From: an uncultured Chitinophagales bacterium
GTDB lineage: Bacteria; Bacteroidota; Bacteroidia; Chitinophagales; BACL12
Assembly (NCBI GenBank): GCA_964463165.1
Contig: CAYXBK010000019.1
Location: forward strand, 20,914-84,913
DNA: 64,000 nucleotides
Reading direction: 5' to 3'
The translations under genes and the position numbers were made by a program. The notes below the pieces were generated by a model. The model saw nothing but the letters and a program-made list of their open reading frames with translations. It did not search any database and was not told the DNA's origin. Below, in pieces: positions 1 to 64,000 of this stretch; the first letter of the stretch is position 1, and every line of letters begins with the position of its first letter.

Positions 1-552
1 TCAAGAACAGATGCACAACGCGGCGATGGTGTTTTTGAAGATTCAATTAAAGCATTGCAAATGCTGAATGCGGTGGGTTATGGAAAAGAAGGAAGTGATC
101 TGAAACTTGACCTTGTATATAATCCAAGCGGTGCATTTTTACCGGGAAGTCAGACGAGCCTTGAATCGCAATTCAAACGTGAATTAAAACGGTCACACCA
201 AATTGAATTCAATCGCTTGTTCTGCATCACAAATATGCCGATCTCCCGATTTCTTGACTATCTGATTGAAAGCGGTAATTACGAATCATATATGGAAAAA
301 CTTGTGAATGCATTTAATCCTGTTGCTGCTGAAAATGTGATGTGCAGAAATACGGTTTCAATTGGCTGGGATGGAAATATTTATGATTGCGATTTTAATC
401 AGATGCTCGGATTAAAAGTAAATCATGGCGCACCTGATCATATTTCAAACTGGAACCTCGATCAATTAACAAAAAGAAAAATTGTTTTGAATCAGCATTG
501 CTATGGCTGTACCGCAGGAAGCGGATCCAGTTGCGGCGGAGCGGTTGCCTGA
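1..552 (+). CDS. arsS: Arsenosugar-type radical SAM/Cys-rich protein ArsS, C-terminal part (5' end lies outside the window)
   Basis: Frame 1 is open from base 1. Cys-rich tail HCYGCTAGSGSSCGGAVA and WDGNIYDCDFNQ match the radical SAM/Cys-rich (TIGR04167-type) family. Clustered with a DUF2064 transferase and an ArsM-like methyltransferase. Confidence 0.75.
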   Translation, partial: SRTDAQRGDGVFEDSIKALQMLNAVGYGKEGSDLKLDLVYNPSGAFLPGSQTSLESQFKRELKRSHQIEFNRLFCITNMPISRFLDYLIESGNYESYMEKLVNAFNPVAAENVMCRNTVSIGWDGNIYDCDFNQMLGLKVNHGAPDHISNWNLDQLTKRKIVLNQHCYGCTAGSGSSCGGAVA

Positions 553-586
553 ACGATAAAAGCCGGAAACAGCACAATTTAAAAAA

Positions 587-1189
587 ATGGAAAAGGCACT
601 TATCATCATGATCAAAAATCCTGTAAAAGGAAAAGTAAAAACCAGGCTTGCAAAAGATATTGGTGATGAAAAAGCATTGTCTGTTTATTATGAATTGCTG
701 AAACACACGAATGCGGTTGCAAAAGAAATTGATGCAGACAGATATATTTTTTACAGTGATGATGTGAACAGGAATGATTTGTTTGAAAATAATTTATTTA
801 AAAAATATGTGCAGTGCAATGGTGATCTGGGCGTAAGAATGGATTATGCATTTTCTATTCCTTTTAAAAATGAATTTAAAAAAGCGGTGATGGTCGGAAG
901 TGATTGCTTCGATATTAAACCCGATCATATTAACCGTGCATTTGACGAACTGGATGCACATGATTTTGTGATTGGCCCGGCGCAGGACGGCGGTTATTAT
1001 CTGATCGGTATGAAAAAATGGAACCGCTGGATATTGCAAAATAAAAGCTGGAGCACTGATCAATTATTTCTTGAAACCAAAACTGAAATTCAAAGCAAGA
1101 ATGCAAAATTATTTGAACTTGAAAAATTAAATGATGTAGATCAGGTTGATGACCTGTCGCGTTATCCACTTTTATTAGAAATGATATGA
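587..1189 (+). CDS. DUF2064 / TIGR04282-type glycosyltransferase-like protein (arsenosugar-cluster associated)
   Basis: N-terminus ALIIMIKNPVKGKVKTRLAKDIG..A..YYELL and DGGYYLIG are the characteristic DUF2064 pattern. Its stop overlaps the next start (ATGA). Confidence 0.7.
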   Translation: MEKALIIMIKNPVKGKVKTRLAKDIGDEKALSVYYELLKHTNAVAKEIDADRYIFYSDDVNRNDLFENNLFKKYVQCNGDLGVRMDYAFSIPFKNEFKKAVMVGSDCFDIKPDHINRAFDELDAHDFVIGPAQDGGYYLIGMKKWNRWILQNKSWSTDQLFLETKTEIQSKNAKLFELEKLNDVDQVDDLSRYPLLLEMI

Positions 1190-2268
1190 TCACAATAATT
1201 CTATTAATAGCTGCTTTATTTCTTGCTTATTCAAATGGGGCAAACGATAATTTTAAAGGCGTTTCCACCTTATTCGGAAGCGGCACAACAAATTTTAAAA
1301 CAGCACTTAACTGGGGTACGATTACAACATTACTTGGCTGTATTTTCTCAATTTATCTTGCACAGGGCCTGATGAAAAATTTTTCGGGAAAGGGATTAAT
1401 TCCTGATGAAGCTTTAAAAGATCCTGCCCTCGCCATAGCCGTTGCATTAGGTGCCGCTTCCACAGTTTATCTCGCAACAAAAATCGGAATTCCGGTTTCC
1501 ACAACACATGCACTTGTAGGTGCACTCGTTGGTGCTGGATTTATTGCAGTCGGAAATGAGATGAATGCAGATCAGTTGGGAGATACTTTTTTAAAACCAT
1601 TATTACTCAGTCCTTTTATTGCCTGTGCAGCAAGTATTATTTTATATTTTATTTTCCGGCAATGCCGGATTTGGCTGAAAGTGGATAAAGACACACATAT
1701 CATAGTCGATCAACCTGCAGCCGGAACAAATCAGATCATTGCTCCTGCAATTTCAATCCAACACAGGCAAATTGAAAAATATACCGGCAATGTAGCCGGA
1801 ATTTCTGCGCAAAAAATATTAAATACCATGCATTTTATTTCTGGCGGTGCAGTTGGATTTGCACGCGGAATGAATGATGCGCCCAAAATTGCAGGTTTAT
1901 TGTTGCTGGTGCATTTCATGAGTATCCCATCTATGCTGATTGTTGTTGCATTGGTAATGGCAGCCGGCGGTTTATTCAATGCGAAAAAAGTGGCAGAAAC
2001 AATGAGCAAAAAAATCACACCGATGAATTCCGGTCAGGGATTTACATCCAATCTTGTAACGGCAGTCCTGGTTTGGACAGCAAGCAGCAGCGGCCTGCCT
2101 GTTTCAACAACGCATGTTTCCGTAGGAGGAATATTCGGAATCGGTCTGGTAAATAAAAAAGCAGATTATAAAATGATCGGAAAAATAATCGGATCATGGG
2201 TGCTTACTTTACCTATCGCAGCGATCATATCTGCAATCATATTTTTTGCAATGCAACAATTTAACTGA
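1186..2268 (+). CDS. Inorganic phosphate transporter, PiT (PHO4) family
   Basis: Duplicated GANDxxK/GxNDAPK signatures (NGANDNFKG, RGMNDAPKIAG) and VSTTH motifs; polytopic membrane protein. 4-nt overlap with the upstream gene. Confidence 0.85.
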   Translation: MITIILLIAALFLAYSNGANDNFKGVSTLFGSGTTNFKTALNWGTITTLLGCIFSIYLAQGLMKNFSGKGLIPDEALKDPALAIAVALGAASTVYLATKIGIPVSTTHALVGALVGAGFIAVGNEMNADQLGDTFLKPLLLSPFIACAASIILYFIFRQCRIWLKVDKDTHIIVDQPAAGTNQIIAPAISIQHRQIEKYTGNVAGISAQKILNTMHFISGGAVGFARGMNDAPKIAGLLLLVHFMSIPSMLIVVALVMAAGGLFNAKKVAETMSKKITPMNSGQGFTSNLVTAVLVWTASSSGLPVSTTHVSVGGIFGIGLVNKKADYKMIGKIIGSWVLTLPIAAIISAIIFFAMQQFN

Positions 2269-2295
2269 TCAACTATAAACAATTAAATATTCATT

Positions 2296-3270
2296 ATGTC
2301 AACAACGTATTTAGAAACAACAAGAAATGTTTACAAAGAAGCAGCTGAAAATCCGCAGAAAGGATTGTGTTGCACAACAACGCCTGTTTGGCAATTACCC
2401 GGTTTGGTTATTCCGCAAAAAATGCTTGAAATGAATTATGGTTGCGGCAGTACTGTGAACCCGCGTGACCTGGTGAACAATCCTTCGATTTTATATGTGG
2501 GAGTGGGCGGTGGAATGGAATTATTGCAATTTGCTTATTTCAGCAGAAAAAAAGGCGGTGTAATAGGTGTGGATGTTGTTGATGAAATGCTTGCAGTATG
2601 CGATGAGAATTTGCGTGAAGCAGAAAAATTAAACCCATGGTTTAACAGAGAATTTGTTGAATTGCGTAAAGGCGATGCATTTCATTTACCGGTGGAGGAT
2701 AATTCAATTGATATTGCAGCACAAAATTGTCTGTTTAATATTTTCCGTGATGAAGATTTGAAAAAGGCATTATCGGAAATGTACCGCACATTGAAAAAAC
2801 ACGGCCGGCTTGTTATGAGCGATCCCACTTGTGAAGATATAATTCCTGAAAATCTTCGCAACGATGAAAAGCTGCGTGCTTTATGTTTAAGCGGATCTTT
2901 GCCATTAAAAGAATATATTCACCGGATAACCGAAATCGGATTCGGAACGGTTGAAGTGCGTGCAAGAAGGCCTTATCGTATTCTTGACCCTGCGCATTAT
3001 GAAACACCTGAATTAATTTATATTGAAAGCGCTGAAGTATGTGCAATCAAGGATCCGATGCCGGCAGACGGACCATGTGTGTTTACCGGAAAAACTGCAA
3101 TTTATTTCGGCGATGAAGAATATTTCGACGATCACGGCGGCCATATCCTGATGCCTAATCAACCCCTTGCAGTTTGTGATAAAACAGCAGGCAATCTGGC
3201 ATTACTGAAACGGCCTGATATTTTTATTTCGGAATCAACATGGTTTTACGATGGTGGCGGTTGCTGCTGA
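2296..3270 (+). CDS. arsM: ArsM-like SAM-dependent (arsenite) methyltransferase, arsenosugar-cluster type
   Basis: GLCCTT and NYGCGST cysteine motifs, SAM-binding VGVGGGME, C-terminal GGGCC. Gene context with arsS. Confidence 0.7.
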   Translation: MSTTYLETTRNVYKEAAENPQKGLCCTTTPVWQLPGLVIPQKMLEMNYGCGSTVNPRDLVNNPSILYVGVGGGMELLQFAYFSRKKGGVIGVDVVDEMLAVCDENLREAEKLNPWFNREFVELRKGDAFHLPVEDNSIDIAAQNCLFNIFRDEDLKKALSEMYRTLKKHGRLVMSDPTCEDIIPENLRNDEKLRALCLSGSLPLKEYIHRITEIGFGTVEVRARRPYRILDPAHYETPELIYIESAEVCAIKDPMPADGPCVFTGKTAIYFGDEEYFDDHGGHILMPNQPLAVCDKTAGNLALLKRPDIFISESTWFYDGGGCC

Positions 3271-3361
3271 TTGGTAAACTGAAATTTTATGCACCACCGG
3301 AACAATCCCGGTGGTTTTTTTTTGTTCAGAACTTCATTTAATTTTCACCCGGAATCACACC

Positions 3362-4498
3362 ATGAATAAAAACTGGTTCACATACCGAAATATTCTCACA
3401 GTCCTGGCAATTGTTTTTGCAATTTGGTTTGTCTGGAAATTTTATGTGATCATTCTCTATTTCCTGATTGCTGCAATTATTTCTTTGCTCGGCAGGCCGG
3501 TGATGGATCTTCTTGAAAAAATCAAATTCGGAAAGTTTCAATTTCCGACCGCATTGGCCGCATTGATTTCGATGTCGGTTTTAATCGGCGTAATTGTTTT
3601 GGTGGGCGCAGCATTTATTCCGGTGCTTACACAAAAAGCAACCGAAATTTCAAACCTCAATACCGAGCGTGCATCAGAAGCAATTCAAAGTCAGATGGAG
3701 AATATCGACGAATTTATTCTTCGCTTTCAGGATCCAAATCAAACCGGAACGGACTCATTGCAAACCAGCCAACAAACAGTTGAAGCAACAATAAACTCCA
3801 AATTGCGGGAATGGCTCAATATCACTTCAATTCAGAATATTTTGTCTTCTTTACTCGGCAGCATCGGGAATATAATTGTCGGTGTTTTTTCAATTGTATT
3901 TATTTCATTTTTCTTTTTGCGGGATGAAAAATTATTTTATAATATTTTAATGACGCTTGCGCCAACCCGGTTCGAACCGCATGCAAAAAGAATATTAAGC
4001 AACAGCAAACGAACGCTCACCCGGTATGCGGGCGGGATAATAATTCAATCAATTGTAGTATTTATTCTTGTATGGGCAGGGCTCATGCTGATGGGTTCAA
4101 AAAATGCGCTGATCATTGCATTTTTCTGTGCGATCATGAATGTGATCCCCTACCTCGGTCCGATCATCGGAACCTTGTTTGCTTTATTGATCGAATTAAC
4201 AACCGTACTATCGGAAGATCCGTACGCTCCTATTGTCCCGATGATCCTTAAACTGGTGATACTGATCCAGGGTGTGCAGCTTATCGATAATTACATTTCG
4301 CAACCGATCATTTTTTCAAAACGTATCAAAGCACATCCGCTTGAAATATTTTTTATCGTTTTGGTTTTCGGCAGCCTTGCCGGAATTCCCGGAATGATCA
4401 TCGCGGTCCCGGTGTATTCCTTTATGCGCATTATTGCAAAAGAATTTTTCAGCGAGTATAAAATTGTCAGAAAAATCACGGCTGATATTGAAACCTGA
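3362..4498 (+). CDS. AI-2E family transporter (PerM/UPF0118)
   Basis: Polytopic protein with an IPYLGP motif and an AI-2E-like TM layout. ATG at 3362 chosen over the upstream track start at 3311. Confidence 0.75.
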   Translation: MNKNWFTYRNILTVLAIVFAIWFVWKFYVIILYFLIAAIISLLGRPVMDLLEKIKFGKFQFPTALAALISMSVLIGVIVLVGAAFIPVLTQKATEISNLNTERASEAIQSQMENIDEFILRFQDPNQTGTDSLQTSQQTVEATINSKLREWLNITSIQNILSSLLGSIGNIIVGVFSIVFISFFFLRDEKLFYNILMTLAPTRFEPHAKRILSNSKRTLTRYAGGIIIQSIVVFILVWAGLMLMGSKNALIIAFFCAIMNVIPYLGPIIGTLFALLIELTTVLSEDPYAPIVPMILKLVILIQGVQLIDNYISQPIIFSKRIKAHPLEIFFIVLVFGSLAGIPGMIIAVPVYSFMRIIAKEFFSEYKIVRKITADIET

Positions 4499-4622
4499 TC
4501 TGTGACAGAATAGTCATTGTTTCCTGCTCTTAAAATTTTGTTTTTACAAGAATTATCCGAACTTTAGTTGCTGAATCCCAAAGCGGCACACACGCATTCA
4601 TTAACCTGTAAATTCAAATCTT

Positions 4623-6668
4623 ATGGCAAAACCCCTAACCTATCTTAGTGTATGTGCAAGTTTTATCTGCGTTTTAACCTGTACCTCCGTTTATTCACAA
4701 ACCATTGAATTAAAGCCTGCGGCAAAAGCAATTGTTGATGCGCAACATGCAGATATGCATTTTGTGAAGAAAGACTTTTTGCAAAGAAACGCATCGGCTT
4801 CATTTAAAACAGAAGCGGAAACTTTTGTTTCAAAACCTGTATTTGCCAAACTTGATTTATATGCGGTTAATACGCTGTTCAAAAACCGGGAGGATGCCAT
4901 TGAATTAAACCTACCTTACATTGATAATTCAAATCTCACGCTTGAATTAGTGAAAGTAAATTTATTTTCAGATGGATTTCTGGTTGAAACAAAAACAGAT
5001 GGAAAATATGATTATACACCCGGGGTTTATTACCAGGGAATTGTAAAAGATGACCCGAATTCGCTTGTTGCGATCAGTGTTTTTGAAAATGAAATCATGG
5101 GCATCATCTCAACAAATAATAATGGAAATATTAATATCGGAAATTATAAAGCCGGCGCACCTGATGATTATCTTATTTATTCAGACAGAGATATTCTTGT
5201 GCCACCACCACCGGTTGATTGTGCAACACCTGAAGATGAACGTTTCTCAGATAATTATATGACAGACAGAATTGAGCAGGGTGGTCCACGCACGGCAAAT
5301 GTTGTGGATGTATACCTTGAATCTGATTATCAATTATACCAGAATAAAGGTTCTGTAATTAATACCGCAAATTATTTAACAGGCATTTTTAATAATTCAC
5401 AGATCATTTATACGAATGATGGAATTTCTGTTGCATTGTCTGAAATATTTGTCTGGAATATTTCAGATGGATATTCATCAGCATCTTCCTCTTCTGCATT
5501 AACCGATTTTATGAATAACCGCACAACATTTAATGGAGATGTTGCGCAATTATGCGCACTTGATCCCGGCGGACTTGGGGGTGTTGCTGCAACAATCAAT
5601 GGTTTGTGTAATGATTACAGATATTGTTACAGTGATATTGATGCATCGTATTCCGATTTCCCGACTTATTCGTGGACAGTGATGGTATTTACGCATGAAC
5701 TCGGACATATTTTCGGATCCTATCACACACATTGGTGCGGCTGGCCCGGTGGTGCAATTGATAATTGCGGCCCGATTGCAGGCTATGCAACAGAAGGCGG
5801 ATGTCCGGCAGGCCCGGCACCAACAGGTGGGGGAACAATTATGAGTTATTGTCATTTAACCGGTTATGGAATTAATTTGAATAACGGATTCGGACCTTAT
5901 CCGAAAGATGCAATTATCGATGCAATAAATGCGGCTCCTTGTTTAACAGGCGGGGGCGGAGGTGCATATTGCACATCTTCCGGCGATATTTCAAATGAGG
6001 AATGGATTGATAAAGTAAGAATTGGAACCATCGACAGAACATCGGGTGATGACGGCGGATATTATAACGCAACTGCGCTTACAACAAATATTAAACAAGG
6101 CACATCTAAAACAATTAAATTAAGTGCGGGAATGAGTGGTGGTCCGTTCACCGAATATTGGAAAGTGTGGGTGGATTGGAATCATGATTATGATTTTACA
6201 GATGCAGGTGAAGAAGAATACAGCACATCCACATCGAGCACCGCAATTTTTTCTGCAACTATTTCTGCACCACTCACGGCGAGTCCGGGTATGACGAGAA
6301 TGCGTGTTTCAATGAAATATGGTTCTGCACCATCTTCCTGTGAAGCATTCGGATATGGTGAAGTGGAAGATTATACACTGAATATAAAAGCGGCTATGCC
6401 TGCAGGTCTTGTTGCAGAAGATGCGGAACTGATCATTTCTCCAAATCCGGCTGTAAATGAATTTACATTGCAATGGTTAAATATCTCGGCTGAAGAATTA
6501 ACTGTTGGAATTTTCGACATGAACGGAAAATTATTTATGCAAAATAATTATCAGGCAACTGATGGTTTGGCTACGATCAATATTTCCGCATTGCCCGCAG
6601 GTATTTATTTTGTAAGAACAATTTCATCAACCGGTGAAATTTTTACACAACAACTTGTAAAAGAATAA
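4623..6668 (+). CDS. Secreted zinc metalloprotease (reprolysin/M12B-like metzincin) with GEVED domain and T9SS type A C-terminal sorting domain
   Basis: Signal peptide; HELGHIFGSYH (HExxHxxGxxH); GYGEVEDY; C-terminal SPNPAVNEF...GIYFVRT sorting-domain pattern. Confidence 0.75.
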   Translation: MAKPLTYLSVCASFICVLTCTSVYSQTIELKPAAKAIVDAQHADMHFVKKDFLQRNASASFKTEAETFVSKPVFAKLDLYAVNTLFKNREDAIELNLPYIDNSNLTLELVKVNLFSDGFLVETKTDGKYDYTPGVYYQGIVKDDPNSLVAISVFENEIMGIISTNNNGNINIGNYKAGAPDDYLIYSDRDILVPPPPVDCATPEDERFSDNYMTDRIEQGGPRTANVVDVYLESDYQLYQNKGSVINTANYLTGIFNNSQIIYTNDGISVALSEIFVWNISDGYSSASSSSALTDFMNNRTTFNGDVAQLCALDPGGLGGVAATINGLCNDYRYCYSDIDASYSDFPTYSWTVMVFTHELGHIFGSYHTHWCGWPGGAIDNCGPIAGYATEGGCPAGPAPTGGGTIMSYCHLTGYGINLNNGFGPYPKDAIIDAINAAPCLTGGGGGAYCTSSGDISNEEWIDKVRIGTIDRTSGDDGGYYNATALTTNIKQGTSKTIKLSAGMSGGPFTEYWKVWVDWNHDYDFTDAGEEEYSTSTSSTAIFSATISAPLTASPGMTRMRVSMKYGSAPSSCEAFGYGEVEDYTLNIKAAMPAGLVAEDAELIISPNPAVNEFTLQWLNISAEELTVGIFDMNGKLFMQNNYQATDGLATINISALPAGIYFVRTISSTGEIFTQQLVKE

Positions 6669-6689
6669 AAATTAATTATTCATTTTATG

Positions 6690-6752
6690 CCGCAGTTTTC
6701 ACTTTTCAGTCTGTATGCGTTGCAGCGAAAAGTAAAAACTGCGGTTTTTTTT
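6690..6752 (+). terminator. Rho-independent terminator after the metalloprotease gene
   Basis: 18-bp arms CCGCAGTTTTCACTTTTC / GAAAAGTAAAAACTGCGG (one mismatch) followed by T8. Confidence 0.6.
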
Positions 6753-6928
6753 CTACACATTTAGAAGAAGTTTTTTTAATTGCAGTGATACTTACAGATG
6801 AATGCGTGCTGATAGATTGTATTCAGGCGAAATAACTTCAGGTATTTGAAAAACTTTATCACTTATTCTGAACTGTTCGCAATAAGTTCTTATTTTCACT
6901 CTGTTGATTTCATTCTTACGCAACTATT

Positions 6929-8263
6929 ATGCATTACGTTATTATTGGAAATGGTATCACAGGCATCACCGCCGCACGAACAATCCGTAAACATTCGGAT
7001 GACGAAATAACGGTGATATCCGGCGAAACGGATTATTTCTTTAGCCGTACAGCGCTGATGTATGTTTATATGGGGCACATGAAATTTGAACATATTCAGC
7101 CCTACGAAAACTGGTTCTGGGAAAAAAACAGAATAAACCTGAAAAAGGATTGGGTGAAATCGATCGATCCTGTCTCCAAAAAAATAATTTTTGTGGATGA
7201 TGATCAGATGCATTACGATAAATTATTAATTGCTACCGGGGCGAAATCAAATAAATTCGGATGGCCCGGCCAGGATCTGAAAGGAGTGCAGGGTTTATAT
7301 TCTTACCAGGATTTATTGGAACTTGAAGAAAATACCAAAAACGGAATTAACAGAGCCGTAATTGTGGGTGGTGGTTTAATTGGAATTGAAATGGCGGAGA
7401 TGCTGCATTCCCGTCATTACCCTGTTACATTGCTTGTAAGAGAAAAAGAATACTGGAATAATGTATTGCCGGAAGGTGAATCAAAATTAGTTTCAAGACA
7501 TATCAGGGAACACGGATTTGATCTGCGCTTAAATCAGCATCTCAAAGAAATAAAAGGAGATGAAAACGGAAAAGTTGTTTCAGTCATTACAAATACTGAT
7601 GAGGAAATTCCTTGTCAGGTTGTTGGATTAACTGCTGGCGTTTCACCGAATATTGAATGGCTGAAAGGAACAGCAATTCATACCGACCGCGGTGTAATGA
7701 TCAATCAGCATATGGAAACAAATCTGGAAGATATATATGCAGCAGGTGATTGTGCGCAATTTCAGCACGCATTGCCAAACCGCAAGGTTGTTGAACAGGT
7801 ATGGTACACAGGAAAATTACAAGGAGAAACAGCTGCATTAAATATGCTTGGATCACGCACCGGTTATAATCCTGGCCACTGGTTTAACAGTGCTAAATTT
7901 CTCGATATCGAATATCAAACCTATGGAACCGTGATGCCGCAGGTGCGTGAAGGAGAATCAGAATTTTACTGGGAGCATACCGACGGGAAAAAATGTTTTC
8001 ATATCGTTTTCAAAACAGAAACGCATGAATTTGTCGGCATAAATATTTTCGGTTTACGCATGCGTCATGAATTATTTAATAAATGGCAACTCGAAAATCA
8101 AACAGTTGAATTTATTTTATCGCATTTAAAAGCGGCGAATTTCGACCCTGAGTTTTATACAACTGTTGAAGACGAAATCATTCAATCATGGAATGCAAAA
8201 TATCCGGCGCACCAGGTTGTTTTGAAAAAGAAAAAAATCGTATTAAAAATGATATTTAATTGA
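6929..8263 (+). CDS. NAD(P)/FAD-dependent pyridine nucleotide-disulfide family oxidoreductase
   Basis: N-terminal VIIGNGITG dinucleotide fold, second VIVGGGLIGIE fold, and YAAGDCA FAD motif. Confidence 0.8.
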   Translation: MHYVIIGNGITGITAARTIRKHSDDEITVISGETDYFFSRTALMYVYMGHMKFEHIQPYENWFWEKNRINLKKDWVKSIDPVSKKIIFVDDDQMHYDKLLIATGAKSNKFGWPGQDLKGVQGLYSYQDLLELEENTKNGINRAVIVGGGLIGIEMAEMLHSRHYPVTLLVREKEYWNNVLPEGESKLVSRHIREHGFDLRLNQHLKEIKGDENGKVVSVITNTDEEIPCQVVGLTAGVSPNIEWLKGTAIHTDRGVMINQHMETNLEDIYAAGDCAQFQHALPNRKVVEQVWYTGKLQGETAALNMLGSRTGYNPGHWFNSAKFLDIEYQTYGTVMPQVREGESEFYWEHTDGKKCFHIVFKTETHEFVGINIFGLRMRHELFNKWQLENQTVEFILSHLKAANFDPEFYTTVEDEIIQSWNAKYPAHQVVLKKKKIVLKMIFN

Positions 8264-8370
8264 TGAAACCCCGGACGCAATTTTTAATCCTTTCGGCGGT
8301 TAAATAAAATGATTTTGAAACACATGCAAGCACAATCAATTCAGAAAAATTAATTCTAAAAATATAGATC

Positions 8371-9747
8371 ATGTCTCAGGCAAATCAAAGTATGTCGCTT
8401 TCAAATCCGCATCCTGCAAATTTTAATGCAAAACAGAAAGCGGGCCTTGCAATCATCGGAATAGGAATACTTGCTATTTTGCTTGCATGGTCGGGTATTG
8501 GAACAGGCCAGGCATTACCGCTTCTTATTACGATGGTAGTCTGTTTATTTGCTGGCGGTTTTATTTACACAACCGGAACATATGGCGGATTGCCCGACGG
8601 CATAAAAAATAACCGTGCTTTTTTCACTTCTATGTCTTCAAGAGGCGCTTTAGCATGGATTGCCGGAATTGTGATCACAGGATTTTATGTGATGCTGTAT
8701 TGGAGAGATTACTGGAAGAAAGTTTTTGATATTGATTTTATGGCCGGATTGGTATCTATGTTTGATCCGTTGAGCAAAGCGTTGCGACATGCTCCTGCCG
8801 ACCAATGGTTTGTATATGGTTCTTTTTATACGATCGCTGTTTTGGTGATGGGAATTAAATTTATTTATAAGTACAGGCATAACCGGTATCAGATCATTCG
8901 CACCTGTTCGGTAATGGTCGTTCAGTTTGGTTTTGCATGGTTGCTTCCCGCCATCATGAAATCGCTTTTCAATTTTGATCCATATCTCACCTATTTCTGG
9001 CCCCTCGATTATGATGCGATCTTCCCTTCAACCCTCAGTTATCTCATGTCGCAGGGAGCACTTGGAACATTTGTGGTTTTTTGGGGACTGGTTTTCACAT
9101 TTATCGTTACACCTGTATTAACTTATTTTTTCGGGAAGCGCTGGTATTGCAGTTGGGTTTGCGGCTGCGGCGGTTTGGCAGAAACTGCAGGTGACCCCTT
9201 CAGGCATTTATCCGATAAATCGCTTAAGGCCTGGAAAATTGAAAGGTGGCTCATTCATTCCGTGCTTGCCGCCATTATATTGATTACAGCTTTGTTACTC
9301 ATCGACAATGGGGCAAAGAATGCATTGCTCGGGCCGTCTATCGCCACTACCCTGGCACATAGCTATGGGTTTATCGTCGGAATGGTTTTCAGCGGAGTGA
9401 TAGGTGTTGGGTTTTATCCGATCATGGGTAGCAGGGTATGGTGCAGGTTTGGTTGTCCGATGGCGGCTTATATGGGTTTGATCCAAAGATTTAAATCGCG
9501 GTTCCGCATCACAACCAACGGTGCACAGTGTATTTCCTGTGGTAACTGTTCAACCTATTGCGAAATGGGCATTGATGTGCGCTGGTATGCACAGAGAGGG
9601 CAGAACATAGTGCGTGCAAGTTGCGTGGGCTGTGGTGTTTGTTCAGCAGTATGTCCGCGGGGTGTATTGAAGCTTGAGACGGGTACTGACAACAATAATA
9701 GACTAAATAATTTCTTTAGCAGTGAAGAGTTGAAAATTCTATCCTGA
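8371..9747 (+). CDS. Integral-membrane polyferredoxin (NapH/MauN/CcoG-like 4Fe-4S protein)
   Basis: Multiple TM helices; CSWVCGCGG and CRFGCPMA membrane-proximal Cys motifs. Two ferredoxin motifs: CISCGNCSTYC and CVGCGVCSAVCP. Confidence 0.75.
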   Translation: MSQANQSMSLSNPHPANFNAKQKAGLAIIGIGILAILLAWSGIGTGQALPLLITMVVCLFAGGFIYTTGTYGGLPDGIKNNRAFFTSMSSRGALAWIAGIVITGFYVMLYWRDYWKKVFDIDFMAGLVSMFDPLSKALRHAPADQWFVYGSFYTIAVLVMGIKFIYKYRHNRYQIIRTCSVMVVQFGFAWLLPAIMKSLFNFDPYLTYFWPLDYDAIFPSTLSYLMSQGALGTFVVFWGLVFTFIVTPVLTYFFGKRWYCSWVCGCGGLAETAGDPFRHLSDKSLKAWKIERWLIHSVLAAIILITALLLIDNGAKNALLGPSIATTLAHSYGFIVGMVFSGVIGVGFYPIMGSRVWCRFGCPMAAYMGLIQRFKSRFRITTNGAQCISCGNCSTYCEMGIDVRWYAQRGQNIVRASCVGCGVCSAVCPRGVLKLETGTDNNNRLNNFFSSEELKILS

Positions 9748-9821
9748 TAATATTAACAATCCATTTACATTTAACTTAACTTTGCTGCGTTTTTTAAGCA
9801 GGCTGAGGTTTCGGGCGTAAA

Positions 9822-10514
9822 ATGCAGAATATCAATGTCATTATTCCGGTGTTCAACGAAAGCGGATCAATCGGATTTGTGTTAAAAGATATTCCGGCCG
9901 GAATTGCAGACGAAGTGATCGTTGTAAATAACGGGTCTACTGATAATACGGCCGAAATTGCCGCTCAAAACGGAGCAACGGTTTTGCTTGAAGAAAAGAA
10001 AGGTTACGGTTCTGCCTGTTTGAAAGGATTGGATTATATCCGGAACAAGCCGGTTGAACAGCAGCCAAAAATAGTAGTGTTCATTGATGGTGATTATTCG
10101 GATTACCCACGGCAAATGATTGATCTGGTAAAACCAATACAGGAAAAGGGGATTGATATGGTGATCGGGAGCCGGGCGAAAGGAAAACGTGAATCCGGGT
10201 CGATGGCAGTTCAGCAGGTTTTTGGAAACTGGCTGGCAACAACACTGATGAAATGGTTTTTCGGAGCAAAGTTTACCGACCTTGGGCCATTCAGAGCAAT
10301 TAAATGGGAAAAGTTGCAGTTGCTTGGAATGAAGGATCAGAATTACGGATGGACAGTTGAAATGCAGATTAAGGCAGCAAAACAGAAATTAACCTATACA
10401 GAGATCCCTGTTGATTACAGGAAACGAATCGGAAAATCAAAGATCACCGGGACAATTAAAGGAACAATAATGGCCGGTTATAAAATTATAGCCACCATTT
10501 TTAAATATTATTAA
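9822..10514 (+). CDS. Glycosyltransferase family 2, polyprenyl-phosphate sugar synthase-like
   Basis: VIIPVFNE, VIVVNNGSTDNT, GYGSAC and DGDYSD (DxD) motifs, as in Dol-P/polyprenyl-P hexose synthases. Confidence 0.7.
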   Translation: MQNINVIIPVFNESGSIGFVLKDIPAGIADEVIVVNNGSTDNTAEIAAQNGATVLLEEKKGYGSACLKGLDYIRNKPVEQQPKIVVFIDGDYSDYPRQMIDLVKPIQEKGIDMVIGSRAKGKRESGSMAVQQVFGNWLATTLMKWFFGAKFTDLGPFRAIKWEKLQLLGMKDQNYGWTVEMQIKAAKQKLTYTEIPVDYRKRIGKSKITGTIKGTIMAGYKIIATIFKYY

Positions 10515-10526
10515 TACCAAAAACAA

Positions 10527-12005
10527 ATGCCCATCTTTATTATTATTGTTTATACCATTGCAATCACACTGCTGTTCTTCTATTGCATTATGCAATTAAG
10601 TCTGGCAATTCATTACATTAAGTACAAAAAGAATTTATCAAAAGAAGAAACAAAATTCAATATCCCTGAATCTGAATATCCGTTTGTTACTGTTCAGTTG
10701 CCGGTTTATAATGAACAATATGTTGTAGAGCGTTTGATTGATGCCGTTTGTGCATTCGATTATCCGAAAGATAAATTTGAAATTCAGCTACTCGATGATT
10801 CAAGTGATGAAAGCGTTGAGATCGCTGCCGTAAAAGTAGCCGAATATCAGGCAAAAGGAATTCAGATATACCAGATCCGCCGTCCCGAACGCAAAGGGTT
10901 TAAAGCAGGTGCACTTGAATATGGTTTGCAAACTGCGAAAGGTGAATTCGTTGCAATTTTTGATGCGGATTTCACACCCTACCCCGACTTTCTCAAAAAA
11001 ACAATTCCTTATTTTATCGACGATGCAAAAATTGGAGTTGTGCAGGCGAAATGGGAGCATTTAAATAAGGATTATTCCATTCTTACCAAGATACAGGCGT
11101 TCGCTCTTGATATGCATTTTTCAATCGAGCAGCAAGGCAGAAATGCAGCCGGTTATTTTATCAATTTCAACGGAACTGCAGGTGTTTGGAGAAAATCAAC
11201 AATAACTGATGCCGGTGGCTGGAAAGCTGATACATTAACTGAAGATCTCGATCTGAGTTACAGAGCGCAATTAAAGGGATGGAAATTTAAATATGTTGAA
11301 AATGTTGTAGCTCCCGCAGAATTGCCAACGGATATGAATGCAGTGAAATCACAACAATTCCGCTGGAATAAAGGCGGTGCAGAAACCGCAAAAAAAATCG
11401 GACGCAAAGTAATGCGTGCAGAAATTCCGTTGCGTATTAAGCTGCATGCAATTGCCCACCTTTTTAACACGACAAATTATATTTTCATTTTCATTACGGC
11501 ATTGCTCAGCGTTCCGTTATTGTTTATTAAGAATAATTTATTCGAATTCGATTATTTTAAATATGCAAGTATTTTCCTGATCGGATCCATTTCAATTGCA
11601 TATGCTTATTATATTTCAACAATGCAGCAAGAGAGAACAATGAAGAAAACGCTGCAGGTTTATATTATACGTTTTCCCATATTTCTTGCTATCACAATGG
11701 GCTTATCATTACACAATGCATGGGCGGTATTTCGCGGATGGATCGGTCAGCAAACAGCATTTGTGCGCACACCGAAATTTAATATTGTGAATGGTAAAGA
11801 TATCTGGAAGAATAAAAAATACGTTGTTGGCAAGGTAAGTATCATAACCTATCTCGAAGGCGTATTTATGTTGTATTTTCTTTCAGGGATCATAATGGGA
11901 TTTTATTATCGTGATTACGGTCTAGTTCCTTTTCATGTGCTCGCATTTTTCGGATTCGCAATTATTTTTTACTTTTCGCTTAAACATTCCAGATATAATT
12001 CATAA
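10527..12005 (+). CDS. Processive glycosyltransferase family 2 (cellulose-synthase-like membrane GT)
   Basis: QLPVYNE, DDSSD, DADF, TEDLDLS and QQFRWNKG (QxxRW) motifs, with N- and C-terminal TM helices. Confidence 0.8.
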   Translation: MPIFIIIVYTIAITLLFFYCIMQLSLAIHYIKYKKNLSKEETKFNIPESEYPFVTVQLPVYNEQYVVERLIDAVCAFDYPKDKFEIQLLDDSSDESVEIAAVKVAEYQAKGIQIYQIRRPERKGFKAGALEYGLQTAKGEFVAIFDADFTPYPDFLKKTIPYFIDDAKIGVVQAKWEHLNKDYSILTKIQAFALDMHFSIEQQGRNAAGYFINFNGTAGVWRKSTITDAGGWKADTLTEDLDLSYRAQLKGWKFKYVENVVAPAELPTDMNAVKSQQFRWNKGGAETAKKIGRKVMRAEIPLRIKLHAIAHLFNTTNYIFIFITALLSVPLLFIKNNLFEFDYFKYASIFLIGSISIAYAYYISTMQQERTMKKTLQVYIIRFPIFLAITMGLSLHNAWAVFRGWIGQQTAFVRTPKFNIVNGKDIWKNKKYVVGKVSIITYLEGVFMLYFLSGIIMGFYYRDYGLVPFHVLAFFGFAIIFYFSLKHSRYNS

Positions 12006-12008
12006 CAG

Positions 12009-13343
12009 ATGATCAAAACAGCAATCACCGGAAATTGGAGATTCGCTGTTTACCTTCTGATAGCGATTGCATATTACCTGATCTCTTATTCAACTGCAAG
12101 AGATCAGACGTTTGAACTGATTACTCTTTACGCATTTCTTTTTCTGTTTTACCTTGCCACGCTTAAATGGCAAAACAGCGATCAATTTATCCGGGAAGGA
12201 ATTTGGTTTGCAATCGGTATACGTGCTTTATTATTATTCAGCACACCAAATTTATCAGACGATTTTTACAGGTTTATCTGGGATGGTGCATTGATGCACA
12301 ATGGAATAAATCCATTTGCCGTAACACCCGAAGCAATTCATCAGGGGCAGAATGGAAATTACCAGCTGAACGGAATAAATGAAACTATTTATGCTCTCCT
12401 TAATTCCAAACAATATTTTTCTGTTTATCCGCCTGTTTGCCAGGCAATATTTGCATGCACCACATGGATAGCGGGAGGAGATCTGTATTTCAATATCGTG
12501 CTCTTAAAAATATGTATCCTTTTATTTGAGACAGGTACGATTTTGTTTTTATTTCTTCTGCTCAAGCAACTCCAAATTTCTGCAGGTAATTTTCTTATCT
12601 ATGCTGCAAACCCGTTGATCATTTTAGAATTAACAGGCAATATTCATTTTGAAGCAGCTATGATTTTTTTTACCGTTGCATCTTTTTATTTTTTGCTTAA
12701 AAATAAATATGTGCTAGCAGCTGTTTTATTCGGCCTTGCAATTTCATCGAAATTATTGCCTCTCATTTTTCTGCCGCTGTTATTCAGGTATATCGGATTC
12801 AGACAAACAATTATTTTTTCATTAATTGCAGGCTTCATCACTCTGGCAACCTTTATTCCATTCCTGGATGCATCAATGTTGCAGAATCTGGGAACCAGTT
12901 TAAATCTTTATTTTAATGAATTCGAATACAACGCATCTTTTTATTATCTGGGAAAATGGCTCGGCGGCTGGAACAGTGAAGAAGTGAAATCTGTTTTGCA
13001 ACGTATTTTACCTTTTGTTGCCTTCCTGAGCATTGTGGCACTTGCAATATTTTACAGGAAGGAAAAGTTTTTCCTCACCTGCATGATCGCTCTGATGATT
13101 TATTTCCTTTGCTCTACCACAATTCATCCGTGGTATATTACGGTTCTTGTTTTATTTGCGGCAATTACGGGGTATAGATTTATTATTTACTGGACAGGCC
13201 TGATATTTCTTACATATATAACTTACCGCACAAATGCTTACCTGGAGAATTTTTATTTGATTGCGTTTGAATATGCGATAGTAATTGGATACATGTTATT
13301 TGAATTCAATCGCAGGCTTCGTATTCCGCTTTCTCGAAATTAA
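12009..13343 (+). CDS. Polytopic membrane protein, GT-C-like (PIG-M/PimE-type mannosyltransferase-like)
   Basis: At least 10 predicted TM helices. The first loop, LSDDFYRFIWDGALMHNGINPF, resembles the acidic loop motif of lipid-sugar-dependent GT-C enzymes. Only 3 nt after the preceding GT2. Confidence 0.5.
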   Translation: MIKTAITGNWRFAVYLLIAIAYYLISYSTARDQTFELITLYAFLFLFYLATLKWQNSDQFIREGIWFAIGIRALLLFSTPNLSDDFYRFIWDGALMHNGINPFAVTPEAIHQGQNGNYQLNGINETIYALLNSKQYFSVYPPVCQAIFACTTWIAGGDLYFNIVLLKICILLFETGTILFLFLLLKQLQISAGNFLIYAANPLIILELTGNIHFEAAMIFFTVASFYFLLKNKYVLAAVLFGLAISSKLLPLIFLPLLFRYIGFRQTIIFSLIAGFITLATFIPFLDASMLQNLGTSLNLYFNEFEYNASFYYLGKWLGGWNSEEVKSVLQRILPFVAFLSIVALAIFYRKEKFFLTCMIALMIYFLCSTTIHPWYITVLVLFAAITGYRFIIYWTGLIFLTYITYRTNAYLENFYLIAFEYAIVIGYMLFEFNRRLRIPLSRN

Positions 13344-13520
13344 ATTCTTCATTTGTAGAGATTTGATATGTGATGAAGTAAACTAGTACAGCATCTGCCT
13401 GCAAAATTCCTGTATTGTCATTGTCGATGTTTAATAAATTCCTGAGGCTTAATTGTTCGAGGCGAGAATAAAATTAATCAGCAACTATAAATAATAACTT
13501 CTCTCTGATTTAATGCAATA

Positions 13521-13547
13521 AAAAAGGGCAGGATTTACATCCTGCCC
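13521..13547 (-). terminator. Rho-independent terminator of the OmpA-family gene
   Basis: GGGCAGGAT-TTAC-ATCCTGCCC hairpin, followed on the minus strand by a T5 run. Confidence 0.7.
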
Positions 13548-13571
13548 TTAGGCTGTCATGATTGTATGTAT

Positions 13572-15242
13572 TTAGTTTTTAATGATGTGGAATTCCACAC
13601 GACGGTTTTGCTGATGTTGTTCTTCTGTTGTTGCATTTGGAATCAACACCTGGCTTTCACCTTTATAAACGATTTTCAATCTGCTTTCAGGAACACCTTT
13701 TTTAGTAAGGTAGTTGATCGCTGATTTAGCACGATTCTCAGAAAGTTTGAGGTTATAATCTTCGCTTGCACGAGTATCAGTATGACCTACAACTTCGATT
13801 GATAATTTAGAGTAGTTGTTCATGATCTCCGCTACATATTCAAGTTCAGGAACTGCATCAGGACGAATATCTGATTTATTCAAATCGAAGAAGATCATAG
13901 GAAGATACCATGCATCTCCACCACCTGAACCACCTTTTTGGTATTCTTTCAATCTTGATTCAACATATTCTTTTACCTCACCCATTGTAAGATGAACGTT
14001 CTGACAATTTTCCATTGGTAATACAGGAGATGAGAATGGTTCTGGATCTTCTGAATCCGGACAACCATCTTTATCGCTGTCTAAGCTCACACCATGTGTA
14101 TCAACCGGTGTTCCTTCAGCTGTATTTGGTTCTTTGTCGAGACGGTCAATTACACCATCATTATCTGAATCTCTTAACAGATTGTCAGGATCGATTTCTG
14201 CAACTGTCTGGTAGAGATAATCAAGCGGGTTAACTGTCCACAATGGATCAATTGAATTTTTACCAAGGTCAATACCAATTGTAAGATTGGTGTATTCAAA
14301 TAAATCGTAGTGATCACTCACGTCACCGATATCTGACCAACGCTGACCGTCAGCAAGATCATCGAAGAAATGTGTTGCTCTTTGTTCGATACCGATTTCA
14401 AGGTTTGATCCAACTCTCCATGAAGCACCAAGACCTCCTGAGAGTGAAGGGTTTCTTACCCATGTAGAACGAACATCACCGGCAGCACGGCTTTGCGGGT
14501 TCGCAACCTCTGCCTGTGTTTCATAATCACCATCTAATGCATTGTGTATTGCATCCAAACGTTCTTGTTGAGAAACGTTCTGTGCACCAAACTGCGAAAG
14601 GATCTGAGACCAGAGGTATTCTTCACCGCTTGCATCTAATGCATCATATTTTGTATTGTAAATAAAACCACCTACACCTACGAAAGCATAAACGAGGAAT
14701 TTAGGATCGGCTTTATGGAAATTGATATTGTTTAAGTTAACAAGAAGGTCTAATGAACCATGACCAATCATTGTTTTGTAGTTTGGAACCCACTCAGCTC
14801 CTGAATAGTCAGCACCTGTAGAGTAGTTTTCGTTTGTGCTGTTTGCAAAAGCACCGTTCAAAGTTTTGTTTAAGTTGAACGCACCTTGTGTATAGTTCTG
14901 TCCGTAGCAGTTTGCATACATACCATGCAATCTGATTGACGTTACATATCCAAGGCCTTTGCGGATATTAATACCAGCACCCCATGATGGTGAATGCTGT
15001 CCGCCAAAAGGTTCGGATCTGATATCGCCCATAATCTGAGGTAAACCAAGATTAATTCCAACATTCCACTGGTTACGTGGTTTAGCAGGGTATGGATACG
15101 CCCCACTGTTAAAATCATCTTGTTGTTGTTGCCTGCTGGCAGGAATTGTTGCCGGATCAGTACTGCTCGACGGCGCGGTTTGTGTGAATGCTGCGGTGCT
15201 AATAAGCATTAAGACAGCAATTAAGGAATTACGACTAATCAT
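13572..15242 (-). CDS. OmpA-family outer membrane protein with thrombospondin type 3 (Asp-rich Ca-binding) repeats
   Basis: Signal peptide; DSDNDGVIDRLDKEP and DSDKDGCPDSEDPEP repeats. C-terminal OmpA domain (VGHTD...YNLKLSENRA...NRRVEF). Confidence 0.85.
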   Translation of the reverse strand: MISRNSLIAVLMLISTAAFTQTAPSSSTDPATIPASRQQQQDDFNSGAYPYPAKPRNQWNVGINLGLPQIMGDIRSEPFGGQHSPSWGAGINIRKGLGYVTSIRLHGMYANCYGQNYTQGAFNLNKTLNGAFANSTNENYSTGADYSGAEWVPNYKTMIGHGSLDLLVNLNNINFHKADPKFLVYAFVGVGGFIYNTKYDALDASGEEYLWSQILSQFGAQNVSQQERLDAIHNALDGDYETQAEVANPQSRAAGDVRSTWVRNPSLSGGLGASWRVGSNLEIGIEQRATHFFDDLADGQRWSDIGDVSDHYDLFEYTNLTIGIDLGKNSIDPLWTVNPLDYLYQTVAEIDPDNLLRDSDNDGVIDRLDKEPNTAEGTPVDTHGVSLDSDKDGCPDSEDPEPFSSPVLPMENCQNVHLTMGEVKEYVESRLKEYQKGGSGGGDAWYLPMIFFDLNKSDIRPDAVPELEYVAEIMNNYSKLSIEVVGHTDTRASEDYNLKLSENRAKSAINYLTKKGVPESRLKIVYKGESQVLIPNATTEEQHQQNRRVEFHIIKN

Positions 15243-15567
15243 GACGTTTATATTAAAAGTTAGTAATGTATTTGTTTTTTATATGTGTTAAACTTCGGCA
15301 AAGCTATATCTCACAGTTATGTTATGCAAATTAATCCTTTCTTATTCCACCATTTTCTCAAAAAATCCCCATTAACTGTACTCGTAAACCTGTCAACCTC
15401 CGACATTTCTATGTTCTGTTAGTTGCAAAAGCCGCAATTATGTTTAACCTACCAAGAAACAAAGCTATATGAATTACTGAAGATTCCAAAAATTTTTACA
15501 ACTTTCTACACAATATCATGCAACCATTTTGAATCTGCTTGCATCGGATTGCATGCGCAACCATTTT

Positions 15568-17430
15568 TCACCTGAGAAGTGCTATGGTTCCAGTCTTATT
15601 AATTATTGTGTTTAAAGTAGTTGTGGAGTGAATTGTGTAAATATACGATCCGATTTCCTGCGGTATTCCATTGAAAGTTCCATCCCAACCGGTATTAATA
15701 TCCAGACTTGTAAATATTAATTGACCCCATCTGTTGTACACCGATAATTCAAAATCGAGTAGTAAATCGGTATTGATTGAAAAAATATCATTCAGCCCGT
15801 CGCCATTCGGCGTAAAAGCATTGGGTACCATAAAATCAAGATCTACCCAAACCCAAACCGAGTCGGTTGAAAAGCAACCGTTTTCATCTGTTACGGTTAA
15901 ATAATATTGTGTATTGCTGGTGGGAGAAGCGGAAGGTTGCAGGCAATCGGTGCATGATAAACCTTCTGCTGGTATCCAGAGAATTGAAGTTATCGGACTC
16001 ACAGGTGTTGTGCCTTCAAGTGTTCCTGAGCTGCCATACGGGATCGTGATATTCGGACCCGCATCCACGATTACCGGATCGGGCTGGCTTAAAACAACAG
16101 CCGTAATTGATGCGATGCATCCATATGCATCCTTCACGGTAAATGTGTAGGTACCTGCCTGCATTGTTGTGAAATTGCTGTCCGTTTGCCAGGCAACCCC
16201 GTCAAATGAAAAAAGGTAAGGCGCAATTCCGCCTTCTCCGTTCAATTCAACCACACCGTCATTTCCTGCGTAACAGGTAACGTCAACAGTTAAAACCGTA
16301 TCAATTGTAAGGGGTGCCGGTTCAGTGAGGATAAACTCCTGCACATAAGCACATCCATCAAGTTCCTGGATGGTAACCGTATATATGCCCGGGCCAAGAT
16401 CATAAATACTGTCTGACACGGATCCGGTAGACCAGGAATATGTGATCGGATTTGTATTACCGGTTACATCAATATCTATCCAGGCGTTATTATCACCATT
16501 ACAGGTAATATTTTTTGTTTCGACAGATATTGTATAGGGTGTGGAAACTGTAACCGTCACATCATCACTTACTACCGTCCCATCACAAAGGGTTACTTCA
16601 GCAGTATAGGTTGTTGTTGTTGCCGGTGCAACTTCAACACTGTCTCCTGTACCTACTATGGTACCCGTTGCAGTTTCATACCAGGTGATTGCATCAGGGA
16701 GCCACACCCAGCTTTCATTTATTGCCGACCAGTCTGTAGCATTGCGGCCAGCTACTGCAAAACCAACTATCCCGTCTTCGTCCTGAATTCCCTGCACAGC
16801 CTGCCCCACATCCCAGGTTGGACATACATCCACATTTACCAAATGGTTATCGATCTGATTTGTGGTTTCGTGTAATACAATTTGAAATGTGCCTTCAAAA
16901 CCGGTGCATGAAAAAAGCGGGACATCTTCATAGGAAACAATGAGTTTCCTGTTTGGCGCAGTGCCAACCACTTCATGAAAAATACAATTCGTACACAGGC
17001 CTGAATGCCAGTCTGTCCATGGACTAAAAATAGCAGCACGGGGAACATTAAAAGCATTATCAGGGATTGGGCCATCCGGAGTCCAGTTTACATCCCAGTT
17101 TGAATTCGGCGTTAAAAAGCTGATCCACCCGTTTGAAGCAATATAAAATTCATCGTAAACTTCTCCGAAAAAACAAAAATCAAATCCGATGGAAAACGGA
17201 CCTACATGTGTGTCATCAACCATATTATGTACAGTACCTCCGATTGGCTCCGGCGAAAATGGAATTTCCTGCGAAACGTAGGAATCAGTTCCATAACTCC
17301 CGTCAACTGAAGCGTGGAGCCAAACAGGTTCGGCGCTGCAGATGGTTGTATCCGGATATGCCAGAATCGACTGGGTAAATGAAATTCCCGAGATGAAGAA
17401 TAACGCGGTGCCAAGGAGGAGCTTACGCAT
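15568..17430 (-). CDS. T9SS type B (gliding-motility-associated) C-terminal domain protein with SprB-like repeats
   Basis: C-terminus VPNAFTPNGDGLNDIF...YNRWGQLIF...GWDG is the type B CTD signature. Internal CNGDNN/CYAGNDG repeats. Confidence 0.8.
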   Translation of the reverse strand: MRKLLLGTALFFISGISFTQSILAYPDTTICSAEPVWLHASVDGSYGTDSYVSQEIPFSPEPIGGTVHNMVDDTHVGPFSIGFDFCFFGEVYDEFYIASNGWISFLTPNSNWDVNWTPDGPIPDNAFNVPRAAIFSPWTDWHSGLCTNCIFHEVVGTAPNRKLIVSYEDVPLFSCTGFEGTFQIVLHETTNQIDNHLVNVDVCPTWDVGQAVQGIQDEDGIVGFAVAGRNATDWSAINESWVWLPDAITWYETATGTIVGTGDSVEVAPATTTTYTAEVTLCDGTVVSDDVTVTVSTPYTISVETKNITCNGDNNAWIDIDVTGNTNPITYSWSTGSVSDSIYDLGPGIYTVTIQELDGCAYVQEFILTEPAPLTIDTVLTVDVTCYAGNDGVVELNGEGGIAPYLFSFDGVAWQTDSNFTTMQAGTYTFTVKDAYGCIASITAVVLSQPDPVIVDAGPNITIPYGSSGTLEGTTPVSPITSILWIPAEGLSCTDCLQPSASPTSNTQYYLTVTDENGCFSTDSVWVWVDLDFMVPNAFTPNGDGLNDIFSINTDLLLDFELSVYNRWGQLIFTSLDINTGWDGTFNGIPQEIGSYIYTIHSTTTLNTIINKTGTIALLR

Positions 17431-17497
17431 CCTGTAAATTTAAAAACAAAATTGAAGATTCTGAAAGGGCAATCAGATAATTAAAATCATCATTTGA

Positions 17498-18163
17498 TCA
17501 TTGAATTGCCCGGTTCAAAAACTGAATAAACTTATCGGTTGATTTAAAACATTTTACAAGATCTTTTACAAAATCCGGCGAAAGCAGTTCTTTGTCGGAT
17601 AAGCTTCGTGAAACGATAAAATGCTTGTGTTTTAAAATGTCAATTGCAGGGTTTCCATCTTCATATCCTTTGGGTGCAGATTTCAGCTTTTCAATTTCAT
17701 CCAGGCCACTGAATTGTTTTTTAAATGCAGGCGCTTTCATAATTTTCTGAAATTCATCAAAATGATAATCGATCTCCTGTCTGATCGCAGATAGGTTATT
17801 TGGATCGGGCTGATAGGAGCCGGCTGCTGCAAAAGATTTATTTCCAGGTTCAAGATGAAAATAATAACCGGCTGTCATCACCTTTTTGCCGCCGTGATTT
17901 ATGCTTGTACCCATATTTGATTTATAAGGACTTTTATCTTTTGAAAAACGGATATCCCTGTTGATCCTGAAAATTGTTTTCTTCGCTTCCAGGTCTTTTA
18001 CGCCCGGATCAAATAATGCAATCCTTGCAATGAGTTCTGTCGTAAATTCAAGAAAGTTAGTCTTTGCGGCTTCATATTTTGAGCGGTTGGCATCGAACCA
18101 GGGTTTGTTGTTATTGGCGCCGAGCTCTTTTAAAAATTTAAGTGTTTCTTTTTGAATAATCAT
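17498..18163 (-). CDS. DUF2461 (TIGR02453) family protein
   Basis: N-terminus TLKFLKELGANNNKPWFDANRSKYE and the RINRDIRFSKDKSPYK motif. Confidence 0.7.
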   Translation of the reverse strand: MIIQKETLKFLKELGANNNKPWFDANRSKYEAAKTNFLEFTTELIARIALFDPGVKDLEAKKTIFRINRDIRFSKDKSPYKSNMGTSINHGGKKVMTAGYYFHLEPGNKSFAAAGSYQPDPNNLSAIRQEIDYHFDEFQKIMKAPAFKKQFSGLDEIEKLKSAPKGYEDGNPAIDILKHKHFIVSRSLSDKELLSPDFVKDLVKCFKSTDKFIQFLNRAIQ

Positions 18164-18225
18164 AATGAAGGATTAATTTTATCGTGACTTGAAATGTAAA
18201 GGCTTCGTGACCCTTAATTCAATTT

Positions 18226-20532
18226 ATGAAACTACACAAAATTTCATTTTTTTCATTTATAGCCTCTGTGCTTTTTCATCAGGCTCTGCTTGCCCAAATA
18301 AACAATCAGGCGCAGGGTATGGAGATCTGGGAGCCAAATTTAACTTCATTTGCCAACCGGACTCCAAATGTTACTGCAGATTTATTAAAGTATTCGAATC
18401 CGTCCGTTTATGATCATCCCGAATTTGGTGTTTTACCGGAGGATGTTCCATGCGCCGACTGTGTTGAATTAATTGACAGGCGCACCATCAACTCAAGATA
18501 TTATATCAAGGAAGGTACAAACGGCACTACATTTTATTTACAAACCGCATTCGGCGATTTGCATTATAAAGATTCTGAAGGAAGATTTATCACGCTCGAC
18601 AGGCGGTTGCAAAAAGCAGAAGGCAATTTATATGAAGCAAAAAATCAGGGGACACCAACATTGATAGATTTGGATTTAAAAAATTCCGGCTTTATCGTTC
18701 AGGGAGAAAAATTTCTTTTCAATAATAATTTAAAACTGCAGCATATTAAGGCAAACGGAGAAATTGAAGAGCTGGCAACTGCAAACTGGAGCGATAAAAC
18801 TATTGGAGATCACGGTGTTTATGTCACGAATATCTGGCCTGAAATTGATTTGAAAATTGCATTTGATCTCAACATGATCAAAACGAATTTCATAATAAAA
18901 AAACCATTGGTTTTTGAAGACGGATACCTCGCGATTTCAGATGATTTAATTCTGCCTGAAAATTTTATCGTCGGATATGGTGATGGTGTACAGGGAGATT
19001 TTGGATGGAACGGCACATTGATCTCCGCATCGCTTGAAACTGAAACATATGGTTTTGAAATCGGAAGGGCAGTGGCGATGGACAGTAAATTACTCAACAA
19101 CAGAGATTCAATCGGAATTCACGGTTATAATCCTGAATATATTTATGATTCGGTTACACATAATTTAAAAACAATTTTGTCGGCAGAATGGCTCAATAAT
19201 CCGCAATTAATTTATCCGGTAGTTATTGATCCTCTGGTAACTTCTTCGGCCACGTATCCCTCGCTGATGAAATTTAGGTATAACGGCGAGTTTTGTGTCG
19301 GCGGATCGGGATACTGCAGCTATACCCTGAATGTTGCTTTGCCTGCAAATTGTACGGTTACAGGAGCAACATTTGCAGCTACCTATACTACAGTTCCCGG
19401 ATCATGTGCACCATTCAGCTGTATAATGGCAGATGCAGGATTCAGAATCTGGTCCGACTCGTGTGATCAGTATTCTCCAAGTGATGTTCCTACTCCGCTC
19501 TGGTGGAATTGTAATGCCGTTGCCATTGGTACCTGTTCAGGTGCAGGTCTCGATATCAGTCCGCTCGTTACATGTTTAACACCAAAATGTTCAGGAACAA
19601 TTCCATTTGAAATGCGAAACAGTTATTGTTTTTGCAGCACAAACGGCGATTGTGTTTCCGGCACACCATGTCAGAGAATGAATGCAAGTACATGGTCGGT
19701 AACTATATCCGGTCATACAGTGGAAGCAACCGCTTTAGCTGCCGGTGCAACAACTTATACCGTAACCGATTGTACCGATCAGTCAGATTGGCTAACACCT
19801 GCCTATCCGATTTACGGCGTCCCGGGATATACCTATAGCTGGTCACCCATCGGATCTGTTGAAGACAGTGTATATGAAATATTCCCTCTGGGCACAACCA
19901 CTTATACTTTAACAATTACAGATGCCTGCGGTAATACTTCAACCGACGTGGTAACGGTAATCAATAACTGCATCGTATTGCCTATAACACTTGAAAATTT
20001 TACAGGCTATTATCTGAATGGTTCAAACATTTTAAATTGGGAAACCGTGTCGGATATACATAATTATAACTTTATTATTGAACGGTCGGCTAACGGGATC
20101 AATTTTGAAGAGATCGGCACTATATACAGTGACGATGGATTGAACAACAGCTCGCAACTTTATTCTTTTACAGACAAATCCCCATTCCCCGTTTTAAATT
20201 ATTACAGGCTGAAACAACGCGAAACCAACGGAACGATTTCATATTCGAAAATCATCGTAATAAAATCCAGGGATAATTTAAATTCCGAACTCATTATTAA
20301 TTCTCAGAATTCAAATAACAATTCCCTTGAACTTACAATTTTATCGGGAACAGACGGACCCGGAGATTTTAATATTTTGGATATGTCGGGAAACATTATT
20401 TATCATCAGCAAATTAAAGTTGCAAAAGGCTCCAACTCGGTGATTATGTTCATTCCGGAAATCGCTACCGGTATCTATGTTTTAACATTTTCAAAAGCAA
20501 CTGAATTTTCGCAGGTCAAATTCATAAAATAG
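18226..20532 (+). CDS. Large secreted protein with T9SS type A C-terminal sorting domain
   Basis: Signal peptide, Cys-rich central region, a ~95-aa NYYRLKQ module, and a terminal GIYVLTF...VKFIK sorting domain. Confidence 0.7.
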   Translation: MKLHKISFFSFIASVLFHQALLAQINNQAQGMEIWEPNLTSFANRTPNVTADLLKYSNPSVYDHPEFGVLPEDVPCADCVELIDRRTINSRYYIKEGTNGTTFYLQTAFGDLHYKDSEGRFITLDRRLQKAEGNLYEAKNQGTPTLIDLDLKNSGFIVQGEKFLFNNNLKLQHIKANGEIEELATANWSDKTIGDHGVYVTNIWPEIDLKIAFDLNMIKTNFIIKKPLVFEDGYLAISDDLILPENFIVGYGDGVQGDFGWNGTLISASLETETYGFEIGRAVAMDSKLLNNRDSIGIHGYNPEYIYDSVTHNLKTILSAEWLNNPQLIYPVVIDPLVTSSATYPSLMKFRYNGEFCVGGSGYCSYTLNVALPANCTVTGATFAATYTTVPGSCAPFSCIMADAGFRIWSDSCDQYSPSDVPTPLWWNCNAVAIGTCSGAGLDISPLVTCLTPKCSGTIPFEMRNSYCFCSTNGDCVSGTPCQRMNASTWSVTISGHTVEATALAAGATTYTVTDCTDQSDWLTPAYPIYGVPGYTYSWSPIGSVEDSVYEIFPLGTTTYTLTITDACGNTSTDVVTVINNCIVLPITLENFTGYYLNGSNILNWETVSDIHNYNFIIERSANGINFEEIGTIYSDDGLNNSSQLYSFTDKSPFPVLNYYRLKQRETNGTISYSKIIVIKSRDNLNSELIINSQNSNNNSLELTILSGTDGPGDFNILDMSGNIIYHQQIKVAKGSNSVIMFIPEIATGIYVLTFSKATEFSQVKFIK

Positions 20533-20572
20533 TCTTCCGGTGCTTTTACTTAAGAGTCTTAATTTCCCTTCT

Positions 20573-20580
20573 TAGCTTTG
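20573..20580 (+). promoter_or_regulatory. Bacteroidota -7 promoter box (TAGCTTTG) for the ABC-F gene
   Basis: Matches the TAnnTTTG consensus. It ends 4 nt before the ATG at 20585, implying a leaderless or near-leaderless mRNA. Confidence 0.4.
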
Positions 20581-20584
20581 CACC

Positions 20585-22534
20585 ATGATTGCAGTGCAGA
20601 ATTTATCGATTCATTTCGGGGGTGAATTTTTATTTGAAGATGTTTCATTTGCTTTAAAGGAAAACGACCGGGTCGGACTTGTTGGAAAAAACGGTGCGGG
20701 AAAATCAACCCTTTTAAAAATATTAAGCGGGATCCAGAAACCCGACTCGGGTTCGGTTGTGTTGCCGAAAGACAGCCTGATCGGATTTTTACACCAGGAT
20801 CTCAGTAAGATGCGTGGGAAAACTGTTTTCGAAGAAGCACAATCTGCATTTAATGAAGCTTTGGAACTCGATAAACAAATGCATAATATCGAGCATGAAC
20901 TCACACACCGTACAGATTATGAAAGCGATTCTTATCACGATCTCATAAATTCAATTCACGACATTTCGCATCGCCTTGAAATTATCAATGTGGCCACAAT
21001 TGATAAACAGATCGAACTGGTTTTAATGGGACTTGGGTTTATCAGGGAAGAATTTGATAAGCCGGTTGAAACATTCAGCGGCGGATGGCAAATGCGCATC
21101 GAACTTGCAAAAATTCTTTTGAGTAAACCCGAATTGGTTTTATTGGATGAGCCGACAAATCATTTGGATATTGAAAGTATTCAATGGCTGGAAACATATC
21201 TTGAAACATATCCCGGCGCAATTATTATCGTATCACACGACAGAACATTTCTCGATAATGTTACGAAACGAACGATTGAAATTGTAAGTAAAAAAATATA
21301 CGATTATCCGGCCGCGTATTCAAAATTTGTTGAATTGCGGAAAGAAAGAATTGATCAGCAACGTGCCGCACAAAAAAATCAGGAAAAATATATTCAGCAT
21401 ACCGAACAGTTGATTGATAAATTCAGGGCAAAAGCAAACAAGGCAAAATTTGCACAATCCCTGATTAAAAAATTAGATAAGATTGAAGAAATTGAAGTGG
21501 ATGATGAAGAAACTGCAACAATCCATTTTTATTTTCCAAAACCTCCTCGTTCAGGAAAATCAGTTGTAACAGGCAGGCATTTGTCGAAAAATTACGGCGA
21601 TAAAAATGTTTTGAAAAATATTGATTTCACAATTGAACGCGGCGATAAAATTGCATTTGTCGGAAAAAACGGTGAAGGAAAATCCACACTTTCAAAAATA
21701 ATTGCAGGGATCGAAAAATATGATGGTGAATTAACGATCGGCCATAATGTGTTGTTGGGATATTATGCGCAAAATCAGGCTGATACATTAAGCGGCGAAG
21801 ATACCGTTTTCGATACCATCGATCATGCGGCAGCAGGCGAAATGCGCTCACATATACGAACCTTACTCGGCGCCTTTTTATTCGGCGGTGAGGCTGCGTT
21901 TAAAAAAGTAAAAGTTTTAAGCGGTGGAGAAAAATCAAGGCTTGCACTTTGTAAGTTATTGCTGGACCCTACGAATTTATTAATTCTCGATGAGCCCACG
22001 AATCACCTGGATATGCGCAGCAAGGAAGTTTTGAAAAACGCATTGATGAATTATGAAGGAACGGTAATCGTTGTTTCGCACGACAGGGATTTTTTAAAAG
22101 GAATGACAAATCGAGTGTATGAATTTAAAGATCATAAGATCAAGGAACACATCGGAGATATTTATGATTATCTCGAAGCAAAAAAAATTGTGAATTTGCA
22201 GGAACTGGAAAGAAAGGAAACTGTTAAGCAACAACTGAAAGAAAAAGAAAAAACAAATCAGGCGAATAATTTAAAAGTAAGTACCGATCAGAAAAAAAAT
22301 CTTGATAAAGAAATAAATAAATTAAAAAAGGAAATTGAAAAGGCCGAAACTGAAATTAAATCAATTGAAACAGAAATCACAAAACTGGAAACAGAAATGA
22401 ACAGCCCGGATTTTTATCAGTCCGCAAATTCAAACGATGTATTCGGTAAATACAATCAATTAAAAGAATCCCACGAAAAGAAAATGGAAGAGTGGGAGCA
22501 ACTCCAGGAAAAAATGGAAAGTTTTTCCGTTTAA
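20585..22534 (+). CDS. ABC-F family ATPase (two ABC domains, no TM domain; translation-factor type)
   Basis: Two Walker A motifs (GKNGAGKST, GKNGEGKST), two LSGG signatures, and a C-terminal coiled coil. Confidence 0.9.
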   Translation: MIAVQNLSIHFGGEFLFEDVSFALKENDRVGLVGKNGAGKSTLLKILSGIQKPDSGSVVLPKDSLIGFLHQDLSKMRGKTVFEEAQSAFNEALELDKQMHNIEHELTHRTDYESDSYHDLINSIHDISHRLEIINVATIDKQIELVLMGLGFIREEFDKPVETFSGGWQMRIELAKILLSKPELVLLDEPTNHLDIESIQWLETYLETYPGAIIIVSHDRTFLDNVTKRTIEIVSKKIYDYPAAYSKFVELRKERIDQQRAAQKNQEKYIQHTEQLIDKFRAKANKAKFAQSLIKKLDKIEEIEVDDEETATIHFYFPKPPRSGKSVVTGRHLSKNYGDKNVLKNIDFTIERGDKIAFVGKNGEGKSTLSKIIAGIEKYDGELTIGHNVLLGYYAQNQADTLSGEDTVFDTIDHAAAGEMRSHIRTLLGAFLFGGEAAFKKVKVLSGGEKSRLALCKLLLDPTNLLILDEPTNHLDMRSKEVLKNALMNYEGTVIVVSHDRDFLKGMTNRVYEFKDHKIKEHIGDIYDYLEAKKIVNLQELERKETVKQQLKEKEKTNQANNLKVSTDQKKNLDKEINKLKKEIEKAETEIKSIETEITKLETEMNSPDFYQSANSNDVFGKYNQLKESHEKKMEEWEQLQEKMESFSV

Positions 22535-24084
22535 TGCACCACTATTTTTCTGAAATCAATTGATCCGCCATCTTTAATAATTAAAAGATAAATACCGGAT
22601 TTTTCAAGGTGAAATTGCATCGTTGAAGCGGATGCTTTTTCGCTATGGATTAATTCTCCAAGGCTGTTGTAAATTTCAATCTCTGCAGCGGAATTCAATG
22701 CATTTGTAAAATCGATATTAAAATCTCCTGTTGAGGGATTCGGATATACAAGAATTGAGGCGCCAAACAAATTATTTTTAATATCAGTGATTGCGACAAA
22801 TGTTTCCGTGCTCATATCAGAACAACCTTCCTCATTTGTAATCGTAACGCTGTAGTTACCTTCTTCAACCGGTGTATATGTCTGTTCAGTAGCACCCGTA
22901 ATAATTTCTCCGTTGAGATACCATTGAAAAGTTGCTCCATCGCTGGCAATTAATTCAGTTCCATCGAAACTAACAGTTGCAACAAAAGGGCTTACAAGTA
23001 AAATAACAACCGAATAGGATGGATCTTCACATGTCTCGCCCGGTTGAGCAATCATTTTAACATAGTACGTTCCGTAATCCAAATAGGTATGAATGGGTTC
23101 GGTTTCAGTTGAAGTCGTTCCATCTCCGAAATCCCATAAATATGTATCGGTTCCTTCCGAGAAATTATGAAAATGAATTTGACGGTTTCCGCAACTACTG
23201 ATTTTTTCTTCAATATCCGCAACATATCCTGATGAACAATCCTGTACATTAAATTGAAAATCACGGTAGTGGTCGGTCAATAAAATACCATCGCGGTATT
23301 CACTCACCTTAATGCCTACTACATATCTTCCTTCTGTTGTTGCAGTACCCGTAATCAATCCGGTAACGGAATTTATTTCAAGAGCAGGTGATGCATCAAT
23401 CGGATATTCCGGTGAATAACCGGGAGTATTGGTTACTACTTCATAAGGAGGAGGTGATGCAATTGCAGGTGCAGGGGCAAATGGATCTGCACCCAGCAGA
23501 GGAGCAAAAAATGAATACACGAGTGAATCGCCATCGGGATCTGTTGCTGAATTATCAATGTATAATGCTTCGCCGATACAAATTACAATTGGCGGATAAT
23601 CATTGAAAACGGGCGAATTATTATCGCTTACCACTGCCGTTCCGGGAATATTCTGGAAAACCGTGAATCCGGTATTATCGGGATCCGTAATATTGATGAT
23701 CGAAGAATTGCGACAGCACCTTTGATAAACCAATGTATATCCGTCGGCCAGATCGGCTAAGGTAATTGTAGTTGTATAAATTGCTCGTTCAACGCAAATT
23801 TCAGGCAGGGTATCATAACAAATTGAGTCAATATCAATCTCTTCAATTACCGGATCATATACCGGGAAATTCGAGATGTATGCATTGGTGGCGGTATTGA
23901 AAACCGTGAAATAGGCAGGGTTGTCGAACGTGGTCATACTTGTGCAATCACGGTAAAGAATGAGTTTTACTTCATAGGTTTCTGCAGCTGTTTTCGTACA
24001 AACCAGTTCACCGCCGATAATATGGCTGGCATATAATGAAATTGAAATCAAAATGAGAAATGCGGAGGAGAGAAGATGTTTCAT
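22531..24084 (-). CDS. Secreted PKD-domain protein with T9SS type A C-terminal sorting domain
   Basis: Signal peptide; N-terminal SHIIGGEL...LYRDC module; PKD motif WDFGDGTTS...HTY; C-terminal YPNPSTGDF...GIYLL. Confidence 0.75.
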   Translation of the reverse strand: MKHLLSSAFLILISISLYASHIIGGELVCTKTAAETYEVKLILYRDCTSMTTFDNPAYFTVFNTATNAYISNFPVYDPVIEEIDIDSICYDTLPEICVERAIYTTTITLADLADGYTLVYQRCCRNSSIINITDPDNTGFTVFQNIPGTAVVSDNNSPVFNDYPPIVICIGEALYIDNSATDPDGDSLVYSFFAPLLGADPFAPAPAIASPPPYEVVTNTPGYSPEYPIDASPALEINSVTGLITGTATTEGRYVVGIKVSEYRDGILLTDHYRDFQFNVQDCSSGYVADIEEKISSCGNRQIHFHNFSEGTDTYLWDFGDGTTSTETEPIHTYLDYGTYYVKMIAQPGETCEDPSYSVVILLVSPFVATVSFDGTELIASDGATFQWYLNGEIITGATEQTYTPVEEGNYSVTITNEEGCSDMSTETFVAITDIKNNLFGASILVYPNPSTGDFNIDFTNALNSAAEIEIYNSLGELIHSEKASASTMQFHLEKSGIYLLIIKDGGSIDFRKIVVH

Positions 24085-24128
24085 GGTGAGATTATTTAAG
24101 GCTAAGTTAAAAAATATAAGCGAAAAAA

Positions 24129-24161
24129 TTTGGTTGTTCGAATTGCTTAATCGTATATTTG
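24129..24161 (+). promoter_or_regulatory. Bacteroidota promoter (TTTG, 21-nt spacer, TATATTTG) upstream of arsR
   Basis: -33 TTTG at 24129-24132 and -7 TATATTTG at 24154-24161. The short TATAT/ATATA inverted repeat over the -7 box could be an ArsR operator. Confidence 0.45.
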
Positions 24162-24178
24162 CGATATAAAATTAACCA

Positions 24179-24493
24179 ATGGCTTACAGCAAACGAAACG
24201 AATTCAGTGAGGATGAGATCCAGATTGCTCTCGTGGCGAAGGCTCTTGCCCATCCGGCCCGGGTTGCAATTTTAAAATTGCTGTCGAACGGCCAATGTAT
24301 CTGCGGGGAGATCGTTGATCAATTACCCTTATCTCAGTCTACCGTATCCCAACATTTAAAAGAATTAAAAACTGCCGGATTAATAAAAGGTGATATTGAC
24401 GGACCAAGGGTTTGTTATTGCCTGAATATGGAAGTCTGCTCAAAATCACTTGTTTTTTTTCAATCCTTATTCCGGGAAATTAAATGCTGCTGA
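24179..24493 (+). CDS. arsR: ArsR/SmtB family metalloregulatory transcription factor
   Basis: [11 protein letters not shown]...CICGEIV...[18 protein letters not shown] wHTH with a CxC metal(loid) site. Confidence 0.85.
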
Positions 24494-24533
24494 AAATATT
24501 TTTTTATAAACGAATTCTTTAAAAATAAACCAT

Positions 24534-25376
24534 ATGCAAAATTCAAATGAAATTAAGGAGATGGTGAAAGAGAAATATGCTCTTATTGCCAAACAGTCAA
24601 AAAAAGAAAACGAAACTTCTTGTTGCGGTTCAGGATGCGGTTGCAGTACAATTGATTATTCAATTATGAGTGATGATTATACATCGCTTGAAGGTTATAT
24701 TGCAGAAGCCGATCTCGGATTAGGTTGCGGCCTGCCTACCGAATATGCAAATATTAAAATCGGCGATACGGTTGTTGATTTGGGAAGCGGTGCAGGGAAC
24801 GATGCATTTATTGCACGATCAATTGTCGGAGAAGATGGAAGAGTGATTGGAATTGATATGACGGAAACGATGATTGAACGTGCAAGAAAAAATGCGCAGA
24901 AATTAAAATTGGAGAATGTGGAATTCCGGCTGGGAGATATTGAACATGTGCCGCTCTCGAATAATAAGGCGGATGTTGTGGTAAGTAATTGTGTTTTGAA
25001 TCTGGTGCCCGATAAATTAAAGGCTTTTACAGAGATCTATCGTATTTTAAAACCCGGCGGTCATTTTAATATTTCTGATATTGTGCTGGAAGGAGAATTG
25101 CCTGCAGATTTAGTGAAGGAAGCTGAGATGTATGCGGGCTGTGTTGCCGGAGCCATTCAGAAAAATGATTATCTCGCACTGATACGCAATGCGGGATTTA
25201 CAAATATTGTGATCAATAAAGAGAAAAAAATAATTGTACCTGACGAAATCCTTTCGAATTATTTGTCGGAAGAACAATTAAAAATCTATAAAGAAAGTAA
25301 GACCGGAATTTTCAGTATTACGGTTTATGCCGATAAACCGAAAGATTGCGGTTGCGGAACGGATTGTTGTCATTAA
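24534..25376 (+). CDS. arsM: Arsenite S-adenosylmethionine methyltransferase ArsM
   Basis: CCGSGCGCS N-terminal Cys cluster, VVDLGSGAGND SAM motif, SNCVLNL, C-terminal CGCGTDCC. Follows arsR. Confidence 0.85.
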   Translation: MQNSNEIKEMVKEKYALIAKQSKKENETSCCGSGCGCSTIDYSIMSDDYTSLEGYIAEADLGLGCGLPTEYANIKIGDTVVDLGSGAGNDAFIARSIVGEDGRVIGIDMTETMIERARKNAQKLKLENVEFRLGDIEHVPLSNNKADVVVSNCVLNLVPDKLKAFTEIYRILKPGGHFNISDIVLEGELPADLVKEAEMYAGCVAGAIQKNDYLALIRNAGFTNIVINKEKKIIVPDEILSNYLSEEQLKIYKESKTGIFSITVYADKPKDCGCGTDCCH

Positions 25377-25394
25377 TCGGAAAAAAATAAAATC

Positions 25395-25559
25395 ATGAAC
25401 CGCGGTGACTGGATACAATTATCATTTTTAATAATTATTTTTCTGGTCATCGCGGTTATTATTTATTCATTGATTTATTTCCCGCTTTGGACCGGGATTG
25501 CAGAAATTGCCGTGGCTGTTTTTATCGGATGGCTCATCAGCAAACGCATCAAGCTCTGA
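25395..25559 (+). CDS. Small (54 aa) two-TM membrane protein, unannotated (below the ORF-track cutoff)
   Basis: ATG 18 nt after the arsM stop. MNRGDWIQLSFLIIIFLVIAVIIYSLIYFPLWTGIAEIAVAVFIGWLISKRIKL has two hydrophobic helices. Confidence 0.35.
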   Translation: MNRGDWIQLSFLIIIFLVIAVIIYSLIYFPLWTGIAEIAVAVFIGWLISKRIKL

Positions 25560-25568
25560 AAAAAGTTT

Positions 25569-25576
25569 TATTTTTG
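25569..25576 (+). promoter_or_regulatory. Bacteroidota -7 box (TATTTTTG) upstream of the DUF2911 gene
   Basis: TAnnTTTG match 16 nt before the ATG at 25593. Confidence 0.35.
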
Positions 25577-25592
25577 CAGCAGAATCTATTTT

Positions 25593-26195
25593 ATGAGACA
25601 AACCATTTTATTTCTATTTATTTCTGTATCAATTTTTACAGGCTGTAAAAATTCTGCACAACAGGCTTTAAAAGATAAACGCAAGGAAGAAACACAAAAC
25701 AAAGAAAACCGGGTGAGCCCGCCAATGACAGCTGAGGCAACTATTGCAGGAAATAAGGTTGTGATCAATTATGGATCACCTAAAGTGCATGCCCCCGATG
25801 GCACCGACCGCAACGGGCATATATGGGGTGAACTGGTACCTTTTGATGAAGTATGGAGAACAGGTGCAAATGAAGCGACAACAATTTCATTTTCAAAAGA
25901 TGTGCTGATCGAAGGACAACCGCTTGAAAAAAATATTTATTCTCTCTTTACCATCCCGACTACGGATGAATGGGCGGTGATTTTCAATTTAAATGAAACA
26001 CAATGGGGTGCATTTAAATATGATGCGAGTGAAGATGCATTGCGTGTGAAAGCAAAACCGGTTGCGATGGAACAATTACAGGAATCCATGAAATTTGAAA
26101 TTTTACAGGATTCTATTCCTGATGGTGGCATTGTTCGTTTAAGCTGGGAAAAACTGCAGGTGGATTTTCATTTTATGAATGCGCCGGAGAAGTGA
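25593..26195 (+). CDS. DUF2911 domain protein (secreted/lipoprotein)
   Basis: Lipobox FTGC; YGSPKV...GELVPFDEVWRTGANEAT...LFTIP pattern typical of DUF2911. Confidence 0.65.
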   Translation: MRQTILFLFISVSIFTGCKNSAQQALKDKRKEETQNKENRVSPPMTAEATIAGNKVVINYGSPKVHAPDGTDRNGHIWGELVPFDEVWRTGANEATTISFSKDVLIEGQPLEKNIYSLFTIPTTDEWAVIFNLNETQWGAFKYDASEDALRVKAKPVAMEQLQESMKFEILQDSIPDGGIVRLSWEKLQVDFHFMNAPEK

Positions 26196-26201
26196 AAAAT
26201 G

Positions 26202-26256
26202 GCTGCTGGCTGCTGGCTGCTTGCTGCTAGCGGTCAGAGGCAAGCAGCCTGCTCAA
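26202..26256. repeat. Heptamer tandem array (GGCTGCT class) with embedded 10-bp inverted repeat
   Basis: GGCTGCT GGCTGCT GGCTGCT TGCTGCT AGCGGTC AGAGGCA AGCAGCC. GGCTGCTTGC pairs with GCAAGCAGCC. Lies between convergent genes. Confidence 0.8.
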
Positions 26257-26690
26257 TAAAAAATCATCTCCACAAACGAAGTTGTATTTGCCGGTGTGCT
26301 CACCGAGTCGATAATGTCTGCAAATGAAGGATGCTTTGCACGGATATAATAAAAATCTTTATCGAGTGCGTTGATTTCACAATGACCGGTTGAATCGGTA
26401 AGGCGGGATGCAGCGGGATAAGCTTCATTTAAAAAATCATAATAATCGTAATAAATATCCACCGTGGCTAACGCCACTACACTATCCATCTCCGGCGAAA
26501 CCGAATACACATGAATCACATCAAATTTAATTGTCCGGTTGAAATTTTCGGAACCATGTAGATCATCATCAACCGTTTCGTTTTTATCGCATGATGCGAA
26601 AATGAAAATTGTTGCGACAAAAAGAATAGATTTAGCCAAATAGGCTGCTCGTGATAAAAAGTAAAATTTCTGATTTAGATCAAAATTCAT
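26253..26690 (-). CDS. Hypothetical lipoprotein
   Basis: Start moved to MNFDLNQK...SILFVATIFIFASC (lipobox). The upstream part of the 190-aa track ORF reads through low-complexity intergenic sequence. Confidence 0.45.
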   Translation of the reverse strand: MNFDLNQKFYFLSRAAYLAKSILFVATIFIFASCDKNETVDDDLHGSENFNRTIKFDVIHVYSVSPEMDSVVALATVDIYYDYYDFLNEAYPAASRLTDSTGHCEINALDKDFYYIRAKHPSFADIIDSVSTPANTTSFVEMIFY

Positions 26691-26892
26691 TAGAAATCGC
26701 GGGTGGCATGAAAAAACGGCTGGCGGGGTGGTTTTGTGGCGTGGCAGCATCGTTTTTTCTTGATTTTTTGTTACTTTTTCATCAAGGAAAAAGTAAGATG
26801 AAAAATTAGCTTTGGTGTTTTGCAATTCCTTAAATTTCTTTCAATAAACATCAACTTGTTTAAAATTACGGTATACTAAATATTATGATTAT

Positions 26893-28437
26893 TTAAACTA
26901 AACTCTTCAGAATATTATTCATATCCACTTTCTCATTAACAACGGATAATACATTTTCAATTTTAATTCTTTCCTGCAACATGCTGTCACGCTCGCGAAT
27001 TGTTACCGTATTATCTTCCAGTGTCTGATGATCAATTGTAATACAATATGGTGTTCCGATCGCATCCATTCTTCTGTATCTTTTTCCGATTGAATCTTTT
27101 TCTTCATAATAACATTGATGATGAAATTTCAATTCGTTGAAAATATCCATTGCTTTTTCCGGTAATCCGTCTTTTTTTACCAGCGGCAATACGGCAACTT
27201 TAATTGGCGCAAGCACCACCGGTAAGCGCAATACTGTTCTTGTATCTTCATTTACCTGTTCTTCATCATACGCATTGCACAACATGGCAAGGAACATACG
27301 GTCGCAACCAATGGAAGTTTCCACTACGTAAGGTATATAGTTTTCATTTAATTCACTGTCGAAATATTGTAATTTTTTTCCGGAGAATTCGGTATGCCGT
27401 GATAAATCATAATTTGTGCGTGAATGAATTCCTTCCAGTTCTTTAAATCCGAACGGAAATTGAAATTCAATATCCACTGCTGCATTTGCATAATGCGCCA
27501 CTTTATCGTGATCATGAAATTTCAGCATAGCTTCATTCGTTCCTAAAGCAAGATGCCATTTCATGCGGGTGGCTTTCCAGTAATTATAATAATTTAATTC
27601 TTCACCCGGGCGGACGAAAAACTGCATTTCCATTTGCTCGAATTCACGCATGCGGAAAATAAACTGCCGTGCAACAATTTCATTCCGGAATGCTTTTCCG
27701 ATTTGTGCGATACCGAATGGAATTTTTTGACGGGATGTTTTCTGTACATTTAAAAAATTCACGAAAATACCCTGAGCTGTTTCCGGACGTAAATAAATTG
27801 TGTCGGCATCTTCTGCAACAGATCCCAATTTTGTGCTGAACATTAAATTAAATTGCCTTACATCCGTCCAGTTTCTGCTGCCGGTTTCAGGATCAGCAAT
27901 TTCACAATCAATAATGATCTGTTTTAATTCTTCTAGATTATTTTCATTTAATGCGGCTACATATCTTGCATGCACTTTATTTCTTTTCTCCGCAACTTCC
28001 ATAACCCTCGGATTTGTAGAAATAAACATTGCTTCATCGAAACTTTCACCGAATCGTTTCGCCGCTTTCTCAACTTCTTTTCTGATCTTATCATCTTGTT
28101 TTGCGAGATAATCTTCAATTAAATTATCTGCACGATATCTTTTTTTCGAATCTTTATTATCGATCAGCGGATCATTAAAAGCGTCCACATGTCCGCTTGC
28201 TTTCCAGGTAGTCGGGTGCATCAGAATTGCAGAATCGAGGCCGACAATGTTTTCATGCATCTGCACCATCGATTTCCACCAGTATTCCTTGATATTGTTT
28301 TTGAGCAATACGCCGTACTGGCCATAATCATATACGGCACTCAGGCCATCATAAATCTCGCTGCTCTGAAAAATAAAACCATACTCCTTCGCATGGCTGA
28401 TCACTTTCCTGAATTTCTCTGCATCATTTGGAATCAT
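26893..28437 (-). CDS. glyQS: Glycine--tRNA ligase (dimeric class II GlyRS)
   Basis: Conserved GlyRS N-terminus FRKVISHAKEYGFIFQSSEIYDGL..YDYG..G..LKNNIK..WW. Start set at ATG 28437; the track extension translates heptamer repeats. Confidence 0.9.
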   Translation of the reverse strand: MIPNDAEKFRKVISHAKEYGFIFQSSEIYDGLSAVYDYGQYGVLLKNNIKEYWWKSMVQMHENIVGLDSAILMHPTTWKASGHVDAFNDPLIDNKDSKKRYRADNLIEDYLAKQDDKIRKEVEKAAKRFGESFDEAMFISTNPRVMEVAEKRNKVHARYVAALNENNLEELKQIIIDCEIADPETGSRNWTDVRQFNLMFSTKLGSVAEDADTIYLRPETAQGIFVNFLNVQKTSRQKIPFGIAQIGKAFRNEIVARQFIFRMREFEQMEMQFFVRPGEELNYYNYWKATRMKWHLALGTNEAMLKFHDHDKVAHYANAAVDIEFQFPFGFKELEGIHSRTNYDLSRHTEFSGKKLQYFDSELNENYIPYVVETSIGCDRMFLAMLCNAYDEEQVNEDTRTVLRLPVVLAPIKVAVLPLVKKDGLPEKAMDIFNELKFHHQCYYEEKDSIGKRYRRMDAIGTPYCITIDHQTLEDNTVTIRERDSMLQERIKIENVLSVVNEKVDMNNILKSLV

Positions 28438-28441
28438 GTGG

Positions 28442-28449
28442 CAAAGATA
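28442..28449 (-). promoter_or_regulatory. Bacteroidota -7 box (TATCTTTG on minus strand) for glyQS
   Basis: TAnnTTTG match ending 4 nt before the glyQS ATG. Confidence 0.4.
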
Positions 28450-28450
28450 A

Positions 28451-28545
28451 GTGTGAGTGGTGAATGGTGAGTGGTGAGGGGGCAGTAGGCAGTCGCAGTT
28501 GGCAGTGTCTTGAATCCTGGTTCCTGAATCCTGACTCAATCCTGT
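28451..28545. repeat. Composite heptamer array with three word classes (GTGAGTG, GGCAGTC, CCTGAAT/CCTGACT)
   Basis: GTGAGTG GTGAATG GTGAGTG GTGAGGG | GGCAGTA GGCAGTC GCAGTT GGCAGTG | CTTGAAT CCTGGTT CCTGAAT CCTGACT. Sits in a divergent promoter region. Confidence 0.85.
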
Positions 28546-28591
28546 AACAAATCTTAACGCCCGATCGTCATACCCTGCAATTGATATCAAT

Positions 28592-28599
28592 TATATTTG
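28592..28599 (+). promoter_or_regulatory. Bacteroidota -7 box (TATATTTG) for the DUF2807 gene
   Basis: TAnnTTTG match 21 nt upstream of the ATG at 28621. Confidence 0.4.
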
Positions 28600-28620
28600 A
28601 ATAACATTAAAACCGGTTTT

Positions 28621-29331
28621 ATGAAAATCAGAAAAATTTATGCTCCGATGGCAATTGGCCTCATCGCAATTGCCATCATCTCCCTCTCATTCAAAAACTA
28701 CACAATTGCAACATCTCCGAACCAGGACCTTCCGGCATTTAAAAATATTTCAGTAGGCGGTTGCTGGGATGTATTTGTTTCAAATACCGGCAGTTCCGGC
28801 TTACGTATGGAAGGCGATCAGACCGAAATTGATAAAATAGTGACCGAGGTAAAGAACGGCACCTTGTATATCACCCTGAAAAAAAATAATATGAACTGCA
28901 ATGGAAAGGTTAACATTTATGTCACCACAAATGAATTGCACAGGGTGGATCTGGGCGGTTCAGGAAATATTAAACTCGAATCAAAATTTTCAAATTCCGA
29001 ATCTATGGATTTCAGCGTGGCGGGTTCGGGTAATATTGAAGGTGAGATCTCAACTCCCGATGTGGATGCTGAAATTGCAGGTTCCGGAACGATCAAATTG
29101 TGGGGTGACACCCAAAGCCTGGATATCGACATAGCAGGCAGCGGTAATTTCAACGGTGACGGACTGGCAAGTAATAATTCCGACATTGACATTTCGGGAA
29201 GTGGCGAAGCGCATGTGCGGGTTGCCTCAAAACTGGATGTTGAAATTGCAGGATCAGGCGATGTGTACTATTCAGGTGAACCGGTTGTTACCAAGAATAT
29301 TGCAGGCTCGGGCAATGTGCGCAAGAACTGA
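28621..29331 (+). CDS. DUF2807 / head GIN domain protein (beta-helical adhesin-head-like)
   Basis: Repeated (I/V)AGSGN(I/V/F) beta-helix rungs (GGSGNIKL, VAGSGNIEG, IAGSGTIKL, IAGSGNFNG, ISGSGEAHV, IAGSGDVYY, IAGSGNV). Confidence 0.75.
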   Translation: MKIRKIYAPMAIGLIAIAIISLSFKNYTIATSPNQDLPAFKNISVGGCWDVFVSNTGSSGLRMEGDQTEIDKIVTEVKNGTLYITLKKNNMNCNGKVNIYVTTNELHRVDLGGSGNIKLESKFSNSESMDFSVAGSGNIEGEISTPDVDAEIAGSGTIKLWGDTQSLDIDIAGSGNFNGDGLASNNSDIDISGSGEAHVRVASKLDVEIAGSGDVYYSGEPVVTKNIAGSGNVRKN

Positions 29332-29357
29332 TAAAATTATATGAAACGCATTTTTAC

Positions 29358-29384
29358 AGCGGACTTTTCAGTCCGCTTTTTTTA
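29358..29384 (+). terminator. Rho-independent terminator
   Basis: AGCGGACT-TTTC-AGTCCGCT hairpin followed by T7. Confidence 0.75.
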
Positions 29385-29486
29385 TGACTGTAGCGCACAG
29401 GCTATATACACAATTCCGAATGTGCATTGCAGCTTATATACTTTTTTGTAAACCACTACTTTCGCTTTACAATAAAACCATATTTT

Positions 29487-32096
29487 ATGAAGAAACCTGT
29501 CTACCTAAAAAAACAATCCCAATTTCTTTTCACTTTCATTTTTTCACTTTTCAGTTTTTATGCAACAGCGCAAACAACCGTCACGGGAAATGTTTCTGCC
29601 GAAACCGGCGGCGCATTGCCGGGTGCAACAATCGCGGAAAAAGGATCGACCAACGGAACAGTAGCCGATATGGATGGAAATTTTACAATTGTTGTGAGTA
29701 ATGTTCCGGCAACTTTGGTTTTTACCTATGTCGGATATTCACAAGTAGAGATCACTGTAAATAAACAGGAAAATTTACGTGTACTGCTTGTTGAAGAAAC
29801 GTATAATTTATCGGGTGTTGAAGTTGTGGGAACACGCAGCCTCAACCGTTCGGCAACAGAAAGTATGGTGCCGATTGATATTATTGACGTGGGGGCAGTT
29901 ACAAATACACAGGGCCAGCTCGATATCAATCAATTATTGCAATATGCTGCGCCTTCATTTAATTCGAACAGGCAATCGGGTTCGGATGGTGCCGATCATA
30001 TTGATCCAGCCACTTTGCGTGGATTAGGCCCCGATCAGACATTGGTTTTAATCAATGGAAAAAGATATCATCAATCTTCACTCATCAATATTTTCGGAAC
30101 ACGCGGCCGCGGAAATACCGGAACAGATTTAAATACAATTCCTGCCGCAGCAATTGATCATATCGAAATATTGCGTGATGGCGCATCTGCACAGTATGGT
30201 TCGGATGCAATTGCAGGTGTGATAAATATTGTTCTGAAAAATAATGTGAATGAATTTACAGGCAATGTAAATACAGGTGCTTATCAGGCGGAATATAATT
30301 TTGATCAAGAAGCATTGGACGGGAAAAATTTACAACTCAATGGAAATTACGGATTTCAATTAGGGGATAAAGGATTTTTTAATGTGACTTCCGATTATCA
30401 TTACCGCGGTCACACAAACCGTGCGGAATTCACAGGTGATTTTCCGGACAATACCGATGTGCGGAATCAATACGGCGATGCGGAAGTAACGGATTTTTCC
30501 GGTTGGTTCAATATGCAATATCCGTTGAATGATAAAGCGCATATTTATGCATTCGGCGGATATAATACACGTGATGTGGAAGCTTATGCATATACACGTG
30601 CCGCAGATGAAGAAAGAAATGTTACGTCTATTTATGCAAATGGTTTTGATCCGATCATCGCATCTTTTGTAACAGATAAATCAATTTCAACAGGTGTTCG
30701 CGGTGAATTAAACGGATGGGATGTTGATTTTAATAATACATTCGGTTCTAATAAAATGCATTATTACGGAAGGCATACATTAAATGCGTCTTTATTAAAT
30801 GCATCTCCAACCGAATTTGACGACGGTGGATTTTCTCTCGCACAAAATACAACCAGTCTGGATTTTACAAGATATTATGCAGAGCCTTTAAGCGGAATCA
30901 ATTTCGCTTTCGGAACAGAATATCGTGTAGATAATTATCAAATCTTTGCAGGTGAAGAAGGATCGTATTTTAATTACGGCGGATTATTTATCGACGGAGA
31001 AGATACAATTATCCGTCCGGGTGGTTCACAGGGATTCCCCGGATTTCAACCCGGTGATGTAACCGATGAATTCAGAACAAATATCGGTGTATATGGAGAT
31101 GTGGAATTAAATTTAACGGAAGATTTTTCCATAGATGGTGCGTTGCGGTATGAAGATTATTCTGATTTCGGAAATACATTAACAGGAAAATTAGCAGCAC
31201 GTTATGCGATCAGCGATAAATTCGCTTTGCGTGGATCTTACAGCACGGGTTTCCGTGCACCATCACTTGCGCAGATTTATTTCTCTTCTACTTACACAAA
31301 TGTTGAAGTAGGTCAAATCATCGATGAAGTAATTGCAGATAATAAAAGTGTAATTGCACGCGAGCTCGGTATTCCTGCATTAAAAGAAGAAGAAAGTACG
31401 AATGCAAGTTTTGGATTTACAACAAAACCGATCACAGGTTTATCCTTAACGGTGGATGGTTATATGGTGACAATTAAAGACCGTATCGTGCTCACAGATG
31501 GTTTCGGTACCGATGATGATGTGATCGGCGAAACACTCGATGAATTAAATGTGGGTTATGCAAGATTTTTCACGAATGCGGTGGATACAAAAACAATGGG
31601 ATTGGATGTGATCTTATCTTATAAAATGTATATGGATGATAATACACTCACATTCACGTATGCCGGCAATTTTAACAAAATGGAAATTGATGCGATTCAC
31701 ACAAATGAAAAATTAGCGGGTAAAGAAGATAATTATTTCAGTTTGCGTGAACAGTATTTTTTACTTGCCTCTGCTCCGCCATCAAAAATGAATATTTCGG
31801 TTGAATATGCCACACCGAAATTCAATGCAAACCTCCGTGCAAATTATTTCGGAGAAATTAATCTGATCAATTACAGCGGCAATGAATATACCTATTCCGC
31901 AAAAGCATCAATCGATGCAAGTGTGGGATATGATGTATTTAAAAACATGCATGCAACTGTTGGTGTTGTAAATATTCTCGACACTTATCCCGACCCGACC
32001 GACCCATACGAAACTGAAACCGGCGGCGCATGGGATGCAGTGCAAATGGGATTTGGGGGAAGGTTTATGTTTGCTAAGCTCGGCTTTACATTTTGA
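29487..32096 (+). CDS. TonB-dependent receptor with N-terminal carboxypeptidase-regulatory-like domain
   Basis: Signal peptide; VTGNV...PGATI..KGS..GT..D.DG.F CarbopepD_reg domain; plug motifs (IEILRDGASAQYGSDAIAGVINIV); terminal aromatic residue ...LGFTF. Confidence 0.9.
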   Translation: MKKPVYLKKQSQFLFTFIFSLFSFYATAQTTVTGNVSAETGGALPGATIAEKGSTNGTVADMDGNFTIVVSNVPATLVFTYVGYSQVEITVNKQENLRVLLVEETYNLSGVEVVGTRSLNRSATESMVPIDIIDVGAVTNTQGQLDINQLLQYAAPSFNSNRQSGSDGADHIDPATLRGLGPDQTLVLINGKRYHQSSLINIFGTRGRGNTGTDLNTIPAAAIDHIEILRDGASAQYGSDAIAGVINIVLKNNVNEFTGNVNTGAYQAEYNFDQEALDGKNLQLNGNYGFQLGDKGFFNVTSDYHYRGHTNRAEFTGDFPDNTDVRNQYGDAEVTDFSGWFNMQYPLNDKAHIYAFGGYNTRDVEAYAYTRAADEERNVTSIYANGFDPIIASFVTDKSISTGVRGELNGWDVDFNNTFGSNKMHYYGRHTLNASLLNASPTEFDDGGFSLAQNTTSLDFTRYYAEPLSGINFAFGTEYRVDNYQIFAGEEGSYFNYGGLFIDGEDTIIRPGGSQGFPGFQPGDVTDEFRTNIGVYGDVELNLTEDFSIDGALRYEDYSDFGNTLTGKLAARYAISDKFALRGSYSTGFRAPSLAQIYFSSTYTNVEVGQIIDEVIADNKSVIARELGIPALKEEESTNASFGFTTKPITGLSLTVDGYMVTIKDRIVLTDGFGTDDDVIGETLDELNVGYARFFTNAVDTKTMGLDVILSYKMYMDDNTLTFTYAGNFNKMEIDAIHTNEKLAGKEDNYFSLREQYFLLASAPPSKMNISVEYATPKFNANLRANYFGEINLINYSGNEYTYSAKASIDASVGYDVFKNMHATVGVVNILDTYPDPTDPYETETGGAWDAVQMGFGGRFMFAKLGFTF

Positions 32097-32118
32097 TAAT
32101 AAATTGATTTGAAAAAAA

Positions 32119-32148
32119 ACGCTGCCTGGGAGGGCGGCGTTTTTTTTT
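32119..32148 (+). terminator. Rho-independent terminator after the TonB-dependent receptor
   Basis: ACGCTGCC-TGGGAG-GGCGGCGT hairpin (one G-T pair) followed by T8. Confidence 0.65.
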
Positions 32149-32285
32149 GCCCATAACCTAACAGGTTGTCCCCACAGTCAAACTCAAACCCAGAACCTGC
32201 CACTCAACGCATAATTCCCGCACGCCGGCAGGCAGGCTCAAAACCCTCAACTTTTTCCAAACTATTTCCTTCCCTCCGCAGTTTA

Positions 32286-32293
32286 TACCTTTG
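32286..32293 (+). promoter_or_regulatory. Bacteroidota -7 box (TACCTTTG) for the NifU-family gene
   Basis: TAnnTTTG match 15 nt upstream of the ATG at 32309. Confidence 0.4.
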
Positions 32294-32308
32294 CACAAAA
32301 GAAAAGTC

Positions 32309-32887
32309 ATGAGCAATTTTATTATCAGCATATATACCGAAGCAACCCCGAACCCCGACAGCCTTAAATTCGTGATGAACAAGATGCTGCTCACGGGCAC
32401 GAGCGTGGATTTCGACAGGGGAGATGATACGGGCTATGCGCCGCTGGCGGACGAGCTCTTCAAAAAATTTGATTTTATCAAGGGTGTTTTCATCATGAAC
32501 AATTTCGTTACCGTTCGGAAAGATGAAAATATCGACTGGTTTGAAGTGAAATCGCAGATCAGCGATTTTATCAAAAATCATGTGAGTGAAGGGAAAGTGA
32601 TTGTGGGAGATATTCCTGAGGTTGAAAATCTCGGTGGCGAATTCGACGGTGATGCAGTAATTGCCAAAATAAAACAAATGCTCGATCAATATGTGAAACC
32701 TGCAGTTGAAATGGACGGCGGTGCAATTCAGTTCAAATCATTTGACAGCGGCATTGTAACATTGATGTTGCAGGGTTCATGCAGCGGATGTCCTTCATCA
32801 ACAGTAACATTAAAATCCGGAATTGAAGGTTTATTAAAAAGAATGGTGCCTGAAGTGAAGGAAGTTGTTGCAGAAAGTGTTGAATAA
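32309..32887 (+). CDS. NifU family Fe-S cluster protein (Nfu_N + NifU C-terminal domain)
   Basis: IYTEATPNPDSLKFV Nfu N-domain and a C-terminal GSCSGCPSS CxxC motif. Confidence 0.85.
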   Translation: MSNFIISIYTEATPNPDSLKFVMNKMLLTGTSVDFDRGDDTGYAPLADELFKKFDFIKGVFIMNNFVTVRKDENIDWFEVKSQISDFIKNHVSEGKVIVGDIPEVENLGGEFDGDAVIAKIKQMLDQYVKPAVEMDGGAIQFKSFDSGIVTLMLQGSCSGCPSSTVTLKSGIEGLLKRMVPEVKEVVAESVE

Positions 32888-32933
32888 TTTACATCAAAAA
32901 TAAAATAGGCCTCTCGCGAAAGTGAGGGGCTTT

Positions 32934-33845
32934 TTATTTGCCGAAAAATGCACGGACATTTTTTTCTTCCAATGTGCGATAACCGTATTTTTCTTTTACA
33001 ACACCATCTTCCACAAAATAAACAGCAGGCAAATTTTTACCGCTTGCTTTAAAGAAATCTTCGATCGGAACAAATAAATAATTAAATTTTTGAGAATGGC
33101 TCTCTTCCCAAAATTCGGGCATGCCGGCAGGATTGCCGAAAAATACGTAAGCAATATTATTTTCAAGATCCATTTTTTCTGAAATTGTCGTGATCTTCGA
33201 ACCGGTCATTCTGCAAAACTGACACTTCATACTGAAGAAGCAGACAATTTTTTTTCCTTCCGTAATATTCAGCGGCTGATATATATCCCGCTGTATTTCC
33301 GCAGATACTGCATCGCCGTTAAATGTATCATAAACCGTAAACTGATCCTGGATTAAAAAATCAGGAGGAGATAAAAAAAACGGTGTAGCAATGCATGCGA
33401 TAAGTAAAACTACTGCTGCAGGTTTGTGATATTTAAAAACGGTTGATTTGCCTTTTCTGATAATCAGTAAAATAATGAGCAATACAATATTTTTAATAAG
33501 CGATTCACCGGGGCTTAATGCAATTGCATCGCCAAAACAAAAACAATTACCGGAATTATTCTGGAAGATCTGCACGACGAGAAAAACTGAAAACACCGTC
33601 AGCAGACAAAATGAAAAAAGCCATGTTATACGAAATTGAATCCCCGTAATTAAAAACAGACCGATGAGAAATTCGGTGCCGATCAAAACTCTTGCAAAAA
33701 CAAAACTGAGATCCATACTCATCATATTTAATGAATAGACATAGATCTCAAATCCATTTATTGAAATGAATTTTAAAACTGCTGAAGCGATAAATACCAG
33801 GCCGGCAAGTATCCGCAGAAATGTTTTATAATATTTTTTTGGCAA
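32934..33845 (-). CDS. MauE/DoxX-like membrane protein fused to a periplasmic thioredoxin-like CxxC domain (copy 1)
   Basis: Five predicted TM helices; NCFCFGD motif after TM3 (MauE-like CxCFG); C-terminal domain with CQFC. Paralog of 34276..35187, also 303 aa. Confidence 0.6.
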   Translation of the reverse strand: MPKKYYKTFLRILAGLVFIASAVLKFISINGFEIYVYSLNMMSMDLSFVFARVLIGTEFLIGLFLITGIQFRITWLFSFCLLTVFSVFLVVQIFQNNSGNCFCFGDAIALSPGESLIKNIVLLIILLIIRKGKSTVFKYHKPAAVVLLIACIATPFFLSPPDFLIQDQFTVYDTFNGDAVSAEIQRDIYQPLNITEGKKIVCFFSMKCQFCRMTGSKITTISEKMDLENNIAYVFFGNPAGMPEFWEESHSQKFNYLFVPIEDFFKASGKNLPAVYFVEDGVVKEKYGYRTLEEKNVRAFFGK

Positions 33846-33860
33846 GGAGAAGGAAATAAA

Positions 33861-33887
33861 AAAGGAGGTAATGAATTTACCTCCTTT
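33861..33887 (-). terminator. Perfect 11-bp hairpin between the mini-lipoprotein gene and copy 1 of the membrane oxidoreductase (terminator/attenuator)
   Basis: AAAGGAGGTAA-TGAAT-TTACCTCCTTT, followed on the minus strand by TTTATTT. Confidence 0.5.
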
Positions 33888-33905
33888 AAAATAACATTTA
33901 GATGA

Positions 33906-34118
33906 TTACAATTCTGTGCATGTTGTTTCAGATGTAATACCTCCTGAAGTAACAGAAGAATTCATATCTGAACAGTCACCATCCTGAATAGTAACTTCTG
34001 TTGTTCCGATGCTTACGCCACCAACAGATGAATCGCAAGAACATGTCTTTTCTTTAGAACATGATGTAACAAACATTGCCAAGGCAACTGTTAAAGTGAG
34101 GATTGAAATTTTCTTCAT
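33906..34118 (-). CDS. Mini-lipoprotein with four conserved Cys (70 aa from ATG 34118)
   Basis: MKKISILTLTVALAMFVTSC lipobox, then C-x5-C-x-C-x20-C-x17-C. Homologous to 35197..35418. Confidence 0.55.
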   Translation of the reverse strand: MKKISILTLTVALAMFVTSCSKEKTCSCDSSVGGVSIGTTEVTIQDGDCSDMNSSVTSGGITSETTCTEL

Positions 34119-34275
34119 TTTTAAGTTTTTGAGTTTCAATTAAAAGTGTTTACGGGCCCGAAATAAAGACAATCAGCGTAGATTTCCAAAAACCGGAGTG
34201 AATTTGATCGCCACTTTGAGTGCTTTATCGGACCGAATGGTTTATAATACAATGCTTTAGGCCCTACATATAAAA

Positions 34276-35187
34276 TTATTTAGCAAGGAAGCCGGAAATC
34301 TCGTTTTCATCGATATCGCGATAATTATACTGTCTGTACACCTTACCGTTGTCCAGAAGAAAGATCGAAGGAACAATGGGTCCTGCAATGCTGAAAAAGG
34401 TCCTCATATCCAGGAAAAGTGAATGAAAACCTGCTGAACCACCATTTTGTGTAAACCCGGCCAATTCGTTCTGATTGCCGGCAAAAACATAAAGTGTTTG
34501 ATCTTCCAGATCATGATTTTCGGCAATGATCGAAATTTTAGCCGAAGCCATTTCGCAATAATGACAACTGAGGCTGAAAAAACACACCATTTTTTTTCCG
34601 CTTGTAATACCTGCATCAACCAATTCGGAATTTGCTGCAATGGTTGCAGATGTTTTTTCGAAATCAGGTTTTTCCCTGTTGAACTGAAAAATAAAATCAG
34701 GAGCGGAAATCACAACCGGAATTACAAATGAAAGGATGAAAAGCAGCAACAGGATATTTTTTCCGTACCTGACATCTACCTGTTTGTATTTCCTGATGCA
34801 GAATAATAATAAGATCAGCACAATATTTTTTACGAACGATTCAAGCGGTGTGAGTTTGATCAGTTCACCGAAGCAATGACAATTTTCACTTGTATTTCCC
34901 TGTATGATCTGAAAAATTAAAAAAACGGAAAATACAATCAGCAGCAAAATCGTGATACGGTAAATTATTTTGAAATACAAACCGGTGAGCAGCATAACCC
35001 CGATAAAAAATTCGGTGCAAATGATCAACCTTGCAAGAACTGCCGAGAAATTAAAATTGAAAATATGTTGTCCGAAAATATATAATTCAAACAGGTCGAC
35101 GGAAAGAAATTTAAATAAAGCCGACAGAATAAATACCAATCCGGCGAGAATCCGGATCGCATGAAAAAGAAATTGTTTTGGCTGCAT
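34276..35187 (-). CDS. MauE/DoxX-like membrane protein fused to a periplasmic thioredoxin-like CxxC domain (copy 2)
   Basis: Same architecture as copy 1: NCHCFGE after TM3 and CHYC in the C-terminal domain; 303 aa. Confidence 0.6.
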   Translation of the reverse strand: MQPKQFLFHAIRILAGLVFILSALFKFLSVDLFELYIFGQHIFNFNFSAVLARLIICTEFFIGVMLLTGLYFKIIYRITILLLIVFSVFLIFQIIQGNTSENCHCFGELIKLTPLESFVKNIVLILLLFCIRKYKQVDVRYGKNILLLLFILSFVIPVVISAPDFIFQFNREKPDFEKTSATIAANSELVDAGITSGKKMVCFFSLSCHYCEMASAKISIIAENHDLEDQTLYVFAGNQNELAGFTQNGGSAGFHSLFLDMRTFFSIAGPIVPSIFLLDNGKVYRQYNYRDIDENEISGFLAK

Positions 35188-35196
35188 GCAGAGATT

Positions 35197-35418
35197 TTAA
35201 TATGGTTCGCAGTCAACAGTTTTTGTAATACCAAAAGTAGTTTCTTCCGAATCAAATGCGTTGCATGTTTTTTCCGGATCGCTTCCTTCGCCTGTAAGTG
35301 TAAAAGTGGTGTCAATTCCCATCACATCCTGCAGGCAATTACACCTGTATTCTTTTTTGCATGCATTTGTAAAAATGCAAATGGTCAACAGCAGGCAGAC
35401 AGAAATAATTTTTTTCAT
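35197..35418 (-). CDS. Mini-lipoprotein with four conserved Cys (73 aa)
   Basis: MKKIISVCLLLTICIFTNAC lipobox, then C-x5-C-x-C-x23-C-x17-C. Starts 3 nt after the rlmN stop. Confidence 0.55.
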   Translation of the reverse strand: MKKIISVCLLLTICIFTNACKKEYRCNCLQDVMGIDTTFTLTGEGSDPEKTCNAFDSEETTFGITKTVDCEPY

Positions 35419-35421
35419 ACC

Positions 35422-36459
35422 TTATTTATTTGCGAGCTGGCCGCAGGCGGCATCAATATCTTTTCCGCGGCTTCTGCGCACCTTCGCCACCACTCCATGT
35501 TCGTCGAGGTAACGGATAAATTGTTCACGGTGATTTTCATCCGATTTTTTATACTGCGCTTCGCGGATCGTGTTGTATTCTATAATATTGATTTTTGCCG
35601 GAACACGTCTGCATAATTTTATAAGATTTTTTGCATCTTCCATGCTTTCATTCAGGCCATCGAATAAAATATATTCGAAGGTGATCCGGTTTTCCGTTTT
35701 ATCGTAAAAATAATTTAATGCACTCACAAGATCGTCGAGGGTATTGGAATCATTGATCGGCATGAGCGCACTTCTTTTTTTATCATCCGCTGCATGCAGC
35801 GATAGTGCAAGATTGAATTTCACCTGATCATCTCCCAGCTTCCGTATCATTTTTGCAATGCCTGCAGTTGAAACCGTAATTCTTTTTGCGCTCATATGCA
35901 GGCCTTCTTCCGAAGTGATCTTTTCAATTCCATCCAGCACATTTTTATAATTGAGCAGCGGTTCGCCCATACCCATAAAAACAATATTGCTCAGCGGCAA
36001 CTCAAAATGTTCAAGTGCAATTTTATTTAATAATACAACCTGATCGAATATTTCATATTGTGTGAGATTTCTTTTTGTGCGCATATATCCCGTTGCACAA
36101 AATTTACATCCCAGATTGCATCCCACCTGACTTGATATACAGGCGGTCATGCGGTTTTCGGCAGGAATTAAAACGCCTTCAACCAATTCGCCATCAAATA
36201 ATAAAAACCTGCATTTAATTGTACCGTCACTGCTTTTTTGCATCAGATCAATGCGTACAGGATGAATTGCGAATTGTTTTTCAAGCTGTAACCTGAGTTC
36301 TTTTGGTAAATTGCTCATTTCCTCAAAACTGCCGGCCTGCTTTTTCCAGAGCCATTCATAAATTTGTTTTGCCCTGAATTTTTTTTCTCCCGACAATTCT
36401 ATCAGCCCCGTCAGTTCATCCAGTGTTAATGCACGTATTTCTGTTTTTTCTGCAGCCAT
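35422..36459 (-). CDS. rlmN: 23S rRNA/tRNA (adenine-C2)-methyltransferase RlmN (radical SAM)
   Basis: FRAKQIYEWLW N-terminus, CNLGCKFCATG radical SAM motif, GMGEPL, C-terminal DIDAACGQL. Start set at ATG 36459. Confidence 0.9.
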   Translation of the reverse strand: MAAEKTEIRALTLDELTGLIELSGEKKFRAKQIYEWLWKKQAGSFEEMSNLPKELRLQLEKQFAIHPVRIDLMQKSSDGTIKCRFLLFDGELVEGVLIPAENRMTACISSQVGCNLGCKFCATGYMRTKRNLTQYEIFDQVVLLNKIALEHFELPLSNIVFMGMGEPLLNYKNVLDGIEKITSEEGLHMSAKRITVSTAGIAKMIRKLGDDQVKFNLALSLHAADDKKRSALMPINDSNTLDDLVSALNYFYDKTENRITFEYILFDGLNESMEDAKNLIKLCRRVPAKINIIEYNTIREAQYKKSDENHREQFIRYLDEHGVVAKVRRSRGKDIDAACGQLANK

Positions 36460-36576
36460 TCTGCCGGTAAAGTTACCACTAATTGCGGCTTGAGCAGGCT
36501 TCCAGCGCACGAGGTGATTTTGATTATTCCTGTTAAAAACGGAACTTTAAGCATTCAAATCAACTGGAATCCGTTC

Positions 36577-37611
36577 ATGAGGAGGTTTTTCACTCTGCTA
36601 TTTTCATGTCTGTTTTTTGCTAACACACACGCACAGGACATACATTTTTCCCAATTCTATGCAGCGCCATTGAATTTGAATCCTGCATTAACAGGTGCCT
36701 TCAATGGCAATCTCCGCGGTATTCTGAATTACAGAAATCAATGGAATTCATTTGCACCGTTTAACACATTTGCCGCTTCCGTAGACATGAATTTCGGATC
36801 GAGTTTTCTGAAAAACGATTTAATGGGACTTGGATTAAGTGCATTTAACGACAGGGCAGGCAGTACCGATTTTTCAAGTACTGAAGTAAATATTTCCTAC
36901 GCCTATATTAAAATGCTCGGTAATCAGTTTCACCGCAGTTATTTATCTGCGGGATTTCAGGGAGGATATGCGCAGAAAAGTGTGAATTATCTCGCCATGA
37001 CATTTGCAAATCAATACAACGGTGTGAATTATGATCCGACAATCGGAACCGGTGAAGCAATTGCATTCGACAATCGCAGCTTTATTGATTTATCTGCCGG
37101 GCTTGTGTATTATCTTGTTCCCAGGGAAGACAGGTTCAGTATGTATATCGGCGGATCCGTTTTTCATGTGAACGAACCGGATCAGTCGATCGGTGCATCA
37201 GAAGATAAATTATATATGCGTCAATCGGCGCAGTTCGGATTTCAAAAACCGGTTGGAAAAATGACTTCACTCGTCGGCGGATATTGCGGCAATTTCCAGG
37301 GCCCGTATGTTGAGCATGTCGCGGGATTAAATCTGAAATTTTATTTAGACGGAATGCAATACAGCTCAACTGCAATTTCATTTGGCATATGGCAGCGTAT
37401 CGTGAAAGATGTGGAAGCAACCTATCAGTCGGATGCGACGGTTATTTTAGCAAGAGTGGATTATGGTCAGTTCAGTGCGGGATTCAGTTATGACGTGAAT
37501 ATTTCTTCTCTCACAGCTGCAAGTAAAAATAATGGCGGCCCCGAAATTTCGCTTACATATATTGCCCCGCTTCCGGAGAAACCAAGAAAAATCCCCTGCC
37601 CTAAATTTTAA
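36577..37611 (+). CDS. PorP/SprF family type IX secretion system membrane protein
   Basis: Signal peptide followed by QDIHFSQFYAAPLNLNPALTG, the PorP/SprF N-terminal signature. Start at ATG 36577. Confidence 0.8.
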   Translation: MRRFFTLLFSCLFFANTHAQDIHFSQFYAAPLNLNPALTGAFNGNLRGILNYRNQWNSFAPFNTFAASVDMNFGSSFLKNDLMGLGLSAFNDRAGSTDFSSTEVNISYAYIKMLGNQFHRSYLSAGFQGGYAQKSVNYLAMTFANQYNGVNYDPTIGTGEAIAFDNRSFIDLSAGLVYYLVPREDRFSMYIGGSVFHVNEPDQSIGASEDKLYMRQSAQFGFQKPVGKMTSLVGGYCGNFQGPYVEHVAGLNLKFYLDGMQYSSTAISFGIWQRIVKDVEATYQSDATVILARVDYGQFSAGFSYDVNISSLTAASKNNGGPEISLTYIAPLPEKPRKIPCPKF

Positions 37612-37630
37612 TTCCGGCAAAAAAATAATT

Positions 37631-38293
37631 ATGGGAAATTGGAATCTGCCGGTACTTTTCTTTTTTCTTTTTTATGCATGTACCGGTTCAGCACAAAATC
37701 ATCAGTTCAAGCTTGCAAACGGTAAATTAAGAGTAATCGATTTTTATATTTCCGGTGGCGATACGGTTTATCAGAAATATGAAAAAACAGTTTTGCAAAT
37801 CGAAAATGGTGATTCGATTTTGGCAGTTGAATTTTTTAACAGCAGAAAAAACTGGTATTTATACCGCTATAAAATTGTAAATGGAAAACCAAATTTAGAC
37901 GGCTGGCAAAAAGAATTTGATCTGGCCGGGATTTTACAAAACGAACGGTATTGCGAATTAGGTGAACGGGAATGCGGCATCACAAATAAATACAGTTATT
38001 ATCCCGGCGGGCAACTCAGCACAAAAGCAGGGTACAAAAAAAATACGCTCGACGGTTATACCTATTTCTATTACAGCAATGGGCAATTGCGCCAGCAAAT
38101 TGAATACAGGGAAGGGAAACTTTGGAATATTTTATCTTCATTCGACCAGGATGGCAATGCAATGGTAATAGGGGATTTTAAAGACGGGACCGGAACGGTG
38201 AATGTGTATTCAATGAATGGAAAATTAATTCAGCAAAAAATAATGGAGAAGGGGAGAGTGAAGAAAAAATTGAAAGTAAAGGGAGATCAGTAG
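37631..38293 (+). CDS. MORN-variant repeat protein (YwqK-like)
   Basis: Signal peptide. Repeats of the type YYPGGQLSTKAGYKKNTLDGYTYFYYSNGQLRQQIEYREGKLWN. Confidence 0.6.
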   Translation: MGNWNLPVLFFFLFYACTGSAQNHQFKLANGKLRVIDFYISGGDTVYQKYEKTVLQIENGDSILAVEFFNSRKNWYLYRYKIVNGKPNLDGWQKEFDLAGILQNERYCELGERECGITNKYSYYPGGQLSTKAGYKKNTLDGYTYFYYSNGQLRQQIEYREGKLWNILSSFDQDGNAMVIGDFKDGTGTVNVYSMNGKLIQQKIMEKGRVKKKLKVKGDQ

Positions 38294-38347
38294 CAATTAC
38301 ACTTCTGTTGCGATAGAAACAAGAAGTAGGATTGCTAAAATAAAATT

Positions 38348-39115
38348 TCAAAACACACATTGATCTCCATGCTTTCGCAGCCATTCTTCCGCTAATTCAT
38401 ATCCGGGCATTGCTTTCTCAACCTGTTTCCAGAAACGATGCGAATGATTTAATTCAACAAGATGTGCGAGTTCATGAATTAAAATATAATCAATTACTTC
38501 AGGCGGCGCAAATAATAAGCGGGCAGATATCGTAATATTTCCATCGTGACTGCAGGAGCCCCAATTGGAAATATTATCACGGATGCTGAGTTTTTTTATA
38601 GGCTTTTTAAAATGTATTTCATTTAATTCGGCAACACGTTGTGCAATAACCGGCTGGAAATGATTGCCGATTAATTTGCTTACCAGGTATGTTTTATGTT
38701 TTTGTTCCTGGCGGCTGCTCATTCCTTCCGAAATTGTAAGAAACAACACTTCATTTTTTAATTCACCGCTGCTTGAATTTTTATGTGGCGTGGATTTAAT
38801 GCGAATTAAAAATTCCTTCCCCATTACTTTAATTGTATCTCCGTCGTGATATTGCCGGTAAAGAGGTGTTTTTTTGTGCAGCTGATGTTTTGCGATATAT
38901 CCTTTTGCCCAGTCTGTCAGTTCGATTTGCTGTTGCAGTCGTTCGGCTTCCGTCATGTATTTTGAAAGACGGATATAAATTCCTTTTTGGCCGATACTTG
39001 CACGGCAGTCATATCTGTTTTCGAGATAAATAAACACAGTGAATTTCCGTTCACCTACTTCAATGATCTCTTCCTTTACAAGTACCGATCTTTTTTCTTT
39101 AGTAAACAATCCCAT
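38348..39115 (-). CDS. YgjP-like metal-dependent hydrolase (DUF45 / M48-like)
   Basis: C-terminal IDYILIHELAHLVELNHSHRFW (HExxH...H) motif. Confidence 0.8.
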   Translation of the reverse strand: MGLFTKEKRSVLVKEEIIEVGERKFTVFIYLENRYDCRASIGQKGIYIRLSKYMTEAERLQQQIELTDWAKGYIAKHQLHKKTPLYRQYHDGDTIKVMGKEFLIRIKSTPHKNSSSGELKNEVLFLTISEGMSSRQEQKHKTYLVSKLIGNHFQPVIAQRVAELNEIHFKKPIKKLSIRDNISNWGSCSHDGNITISARLLFAPPEVIDYILIHELAHLVELNHSHRFWKQVEKAMPGYELAEEWLRKHGDQCVF

Positions 39116-39192
39116 CTGCAGCCTGCGATCCAGTTTTTGATTTTATTTAAGCGGCAAACTTAAATAAGGTTTCGGTTCCGGAGAAAAACATT

Positions 39193-39879
39193 TTAATCGT
39201 CGCCATACTTTTTTAGTTCAGTGCCGATCATGTCAATTGTATTTTGCTGTGTGGCAATTTCATTTTTTTTCGCTTCCTGATTTTTTGCATTTTGATCCAA
39301 ACCGGCTTTCGCTTTTTCAATTGCCGCATTGCATTCCTCTATCGAATTATTTAATTGTTCTTTTTCTTTTTCAAGGTCCTTCTGATCTGCCTGTTTTTTC
39401 TCAAGGTCTTTTTGAGCAACCGCCAGCGATTCGGCAATTTTTAATTTCTCGGTGTGCAATCCGAATTTGCGCATAAATGCGGCGGCCTCCTGATATTTAC
39501 CCGGATTGGTTGCTGCAGAAAGGAAAATTCCGTCCGCATTAAAAAATCCGGAAACTTTCACTCCCGTTTTTGATTCTTCAAATAAAAAATACGCAGTAAC
39601 CGGAGCCGCCGACATTTGCGGAAGCACAAGATTATTTATCATGAATTCGTGCTTCCCCGTTTCCTCAAACTGCGGTTTCTTTTGCTTTGTATCGATCCAG
39701 CTGCGCAACGCTTTTACAATTTCTTTTTCACTCATGCCTTCAATCATTATACTATACCCGGTGCGTTCGCCAAGGCTGATGGTTGATGTTCCTTCTGTAA
39801 CGGTAAATTCTTTTTGCCCAAACATAATTGCCGGCACAAAAAATAATATTATCAGCAATAATTTTTGAATTGATTTCAT
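39193..39879 (-). CDS. Secreted hypothetical protein with C-terminal coiled coil
   Basis: Signal peptide. K/E/Q-rich heptad region (KDLEKKQADQKDLEKEKEQLNN...). No recognised catalytic motif. Confidence 0.5.
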   Translation of the reverse strand: MKSIQKLLLIILFFVPAIMFGQKEFTVTEGTSTISLGERTGYSIMIEGMSEKEIVKALRSWIDTKQKKPQFEETGKHEFMINNLVLPQMSAAPVTAYFLFEESKTGVKVSGFFNADGIFLSAATNPGKYQEAAAFMRKFGLHTEKLKIAESLAVAQKDLEKKQADQKDLEKEKEQLNNSIEECNAAIEKAKAGLDQNAKNQEAKKNEIATQQNTIDMIGTELKKYGDD

Positions 39880-39924
39880 ATGATTGTTTTGTATGATTAA
39901 AATTTATTCGACAGTTCCCTCATC

Positions 39925-39987
39925 TCAATACTCAATACTCAATACTTGATACTTGATACTTGATACTTGATACTTGATACTTGATAC
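39925..39987. repeat. Heptamer tandem array: (TCAATAC)x3 followed by (TTGATAC)x6
   Basis: Nine perfect in-phase heptamers in the divergent intergenic region between 39879 and 40121. Confidence 0.9.
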
Positions 39988-40073
39988 TGGCTCCTATTTC
40001 CAAACGAATCTAATTCTTTTTTCAAACTGTTTCAAATTGTTGTCACCTGCAGAACTGCGATGTGCAGAATATA

Positions 40074-40103
40074 TTTGTCTCAAAGTTTAATTTGATAACT
40101 TTG
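40074..40103 (+). promoter_or_regulatory. Bacteroidota promoter (TTTG, 18-nt spacer, TAACTTTG)
   Basis: -33-like TTTG at 40074-40077 and -7 TAACTTTG at 40096-40103, 17 nt before the ATG at 40121. Confidence 0.4.
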
Positions 40104-40120
40104 GAAAAATAATTTGATGT

Positions 40121-41506
40121 ATGCGCAGAGTCCTTTATTGTTTCATTCTGATATCTGGTTTTAGCGCAACTGCTCTTAATGCGCAGATTGAAGAATCCGC
40201 ATTCAGTGCCACCGGCCGCGGAGGAACAGCAACAACATTTGTAACGGATTATCAGGCAATCGGTATCAATCCGGCAAACCTTGGTTTTGATACTGAATTT
40301 GGAATCACACTCGGAATTGCGGAATTAGGATATTCATTTTATTCGGATGCATTGCTTCGCGATGACGTGCGTGCAATTGTTTTTAATAACGACGATACAA
40401 TTACACAGGCGGAAGCCGAAACAATTGCAAATGCTTTTGTTGAAAACGGAATGGCCTTTAATCTGAATGTCATGCCGCTCGGATTAAGTTTTAAAATCCC
40501 GAAATTCGGCACCATCGCATTCAGTTATACGGCAAATGCAAATTATCACAGCACATTTGGAGGCCAGGCGCCTCAAATTATTTTTGAAGGATATAATTAT
40601 GAGGAATATTTCGACACTGTAATTGTAACGGCAGATGAAATCTATGCGGTTGCGTATGAGCCGCTCAGTCTTTCCGATTTATTCGACGGCACCGATATTT
40701 CATTTAATGCAAAAAGTGAAATCAACTTCGCATACGGTACTGAATTACTCAGCACAGATAAATTCGGATTATATGGCGGCATCGGAATTAAATATATTAT
40801 GAGCCATGCCTATCTGAATTTTCTCGCCGAAAACGGAACCATTACCGGTATCAGTGCGCTCGGCCTGGATATTCTTGAGCTTACAACAAGTGAAACAAAC
40901 CCGCTTACTTCAAATTCGTTGCAGCCCGTTGGAACCGGATGGGGTTTTGATTTCGGATCAAGTATTAAAATAGGTGAAACACTTACGCTGGGTGCTGCAG
41001 TAACAGATATCGGCAAAGTGAATTATACAGCCAATTTGCTGCAGTTGAACGATTATGTTTTGGATACATTGCGTTTCAGCGGCGTTACATCAACCGATCC
41101 GATTCAGATCATTGATCAGATATTGACTGATGAAAATATTGTTGCCTATTCGGGCCTATCTTCTTTTACCGAAACCCTGCCTACGAATTTCAGAATTGGC
41201 GCATCCTTAAAACTTGGAGATTTCATCGACGTGGGTGTTGATGGTGTATTCCCGATGAATGACGTTGCAGGTGCTTATACATCACCGCTTTTCGGAATCG
41301 GAGGTCAGGTAAAAATCCTGGGTATTTTAAAACCGAGTATCGGGCTCACATCAGGAGGCGGTTATGCAACCAATATTCCGGCAGGACTCACATTCGATTT
41401 CGATATCTGGGAAGCTGGGATCGCATCACGAGATATCCTCACATGGTTTGGTGAAGCAAGGCCAAATGTTTCAGTTGCTTTTGGATTTTTGCGGTTTAAG
41501 ATCTGA
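40121..41506 (+). CDS. Outer-membrane beta-barrel protein (PorV/PorQ/DUF5723-like)
   Basis: Signal peptide; N-terminal ATGRGGTATTFVTDYQAIGINPANLG motif, as in the PorV/FadL-like barrel family. Alternating beta-strand pattern; terminal aromatic F-x-I. Confidence 0.4.
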   Translation: MRRVLYCFILISGFSATALNAQIEESAFSATGRGGTATTFVTDYQAIGINPANLGFDTEFGITLGIAELGYSFYSDALLRDDVRAIVFNNDDTITQAEAETIANAFVENGMAFNLNVMPLGLSFKIPKFGTIAFSYTANANYHSTFGGQAPQIIFEGYNYEEYFDTVIVTADEIYAVAYEPLSLSDLFDGTDISFNAKSEINFAYGTELLSTDKFGLYGGIGIKYIMSHAYLNFLAENGTITGISALGLDILELTTSETNPLTSNSLQPVGTGWGFDFGSSIKIGETLTLGAAVTDIGKVNYTANLLQLNDYVLDTLRFSGVTSTDPIQIIDQILTDENIVAYSGLSSFTETLPTNFRIGASLKLGDFIDVGVDGVFPMNDVAGAYTSPLFGIGGQVKILGILKPSIGLTSGGGYATNIPAGLTFDFDIWEAGIASRDILTWFGEARPNVSVAFGFLRFKI

Positions 41507-41507
41507 T

Positions 41508-42242
41508 CTACTCAATTATTTTATATTTCGATTTCGCAGTTTCCCTCGAACATGAATTATAATGCCACCACTCGGTGGGCAGCTGCCGGAAACCGGCTTG
41601 CTGCATTACAGTTCTCAAAAGTTTCCTGTTAGCTATTTGCTGGGTTGTTAATTTACCCTCAATTAAAAAATGCGCTTCCAGTTGTGGTTGCGCCAGCTCG
41701 CCAAAAAAATCGAAGGTTGTACCCATGTCAACCGGATTTCCCTGCCGGTCGCATAAGGTAATATCGAGCGCCGCACCATAATTATGCACCGAATGCTGGG
41801 CAGGATTTGAAACATATTTGGTTTTTTCACCTCCCGGCACGTTTACGATATCCCACATTTTTTTCTGCACACTTAATGGCCTGGCCGCATCATAGATCAG
41901 GAAACGCATATTGCTGTCACGTGCATTGAGCAATGCAAAAGCTTTTCTCAATTTGTCGGCAACATCCTTTTGAGCATAGGCATTTTTGAGATCGCCGTAA
42001 ACATCCGCATGCAGAAAATTGTCCGTTCCGGAATATTTCAGGTCCACAAAAACCCCCGGAACTGCCGACTCCAGATCCACAAGCCCGGCATCCAGCATTT
42101 CCTGCTCCACCGGTGATATGCTTTTCTGTTTTACTTTTTCAGAAATTACCACCGTTTCGGGGTTCTGATCCGGGGTTTGATTTGATTTTTGCCCGCAGGA
42201 AATCATCAAAACAACAGAAGCAATTGTGATGAAGCGCAGCAT
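41508..42242 (-). CDS. M15D (VanX/DdpX-type) D-alanyl-D-alanine dipeptidase, lipoprotein
   Basis: Lipobox LMISC; SVHNYGAALDITL and TEWWHY metal/catalytic motifs. Confidence 0.8.
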   Translation of the reverse strand: MLRFITIASVVLMISCGQKSNQTPDQNPETVVISEKVKQKSISPVEQEMLDAGLVDLESAVPGVFVDLKYSGTDNFLHADVYGDLKNAYAQKDVADKLRKAFALLNARDSNMRFLIYDAARPLSVQKKMWDIVNVPGGEKTKYVSNPAQHSVHNYGAALDITLCDRQGNPVDMGTTFDFFGELAQPQLEAHFLIEGKLTTQQIANRKLLRTVMQQAGFRQLPTEWWHYNSCSRETAKSKYKIIE

Positions 42243-42320
42243 TCTGCAAATATCTTATTATTGAAAGGCTTTTTAGGGATTATTTTTCCGACATATCTTT
42301 TATTTATGCCATTCCGGTCA

Positions 42321-42328
42321 TACCTTTG
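42321..42328 (+). promoter_or_regulatory. Bacteroidota -7 box (TACCTTTG) for the ATP synthase operon
   Basis: TAnnTTTG match. It overlaps the TTG used as the track start, which argues that the real atpB start lies downstream. Confidence 0.4.
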
Positions 42329-42355
42329 CGCCGAATTTCAAAATACACCAGCATC

Positions 42356-43468
42356 GTGCATCTGACTAAGAAATTAATATCACCGATTTTACTGGGTTTA
42401 AGTTTAATGATTGGAACATCATCATTTGCTGCTGAGGAAGGCGGTGCATATGATGCGAAAGAGTTTGCCATGCACCACGTTGCAGACTCACATGAATGGC
42501 ATATTGTAAAAGGGTTTTCTATTCCACTGCCTTGCATTTTGATTCATGATGGACTTCATGTTTTCATGAGTAATAAGATCCATGAAATGCATTTGGAAGA
42601 AGGACAAAAGGGTGTAACCGTATATCCTCCGATTGATGGTCATCTTAAAACTTCAACTGGTGAAGAATTAGGTTATAATGGATTTTATTACAACGAAAGC
42701 GGTAAAATTGTGCATGCTGATGGAGCTTATGTTCTCGACCTTTCCATTACAAAAAATGTGGCAACATTGCTGATCGTTGCCCTCATCATGATTTTGATTT
42801 TTACATCTGTCGCAAAAGCATATAAACGCCGCGAAGACCGGGCGCCGAAGGGACTGCAAAGTTTTATGGAGCCGCTGATCCTTTTTGTGCGTGATGAAGT
42901 GGTAAAACCGAACCTGGGAAATAAAACCGACCGGTATTTGCCATATATGCTTACCATATTTTTCTTTATCTGGATTTCGAATCTGCTCGGCTTGATTCCG
43001 CTCATTTCGAATCCGAATCTTACAGGAAATATTGCAGTTACGGCAGCATTGGCATTAATGACTTTCCTGCTTACAAATCTTCATGCTAATAAATATTATT
43101 GGGGACATATTTTTAATCCGCCGGGTGTTCCGGGTTGGGTAAAAATCATTTTGGTGCCGATCGAATTAGCTGGCATTTTTATTAAACCCGTTGCATTGAT
43201 GATTCGTCTTTTTGCGAATATCACGGCAGGCCATATTATCATCATCAGTTTGATCGGGTTGATTTTCATTTTTGGAAAAGCAGGCGAAAGTTTGGGTGGC
43301 GGATTGGGCAGTTCACTTGTTGCCGTTCCGTTTGCATTATTTATGAGTTTTCTGGAATTACTGGTAGCGGCATTGCAGGCATTTATTTTCACCATGCTGA
43401 GCGCATTATTTATTGCACTGGCACAGGAAGATCATCATGCACATGCTGAGCATGCCGAAGGACATTAA
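42356..43468 (+). CDS. atpB: F0F1 ATP synthase subunit a
   Basis: Bacteroidota-type N-terminal extension (HHVADSHEWHI) and the conserved LFANITAGH region. The start is uncertain: GTG 42356 preferred; TTG 42326 and ATG 42407 are alternatives. Confidence 0.8.
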   Translation: MHLTKKLISPILLGLSLMIGTSSFAAEEGGAYDAKEFAMHHVADSHEWHIVKGFSIPLPCILIHDGLHVFMSNKIHEMHLEEGQKGVTVYPPIDGHLKTSTGEELGYNGFYYNESGKIVHADGAYVLDLSITKNVATLLIVALIMILIFTSVAKAYKRREDRAPKGLQSFMEPLILFVRDEVVKPNLGNKTDRYLPYMLTIFFFIWISNLLGLIPLISNPNLTGNIAVTAALALMTFLLTNLHANKYYWGHIFNPPGVPGWVKIILVPIELAGIFIKPVALMIRLFANITAGHIIIISLIGLIFIFGKAGESLGGGLGSSLVAVPFALFMSFLELLVAALQAFIFTMLSALFIALAQEDHHAHAEHAEGH

Positions 43469-43744
<276 letters not shown>

Positions 43745-43749
43745 GAAAA

Positions 43750-43792
43750 AATTCCGGTGACAACGGTTGGTTGTTGCCGGAATTTTAATTTA
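43750..43792 (+). terminator. 15-bp hairpin immediately after atpE (intra-operon attenuator/terminator)
   Basis: AATTCCGGTGACAAC-GGTTG-GTTGTTGCCGGAATT (two G-T pairs) followed by TTTAATTT. Confidence 0.5.
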
Positions 43793-43825
43793 AAACAGAA
43801 TACTAATTAAACATAAAACAGAATT

Positions 43826-44338
43826 ATGATCCTGCTTGGCTCATTTGATATCATCACACCGGATCCGGGTTTATTTATCTGGACCGTATTTGTTTTTCTG
43901 ATCGTATTATGGGTGCTGAATAAATATGCTTTCGGCCCCATTAAAAATGCATTGGCAAAACGGGAAGAAGGAATTTCTGATGCTTTAAACCAGGCACAGA
44001 AAGCACGTGAAGAAATGGCGAATATGAAATCGGATAATGAGAAAATTCTGAATGAGGCCCGTGAAGAAAGAAGCCGTATGTTGCGTGAAGCGAAAGAGGC
44101 AAAAGAACAATTAATTGCGGAAGCAAGAGAAAAAGCAAATACCGAATATAACAGGATCGTGGATGAAGCGAAAAATGCCATCAATAATCAGAAAATGGCA
44201 GCCTTGATCGAAATTAAAAATCAGGTCGGAACAATGGTGCTGGATGTGAGTGAAAAAGTATTGCGCCGCGAACTCGATAATAAATCCGATCAGGAAAATT
44301 ATATTAAAAAATTAGTGGACGAAATTAAAGTGAATTAA
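43826..44338 (+). CDS. atpF: F0F1 ATP synthase subunit b
   Basis: Single N-terminal TM helix plus a long charged helix. Position between atpE and atpH. Confidence 0.85.
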   Translation: MILLGSFDIITPDPGLFIWTVFVFLIVLWVLNKYAFGPIKNALAKREEGISDALNQAQKAREEMANMKSDNEKILNEAREERSRMLREAKEAKEQLIAEAREKANTEYNRIVDEAKNAINNQKMAALIEIKNQVGTMVLDVSEKVLRRELDNKSDQENYIKKLVDEIKVN

Positions 44339-44420
44339 TCAGAGTCAAGAATCAAGAATCAGGAGCCAAGACTAAATCATAGTTTCCAATCCTGACTCTT
44401 GAGTCCTGACTCCTGACTCT
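44339..44420. repeat. Inverted pair of heptamer arrays (GTCAAGA/ATCAGGA arm and TCCTGAC/TCTTGAG arm)
   Basis: AGAGTCAAGAATCAAGAATCAGGAGCCAAGA ... ATCCTGACTCTTGAGTCCTGACTCCTGACTCT. The arms are imperfectly complementary and fill the atpF-atpH spacer. Confidence 0.85.
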
Positions 44421-44426
44421 AAAAAT

Positions 44427-44987
44427 ATGTCAGCAACAAAATTAGCATCGCGATACGCAAAATCAATTCTTGATTTAGCCATTGAGCAAAACAAGGTTGA
44501 TCAGGTATTAAATGATATGCGCTTACTCAACAATGCAGTTGATTCGAACCGCGATTTTTATTTAATGCTGAAAAGCCCGATTGTAAATGGGGATAAAAAA
44601 ATGGAAGTGGTGCTGAAAGCTTTTCACACAAGCATTTCTGAAATGACTGAGAATTTTATCGGCATCCTGATGCGCAAAAACCGCGAATCCTATCTCCCTG
44701 AAATTATTGATGAATTTATCAATCAATATAATTTATACAAGCATATCACACCGGTGAAAATTACAACTGCTCAGCAAATCTCACCGGAAATGCAAAATAC
44801 ATTAATTGATAAATTAAAATCAACTGCGGGTTTGCAATTCATTGAATTAACAACCGCAATTGATGAATCACTTATCGGCGGGTATGTTTTACAATGGGAA
44901 GATAAGTTAATTGACAACAGTATTTCGAGAGGATTGGCAATGATGAAAGATGAATTCGATAACAATGATTATGTGAGGAAGTTTTAA
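44427..44987 (+). CDS. atpH: F0F1 ATP synthase subunit delta
   Basis: OSCP-like N-terminus ASRYAKSILDLA, size, and operon position. Confidence 0.85.
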   Translation: MSATKLASRYAKSILDLAIEQNKVDQVLNDMRLLNNAVDSNRDFYLMLKSPIVNGDKKMEVVLKAFHTSISEMTENFIGILMRKNRESYLPEIIDEFINQYNLYKHITPVKITTAQQISPEMQNTLIDKLKSTAGLQFIELTTAIDESLIGGYVLQWEDKLIDNSISRGLAMMKDEFDNNDYVRKF

Positions 44988-45000
44988 GCTGGAAGCATGA

Positions 45001-45021
45001 GCCAAGAATCAGGAGTCAGGA
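45001..45021. repeat. Short heptamer array (GCCAAGA ATCAGGA GTCAGGA)
   Basis: Same word class as 44339-44372. Begins 13 nt after the atpH stop. Confidence 0.7.
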
Positions 45022-45081
45022 CAAAAACGATTTGATAAAAAAATAGATTAATTAATAACCGGATAAAAGTACAAGCGTCAA

Positions 45082-45144
45082 ATACTAGATACTAGATACT
45101 AGATACTAGATACCAGATACTTGTTACTAAATACCCGATACTAA
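45082..45144. repeat. Heptamer tandem array, ATACTAG class, nine units
   Basis: ATACTAG x4, then ATACCAG, ATACTTG, TTACTAA, ATACCCG, ATACTAA. Ends 10 nt before the atpA ATG. Confidence 0.9.
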
Positions 45145-45154
45145 ATTCAAAACA

Positions 45155-46735
45155 ATGGTAGAAGTAAAACCAGATGAAATAAGCGCAATTCTCCGCCAGC
45201 AGCTGAGTAATTTCAAAACATCTTCCGAACTCGAAGAAGTTGGTACCGTATTGCAGGTGGGTGATGGAATTGCCCGTATTTATGGATTGAATAATGCAAA
45301 ATCCGGAGAGCTTGTTACGTTTGAAAACGGTGTACGTGCAATCGTATTAAACCTTGAAGAAGATAATGTGGGTGTGGTATTGATGGGTTCTTCAGATGAA
45401 ATCAAAGAAGGTGATACTGTGCGCCGCACCGGAAAAATCGCTTCGATTAAAGTCGGCGAAGGAATGCTCGGCCGTGTTGTAAATGCATTAGGTGAACCGA
45501 TTGACGGAAAAGGACCATTAACAGGTGAATTATATGAAATGCCGCTCGAAAGAAAAGCACCGGGGGTAATTTATCGTCAGCCGGTAAACGAACCATTGCA
45601 AACAGGTTTGAAACCAATTGATGCAATGATTCCGATCGGCCGTGGTCAGCGTGAATTAATTATCGGCGACCGCCAGACGGGAAAAACAGCAATTGCAATT
45701 GATACAATTATTAATCAGCGTGAGTTTTATGAAGCGGGAAAACCGGTGTATTGTATTTATGTTGCGTGCGGACAAAAAAATTCAACGGTTGCACAGGTAG
45801 CAAACACATTGCAGCATTACGGTGCGATGGATTATACAATTATCGTTGCAGCATCAGCTTCTGATCCTGCACCATTACAATTTTATTCTCCGTTTGCCGG
45901 CGCAGCGATCGGCGAATTTTTCCGCGATACAGGACGCCCTGCTTTAATTGTGTATGATGATCTTTCTAAACAAGCGGTTTCTTATCGTGAAGTTTCATTA
46001 TTACTTCGCCGCCCCCCGGGACGTGAAGCATATCCGGGTGATGTATTTTATCTCCACTCCCGTTTATTGGAGCGTGCCGCTAAAATCATCAACAACGATA
46101 CAATTGCGGCGCAAATGAATGATCTTCCTGAAACACTCAGGCCACTTGTAAAAGGTGGTGGTTCATTAACTGCATTGCCGATTATTGAAACACAGGCGGG
46201 CGACGTTTCTGCATATATTCCTACAAACGTAATTTCCATTACCGACGGACAGATATTCCTCGAGTCGAATTTATTTAACTCGGGTGTAAGGCCTGCGATC
46301 AACGTGGGTATTTCTGTGAGCCGCGTGGGTGGAAATGCACAGATCAAATCAATGAAAAAAGTTGCGGGTACATTAAAACTGGATCAGGCACAATACCGCG
46401 AACTTGAGGCATTCTCAAAATTCGGATCCGATCTGGATGCTGCAACAATGGCCGTATTGAATAAAGGAAAACGCAACGTGGAAATATTGAAACAAAAACA
46501 ATATTCTCCGATGGCGGTTGAAAAACAAATTGCAATTATTTATCTCGGAACAAAAGGTGTGCTGGGTGATATTCCGGTTGAAAAGGTGAAATTATTCGAA
46601 GATGCTTATTTAACTTATCTCGAATTAAATCATAAACAGACTCTTGATGCATTAAAAGCAGGTCAGTTTAATGATGAAATTACATCTGTGCTTGAGAAAG
46701 TTGCTTCGGATATGAGCAAGCAGTATAAGCAGTGA
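45155..46735 (+). CDS. atpA: F0F1 ATP synthase subunit alpha
   Basis: Walker A GDRQTGKT and highly conserved alpha-subunit blocks ([24 protein letters not shown]). Confidence 0.95.
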
Positions 46736-46739
46736 GAAG

Positions 46740-46767
46740 TTGCTAGCTACTAGATACTAGATATCGG
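46740..46767. repeat. Heptamer array, ATACTAG class (TTGCTAG CTACTAG ATACTAG ATATCGG)
   Basis: Begins 4 nt after the atpA stop, in the atpA-atpG spacer. Confidence 0.75.
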
Positions 46768-46826
46768 AAACAAAAGATTAAAATTAAAACACACTGATCG
46801 TAAACAACAAATAATAAATCACCTCA

Positions 46827-47714
46827 ATGGCAGGTAAATTAAAGGAAGTCCGCACAAGAATTGCTTCGGTGATCAGCACACAGCAGATCACCAAGGCGAT
46901 GAAAATGGTATCGGCTGCAAAGCTGCGCCGTGCACAGGATGCAATTTTGCAAATGCGGCCCTATGCGTTGAAAATGGGAGAATTGCTCAGCAATATTGCA
47001 GATGCTGCGGGTGGTGATGTGAAAATTGAATTTGCAAAAGAACGTCCTGTAAAAAATGTTTTAATTGTTGCAATTACTTCAGATAAAGGATTGGCCGGCG
47101 CTTTTAATGCCAATGTGATCAAAGCCGTTAAATTATTAATTGCGGAAAAATACAATCAATTACCTGCCGCAAATATTCAGATCATGTTTGTCGGTAAAAA
47201 GGCATATGATGTTTTAAAGCGCACCGGGTATAAGCACAATACGGATTTCATGAATTTATTTCACAATGTGAAATTTGAAAATGTATCGCGTGCAACAGAA
47301 TATATTAAAGAAGGGTTTTTGAAGAGAGATTTTGATGAAGTAATGGTTGTGTATAATAAATTCAAAAATGCGGCAACACAAATTCTTGAAACCGAACAAT
47401 TCCTGCCGATTACAAAAACGAATACAAAAGGTGCCGCAAAGAAAGCAAAAGCCGATTATATCTACGATCCTGAAAAGGAACAAATGATCGAAGAGTTGGT
47501 TCCGAAAATTTTAAATACAACTTTCTTCCGGTATATCCTCGACAGCAATGCATCAGAACACGGTGCACGTATGACTGCGATGGATAAAGCATCGGATAAT
47601 GCAAATGAATTATTGAAAGATCTCAAAATTTCCTACAACCGTGCACGCCAGGCTGCCATCACAACTGAATTAACAGAAATTGTGAGTGGTGCTGCTGCGT
47701 TACAGGGGAATTAA
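46827..47714 (+). CDS. atpG: F0F1 ATP synthase subunit gamma
   Basis: N-terminus LKEVRTRIASV.STQQITKAMKMVSAAKLRRAQ and C-terminus ITTELTEIVSGAAAL. Confidence 0.9.
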   Translation: MAGKLKEVRTRIASVISTQQITKAMKMVSAAKLRRAQDAILQMRPYALKMGELLSNIADAAGGDVKIEFAKERPVKNVLIVAITSDKGLAGAFNANVIKAVKLLIAEKYNQLPAANIQIMFVGKKAYDVLKRTGYKHNTDFMNLFHNVKFENVSRATEYIKEGFLKRDFDEVMVVYNKFKNAATQILETEQFLPITKTNTKGAAKKAKADYIYDPEKEQMIEELVPKILNTTFFRYILDSNASEHGARMTAMDKASDNANELLKDLKISYNRARQAAITTELTEIVSGAAALQGN

Positions 47715-47844
47715 GATGTGGTTGATGGAGACACCAACCAATAGCGTTTTATCGGTTCATGTCTCAATTGGTGTTAACTAAATAATTGAAACCTTGTATT
47801 CCTGGGGTTTTTCTTTACCAGGATTTAGATTAATTTTAATGTGC

Positions 47845-48765
47845 ATGAAAATAACCGGCATAGTAATTTTGTTGTTCGGTACCCTTCCCGTCATTGGACA
47901 AGTTTATTTTCCGCTGCAAAAGGATTCGGCTGTTTGGAGTATTAAGCGCACGGATTATAATTTTACACCTCCTTTTGAAACTTACTATACACATTTTTTT
48001 GCTCTTGACGGAGATACGATCATAAATGATCATTATTGCAATAAATTAAAATCAAATAATATAGGTGATGCTTTTAACTTCATTTCGCCAGTTGAATCAT
48101 TTTATAATCCGGAAACTGCAAATTACTGGGGTGGATTATACGAAACAAATAAAAAGGTTTTTCTAATTCAGAAAGAAGATACTGCTTCAAAGCTTATGTA
48201 CGATTTTTCAATGGCGATCGGAGATACGGTTACCATTAATTATATGGATGCACTTTCAGGTACATTTAAATTTATTCTCGATACAGTTATTTTGGAGCCG
48301 GTCAATTTAGAAGGAGATTTACGCAACCACTATTATTTACATTCAGATGATTATAGTCATTATGATATTTGGATTGAGGGCATTGGCAGCATCCGTGGTT
48401 TTTATCAGCTTGATTGGTTGGCAACATGGCAATATGACCTTATTTGTTATTTTGAAAACGATAACCAATTAACCGGAACAGATTCTGAATGTTTTTTAAA
48501 TACGAATATTTCAAATCCACTTAAACCACCGGTAAAATTTAGAGTATATCCCACCATAAATAAGGGTGAATTTAAATTGGAATATAATGGAGCACCAATC
48601 CAAACAGAACTTAAGCTTATTGATTTAAGGGGGAGAGTTGTTTGTAAAAAAAATATCTACTTGAATAATACAATTTCAATTGATTTTTTAAATACAGCGC
48701 CTGGTTGTTACTTTTTGATTGCAGATGATCGATTTGAAAATAGCCAAATGGTAATTATTCAATAA
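47845..48765 (+). CDS. Secreted protein with T9SS type A C-terminal sorting domain
   Basis: Signal peptide from ATG 47845. C-terminal YPTINKGEF...GCYFLI...VIIQ sorting-domain pattern. No recognisable enzymatic motif. Confidence 0.6.
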   Translation: MKITGIVILLFGTLPVIGQVYFPLQKDSAVWSIKRTDYNFTPPFETYYTHFFALDGDTIINDHYCNKLKSNNIGDAFNFISPVESFYNPETANYWGGLYETNKKVFLIQKEDTASKLMYDFSMAIGDTVTINYMDALSGTFKFILDTVILEPVNLEGDLRNHYYLHSDDYSHYDIWIEGIGSIRGFYQLDWLATWQYDLICYFENDNQLTGTDSECFLNTNISNPLKPPVKFRVYPTINKGEFKLEYNGAPIQTELKLIDLRGRVVCKKNIYLNNTISIDFLNTAPGCYFLIADDRFENSQMVIIQ

Positions 48766-48927
48766 GCATAGATGCACTCATTCGCTACCGAAATAAGAAA
48801 TATAGTACGAAATTCAATCTTGACATTGGCTCAGGATAATATTGGCTTCTGATAAATAGGTTTATCGATTGGTGTCTTCACCAACCAAAGCTAAAAGTAG
48901 AAGTGGGATATCTACTACGAGGGATAT

Positions 48928-50103
48928 CTACTCCCCACACTGGCTCAATACCAAATTCGCTTCACTCACATTTATATTATTTTTTGAACCGAGATCAATT
49001 GCTGTATTCGCATATTTTTTTGCGAAATCTTTATATCCGATTTTCAGGTAGATTTTAGCAGCGGATAAATTGCTGAAATAATCGGGTTTTAATTCTGCGG
49101 AGCGCACTGCGAAATTCGCTGCTTTTTGTAATTGCGGTTTATCATTAGTGTTTTGATAAATTGTTTCACTCATTCTGCGCAATAATGTTGCATCTCCCCA
49201 AACATATTTTTCTCCACCGCTTACTGCAATTGAAATATATTGCGGCCATTGTTTATTTTTTTCTGCGAGATTCAAACCTGAAATAAATACCATTGAATCC
49301 ACCTGTGTCAATCCAAGATCAAGAGACAATTTTTTTATCTTGTTGAATGCAATCGTATCGTTTGCACTTGCCGTGATTTGTAAATTATATGCTGCCGTGA
49401 GAAATAATTTCCTCTCCACTTTTTTCTGAGTTGCGATTTCAGCGAATTCTTTTCGGTGCATACTCATAAATTGAAACGCCTCAGATTCCATATCACTCAC
49501 AGCCATGCTCAGTATTTTCCAGTTATATGCCGAATATTCGAAATGTTCTTTAATTGCGCTGAAATACATATTTACAACAGGTTGTGTTGCCAATCGCCCG
49601 CGGCTTAACCCGACCAGATAATTATAACATGCAACCGAATCGGATGTGTTTGAAAGAAATTTTGATTTCAAATTCGGCAGTTGCTGTTCGGGCTGTAATG
49701 CAAGTTCACCCATATGCACAAAATCAGCAGCTTTAAATTCACCCACATATTGAAAAATTGTCTCCGCATTTTTATCGATGATCGCATAGGTCGGGAATGA
49801 CTGAACATAAAAATGCTTTACTAATTTTTGTGCATCGGGATCGGTGAGCATTTCTGCTTTTATACAAATAAAATGGGCATTGTAAAAATTTGTAATTGCC
49901 GAATCTGGCATTACCTCTTTCAGCATTTTTTCGCAATGTCCGCAGGTGGACTGATACATCATTAAAAAAACCGGTTTGTTTTCTGCTGCAGATTTATTTA
50001 CTGCTTCCTGTAAATTCAGATCCTGAAATTGAAATTGTGCGAGGAGGGAAAATTGGAATCCTGCCAAAAAAATAAGAAGGAAAAAAAGCTGTATTCTTTT
50101 CAT
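48928..50103 (-). CDS. Secreted thioredoxin-fold protein with helical-repeat C-terminal region
   Basis: Signal peptide; CGHC (CxxC) in a thioredoxin-like N-domain (KPVFLMMYQSTCGHCEKM). Confidence 0.6.
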   Translation of the reverse strand: MKRIQLFFLLIFLAGFQFSLLAQFQFQDLNLQEAVNKSAAENKPVFLMMYQSTCGHCEKMLKEVMPDSAITNFYNAHFICIKAEMLTDPDAQKLVKHFYVQSFPTYAIIDKNAETIFQYVGEFKAADFVHMGELALQPEQQLPNLKSKFLSNTSDSVACYNYLVGLSRGRLATQPVVNMYFSAIKEHFEYSAYNWKILSMAVSDMESEAFQFMSMHRKEFAEIATQKKVERKLFLTAAYNLQITASANDTIAFNKIKKLSLDLGLTQVDSMVFISGLNLAEKNKQWPQYISIAVSGGEKYVWGDATLLRRMSETIYQNTNDKPQLQKAANFAVRSAELKPDYFSNLSAAKIYLKIGYKDFAKKYANTAIDLGSKNNINVSEANLVLSQCGE

Positions 50104-50187
50104 AAATCCGGATGCTAAATTACGATGGATGGTGGATTTCGTGTAAACAAAATTCCTGCCCCGATCATTTAAAAGCCTTTATTTTCT

Positions 50188-50195
50188 TACTTTTG
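50188..50195 (+). promoter_or_regulatory. Bacteroidota -7 box (TACTTTTG) for scpB
   Basis: TAnnTTTG match ending 7 nt before the ATG at 50203. Confidence 0.4.
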
Positions 50196-50202
50196 TGCTG
50201 TG

Positions 50203-50919
50203 ATGAACAACCTTCAGAAATTAATCGAAGCCCTCATTTTCAGCTCGGAACAACCGATCACGATCGCTGAATTGCAAACTGTTCTCTTTACTTATTCGGG
50301 TGAGGAGGTGAGCCTTGAAGCCATCCAGGAACATGTGGATGCTTTGCTTCTAAAATATGAAAGTGATGATTTTGTTTTCGAGATCGTAAAAACGGGAGGC
50401 GGTTATCAGTTTCTGAGCAAACCCTATTACCACAAACCCATTTCAACCTTATTGCAACACCGGGCAAAGCGCAAACTAAGCATTGCAGCACTCGAATGTC
50501 TTTCAATAATTGCCTATTCACAACCGGTCACGAAGGTGGAAATCGAACAGATCCGCGGCGTAAACTGTGATCATACCATTCAGAAACTGATGGAGCGTGA
50601 CCTGATACGGATCAACGGGAGAAGTGATACAGCCGGACGCCCGCTATTATACGGCACAACACAATACTTTATGGACTATTTCGGGATCAATAACCTCGAA
50701 GAGTTGCCAAAACTGAAAGAGTTCGAACAAAAAGATATTTCGATAGGAGCACCTTCCGATATCATGGAATCCGTTTCGGAGGAAGAAGCCTATGCACAGG
50801 TGCGATTTGACAACGAGCGTCGTGAAGATGCCCAAACAGATAATTATGAAAAAAACGAACAACAGCTTTCAGAAGAAAACCCACCAACCGAAGAAGACGG
50901 GGAAGATATCCAGGAGTGA
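50203..50919 (+). CDS. scpB: SMC-Scp complex subunit ScpB
   Basis: LIEALIFSSEQPITIAEL N-terminus and a second wHTH (LECLSIIAYSQPVTKVEIEQIRGV); acidic tail. Confidence 0.85.
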   Translation: MNNLQKLIEALIFSSEQPITIAELQTVLFTYSGEEVSLEAIQEHVDALLLKYESDDFVFEIVKTGGGYQFLSKPYYHKPISTLLQHRAKRKLSIAALECLSIIAYSQPVTKVEIEQIRGVNCDHTIQKLMERDLIRINGRSDTAGRPLLYGTTQYFMDYFGINNLEELPKLKEFEQKDISIGAPSDIMESVSEEEAYAQVRFDNERREDAQTDNYEKNEQQLSEENPPTEEDGEDIQE

Positions 50920-52054
50920 AAAGCCGGAAGATGGCAGTCGGCAGTCCACTGCCAACAGTCGGAAATCTGATAGGAACGACATAAGAAATTTCGGAGAAAG
51001 TAAATTCAGAAAACGTTCTGAAGAAGAATTCTTTAAAAAGAAATCACAGGAGTGGGATGAAAAAAAATCAGGCCGCAAAAAAGAATTCGATCCTGAAAAA
51101 AAACGCAGCAATTTTTCACGCAATACATCCGATAAATCAAATTCCCGCGATAACAGAATTCATCGGCCGGAAAATAAGCGCATTAGTTTTAAGGATGATA
51201 ATCATAATGAAGCAAAGCCCTTCAGCAAAAAAAGATTTCAAAGCAATACCGAAATAAAAATTGAACGCAAGAAATTTGAAAAATCTGTTCCGCAGCGTGA
51301 GCCTTTAAAAAAAGCTGCACATTCTCCCGTACCGAAAGGAGAAAAAACAATGCGCCTGAATAAATATCTCGCCAATTCAGGAGTTGCCGCAAGAAGAAAA
51401 TGCGATGATTATATCGCACAGGGCCATGTAAAAGTGAATAATGATGTAGTAACGGAAATGGGTTACCGTGTGAAAGAAGGTGATAAAGTATATTTCAAGA
51501 ATAAATTAGTACAACCGGTTAATTACGTTTATATATTATTGAATAAACCGAAAGATTATATCACAACCGCCGATGATGAACGCGGGAGAAGTACCGTACT
51601 TGAACTTGTGCAGCACGCAACCGAGGAACGTGTTTATCCGGTTGGCCGCTTAGACAGAAATACGACGGGATTATTATTATTAACCAATGACGGTGATCTC
51701 GCACAAAAATTATCTCATCCGAGTTATGGTGCACAAAAATTATATGAAGTGGAACTCGATAAAGCATTAACACCTCATGACCTGCAATTAATTGAAAACG
51801 GAATTGAACTGGAAGACGGTTTGGCGGTAGTTGACGGAATTGATTATGCGCATCGCACAAATAAAGCAATTATGGGTATATCCATTCATATCGGGAAAAA
51901 CAGAATTGTAAGAAGAATATTCGAACATCTCGGTTATAAAGTCATGCGGTTGGACCGCACATTATATGCGGGGCTTACCAAAAAAGATCTGCCACGTGGT
52001 AAATGGAGATTGCTTACGGAGAAAGAAATAATAAAATTGAAGTATTTGAAATGA
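50846..52054 (+). CDS. rluB: rRNA pseudouridine synthase (RluB/RsuA family) with long Lys/Arg/Ser-rich N-terminal extension
   Basis: S4 domain MRLNKYLANSGVAARRKCD from 51350; catalytic VGRLDRNTTGLLLLTNDG. The upstream 186 codons are open and strongly basic. The start is uncertain (50828, 50846, or as late as 51350). Confidence 0.75.
   Translation: MKKTNNSFQKKTHQPKKTGKISRSEKPEDGSRQSTANSRKSDRNDIRNFGESKFRKRSEEEFFKKKSQEWDEKKSGRKKEFDPEKKRSNFSRNTSDKSNSRDNRIHRPENKRISFKDDNHNEAKPFSKKRFQSNTEIKIERKKFEKSVPQREPLKKAAHSPVPKGEKTMRLNKYLANSGVAARRKCDDYIAQGHVKVNNDVVTEMGYRVKEGDKVYFKNKLVQPVNYVYILLNKPKDYITTADDERGRSTVLELVQHATEERVYPVGRLDRNTTGLLLLTNDGDLAQKLSHPSYGAQKLYEVELDKALTPHDLQLIENGIELEDGLAVVDGIDYAHRTNKAIMGISIHIGKNRIVRRIFEHLGYKVMRLDRTLYAGLTKKDLPRGKWRLLTEKEIIKLKYLK
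50933..50960. repeat. Heptamer words GGCAGTC GGCAGTC CACTGCC AACAGTC
   Basis: Same word as in 28481-28508. Begins 13 nt after the scpB stop and lies inside the putative rluB N-terminal extension. GGCAGT/ACTGCC form a palindrome. Confidence 0.7.
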
Positions 52055-52158
52055 AGTAAATGCAAAATGCAATTTCACACCAAGGCGCCAAGCCGCAAAG
52101 TGAAAATAGTTATATATTGTAATATTACACGGTCGACTTTAAACCTGCAAATATTTTT

Positions 52159-54450
52159 TTAGTCTTCAATAATAATTTCCTTTGTGAAAAATTTACCATT
52201 TAAATTCAATGAAATTAAATAAATGCCCGGTGGGATTGTTTTACTCAATTGAATTGAGGTATTTAATTCCGGTGTTGATGAAAATTCCGTTGAATAAATA
52301 ATCTCACCTAAAATATTTCTGATTTGTATCTCACAAACACCATGATCCTGATTTGAGAAAGAAGCGCTTATTTCGAAATTCCCGTTATTCGGATTTGGAT
52401 TCACTTCAAAATTATTCACTTCATATTCAAATCCTTCTTTGCATGCATTTATAATTGAAAGTGCGGGCGACATTTTTGAACAGCCTGCAGCTGTTGTTAC
52501 CATTACTTTGTAATTTCCTGTTGTAGTTGCAAAATAAATTTGATTGGTGGCTCCGGCCAAAGGTGTTGCACCTTTATACCATTGATAAGAATAACCGGCA
52601 CCCGCATTTGCTTTTAATTTAATACTAGCATCCACACATAAATTATTTGTTCCGTCGAGGTTATTTATCGATGCAGTTGGTGTTGCATTTACAACCACAT
52701 TTGTGATTTCAGATAAATCATTGCAACCACCGGGGATCGTGATGAATACAGTATAATCTCCTGCTTTAGTTGCAGTATAATTATTTCCTGCTGCACCGGC
52801 GATATTAATACCGTTCTTTTTCCATTGATAAGAAAAACCTGCTCCGGTATTTGCATTTAAAATTACATTGCTTCCTTTGCAAAATGTTGTAGGTCCGGAA
52901 GGTGATATCATGGCAATGATTATTTCTTCATCAATCATTGCATCACAATCATCGTCTATTGTATTACAAATTTCCGGTGCACCCGGATAAATTAAATTAT
53001 TTGCATCATTGCAATCGGTTGAATTTAAAACATAACCCAAAGGCATGCTGCAGGATGTGGATGTAATTGCTGCATTTCCGAATCCATCGCCATCACTGTC
53101 TGCAAAAGAAATCAACGGGTCATCACAATAGTTAATCTTGCTTAGAAATCCATCTGTAGCCCCGCCTGAAACAAATGTTTCATCACCGAAGGATACAGTA
53201 CCAGTGAATGAACCGCATAATGTCAAAATGCCGGGAGAGAGTATTTTATAAGAATAAATTATTGGTGCGTTAGGAAAAGTAATTGCCGTACCTCCCAAAA
53301 CATTTCCATCAAAATCAATTTTTGCAATAAATATATCTTTATCGGGTGTAAGTATTAATTCATCGGGTCCTAAAGAGAGATCTTCTGTAAAATAACCGGT
53401 AATTAATAAACTATTGGAAATTGAGTCAACAAATAAATGCATTGGAAAATGATATGCATTTTGATCAAGATTGATGACCCAGACGTAATTACCGTCTGAA
53501 TTGATTTTAGCTACAAATGTATTGTATTCGCCAACTTCACCGTATAATTTTATTCCATCGAAATCCAGCGAATCTGAATTAAAACCTCCGGTTATATAAA
53601 CGTTACCGGAATTATCCGATTTCATGGATTTTATCCAATCTGTTTGATTCCCGCCGATTTTTTTTATCCATTGATAGGTACCGCTACCATTTAATTTACA
53701 TAGATAAGAATCAGTGCCGCCTGAATTTGTTAATGTTGTCCCGTTTATTGTTATTGCACTGGTATATTTTCCATCGATATACAAATTATTATTTTGATCA
53801 ATTTCTTCAGTATTGACTTCGATTGTATTAAATGCTTTTGTCCAAGTTGTTCCGCCTGCATTTTTTTTTGTAAGTGTATGGTTTTGAACAAAAGAAAATC
53901 CAATGAGTTGTTCACGGTTATCAATATATGCAACATTACCTGCCTGATTGCAGACTACAGGTCCGATTGAATTAACAAAGGAATTGCCGCTGAAAATATT
54001 TGCTGCTGATGTATAAGTGCCATTTGAATCAAGTGTGACGTAATATGATGAATTACCTGATCCAGCCAAACCCCTGAATATTGTAAAGGGTGGAAATGAT
54101 GCTGATGTATTTGCATACCATCCTCCATTATAACATTTTTTATTCCCATCCACGGCTATGCTGCCACTCTCTGCCCAATCGGTTGCATGTAACCAGATGA
54201 GTCCACCAGAAGGATCAAGTTTAAAAGTAGAGGCGTTATAGGATGAAGTTGTATAAGTTGTGTCGGCAAATGTATTTGTTCCTGATCCATCACCCATACC
54301 ATATATATTGCCGTCATGATCAGAAACTACAGACCAGATTATATCTTCTGAAGAACCGCTTAATTGTTTTGTCCACTCAATTGAAAAACTCTGGGCGGAA
54401 CAAATGACAGATTGAATAGTAATAATTGTAAAGAGGAGAATATTTTTCAT
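52159..54450 (-). CDS. Large secreted beta-propeller-repeat protein with Cys-rich metal-binding-like motif, Ig-like domains and T9SS type A sorting domain
   Basis: Signal peptide; SBBP-like repeats (D..GN.Y..G); DSDGDGFG...CNDANNLIYPGAPEICNTIDDDCD; C-terminal NPNPNNGNF...GIYLISL. Confidence 0.75.
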   Translation of the reverse strand: MKNILLFTIITIQSVICSAQSFSIEWTKQLSGSSEDIIWSVVSDHDGNIYGMGDGSGTNTFADTTYTTSSYNASTFKLDPSGGLIWLHATDWAESGSIAVDGNKKCYNGGWYANTSASFPPFTIFRGLAGSGNSSYYVTLDSNGTYTSAANIFSGNSFVNSIGPVVCNQAGNVAYIDNREQLIGFSFVQNHTLTKKNAGGTTWTKAFNTIEVNTEEIDQNNNLYIDGKYTSAITINGTTLTNSGGTDSYLCKLNGSGTYQWIKKIGGNQTDWIKSMKSDNSGNVYITGGFNSDSLDFDGIKLYGEVGEYNTFVAKINSDGNYVWVINLDQNAYHFPMHLFVDSISNSLLITGYFTEDLSLGPDELILTPDKDIFIAKIDFDGNVLGGTAITFPNAPIIYSYKILSPGILTLCGSFTGTVSFGDETFVSGGATDGFLSKINYCDDPLISFADSDGDGFGNAAITSTSCSMPLGYVLNSTDCNDANNLIYPGAPEICNTIDDDCDAMIDEEIIIAMISPSGPTTFCKGSNVILNANTGAGFSYQWKKNGINIAGAAGNNYTATKAGDYTVFITIPGGCNDLSEITNVVVNATPTASINNLDGTNNLCVDASIKLKANAGAGYSYQWYKGATPLAGATNQIYFATTTGNYKVMVTTAAGCSKMSPALSIINACKEGFEYEVNNFEVNPNPNNGNFEISASFSNQDHGVCEIQIRNILGEIIYSTEFSSTPELNTSIQLSKTIPPGIYLISLNLNGKFFTKEIIIED

Positions 54451-54518
54451 AGAGTTGATTTGATGAATGAATACGGAATTTTTATTTGAAGATAATAATA
54501 AATATGTTCAGATTCAAT

Positions 54519-54581
54519 TCCTGACTCTTGACTCCTGACTCTTGACTCCTGACTCCTGACTCCTGATTCCTGACTCCTGAC
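54519..54581. repeat. Heptamer tandem array, TCCTGAC class, nine units
   Basis: TCCTGAC TCTTGAC TCCTGAC TCTTGAC TCCTGAC TCCTGAC TCCTGAT TCCTGAC TCCTGAC. Ends 5 nt from the CDF transporter stop codon. Confidence 0.9.
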
Positions 54582-54586
54582 TCCCC

Positions 54587-55492
54587 TCAACATTCCACCA
54601 TCTCACATACCTCATTTTCCCTTTCTGTTTCCAATGTGATATGATGAATATTTTTATGTTCCAACTCGTGTCTGAGTTCATGTTTAATTTTTTGTTCTTC
54701 AAGTGTTGTAACATGATCCTCCAATACCAAATGTGCTGTGAGTGCATTTTCCGTTGTACTGATCGCCCAGACATGAATATGATGCAGATCTTTTACACCT
54801 TTTATTTTTATTGCTGCGAATTTAATCTCATCAATATGAATATTTTCAGGAACACCATCAAGTGACAACCGTAAACTCCCTTTCAGCAAATGCCATGTGC
54901 TGAATAATATTACAATTGCAATCACAATACTTAATATACTGTCTATCCAGTACCAGTTTGTATAAAAAATGATAATTCCACCGATTACAATCCCGAGTGA
55001 AACGATTGCATCACTCATTAAATGCAGATAGGCACTTTTAATATTCATATCTTTTTCCTTATCCCGGAAAAATAATAATGCAGTTAATGCATTGATAACG
55101 ATTCCGATACCCGCAACAATGGAAATTGTTTTTCCCGGTATTGTTTCAGGATTGATAAAACGGTGTGCCGCTTCATACAAAATAGCTCCGATGGAAACCA
55201 GCAAAACCATAGCATTAAACAACGCAACCAGAATAGAGGTTTTTTTGTATCCATAAGTAAAATGCGCATTCGATTTTACTTTTAATAAGCGGAATGCAAG
55301 AAGTGAAAGCGCCAGGGCGCCCACATCGGCAAGATTATGTCCTGCGTCGGACAACAAGGAAAGTGAATGCGTATTTAAGCCGACAACTACTTCAACCAGC
55401 ACAAATAAAAAATTGAGCAGGATGCCTGCAATAAATGCAGTATTCATCTTTTTTGCAGATACCGGATGGTGATGCGAATGATCGTGGCTCAT
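54587..55492 (-). CDS. czcD: Cation diffusion facilitator family transporter (CzcD/ZitB-like)
   Basis: His-rich N-terminus MSHDHSHHH; HSLSLLSDAGHNLADV and HLMSDA metal-site motifs; six TM helices. Start at ATG 55492. Confidence 0.85.
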   Translation of the reverse strand: MSHDHSHHHPVSAKKMNTAFIAGILLNFLFVLVEVVVGLNTHSLSLLSDAGHNLADVGALALSLLAFRLLKVKSNAHFTYGYKKTSILVALFNAMVLLVSIGAILYEAAHRFINPETIPGKTISIVAGIGIVINALTALLFFRDKEKDMNIKSAYLHLMSDAIVSLGIVIGGIIIFYTNWYWIDSILSIVIAIVILFSTWHLLKGSLRLSLDGVPENIHIDEIKFAAIKIKGVKDLHHIHVWAISTTENALTAHLVLEDHVTTLEEQKIKHELRHELEHKNIHHITLETERENEVCEMVEC

Positions 55493-55605
55493 GTTAAAAA
55501 GTAAAAATAATTCTTTCACATGAATACATTTTACCGCAATCATTCTTCCAAGGAAATGAACCTTTATGCATCCGGAATTCTTAAAGAATACATAAATACA
55601 TTGCT

Positions 55606-56274
55606 ATGGACGAATATCCTGTTAAAATATTACGCATCACGCCCGTCACACATAATGTCAACCGCTACACAGTTGAACGTCCTGTTGATTATCATTTTAT
55701 TCCCGGGCAGGCAACTGAAGTTGCCATCAATAAATCAGGATGGAACCATGAGCGCCGGCCTTTTACTTTCACCGGTTTGCATGATTGGGATCATCTTGAA
55801 TTCACGATCAAATCTTATACGGATCACAATGGCGTTACAAATGAATTGCTGCATTTAAAAACAGGCGATGAATTTTTGCTTCACGATGTGTGGGGTGCAA
55901 TTCATTATCAGGGGCCCGGCATTTTTATAGCGGGAGGTGCGGGTGTTACGCCATTTATTGCAATTTTCAGGGATCTGCAGAAAAAAGGTGCGATCGGAAA
56001 TAATAAACTCATTTTCGCAAATAAAAAAGAGCAGGATATTATTCTGAAAGATGAATTTCAGGAAATGCTCGGAGATAAATTTATAAATATCCTTTCAGAG
56101 GAGAAGAAAAATGGTTACGAACATGGTCATATCACGAAAGAATTTCTGCAGGAACACATCACCGGTAATTCAGAAAAATATTATGTCTGCGGCCCACCAC
56201 CCATGATGGACGCAATCAATTTAATTTTAAAGGAACTCGGGGTTTCGGAAGATTCGGTTGTTGTGGAGATTTAA
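55606..56274 (+). CDS. Ferredoxin/flavodoxin-NADP reductase-like FAD-binding oxidoreductase
   Basis: RPFTFT (RxYS-type FAD motif), GGAGVTPF NAD(P)-binding motif, C-terminal YVCGPPPM. Confidence 0.7.
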   Translation: MDEYPVKILRITPVTHNVNRYTVERPVDYHFIPGQATEVAINKSGWNHERRPFTFTGLHDWDHLEFTIKSYTDHNGVTNELLHLKTGDEFLLHDVWGAIHYQGPGIFIAGGAGVTPFIAIFRDLQKKGAIGNNKLIFANKKEQDIILKDEFQEMLGDKFINILSEEKKNGYEHGHITKEFLQEHITGNSEKYYVCGPPPMMDAINLILKELGVSEDSVVVEI

Positions 56275-56314
56275 AATATCTTTCTTTCCAACCGCAATTT
56301 GAATACAGCGCCTT

Positions 56315-56740
56315 TCAAGCATCGGCAAACAACGCTGCTTTTTTCACTTCCTTTTTCACCATCGAACGAAGGAATAATAAAAAAAGCGGCCATAAAATAC
56401 GGGAAAAACCATTGCGCCATTTCGGGTCTATGGTTTTGGTATAATTTGTTCCACCACCCTGTAATTCTTCAAACGAATGCCTGATGATGGATACAGCACC
56501 CGGTGTTACTACCTGCATTTCAATAAATTTGGGCCGGGCATCCTGCGTGATATGTGCATCGAATACACCACCACCTGCTTTCCATTTCATATTTGAAGAG
56601 AAAGCTGGCCAGGAAGGATCCACTTCCACAATTACAATTTTCCCGATCCACCAGGCTTTTATTCCTTCCTGAGAAATAATTTTCGTACATGCAATTTCAG
56701 GCGATGACTTACATTTTGCGGATGCAGAAATAATACCCAT
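56315..56740 (-). CDS. Hypothetical protein, possibly SRPBCC-fold
   Basis: Only a weak pattern resemblance to SRPBCC N-termini. Start ambiguous (GTG 56755 or ATG 56740). Confidence 0.3.
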   Translation of the reverse strand: MGIISASAKCKSSPEIACTKIISQEGIKAWWIGKIVIVEVDPSWPAFSSNMKWKAGGGVFDAHITQDARPKFIEMQVVTPGAVSIIRHSFEELQGGGTNYTKTIDPKWRNGFSRILWPLFLLFLRSMVKKEVKKAALFADA

Positions 56741-56883
56741 GGTTGATGCTTTCACTAAAATTAATATTTTTTCTCCCGGGATGAAAAATTTTAAAAATGA
56801 AAATTAAAAAACCCCGGACGGGATTTAAGCAGGATTGACATTGATCATAAACAATGTAATCTGATCTTAGAATTTTAATCAGA

Positions 56884-58917
56884 TTATTTCACAAATATTT
56901 TATTCTCTGAAATGGAATGCATTGTGTAATTGATCAGATAAAATCCACTATTCAGATTCTTTATATCAATAACGGTGATTCTCTCTGCCGATTTTTGGGT
57001 GCAAATGATTTTTCCGGAAACATCGTAAATAAAAATAATCCCGTTTTCCTGTGTGCCGTTTAAAATGATTTGATTCTTTAAGAGGTCAGTATACAACGTA
57101 ATCAAACCGGCATCGGAATAAAAATCAACCAATACCATTTTTGAAAAACTGGTATTTCCATCGAAATCAGTTTGTTTTAACCGATAATAATTTATGCCGG
57201 CAAACGGTGCATCGTCTGTAAATTCATAATTCAAAACCGATGTCGAATTGCCCGCACCATTTATTTCCCCGATTGAAATAAAATCATTTCCGTTCAAACT
57301 CCTTTCAATAGTAAAATAATTATTGTTTAATTCTGTTGCCGTGCTCCATTTTATTTGCACTGCATTTTCAAATCGTTCTGCTGTAAAATAAATAAGATCA
57401 ACGGGCAATAATGTGCAAAGATTTGTAAGAATGGAAACAGTTGTTCCGCTGTTTGTTACTGCAATATCCGGACGTTCATCTCCGTCAAAATCAGCAATGC
57501 CCGCATCATATGAAATGCCGGATGCAATATCTACACGAGTCGCAAATGAAATTGCGCCTGTTGTGCTTGTATTTTTAAAAATGCTCGTAACATTCAGTGT
57601 ATAATTACACGCAACAACATCCGGTTTATTATCGCCATCCAGGTCACCGATCGCAACACCATAATGTGTAAATGTACCTGCAGGGGTTGCAAAATCCTGT
57701 CGTGCGGCAAGCGTAATACTTCCAACAGTACTTGTATTTCTGTAAACGGCGAGTGTTGCAACATCTCTGTTTACTAGGGCGATATCGAGTAAATTATCAC
57801 CATCAAGGTCTGCGAGATGCACAAAATAAGGAACCGTTCCCGGCGAAAAATCCTGACGTGCAGCAAATGAAATTGTGCCTGCCGTACTTGTATTTCTGAA
57901 AATGGAAAGTTTATTACTTGTAAAAGCTGTGATCACAACATCCGGTTTTCCATCTCCATCCAGATCGCCGACATCAATTTTATGCGGTTGCGTTGTAGTT
58001 GAAAAACTCACACCGGCAGCAAAAGAAATTGAACCAACCGTACTTGTATTTCTCAAAACCCACACGCAATTTCCCGACCAGTGTACTGAAACAAGATCCG
58101 GTTTTCCATCACCATCAATATCAATGATTTTATTTCCGTTTCCCTGTCCGGATGAAGCTGTAAAATCCTGTCGTGCAGCAAATGAAATACTGCCGGCTGT
58201 GCTTGTATTTCTGTAAACGGAAACAAAAGTACCGCCGCCATTTCCGCCAAGTGCTACATCGGGTTTACCGTCACCGTCAAAATCACCGATTGAAATTTCA
58301 TTTGGTTGCCCGCCACTTGCCCATGCAAAAGTTAATTTGGGTGCAAATGAAATTGCGCCAACCGTACTAGTATTTCTGGTAACAGTAAAATAATTATTAA
58401 AATAATCAGGAATGATCATATCGGGTTTTCCATCACCATCCATATCATAAATTTCAATATTGTGTGAACCACCCTGTGCGCTTAATGCATATGTGAATGT
58501 GGCTGCATCACTGCAGGATGTTGTTACATTAAACGGAATTGCAGAATAGGCAGTTAAATTCGTCGTGAGATTGGTGACAGTGATATATTGATAATTCGCA
58601 CCGGCATTTACAGTTACTGTCAAAGTTGTTGCAGTTGCTGCAGTAACAGTTCCCATTGTTGCGCCAAAAAAAACAATATTATTTGCTGGCGTCACATTAA
58701 ATCCGGTACCGTTAATTGTAACCGATGTACCTATCGGACCCGAGATTGGTGTAAAAGAGGAAATTGTTTGAGAGAATATATTCAAAGAATGAATTAATAA
58801 GAAAAATAAAAACAGAACCCTGTGGTCCGAATAGAATTGTTTTGGTTTATTCTTCGATATAATTGATAGTGTGCCGGCAATATTTTTTTCTCCGATTCCC
58901 ATAGTTCTTTTCACCAT
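56884..58917 (-). CDS. FG-GAP/VCBS-repeat protein with IPT/TIG domain and T9SS type A sorting domain
   Basis: Seven or more repeats of D.DGDGKPD...V(Y/F)RNTST.G.ISFA. N-terminal ISSFTPISGPIGTSVTINGTGF (IPT). NYYRLKQ module plus a C-terminal sorting domain. Confidence 0.8.
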   Translation of the reverse strand: MVKRTMGIGEKNIAGTLSIISKNKPKQFYSDHRVLFLFFLLIHSLNIFSQTISSFTPISGPIGTSVTINGTGFNVTPANNIVFFGATMGTVTAATATTLTVTVNAGANYQYITVTNLTTNLTAYSAIPFNVTTSCSDAATFTYALSAQGGSHNIEIYDMDGDGKPDMIIPDYFNNYFTVTRNTSTVGAISFAPKLTFAWASGGQPNEISIGDFDGDGKPDVALGGNGGGTFVSVYRNTSTAGSISFAARQDFTASSGQGNGNKIIDIDGDGKPDLVSVHWSGNCVWVLRNTSTVGSISFAAGVSFSTTTQPHKIDVGDLDGDGKPDVVITAFTSNKLSIFRNTSTAGTISFAARQDFSPGTVPYFVHLADLDGDNLLDIALVNRDVATLAVYRNTSTVGSITLAARQDFATPAGTFTHYGVAIGDLDGDNKPDVVACNYTLNVTSIFKNTSTTGAISFATRVDIASGISYDAGIADFDGDERPDIAVTNSGTTVSILTNLCTLLPVDLIYFTAERFENAVQIKWSTATELNNNYFTIERSLNGNDFISIGEINGAGNSTSVLNYEFTDDAPFAGINYYRLKQTDFDGNTSFSKMVLVDFYSDAGLITLYTDLLKNQIILNGTQENGIIFIYDVSGKIICTQKSAERITVIDIKNLNSGFYLINYTMHSISENKIFVK

Positions 58918-59023
58918 ACGTTTTTCCGTATAGTAAATACCAAAATAAAATTAGGAGAACAGCTAAGGCAACGGAGTGACGCCGGTCAATACCGGAAATG
59001 ATTTTAATGAAAAGTTCAGGGCA

Positions 59024-59054
59024 AAAAAAATCCCGGTAACAATGCCGGGATTTT
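59024..59054 (-). terminator. Rho-independent terminator of recA
   Basis: AAAATCCCGG-loop-CCGGGATTTT hairpin, followed on the minus strand by T8. Confidence 0.75.
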
Positions 59055-59073
59055 ATCAATGCATAAAATTGTT

Positions 59074-60105
59074 TTATTCCGATTTATCCTTCCCGTTCTT
59101 TGCAGGCTGCACAATTGCGAATTTCTCTTTGATCTTCTTTTCAATTTCAGCGGCGAGTTCAGGATTGTCTTTTAATAATTCTTTCACTCCATCTCTTCCC
59201 TGGCCGAGTTTGGTTCCTTCGTAACTGTACCACGAACCGCTTTTTTGAATCACGCCGCATTCAGCACCGAGGTCGACGATCTCACCGATTTTAGAGATTC
59301 CTTCTCCATAAATAATATCGAATTCTGCCTGGCGGAAAGGAGGTGCCACTTTATTTTTCACCACTTTCACTTTCACGCGGTTTCCGACGATATCATCTTT
59401 TTCTTTCAGCTGTCCGATACGACGGATATCGATCCGGATGGATGCATAAAATTTCAATGCGTTACCGCCGGTGGTTGTTTCGGGATTGCCGAACATTACA
59501 CCGATCTTTTCACGCAACTGGTTGATAAAAATGCAGCAGGATCCGGTTTTGCTGATCGTGCCTGTCAGTTTTCTGAGTGCCTGGCTCATGAGCCTTGCCT
59601 GTAAACCCATTTTGCTTTCACCCATTTCGCCTTCGAGTTCGCCTTTCGGAACGAGTGCGGCAACCGAGTCGATCACCACAACATCCAAAGCACCTGATCG
59701 GATCAGATGATCTGCAATTTCCAGTCCCTGTTCACCGTAATCGGGCTGGGAGATGAGAAGATTTTCAACATCCACACCTAATTTTTCTGCATATACTTTG
59801 TCGAATGCATGTTCTGCATCGATGATTGCGCATATGCCGCCTTTTTTCTGTGCTTCGGCAATGATATGAATTGCAAGTGTTGTTTTACCGGAAGCTTCCG
59901 GGCCGTAAATTTCAATGATCCTTCCGCGGGGAATTCCGCCGATACCCAATGCGAGGTCAACGCCTATTGATCCGCTTGGAATTACTTCTTCCGAAACCTG
60001 CGGTGAATCACCGAGTTTCATGATCGTTCCCTTGCCGTACATTTTGTTGAGACTGTCAACAGCAAGGCCCAATGCTTTTACTTTGTCTGTATTTGTTTCT
60101 GCCAT
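59074..60105 (-). CDS. recA: Recombinase RecA
   Basis: Walker [10 protein letters not shown], and the [14 protein letters not shown] and [15 protein letters not shown] blocks. Confidence 0.95.
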
Positions 60106-60443
60106 AAAAATTGAGATTACAGGGTTAAATTATTTGTTGCTAAGCTAAGGATTAATTGAGCAATTATCCGTTTATGAAGTGTTTCTTTTTAAACAGATTT
60201 TAAACAGTAGAATATGGTTTTACGCAGAGGGTGCTGAAGAGCAAAGGGCGTTGAGAAAAATGCTCGTAAGGTATATTGACGTCCCACTTCTACTTTTTCT
60301 TCCGCATCTAGAATTGGGATGTCTATGTACTGTTACAATAAAAAATTTCAACAACATTGCAGAGATATTCAAATGTTTAAAAATGTTAAAACTCTTTCTT
60401 CCAAAACAATTCCGTTTATCTTAGCCCGTCAAACTCACTTTAC

Positions 60444-62273
60444 ATGAAGAAAATAATTGTTATCCTGACAGCCATTCCGGTTTTTTTAATGGCTTGTAAA
60501 AGCGGTGAAAAAACCGCAGATAATTCTGCAATTCAGGCTGCAGCACAAAAATATCTCGACAGCTATAATGCCGATTATCAAAAATATGTAACAGATGCTT
60601 CGGAAGGACAATGGATATTAAACACGCATATTGTTGAAGGCGATACGATGGCTTCACACAATGCGGCAATTTCTGATGAGGCGTTTGCAAAATTTACGGG
60701 CAGCCTTTCGGTGATCGACAGTGCGAAAAAATATCTTGCAATAAAAGATAAACTGACAGCTCTGCAGGTAAAACAATTTGAAGTGATTTTATTTAATGCG
60801 GGCAATAATCCTGAAAGTGCAGGTGATGTTGTGAAGAAAAGAATTGATGCAACAAATCATCAAACCGAAATGCTGTTTGGATTTAAATATATGCTGAACG
60901 GCAAACAGGTTTCTACAAATGATATTGATGGCATATTGCGTGAATCAGTAAATATGAAGGAACGCACTGCAGCGTGGAATACAAGTAAAGAAGTCGGCAA
61001 AACATTAAAAGACGGCCTTGCAAATCTGCAGCAATTGCGCAATTCAAGTGTAACCCCTCTCGGTTATTCTGATTTCTTTTCATACATGGTGAGTGAATAT
61101 GGAATGACCACTGATCAAATGCTCGAATTAACGCATAGTATGATCAGCGACGTCTGGCCTTTATATCGTGAATTGCATACATGGGCTCGTTATGAATTAG
61201 CAGCAAAATATAATCAGCCGGTTCCTGAATATTTACCTGCCGACTGGTTGCCAAACAGATGGGGACAGGATTGGACGGCGATGATAAATGTGGAAGGAAC
61301 TAATATCGATGATGAATTAAAAAAACATGATCCGGAATGGATCGTGAAACAAGGTGAAGCATTTTGGATGAGTATGGGATTTCAGCAATTACCACAAACA
61401 TTCTGGGAAAAATCATCTTTATATCCTGCACCAAAAGATGCGGATTATTCAAAAAATAATCATGCAAGTGCATGGCATATTAATTTAGATCAGGATGTGC
61501 GTTCGCTCATGAGTGTTGAACCAAATACGGAATGGTGGAGCACGGTTCTGCATGAACTCGGACATATTTATTATTATCTCCAGTATTCAAATCCGGATGT
61601 GCCGATGGTATTGCGCACCGGCGCAAACCGTGCTTATCACGAAGGATTTGGAACATTAATGGGATTGGCAAGTTTGCAAAAACCATTGCTTGAATCACAG
61701 GAATTATTACCTGCAGGAACAGTAACAAACGATACATTAAAATTATTGAGCGAAGCACTGGATTATATCGTGCATATTCCATGGGGTTCGGGTGTGATGA
61801 CAGAGTTCGAATATAATTTATATGCAAAGAATTTACCTGAATCGCAATACAATCAAATGTGGTGGGATCTTGTAAAAAAATATCAGGGAATTGTTCCGCC
61901 GGCCGACAGAAATGATGCAGACGGATATTGTGATGCTGCAACGAAAACACATATTAACGACGATCCGGCAGGATATTATGATTATTCGATCAGCAATGTA
62001 TTTTTATTTCAGGTGCATACGTATATCGCCGAAAATATTTTACATCAGGATCCGCATGCAACAAATTACTGGGGAAATAAAGGTGTCGGCGATTTCTTAA
62101 AACCGATCATGGCAAAAGGTGAAACAGAAGACTGGCGGGAATTAATGAAAGAAAGTTTCGGCAGCGATTTGAGTGCAAAACCGATGGTTGATTATTTCGA
62201 GCCGCTGATGGCATATCTGAAAAAAGTAAATGCCGGAAGGACATATACTTTGCCGGAAAAACCTGTGTTTTAA
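60444..62273 (+). CDS. M2 family (angiotensin-converting-enzyme-like) zinc peptidyl-dipeptidase, lipoprotein
   Basis: Lipobox FLMAC; HELGHIYY (HExxH) with a downstream AYHEGFG third-ligand motif. Confidence 0.75.
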   Translation: MKKIIVILTAIPVFLMACKSGEKTADNSAIQAAAQKYLDSYNADYQKYVTDASEGQWILNTHIVEGDTMASHNAAISDEAFAKFTGSLSVIDSAKKYLAIKDKLTALQVKQFEVILFNAGNNPESAGDVVKKRIDATNHQTEMLFGFKYMLNGKQVSTNDIDGILRESVNMKERTAAWNTSKEVGKTLKDGLANLQQLRNSSVTPLGYSDFFSYMVSEYGMTTDQMLELTHSMISDVWPLYRELHTWARYELAAKYNQPVPEYLPADWLPNRWGQDWTAMINVEGTNIDDELKKHDPEWIVKQGEAFWMSMGFQQLPQTFWEKSSLYPAPKDADYSKNNHASAWHINLDQDVRSLMSVEPNTEWWSTVLHELGHIYYYLQYSNPDVPMVLRTGANRAYHEGFGTLMGLASLQKPLLESQELLPAGTVTNDTLKLLSEALDYIVHIPWGSGVMTEFEYNLYAKNLPESQYNQMWWDLVKKYQGIVPPADRNDADGYCDAATKTHINDDPAGYYDYSISNVFLFQVHTYIAENILHQDPHATNYWGNKGVGDFLKPIMAKGETEDWRELMKESFGSDLSAKPMVDYFEPLMAYLKKVNAGRTYTLPEKPVF

Positions 62274-62379
62274 TTTAATAGTATTGCCCACAAACCTGCC
62301 CGCCGACGCCATGCCAAGTGCTGCGGCAGGCGGGGGCACAAAGAATTATTGCTTGGTGTTTTTGTGGGCATTTTAAATT

Positions 62380-62761
62380 TTATAATTCCCCATTAATCTT
62401 TCTGTGCATGCCATCTCTGATAAACTCCACATTAAAATTCACTAATAGACCCAATTTAATTCCTGTCAATTTAAGATAAGTCAATGTGATTTTGTGATGA
62501 ACCCGTTCAATTTTTTTCAACAGATTTGAGTTCTACAAGTAATTTATTTTCAATAATAATATCAGATCGAAATCCTAATCCTAAATTTTCTGCTTTATAA
62601 AACACCGGTATGCCTTGCTGAGAAGTAAATCTTAAATCTTCTTTTTTCAACTCATGTTTAAATGCCGCTTCATAAACACTTTCTAATAAACCAGGACCAA
62701 GTTGTTTGTGGATTGTATAGCAGATGTCTACTGCAATTGTAGCTAATTCATTTTCATCCAT
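62380..62761 (-). pseudogene. GxxExxY family (PD-(D/E)XK-like) gene interrupted by a frameshift in an A7 run
   Basis: The track ORF ends ...LVELKSVEKN* at 62507. Removing one A from the A7 run (plus-strand T7 at 62511-62517) continues as VEKIERVHHKITLTYLKLTGIKLGLLVNFNVEFIRDGMHRKINGEL*, the canonical family C-terminus. GPGLLESVYE carries the GxxExxY motif. Confidence 0.7.
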
Positions 62762-62891
62762 TGATCAATATTTAAGGGGTTATAAAATAATCACTCAAAC
62801 ATAAAAAAATTTATTCTTTATGTGATTAAATGAAATACTTATTTTGGGTTGCCGCAAATCTTAAATTACTTTGTGCCTTTGTGGGCTATAT

Positions 62892-64000
62892 TTATTTCTC
62901 AGCCACCGCATTCATTTCTTTGAATGCTTCCAACCCGCATTGGAGAAAAGATGCATATTCATCCGCATCGGGCGTATACGCTTTCGGGTGATTTAATACA
63001 TTTCCGTTTGGAGCAACCAATGCATAATACGGTTGTGAATTTGTCCCGAACTGACTGCTTTGAAAATCGCTCCATTTATTTCCGATTGTGCGCACTTTTG
63101 AACCTGAGTATGCAGAAATATATTGATCCTCCAGGCGCAAACTTTCTTTATCATCCACATATAAACTCACAAGCACATATTCTTCACTGATCAATTTATA
63201 AACAAGATCTTTCGGCCAGACATTTTCTTCCATCTTTCTGCAATTCACACAGGCATAACCGGTGAAATCTATTAAGATGGGTTTGTTTACTTCATGCGCA
63301 TATTGAATTGCCTCATCCAGATCATGAAAGCAATTTAATCCGAGCGGACAATCATTTTCACGTTCGTAAATACTATACCATTTCGGCGGTAAAAATCCAC
63401 TGAGCATCGGCACTGTTCCGTTTCTGGTTAAACCCTGCGCAAAATAAACTGTTGTGATCAGAAAGAATAAAGCGAATGTGCTGCGTGGAATTGTAAGCTT
63501 TACTTTTTTATCATCATGCGGTAATCGGATTATTCCGGCAACATATAAAAATGTAAGAAATGCAAACACGGTCCAGAACCCGAGGAATATTTCATATTTC
63601 AAAAATTCCCAGTGATAAGCCAAATCCACATTGCTTAAAAATTTCAATGAAAAAGCAAGTTCAATAAATGCAAAAATAATTTTCACCTCATTTAACCAGC
63701 CGCCGCTTTTCGGCATTTTATTTAATAGCTGCGGAAATAATGCAAGAATTGTAAATGCCAGTGCAAAGGCAACACCAAAGCCAACCATACCTGCACTCAA
63801 TGCGGCGCCACCGCCTTTTAAACTGTTTGCAAGCAGCGATCCGAGAATGGGGCCTGTGCAACTGAAACTCACAATGCATAATGTGAGTGCCATAAAAAAT
63901 ATACCGAGTAACCCGCCGACATTACTTGCATTGTCTGCTTTATTTGCCCATTTCGAAGGAAGGCGGATTTCAAATAATCCGAATAATGAAAGTGCGAATA
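62892..64000 (-). CDS. dsbD: DsbD-family protein-disulfide reductase (CcdA-like TM domain + C-terminal thioredoxin domain), N-terminus outside the window
   Basis: SFSCTGPILG TM Cys motif and a C-terminal thioredoxin domain with YACVNC. The frame stays open upstream of the track ATG to the window edge. Confidence 0.8.
   Translation of the reverse strand, partial: FALSLFGLFEIRLPSKWANKADNASNVGGLLGIFFMALTLCIVSFSCTGPILGSLLANSLKGGGAALSAGMVGFGVAFALAFTILALFPQLLNKMPKSGGWLNEVKIIFAFIELAFSLKFLSNVDLAYHWEFLKYEIFLGFWTVFAFLTFLYVAGIIRLPHDDKKVKLTIPRSTFALFFLITTVYFAQGLTRNGTVPMLSGFLPPKWYSIYERENDCPLGLNCFHDLDEAIQYAHEVNKPILIDFTGYACVNCRKMEENVWPKDLVYKLISEEYVLVSLYVDDKESLRLEDQYISAYSGSKVRTIGNKWSDFQSSQFGTNSQPYYALVAPNGNVLNHPKAYTPDADEYASFLQCGLEAFKEMNAVAEK

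Follow-up and report, generated by a model that had tools for sequence, protein, structure and literature searches.

The cyanobacterial STRR sequences, whose canonical words CCCCAGT, TTGGTCA and CAACAGT (STRR1-3) reportedly go back to Mazel et al. 1990, are tandem 7-nt units that lie in intergenic regions, often inside operons, and one genome may have several word classes. Two cistrons can be separated by a hairpin made of them, as between hupS and hupL, where a role in transcript stability or translational coupling was suggested (PMC2670836). Long prokaryotic SSRs with units of 5-11 nt likewise show a mostly intergenic heptamer excess, as in the survey of Mrazek 2007, the GGGAATC repeats of Xanthomonas and the TAACTGA repeats of Beggiatoaceae, Cyanobacteria and Bacteroidetes; their length and sequence vary in close relatives, inverted pairs occur occasionally, and the same word can be found in distant phyla (PMC4692102; PMC4679880). 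An excess of heptamer SSRs among bacteria was previously known (PMC4692102), and for five Bacteroidetes MacGregor 2015 reported intergenic copies of TAACTGA as well as "other heptamer direct repeats" (PMC4679880). In H. influenzae hmw, a long hairpin in the 5'-UTR has an (ATCTTTC)n array as one of its arms and is cut by RNase III; expression falls in inverse proportion to the number of repeats, and changes in that number are likewise affected by RNase III (PMC12721329).

We analysed a stretch of 64,000 nucleotides (the window) from an uncultured Chitinophagales bacterium, in which arrays were detected with TRF and with our own period scan. Period-7 runs numbered nine in the window, every other period from 4 to 12 gave at most six, and shuffles gave about 0.4. 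The runs lie at 26200-26228, 28453-28478, 28511-28534, 39924-39988 (100% matches), 44337-44361, 44390-44419, 45082-45143, 46743-46763 and 54519-54584. An earlier note on this DNA had listed nine sites as a dispersed family of intergenic arrays that share words. The scan of the window upheld this family, and eight of the nine sites are genuine period-7 arrays far above chance, all of them intergenic, with the words GTCAGGA, ATACTWG, GGCTGCT, GGCAGTC, GTGAGTG and TCAATAC. The accepted features are as follows.

26200-26249, plus strand: hairpin of a (GGCTGCT)x4 array (26200-26228; TRF 4.1 copies, 95% matches) pairing with GCAAGCAGCC (26240-26249)
28453-28540, minus strand: abutting blocks of GTGAGTG x4, GGCAGTN x4 (one unit of 6 nt) and TCCTGAN x4
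39925-39987, no strand assigned: TCAATAC x3, then in-phase TTGATAC x6, perfect (TRF 100% matches)
44339-44372, plus strand: 5' arm of the atpF-atpH hairpin, (RTCARGA)n, directly after the atpF stop (TAA, 44336-44338)
44390-44420, plus strand: 3' arm of the atpF-atpH hairpin, (TCYTGAC)n, ending 6 nt before the atpH ATG at 44427
45001-45021, plus strand: post-stop array GCCAAGA ATCAGGA GTCAGGA, 13 nt past the atpH stop
45082-45144, plus strand: (ATACTAG)x9 single array, first four units perfect (TRF 8.9 copies)
46740-46767, plus strand: short array of the GCTAG/ATACTAG class, 4-7 nt past the atpA stop (TRF 3.0 copies)
54519-54584, minus strand: single array, (GTCAGGA)x9 in the sense direction (TRF 9.4 copies, score 111)

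These arrays are heptanucleotide SSRs of the already known STRR and long-SSR kind. Since the unit length of 7 is not a multiple of 3, such SSRs are strongly restricted to non-coding DNA. The units directly abut without spacers, whereas in a CRISPR array unique spacers alternate with repeats of comparable size, about 24-48 nt, so the arrays were rightly judged not to be CRISPR. The comparison with cyanobacterial STRRs drawn in the earlier note was apt, but its remark that Bacteroidota had no equivalent description was wrong in part, given MacGregor 2015 (PMC4679880). The host belongs to another phylum and is not a (heterocystous) cyanobacterium, as ruled out by its best AtpA relatives (Chitinophagales, 85%; Sphingobacteriaceae, about 81%), a Por_Secre_tail T9SS sorting domain, DUF5723 and the gene order atpBEFHAG. 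The three canonical STRR words are all absent from the window; STRR words were seen only in some metagenome contigs that have (GTCAGGA)n as well (L097, L160). In contrast to STRRs, the arrays at ATP-synthase junctions described below show a systematic stop-to-start layout, arm polarity and a period-8 minority. The long-SSR surveys describe single-word families that form G-quadruplexes or lie close to start codons, and report no conserved two-armed hairpins, atp junction specificity or arm polarity.

Several sites needed revision. The site at 50933-50960 was rejected: it has only two copies, TRF is silent, and it falls in an N-terminal extension, rich in K, R and E, that belongs to a pseudouridine-synthase ORF and is therefore no intergenic array. 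The three imperfect units at 45001-45021 are below the TRF threshold, although they are of the same GTCAGGA word class. Strict periodicity did not hold at 28451-28545, where the GGCAGT block has one 6-nt unit and TRF calls period 13, nor throughout 26202-26256, whose 3' part is the non-periodic complementary hairpin arm. The statement that most arrays begin 4-13 nt after a stop codon was roughly right: of the eight accepted sites, five start within 0-13 nt of a real stop, downstream of it; counting the rejected site at 50933 would bring the number to six, and the "stop" preceding the 28451 array is part of a spurious antisense ORF. Words do recur across sites: the TCCTGAC/GTCAGGA class occurs at five, 28511-28534 among them, and the ATACTAG/ATACTTG class at three, because TTGATAC is a rotation of ATACTTG.

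Within the atp operon of the window, the two facing arrays between atpF and atpH are predicted to fold in the sense RNA into a hairpin of -33.1 kcal/mol (z -6.35), compared with -49.3 kcal/mol for the antisense strand. The loop (44373-44389) is conserved in relatives, the hairpin is followed by CTCTAAAAAT, and its 3' arm has two extra units in L084 and L090 relative to L081. The atpE-atpF hairpin (43748-43786) is built of non-repeat sequence and has a T run. The array at 45001-45021 has no complementary partner within its gap; its counterparts in L081, L084 and L086 are TATAAGG-class units that differ by one unit between L084 and L086. The 45082-45144 array ends 10 nt ahead of the atpA ATG (45155) in an unstructured region (z -0.04), and relatives carry CATGATA/CTTGATA units at this position. 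At 46740-46767 there is no 3' partner arm in this organism, and L081 has 28 nt more of (GCTGCTA)n at the site. In Sphingobacteriaceae, the same atpA-atpG junction holds a GTATCAA/TTGATAC hairpin, which is kept across Pedobacter, Pelobium and Mucilaginibacter.

In a phase-variable contingency locus, a gene for a surface or virulence factor has an SSR in its promoter, 5' region or ORF and is switched reversibly, on/off or in grades, within a population; most of the arrays sit in a housekeeping operon. Outside this operon, the 26200-26249 hairpin (plus strand, -33.0 kcal/mol, z -3.15) lies between two convergent genes, a DUF2911 gene (plus, stop 26195) and an ORF of 165-190 aa (minus, stop 26253) (Pfam), and is unchanged in the independent assembly L092. 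Two sites lie in divergent promoter regions, as had been noted. At 28453-28540, between a class II aaRS gene (minus, ATG 28437) and a DUF2807, adhesin-head-like gene (plus, 28621), the aaRS-sense reading places the G-free CACTCAC block closest to the start, 15 nt off, and the minus-strand RNA folds more poorly than 197 of 200 shuffles (z +1.92). The 39925-39987 array, between a 228-aa gene (minus, ATG 39879) and a DUF5723 gene (plus, ATG 40121), has weak self-structure; the sister species L081 has a degenerate array at this locus and L082 none. The 54519-54584 array begins 2 nt past the stop of a cation-efflux gene (54587-55543, minus; Pfam) and lies 68 nt upstream of the gene for a T9SS-secreted protein (52159-54450, minus); no inverted partner was found for it, and its centroid structure is unpaired. 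A palindromic element of the REP or MITE kind, which would recur whole (arms plus loop, or terminal repeats) in many copies at unrelated sites, was rejected, as only the words recur, the loops are site-specific and the 54519 array has no partner arm. Rfam gave no match.

We surveyed 1.6 Mb of Bacteroidota atp loci and found 99 arrays of period 7, 26 of period 8 and 17 of period 6; no period other than 7 exceeded 26. Intergenic DNA makes up 12.9% of the surveyed sequence and holds 96 of the 99 period-7 arrays. Among codirectional arrays, 53 of 60 abut a stop (within 10 nt) or a start (within 13 nt), where at most 22 were expected. When we defined the atp genes by homology in 80 Bacteroidota species, period-7 and, less often, period-8 arrays concentrated at atpF-atpH and atpA-atpG, where they form complementary hairpin arms. 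The earlier note had seen one facing arm pair, but missed the conserved stop-to-start hairpins, their phylum-wide concentration at atp junctions and period 8. The junctions compare as follows.

B-E: strong hairpins 4%, period-7 arrays 1
E-F: strong hairpins 77%, period-7 arrays 2
F-H: strong hairpins 21%, period-7 arrays 13
H-A: strong hairpins 8%, period-7 arrays 2
A-G: strong hairpins 53%, period-7 arrays 14

The sampled species are phylogenetically related, and these counts therefore overstate independence. Considering the subunit stoichiometries of ATP synthase (c10, b2, delta1, alpha3, gamma1), the frequencies place hairpins at the steps from c10 to b2, b2 to delta1 and alpha3 to gamma1, and rarely from a to c or delta to alpha. 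Strong hairpins are thus located where subunit stoichiometry steps down and are rare at step-up junctions. The element is optional. The F-H gap is shorter than 40 nt in most species, and in L001, the closest genome, the gaps measure just 2 and 9 nt.

The hairpins at F-H and A-G have a median of 26 bp and 35% GC, begin 2-4 nt past the stop and end 11-13 nt ahead of the ATG. Intrinsic terminators consist of a GC-rich stem with a T run directly after it; a T tail (five or more T among the 8 nt that follow the stem) is absent from all 53 hairpins examined at F-H and A-G, and their GC is 0.35. Terminators, which had been suggested, are therefore rejected for the operon-internal arrays. The arm words are reverse complements within one mismatch at 15 of 24 junctions, compared with 10% for cross-species arm pairs. 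Twenty distinct words occur at the two junctions, and the arms are complementary though the words differ between genera; RNAalifold shows compensatory changes in 13 of 20 pairs. The G-rich arm is the 5' arm in 50 of 52 of these hairpins, whereas E-F hairpins divide 27:25. Pre-start arrays contain 6% G and post-stop arrays 6% C.

Considering position and geometry, we infer that a subset of these heptamer SSRs has been recruited, in this Bacteroidota lineage and many others, as intercistronic RNA hairpins that damp the downstream cistron and are tuned by slippage; we give this reading a probability of about one half. Replication slippage in 7-nt steps makes and resizes the arrays, which survive almost only in non-coding DNA. 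A C-poor array immediately after a stop would pair with an inverted-complement, G-poor array immediately before the next start, and the long, AU-rich hairpin so formed would occupy the whole gap; within the window, the atpF-atpH gap (44339-44420) would be such a case, with a similar hairpin at the convergent 3' ends at 26200-26249. The stem would keep in duplex the stretch that lies some 11-45 nt ahead of the downstream start, and initiation on the downstream cistron would be lowered. A ribosome terminating 2-4 nt before the stem base may briefly open the stem, so that downstream translation would be a damped fraction of upstream translation. Gain or loss of a 7-nt unit would change stem length and could retune the ratio. 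Five of the eight accepted sites, being single arrays or word blocks without a partner, fall outside the hairpin model; the partnerless arrays (45082-45144, 54519-54584, 39925-39987 and 28453-28540) represent this mutational product as well, but unpaired.

This proposal resembles the translational coupling of atpH and atpA by mRNA secondary structure in E. coli, reportedly described by McCarthy and co-workers in the 1990s. There, too, an atp intercistronic structure is said to limit downstream initiation, upstream translation relieves it, and subunit ratios are set. However, the E. coli structure lies at the H-A junction, raises alpha when atpH is translated, is not built of tandem repeats and acts alongside Shine-Dalgarno sites. 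Such sites are unused in Bacteroidota, and structure near the start codon tunes initiation in Bacteroidetes (PMC6847099). As at hmw1A/hmw2A, where a transcribed heptamer SSR sets expression by its repeat number (PMC12721329), the SSR here is a predicted long RNA hairpin arm whose repeat number changes by slippage. At hmw, a single array arm pairs with a G-rich non-repeat partner in the 5'-UTR of an adhesin gene in pathogen phase variation, whereas in the atp hairpins both arms are arrays, between cistrons of a housekeeping operon.

On the other hand, the arrays may be a neutral by-product of slippage that accumulates in tolerant non-coding DNA, perhaps favouring pre-existing hairpins, as secondary structure promotes polymerase slippage; any functional hairpin would then not need repeats. 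Slippage itself, which the earlier note had suggested in speaking of hypervariable sites, is directly visible when array lengths are compared between close strains. Between L084 and L081, with 99.0% identity over 4.9 kb, the difference inside an array is 14 nt (2 units), and between L086 and L084, with 98.7% identity, it is 21 nt (3 units); these exact 7-nt steps between 99%-identical strains indicate slippage-prone simple-sequence repeats. The 3' arm is frequently longer than the 5' arm (e.g. L084), so that some units next to the start codon are unpaired. Words are swapped between sister species at the same site, arrays are missing from some relatives (L082, L001), and the occurrence of both periods 7 and 8 makes it less plausible that a reader tied to a 7-nt register is at work. 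The words chosen show no bias towards structure-free repeats, and in metagenomes (GTCAGGA)n is not preferentially oriented with respect to the genes beside it (15 vs 10). Also, antisense folds better at 18 junctions with repeat-armed hairpins and sense at 7 (p = 0.016), whereas ordinary codirectional hairpins favour the sense strand (46 vs 15); an mRNA hairpin that had simply been optimised would not be expected to behave in this way. Polymerase-related slippage has indeed been proposed as the cause of the heptamer excess (PMC4692102, PMC4679880). However, among gaps of 40-200 nt, period-7 runs occur in 20% of 153 in atp operons but in none of the 223 codirectional ones elsewhere (convergent 1/62, divergent 0/80). 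The GTATCAA/TTGATAC hairpin persists across three genera, complementarity is held through 20 words, and the 50/52 polarity is not predicted by simple hairpin-induced slippage. We consider a purely neutral origin possible but rather unlikely.

We also considered that RNase III processing or segmental mRNA stability is the function: the duplexes would cut the atp polycistron into segments, of which the upstream one retains a protective 3' stem and the downstream one decays or is translated differently. RNase III substrates have a size range that includes stems of about 26 bp, and the F-H and A-G stems, AU-rich and without T tails, match this; they also stand at step-down junctions, and the heptamer-arm hairpin of hmw provides an experimental precedent (PMC12721329). 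Yet periodic A.C mismatches weaken the sense duplex, and cleavage alone explains neither the stem span from 2-4 nt past the stop to 11-13 nt before the start nor the G-poor 3' arm. We regard this as unlikely; it is compatible with, rather than exclusive of, hairpins that damp translation.

Periodic binding, in which single-stranded arrays act as multivalent sites for an RNA-binding (S1, cold-shock-domain, RRM) or DNA-binding protein that regulates translation or transcription of the adjacent gene, appears improbable to us. Single arrays do end 10-15 nt before a start (45082-45144; the CACTCAC block of 28453-28540) or begin 2 nt past a stop (54519-54584), the single-array segments are unstructured, and one AG/CT dinucleotide is retained per heptamer in Sphingobacteriaceae; for TAACTGA repeats, S1, Csp or CsrA-like proteins were put forward by MacGregor as possible binders (PMC4679880). 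Dozens of unrelated words (63 in the 1.6 Mb, 20 at two junctions), their replacement at the same site between sister species and the occurrence of period 8 fit such a reader poorly. Although short-read contigs break within arrays (L091, which ends in the 54519 array, and L083), an assembly or sequencing artefact is refuted by arrays identical to the window in the independent assemblies L083 and L092 and by homologous arrays in genomes of isolates and in complete genomes, among them those of Pedobacter, Mucilaginibacter and Sphingobacterium.

In summary, heptamer SSRs as a kind are known, and what sets some of the present arrays apart is their complementary, two-armed layout at atp junctions. 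Such hairpins may form in the mRNA of these Bacteroidota and reduce expression of the downstream gene, and slippage would then tune this expression.

The window contains nine runs of period 7 in a match/mismatch scan, against at most six for each of the other periods between 4 and 12 and about 0.4 in block shuffles. An earlier note on this DNA had listed nine sites of period-7 arrays, and eight of them were accepted, as follows.

Period-7 arrays accepted in the window and their gene context
26200-26228: TRF array; between convergent genes (26200)
28453-28478 and 28511-28534: TRF arrays; divergent region (28453-28540)
39924-39988: TRF array; divergent region (39925-39987)
44337-44361 and 44390-44419: TRF arrays; atpF-atpH gap (44339-44420)
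45001-45021: three imperfect units, accepted but below the TRF threshold; atp operon
45082-45143: TRF array; atp operon
46743-46763: TRF array; atp operon
54519-54584: TRF array; gap between two codirectional minus-strand genes

In the atp operon the arrays occupy three successive gaps, F-H (atpF-atpH), H-A (atpH-atpA) and A-G (atpA-atpG). The words named for the arrays agree with our unit-by-unit reading, and words are shared more widely than had been stated, with five window sites for the TCCTGAC/GTCAGGA class and three for the ATACTAG class, since TTGATAC is a rotation of ATACTTG and was grouped with it. On the other hand, only the left half of 26202-26256 is periodic, the right half being an aperiodic, complementary hairpin arm, and the strict phase proposed for 28451-28545 did not hold because the middle block has one 6-nt unit. 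The ninth site, 50933-50960, was dropped, because it has only two copies and lies in a stop-free coding extension, and is thus neither an array nor intergenic. The surrounding RluB-like pseudouridine-synthase ORF (50792-52054; domains S4 and PseudoU_synth_2) has a K/R/E/S-rich N-terminal extension of about 170-185 codons, and the only ATGs that precede the S4 domain lie within the 3' end of scpB (50200-50919), giving an overlap of 70-128 nt. The arrays are not assembly artefacts, because independent Logan assemblies of the same strain (L083 and L092) are identical to the window; a third contig of the strain, L091, ends inside the 54519 array. Short-read assemblies of this one strain break within arrays, with L091 ending at (GTCAGGA)n and L083 starting at (CTTGATA)n, so that arrays are probably under-represented in short-read metagenome-assembled genomes.

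We surveyed the atp loci of 80 Bacteroidota species (1.6 Mb), together with the window and its relatives, counting arrays of at least three copies that were not of low complexity. Period 7 accounted for 99 arrays, period 8 for 26, period 6 for 17 and each other period for at most 8. Although intergenic DNA makes up 12.9% of the survey, 96 of the 99 period-7 arrays are intergenic. Codirectional arrays lie at gap edges in 53 of 60 cases (expected, at most 22), that is, they begin at most 10 nt past the upstream stop or finish at most 13 nt ahead of the downstream start. In the typical gap, the post-stop and pre-start arrays are reverse-complementary and give a long stem on folding. When the commonest word of each arm is compared, the two are complementary with at most one mismatch in 15 of 24 junctions, a share that is 10% for arms taken from different species; the two-arm junctions use 20 different 5' words. 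RNAalifold gave 20 pairs for ten A-G gaps, with compensatory changes in 13. The F-H gap of the window itself is a predicted hairpin of -33.1 kcal/mol (z -6.35).

An alignment of atpA-atpG gaps (A1; Bacteroidota atp loci L017, L020, L022, L026, L029, L030, L034, L038, L041 and L042) retains across genera, once per heptamer, a 5'-arm AG and the pairing 3'-arm CT, while the other five positions covary. Shared ancestry or a constraint tied to the register may account for this retention. Stop-to-start hairpins with 8-nt units were found in the F-H and A-G gaps of L014, L025, L044, L057, L060-L062, L067 and L075, with the arms GGATTCGA/AATCCTCA in L057 and GATGTGCA/TGCACATC in L060-L062. Eight was the only hairpin unit period seen other than 7, and periods 6 and 9 were essentially absent. 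Single-linkage clustering of words at one mismatch chained nearly everything into one cluster and was abandoned.

These hairpins are not spread evenly over the operon, as seen when the atp genes were assigned by homology and strong hairpins were defined by E <= -15 and z < -3.

Strong hairpins and repeat arrays at the junctions of atpB-E-F-H-A-G
B-E: strong hairpins 3/72; period-7 arrays 1; period-8 arrays 0
E-F: strong hairpins 56/73; period-7 arrays 2; period-8 arrays 1
F-H: strong hairpins 16/76; period-7 arrays 13; period-8 arrays 4
H-A: strong hairpins 6/75; period-7 arrays 2; period-8 arrays 2
A-G: strong hairpins 37/70; period-7 arrays 14; period-8 arrays 5

Among gaps of 40-200 nt, a period-7 run is present in 20% of those in the atp operon (n=153), in 0/223 other codirectional gaps, in 1/62 convergent gaps and in 0/80 divergent gaps. 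The stoichiometry of ATP synthase is a1 c8-15 b2 delta1 alpha3 gamma1, and the hairpins lie at the three junctions where it steps down and are rare at the two where it steps up. The E-F hairpin is of another kind, shorter and seldom built from repeats. In the window, the gap between atpE (c) and atpF (b) holds a perfect, GC-rich 17-bp hairpin at 43748-43786 (-24.2 kcal/mol, z -6.67), preceded by an A run, followed by a T run and kept in the sister species (L081); its appearance is that of a partial intrinsic terminator, and it follows the gene of the most abundant subunit. At F-H and A-G the median stem is 26 bp with 35% GC, and these hairpins begin 2-4 nt past the stop and finish 11-13 nt ahead of the ATG. 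A T-rich tail is present in 0/53 of them, which rules out intrinsic terminators. They also have a polarity, the G-rich arm being on the 5' side in 50 of 52, against 27:25 in E-F hairpins, with a C content of 6% in post-stop arrays and a G content of 6% in pre-start arrays (p = 8e-9). The element is optional, as the F-H genes nearly abut in most species, and in the genome closest to the window organism (L001) the gaps are 2 and 9 nt.

The assignment of the host to Bacteroidota is correct, as judged from its AtpA relatives, of which the nearest is a Chitinophagales metagenome-assembled genome (85%) followed by many Sphingobacteriaceae (~81%), and from its gene content, which includes a T9SS (type IX secretion) sorting-domain protein, a DUF5723 protein and the order atpB-E-F-H-A-G. 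In this organism, 4 of 33 non-atp gaps between genes (40-300 nt) contain period-7 arrays, compared with 1 of 365 in 80 other Bacteroidota species (Fisher p = 2e-4), which points to a lineage-specific expansion past the atp operon. In the divergent regions, sigma-70 promoter matches equalled the shuffle expectation, and the Bacteroidota promoter consensus differs from this type, so that the matches carry no information. On the minus strand at 28448-28548, the leader of a class II aminoacyl-tRNA synthetase consists of three abutting word blocks and is less stable on folding than 197 of 200 dinucleotide shuffles (z +1.92), that is, it is unusually unstructured. The idea that words are chosen as a non-folding spacer was unsupported (mean percentile 0.53 among equal-GC words, p = 0.47). 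Rfam gave no match at gathering thresholds in the window and six related loci, the F-H hairpin included, and a permissive scan of the atp region gave only chance miRNA and snoRNA matches.

Ten metagenome contigs of the same gene order were collected as relatives by exact match to the c-subunit protein, and their atpF-atpH gap is 88, 92, 97 or 111 nt, depending on the contig. Over 4.9 kb, L084 and L081 share 99.0% identity, with a difference of 14 nt that amounts to two units and is confined to the 3' arm; for L086 and L084 the identity is 98.7% and the difference 21 nt, three units across two arrays. The slippage that the earlier note had supposed is thus seen directly, as whole-unit changes between near-identical contigs. 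In the sister species, at ~88% identity, the F-H words are kept and those of the H-A and A-G gaps are changed; the 39925 site is a degenerate array there and has none in a more distant relative. Accordingly, copy number varies within species and words are replaced between species. Exact-protein look-ups in the flanks of the non-atp arrays returned same-strain contigs only and are thus uninformative on polymorphism there. Pairing over a longer range, between the spare TCCTGAC units in the 3' arm at F-H and the GTCAGGA units after atpH, was rejected because L081 has TATAAGG as its post-atpH word, with the F-H words unchanged.

Bacteroidota ribosomes work without Shine-Dalgarno pairing, and structure at the start codon and upstream adenines tune initiation (PMC6847099). 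The stem would place nucleotides from about -11 to -45 in duplex and may thereby depress initiation on the downstream cistron, and its base, 2-4 nt past the upstream stop, could be opened transiently by the terminating ribosome. The net effect would be a damped translational coupling where less of the next subunit is required, and slippage would retune the stem in 7-nt quanta. Taken together, we consider that hairpins with 7-nt, sometimes 8-nt, repeat arms may be a distinct, widespread and evolvable class of intercistronic RNA element, in which the inverted stop-to-start arrays would act as ribosome-gated dampers reset by slippage. Bacteroidota would set ATP-synthase subunit ratios in this way (b to delta, alpha to gamma), and the design would recur in other phyla and operons. 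This joint reading is tentative, and we would give it about three chances in ten.

The closest experimentally characterised analogue of the repeat-armed atp hairpins is the hmw 5'-UTR of H. influenzae, where (ATCTTTC)n forms one arm of a long hairpin, more repeats give less expression and RNase III cleaves the stem (PMC12721329). Because that repeat-armed stem is cleaved, RNase III processing has to be taken seriously as an alternative or additional mechanism, and by analogy it may act on the atp hairpins. For the STRR hairpins between hupS and hupL of cyanobacteria, a role in transcript stability or translational coupling has been suggested (PMC2670836). On the other hand, some observations do not fit the hairpin model. 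At 44336-44429 of the window, the antisense strand folds better (-49.3 vs -33.1 kcal/mol), because an A.C mismatch recurs once per heptamer in the sense RNA, and the antisense strand is also the better-folding one in 18 of 25 repeat-armed atp junctions of the 80 species (sense 7, p = 0.016), whereas ordinary codirectional hairpins show the opposite bias (sense 46, antisense 15). The 3' arms often exceed the 5' arms in length. Moreover, five of the eight accepted window sites (28453-28540, 39925-39987, 45001-45021, 45082-45144 and 54519-54584) have no partner arm and are predicted to be unstructured. A purely mutational origin free of function is a live rival for such single arrays and a less probable one for paired arrays.

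A scan of metagenomes with (GTCAGGA)3 returned at least 120 stretches, and the 80 contigs read among them (L093-L172) have a GC content of 35-68% and carry 181 period-7 arrays, with at most 16 of each other period. Among the matches listed, TAACTGA-class arrays are also present in L120, L128, L129, L141, L144, L158 and L159, and canonical cyanobacterial STRR words in L097 and L160. From the GC range and these shared words, the heptamer vocabulary is common to several phyla, as MacGregor had already remarked for TAACTGA (PMC4679880). At 5714-5886 of L096, a contig of a 54%-GC organism, inverted arrays of GTCAGGA/TCCTGAC occupy the whole gap that separates ABC-transporter permease and ATPase genes, from 3 nt past the stop to 4 nt ahead of the start, and some listed contigs show the same in other operons. 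The stop-to-start architecture thus exists outside atp operons and probably outside Bacteroidota, and this gap is an example of the recurrence that the damper reading proposes. Among the matches listed, (GTCAGGA)n had no orientation bias relative to genes (15 vs 10) and none of the contigs carried atp genes. A core 'ACT'/'CTGA' common to the words across phyla was noticed post hoc and is insufficiently significant to claim.

The STRR heptamer repeats of cyanobacteria have been known since 1990. To our knowledge, no long simple-sequence repeats are commoner in bacteria than heptanucleotide ones, and we know of no accepted function for them since the STRRs were described. It is documented that they are in excess, lie between genes, vary in length among relatives and occasionally form inverted pairs (PMC4692102), and heptamer repeats had already been reported in five Bacteroidetes (PMC4679880), contrary to the earlier note, which was aware of no description for this phylum. 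We found no description in the searchable literature of the conserved stop-to-start architecture with two arms, of its concentration in the ATP-synthase operon at the junctions b-to-delta and alpha-to-gamma across at least three orders, of the arm polarity or of the period-8 minority.

In summary, the paired arrays hold defined junctions of a universally conserved operon with known product ratios, which makes the question of function testable. The carriers include cultured, genetically tractable Pedobacter, Mucilaginibacter and Sphingobacterium, and the rules of geometry and polarity yield quantitative predictions. If the damper model is false, the arrays would exemplify, with unusual clarity, the neutral growth of microsatellites in association with structure. 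If it is true, the long-unexplained heptamer repeats (STRR) would gain a concrete function, and the model would show how operon stoichiometry is set in bacteria without Shine-Dalgarno-based tuning, with mutation-prone repeats serving to adjust the regulation of housekeeping genes.
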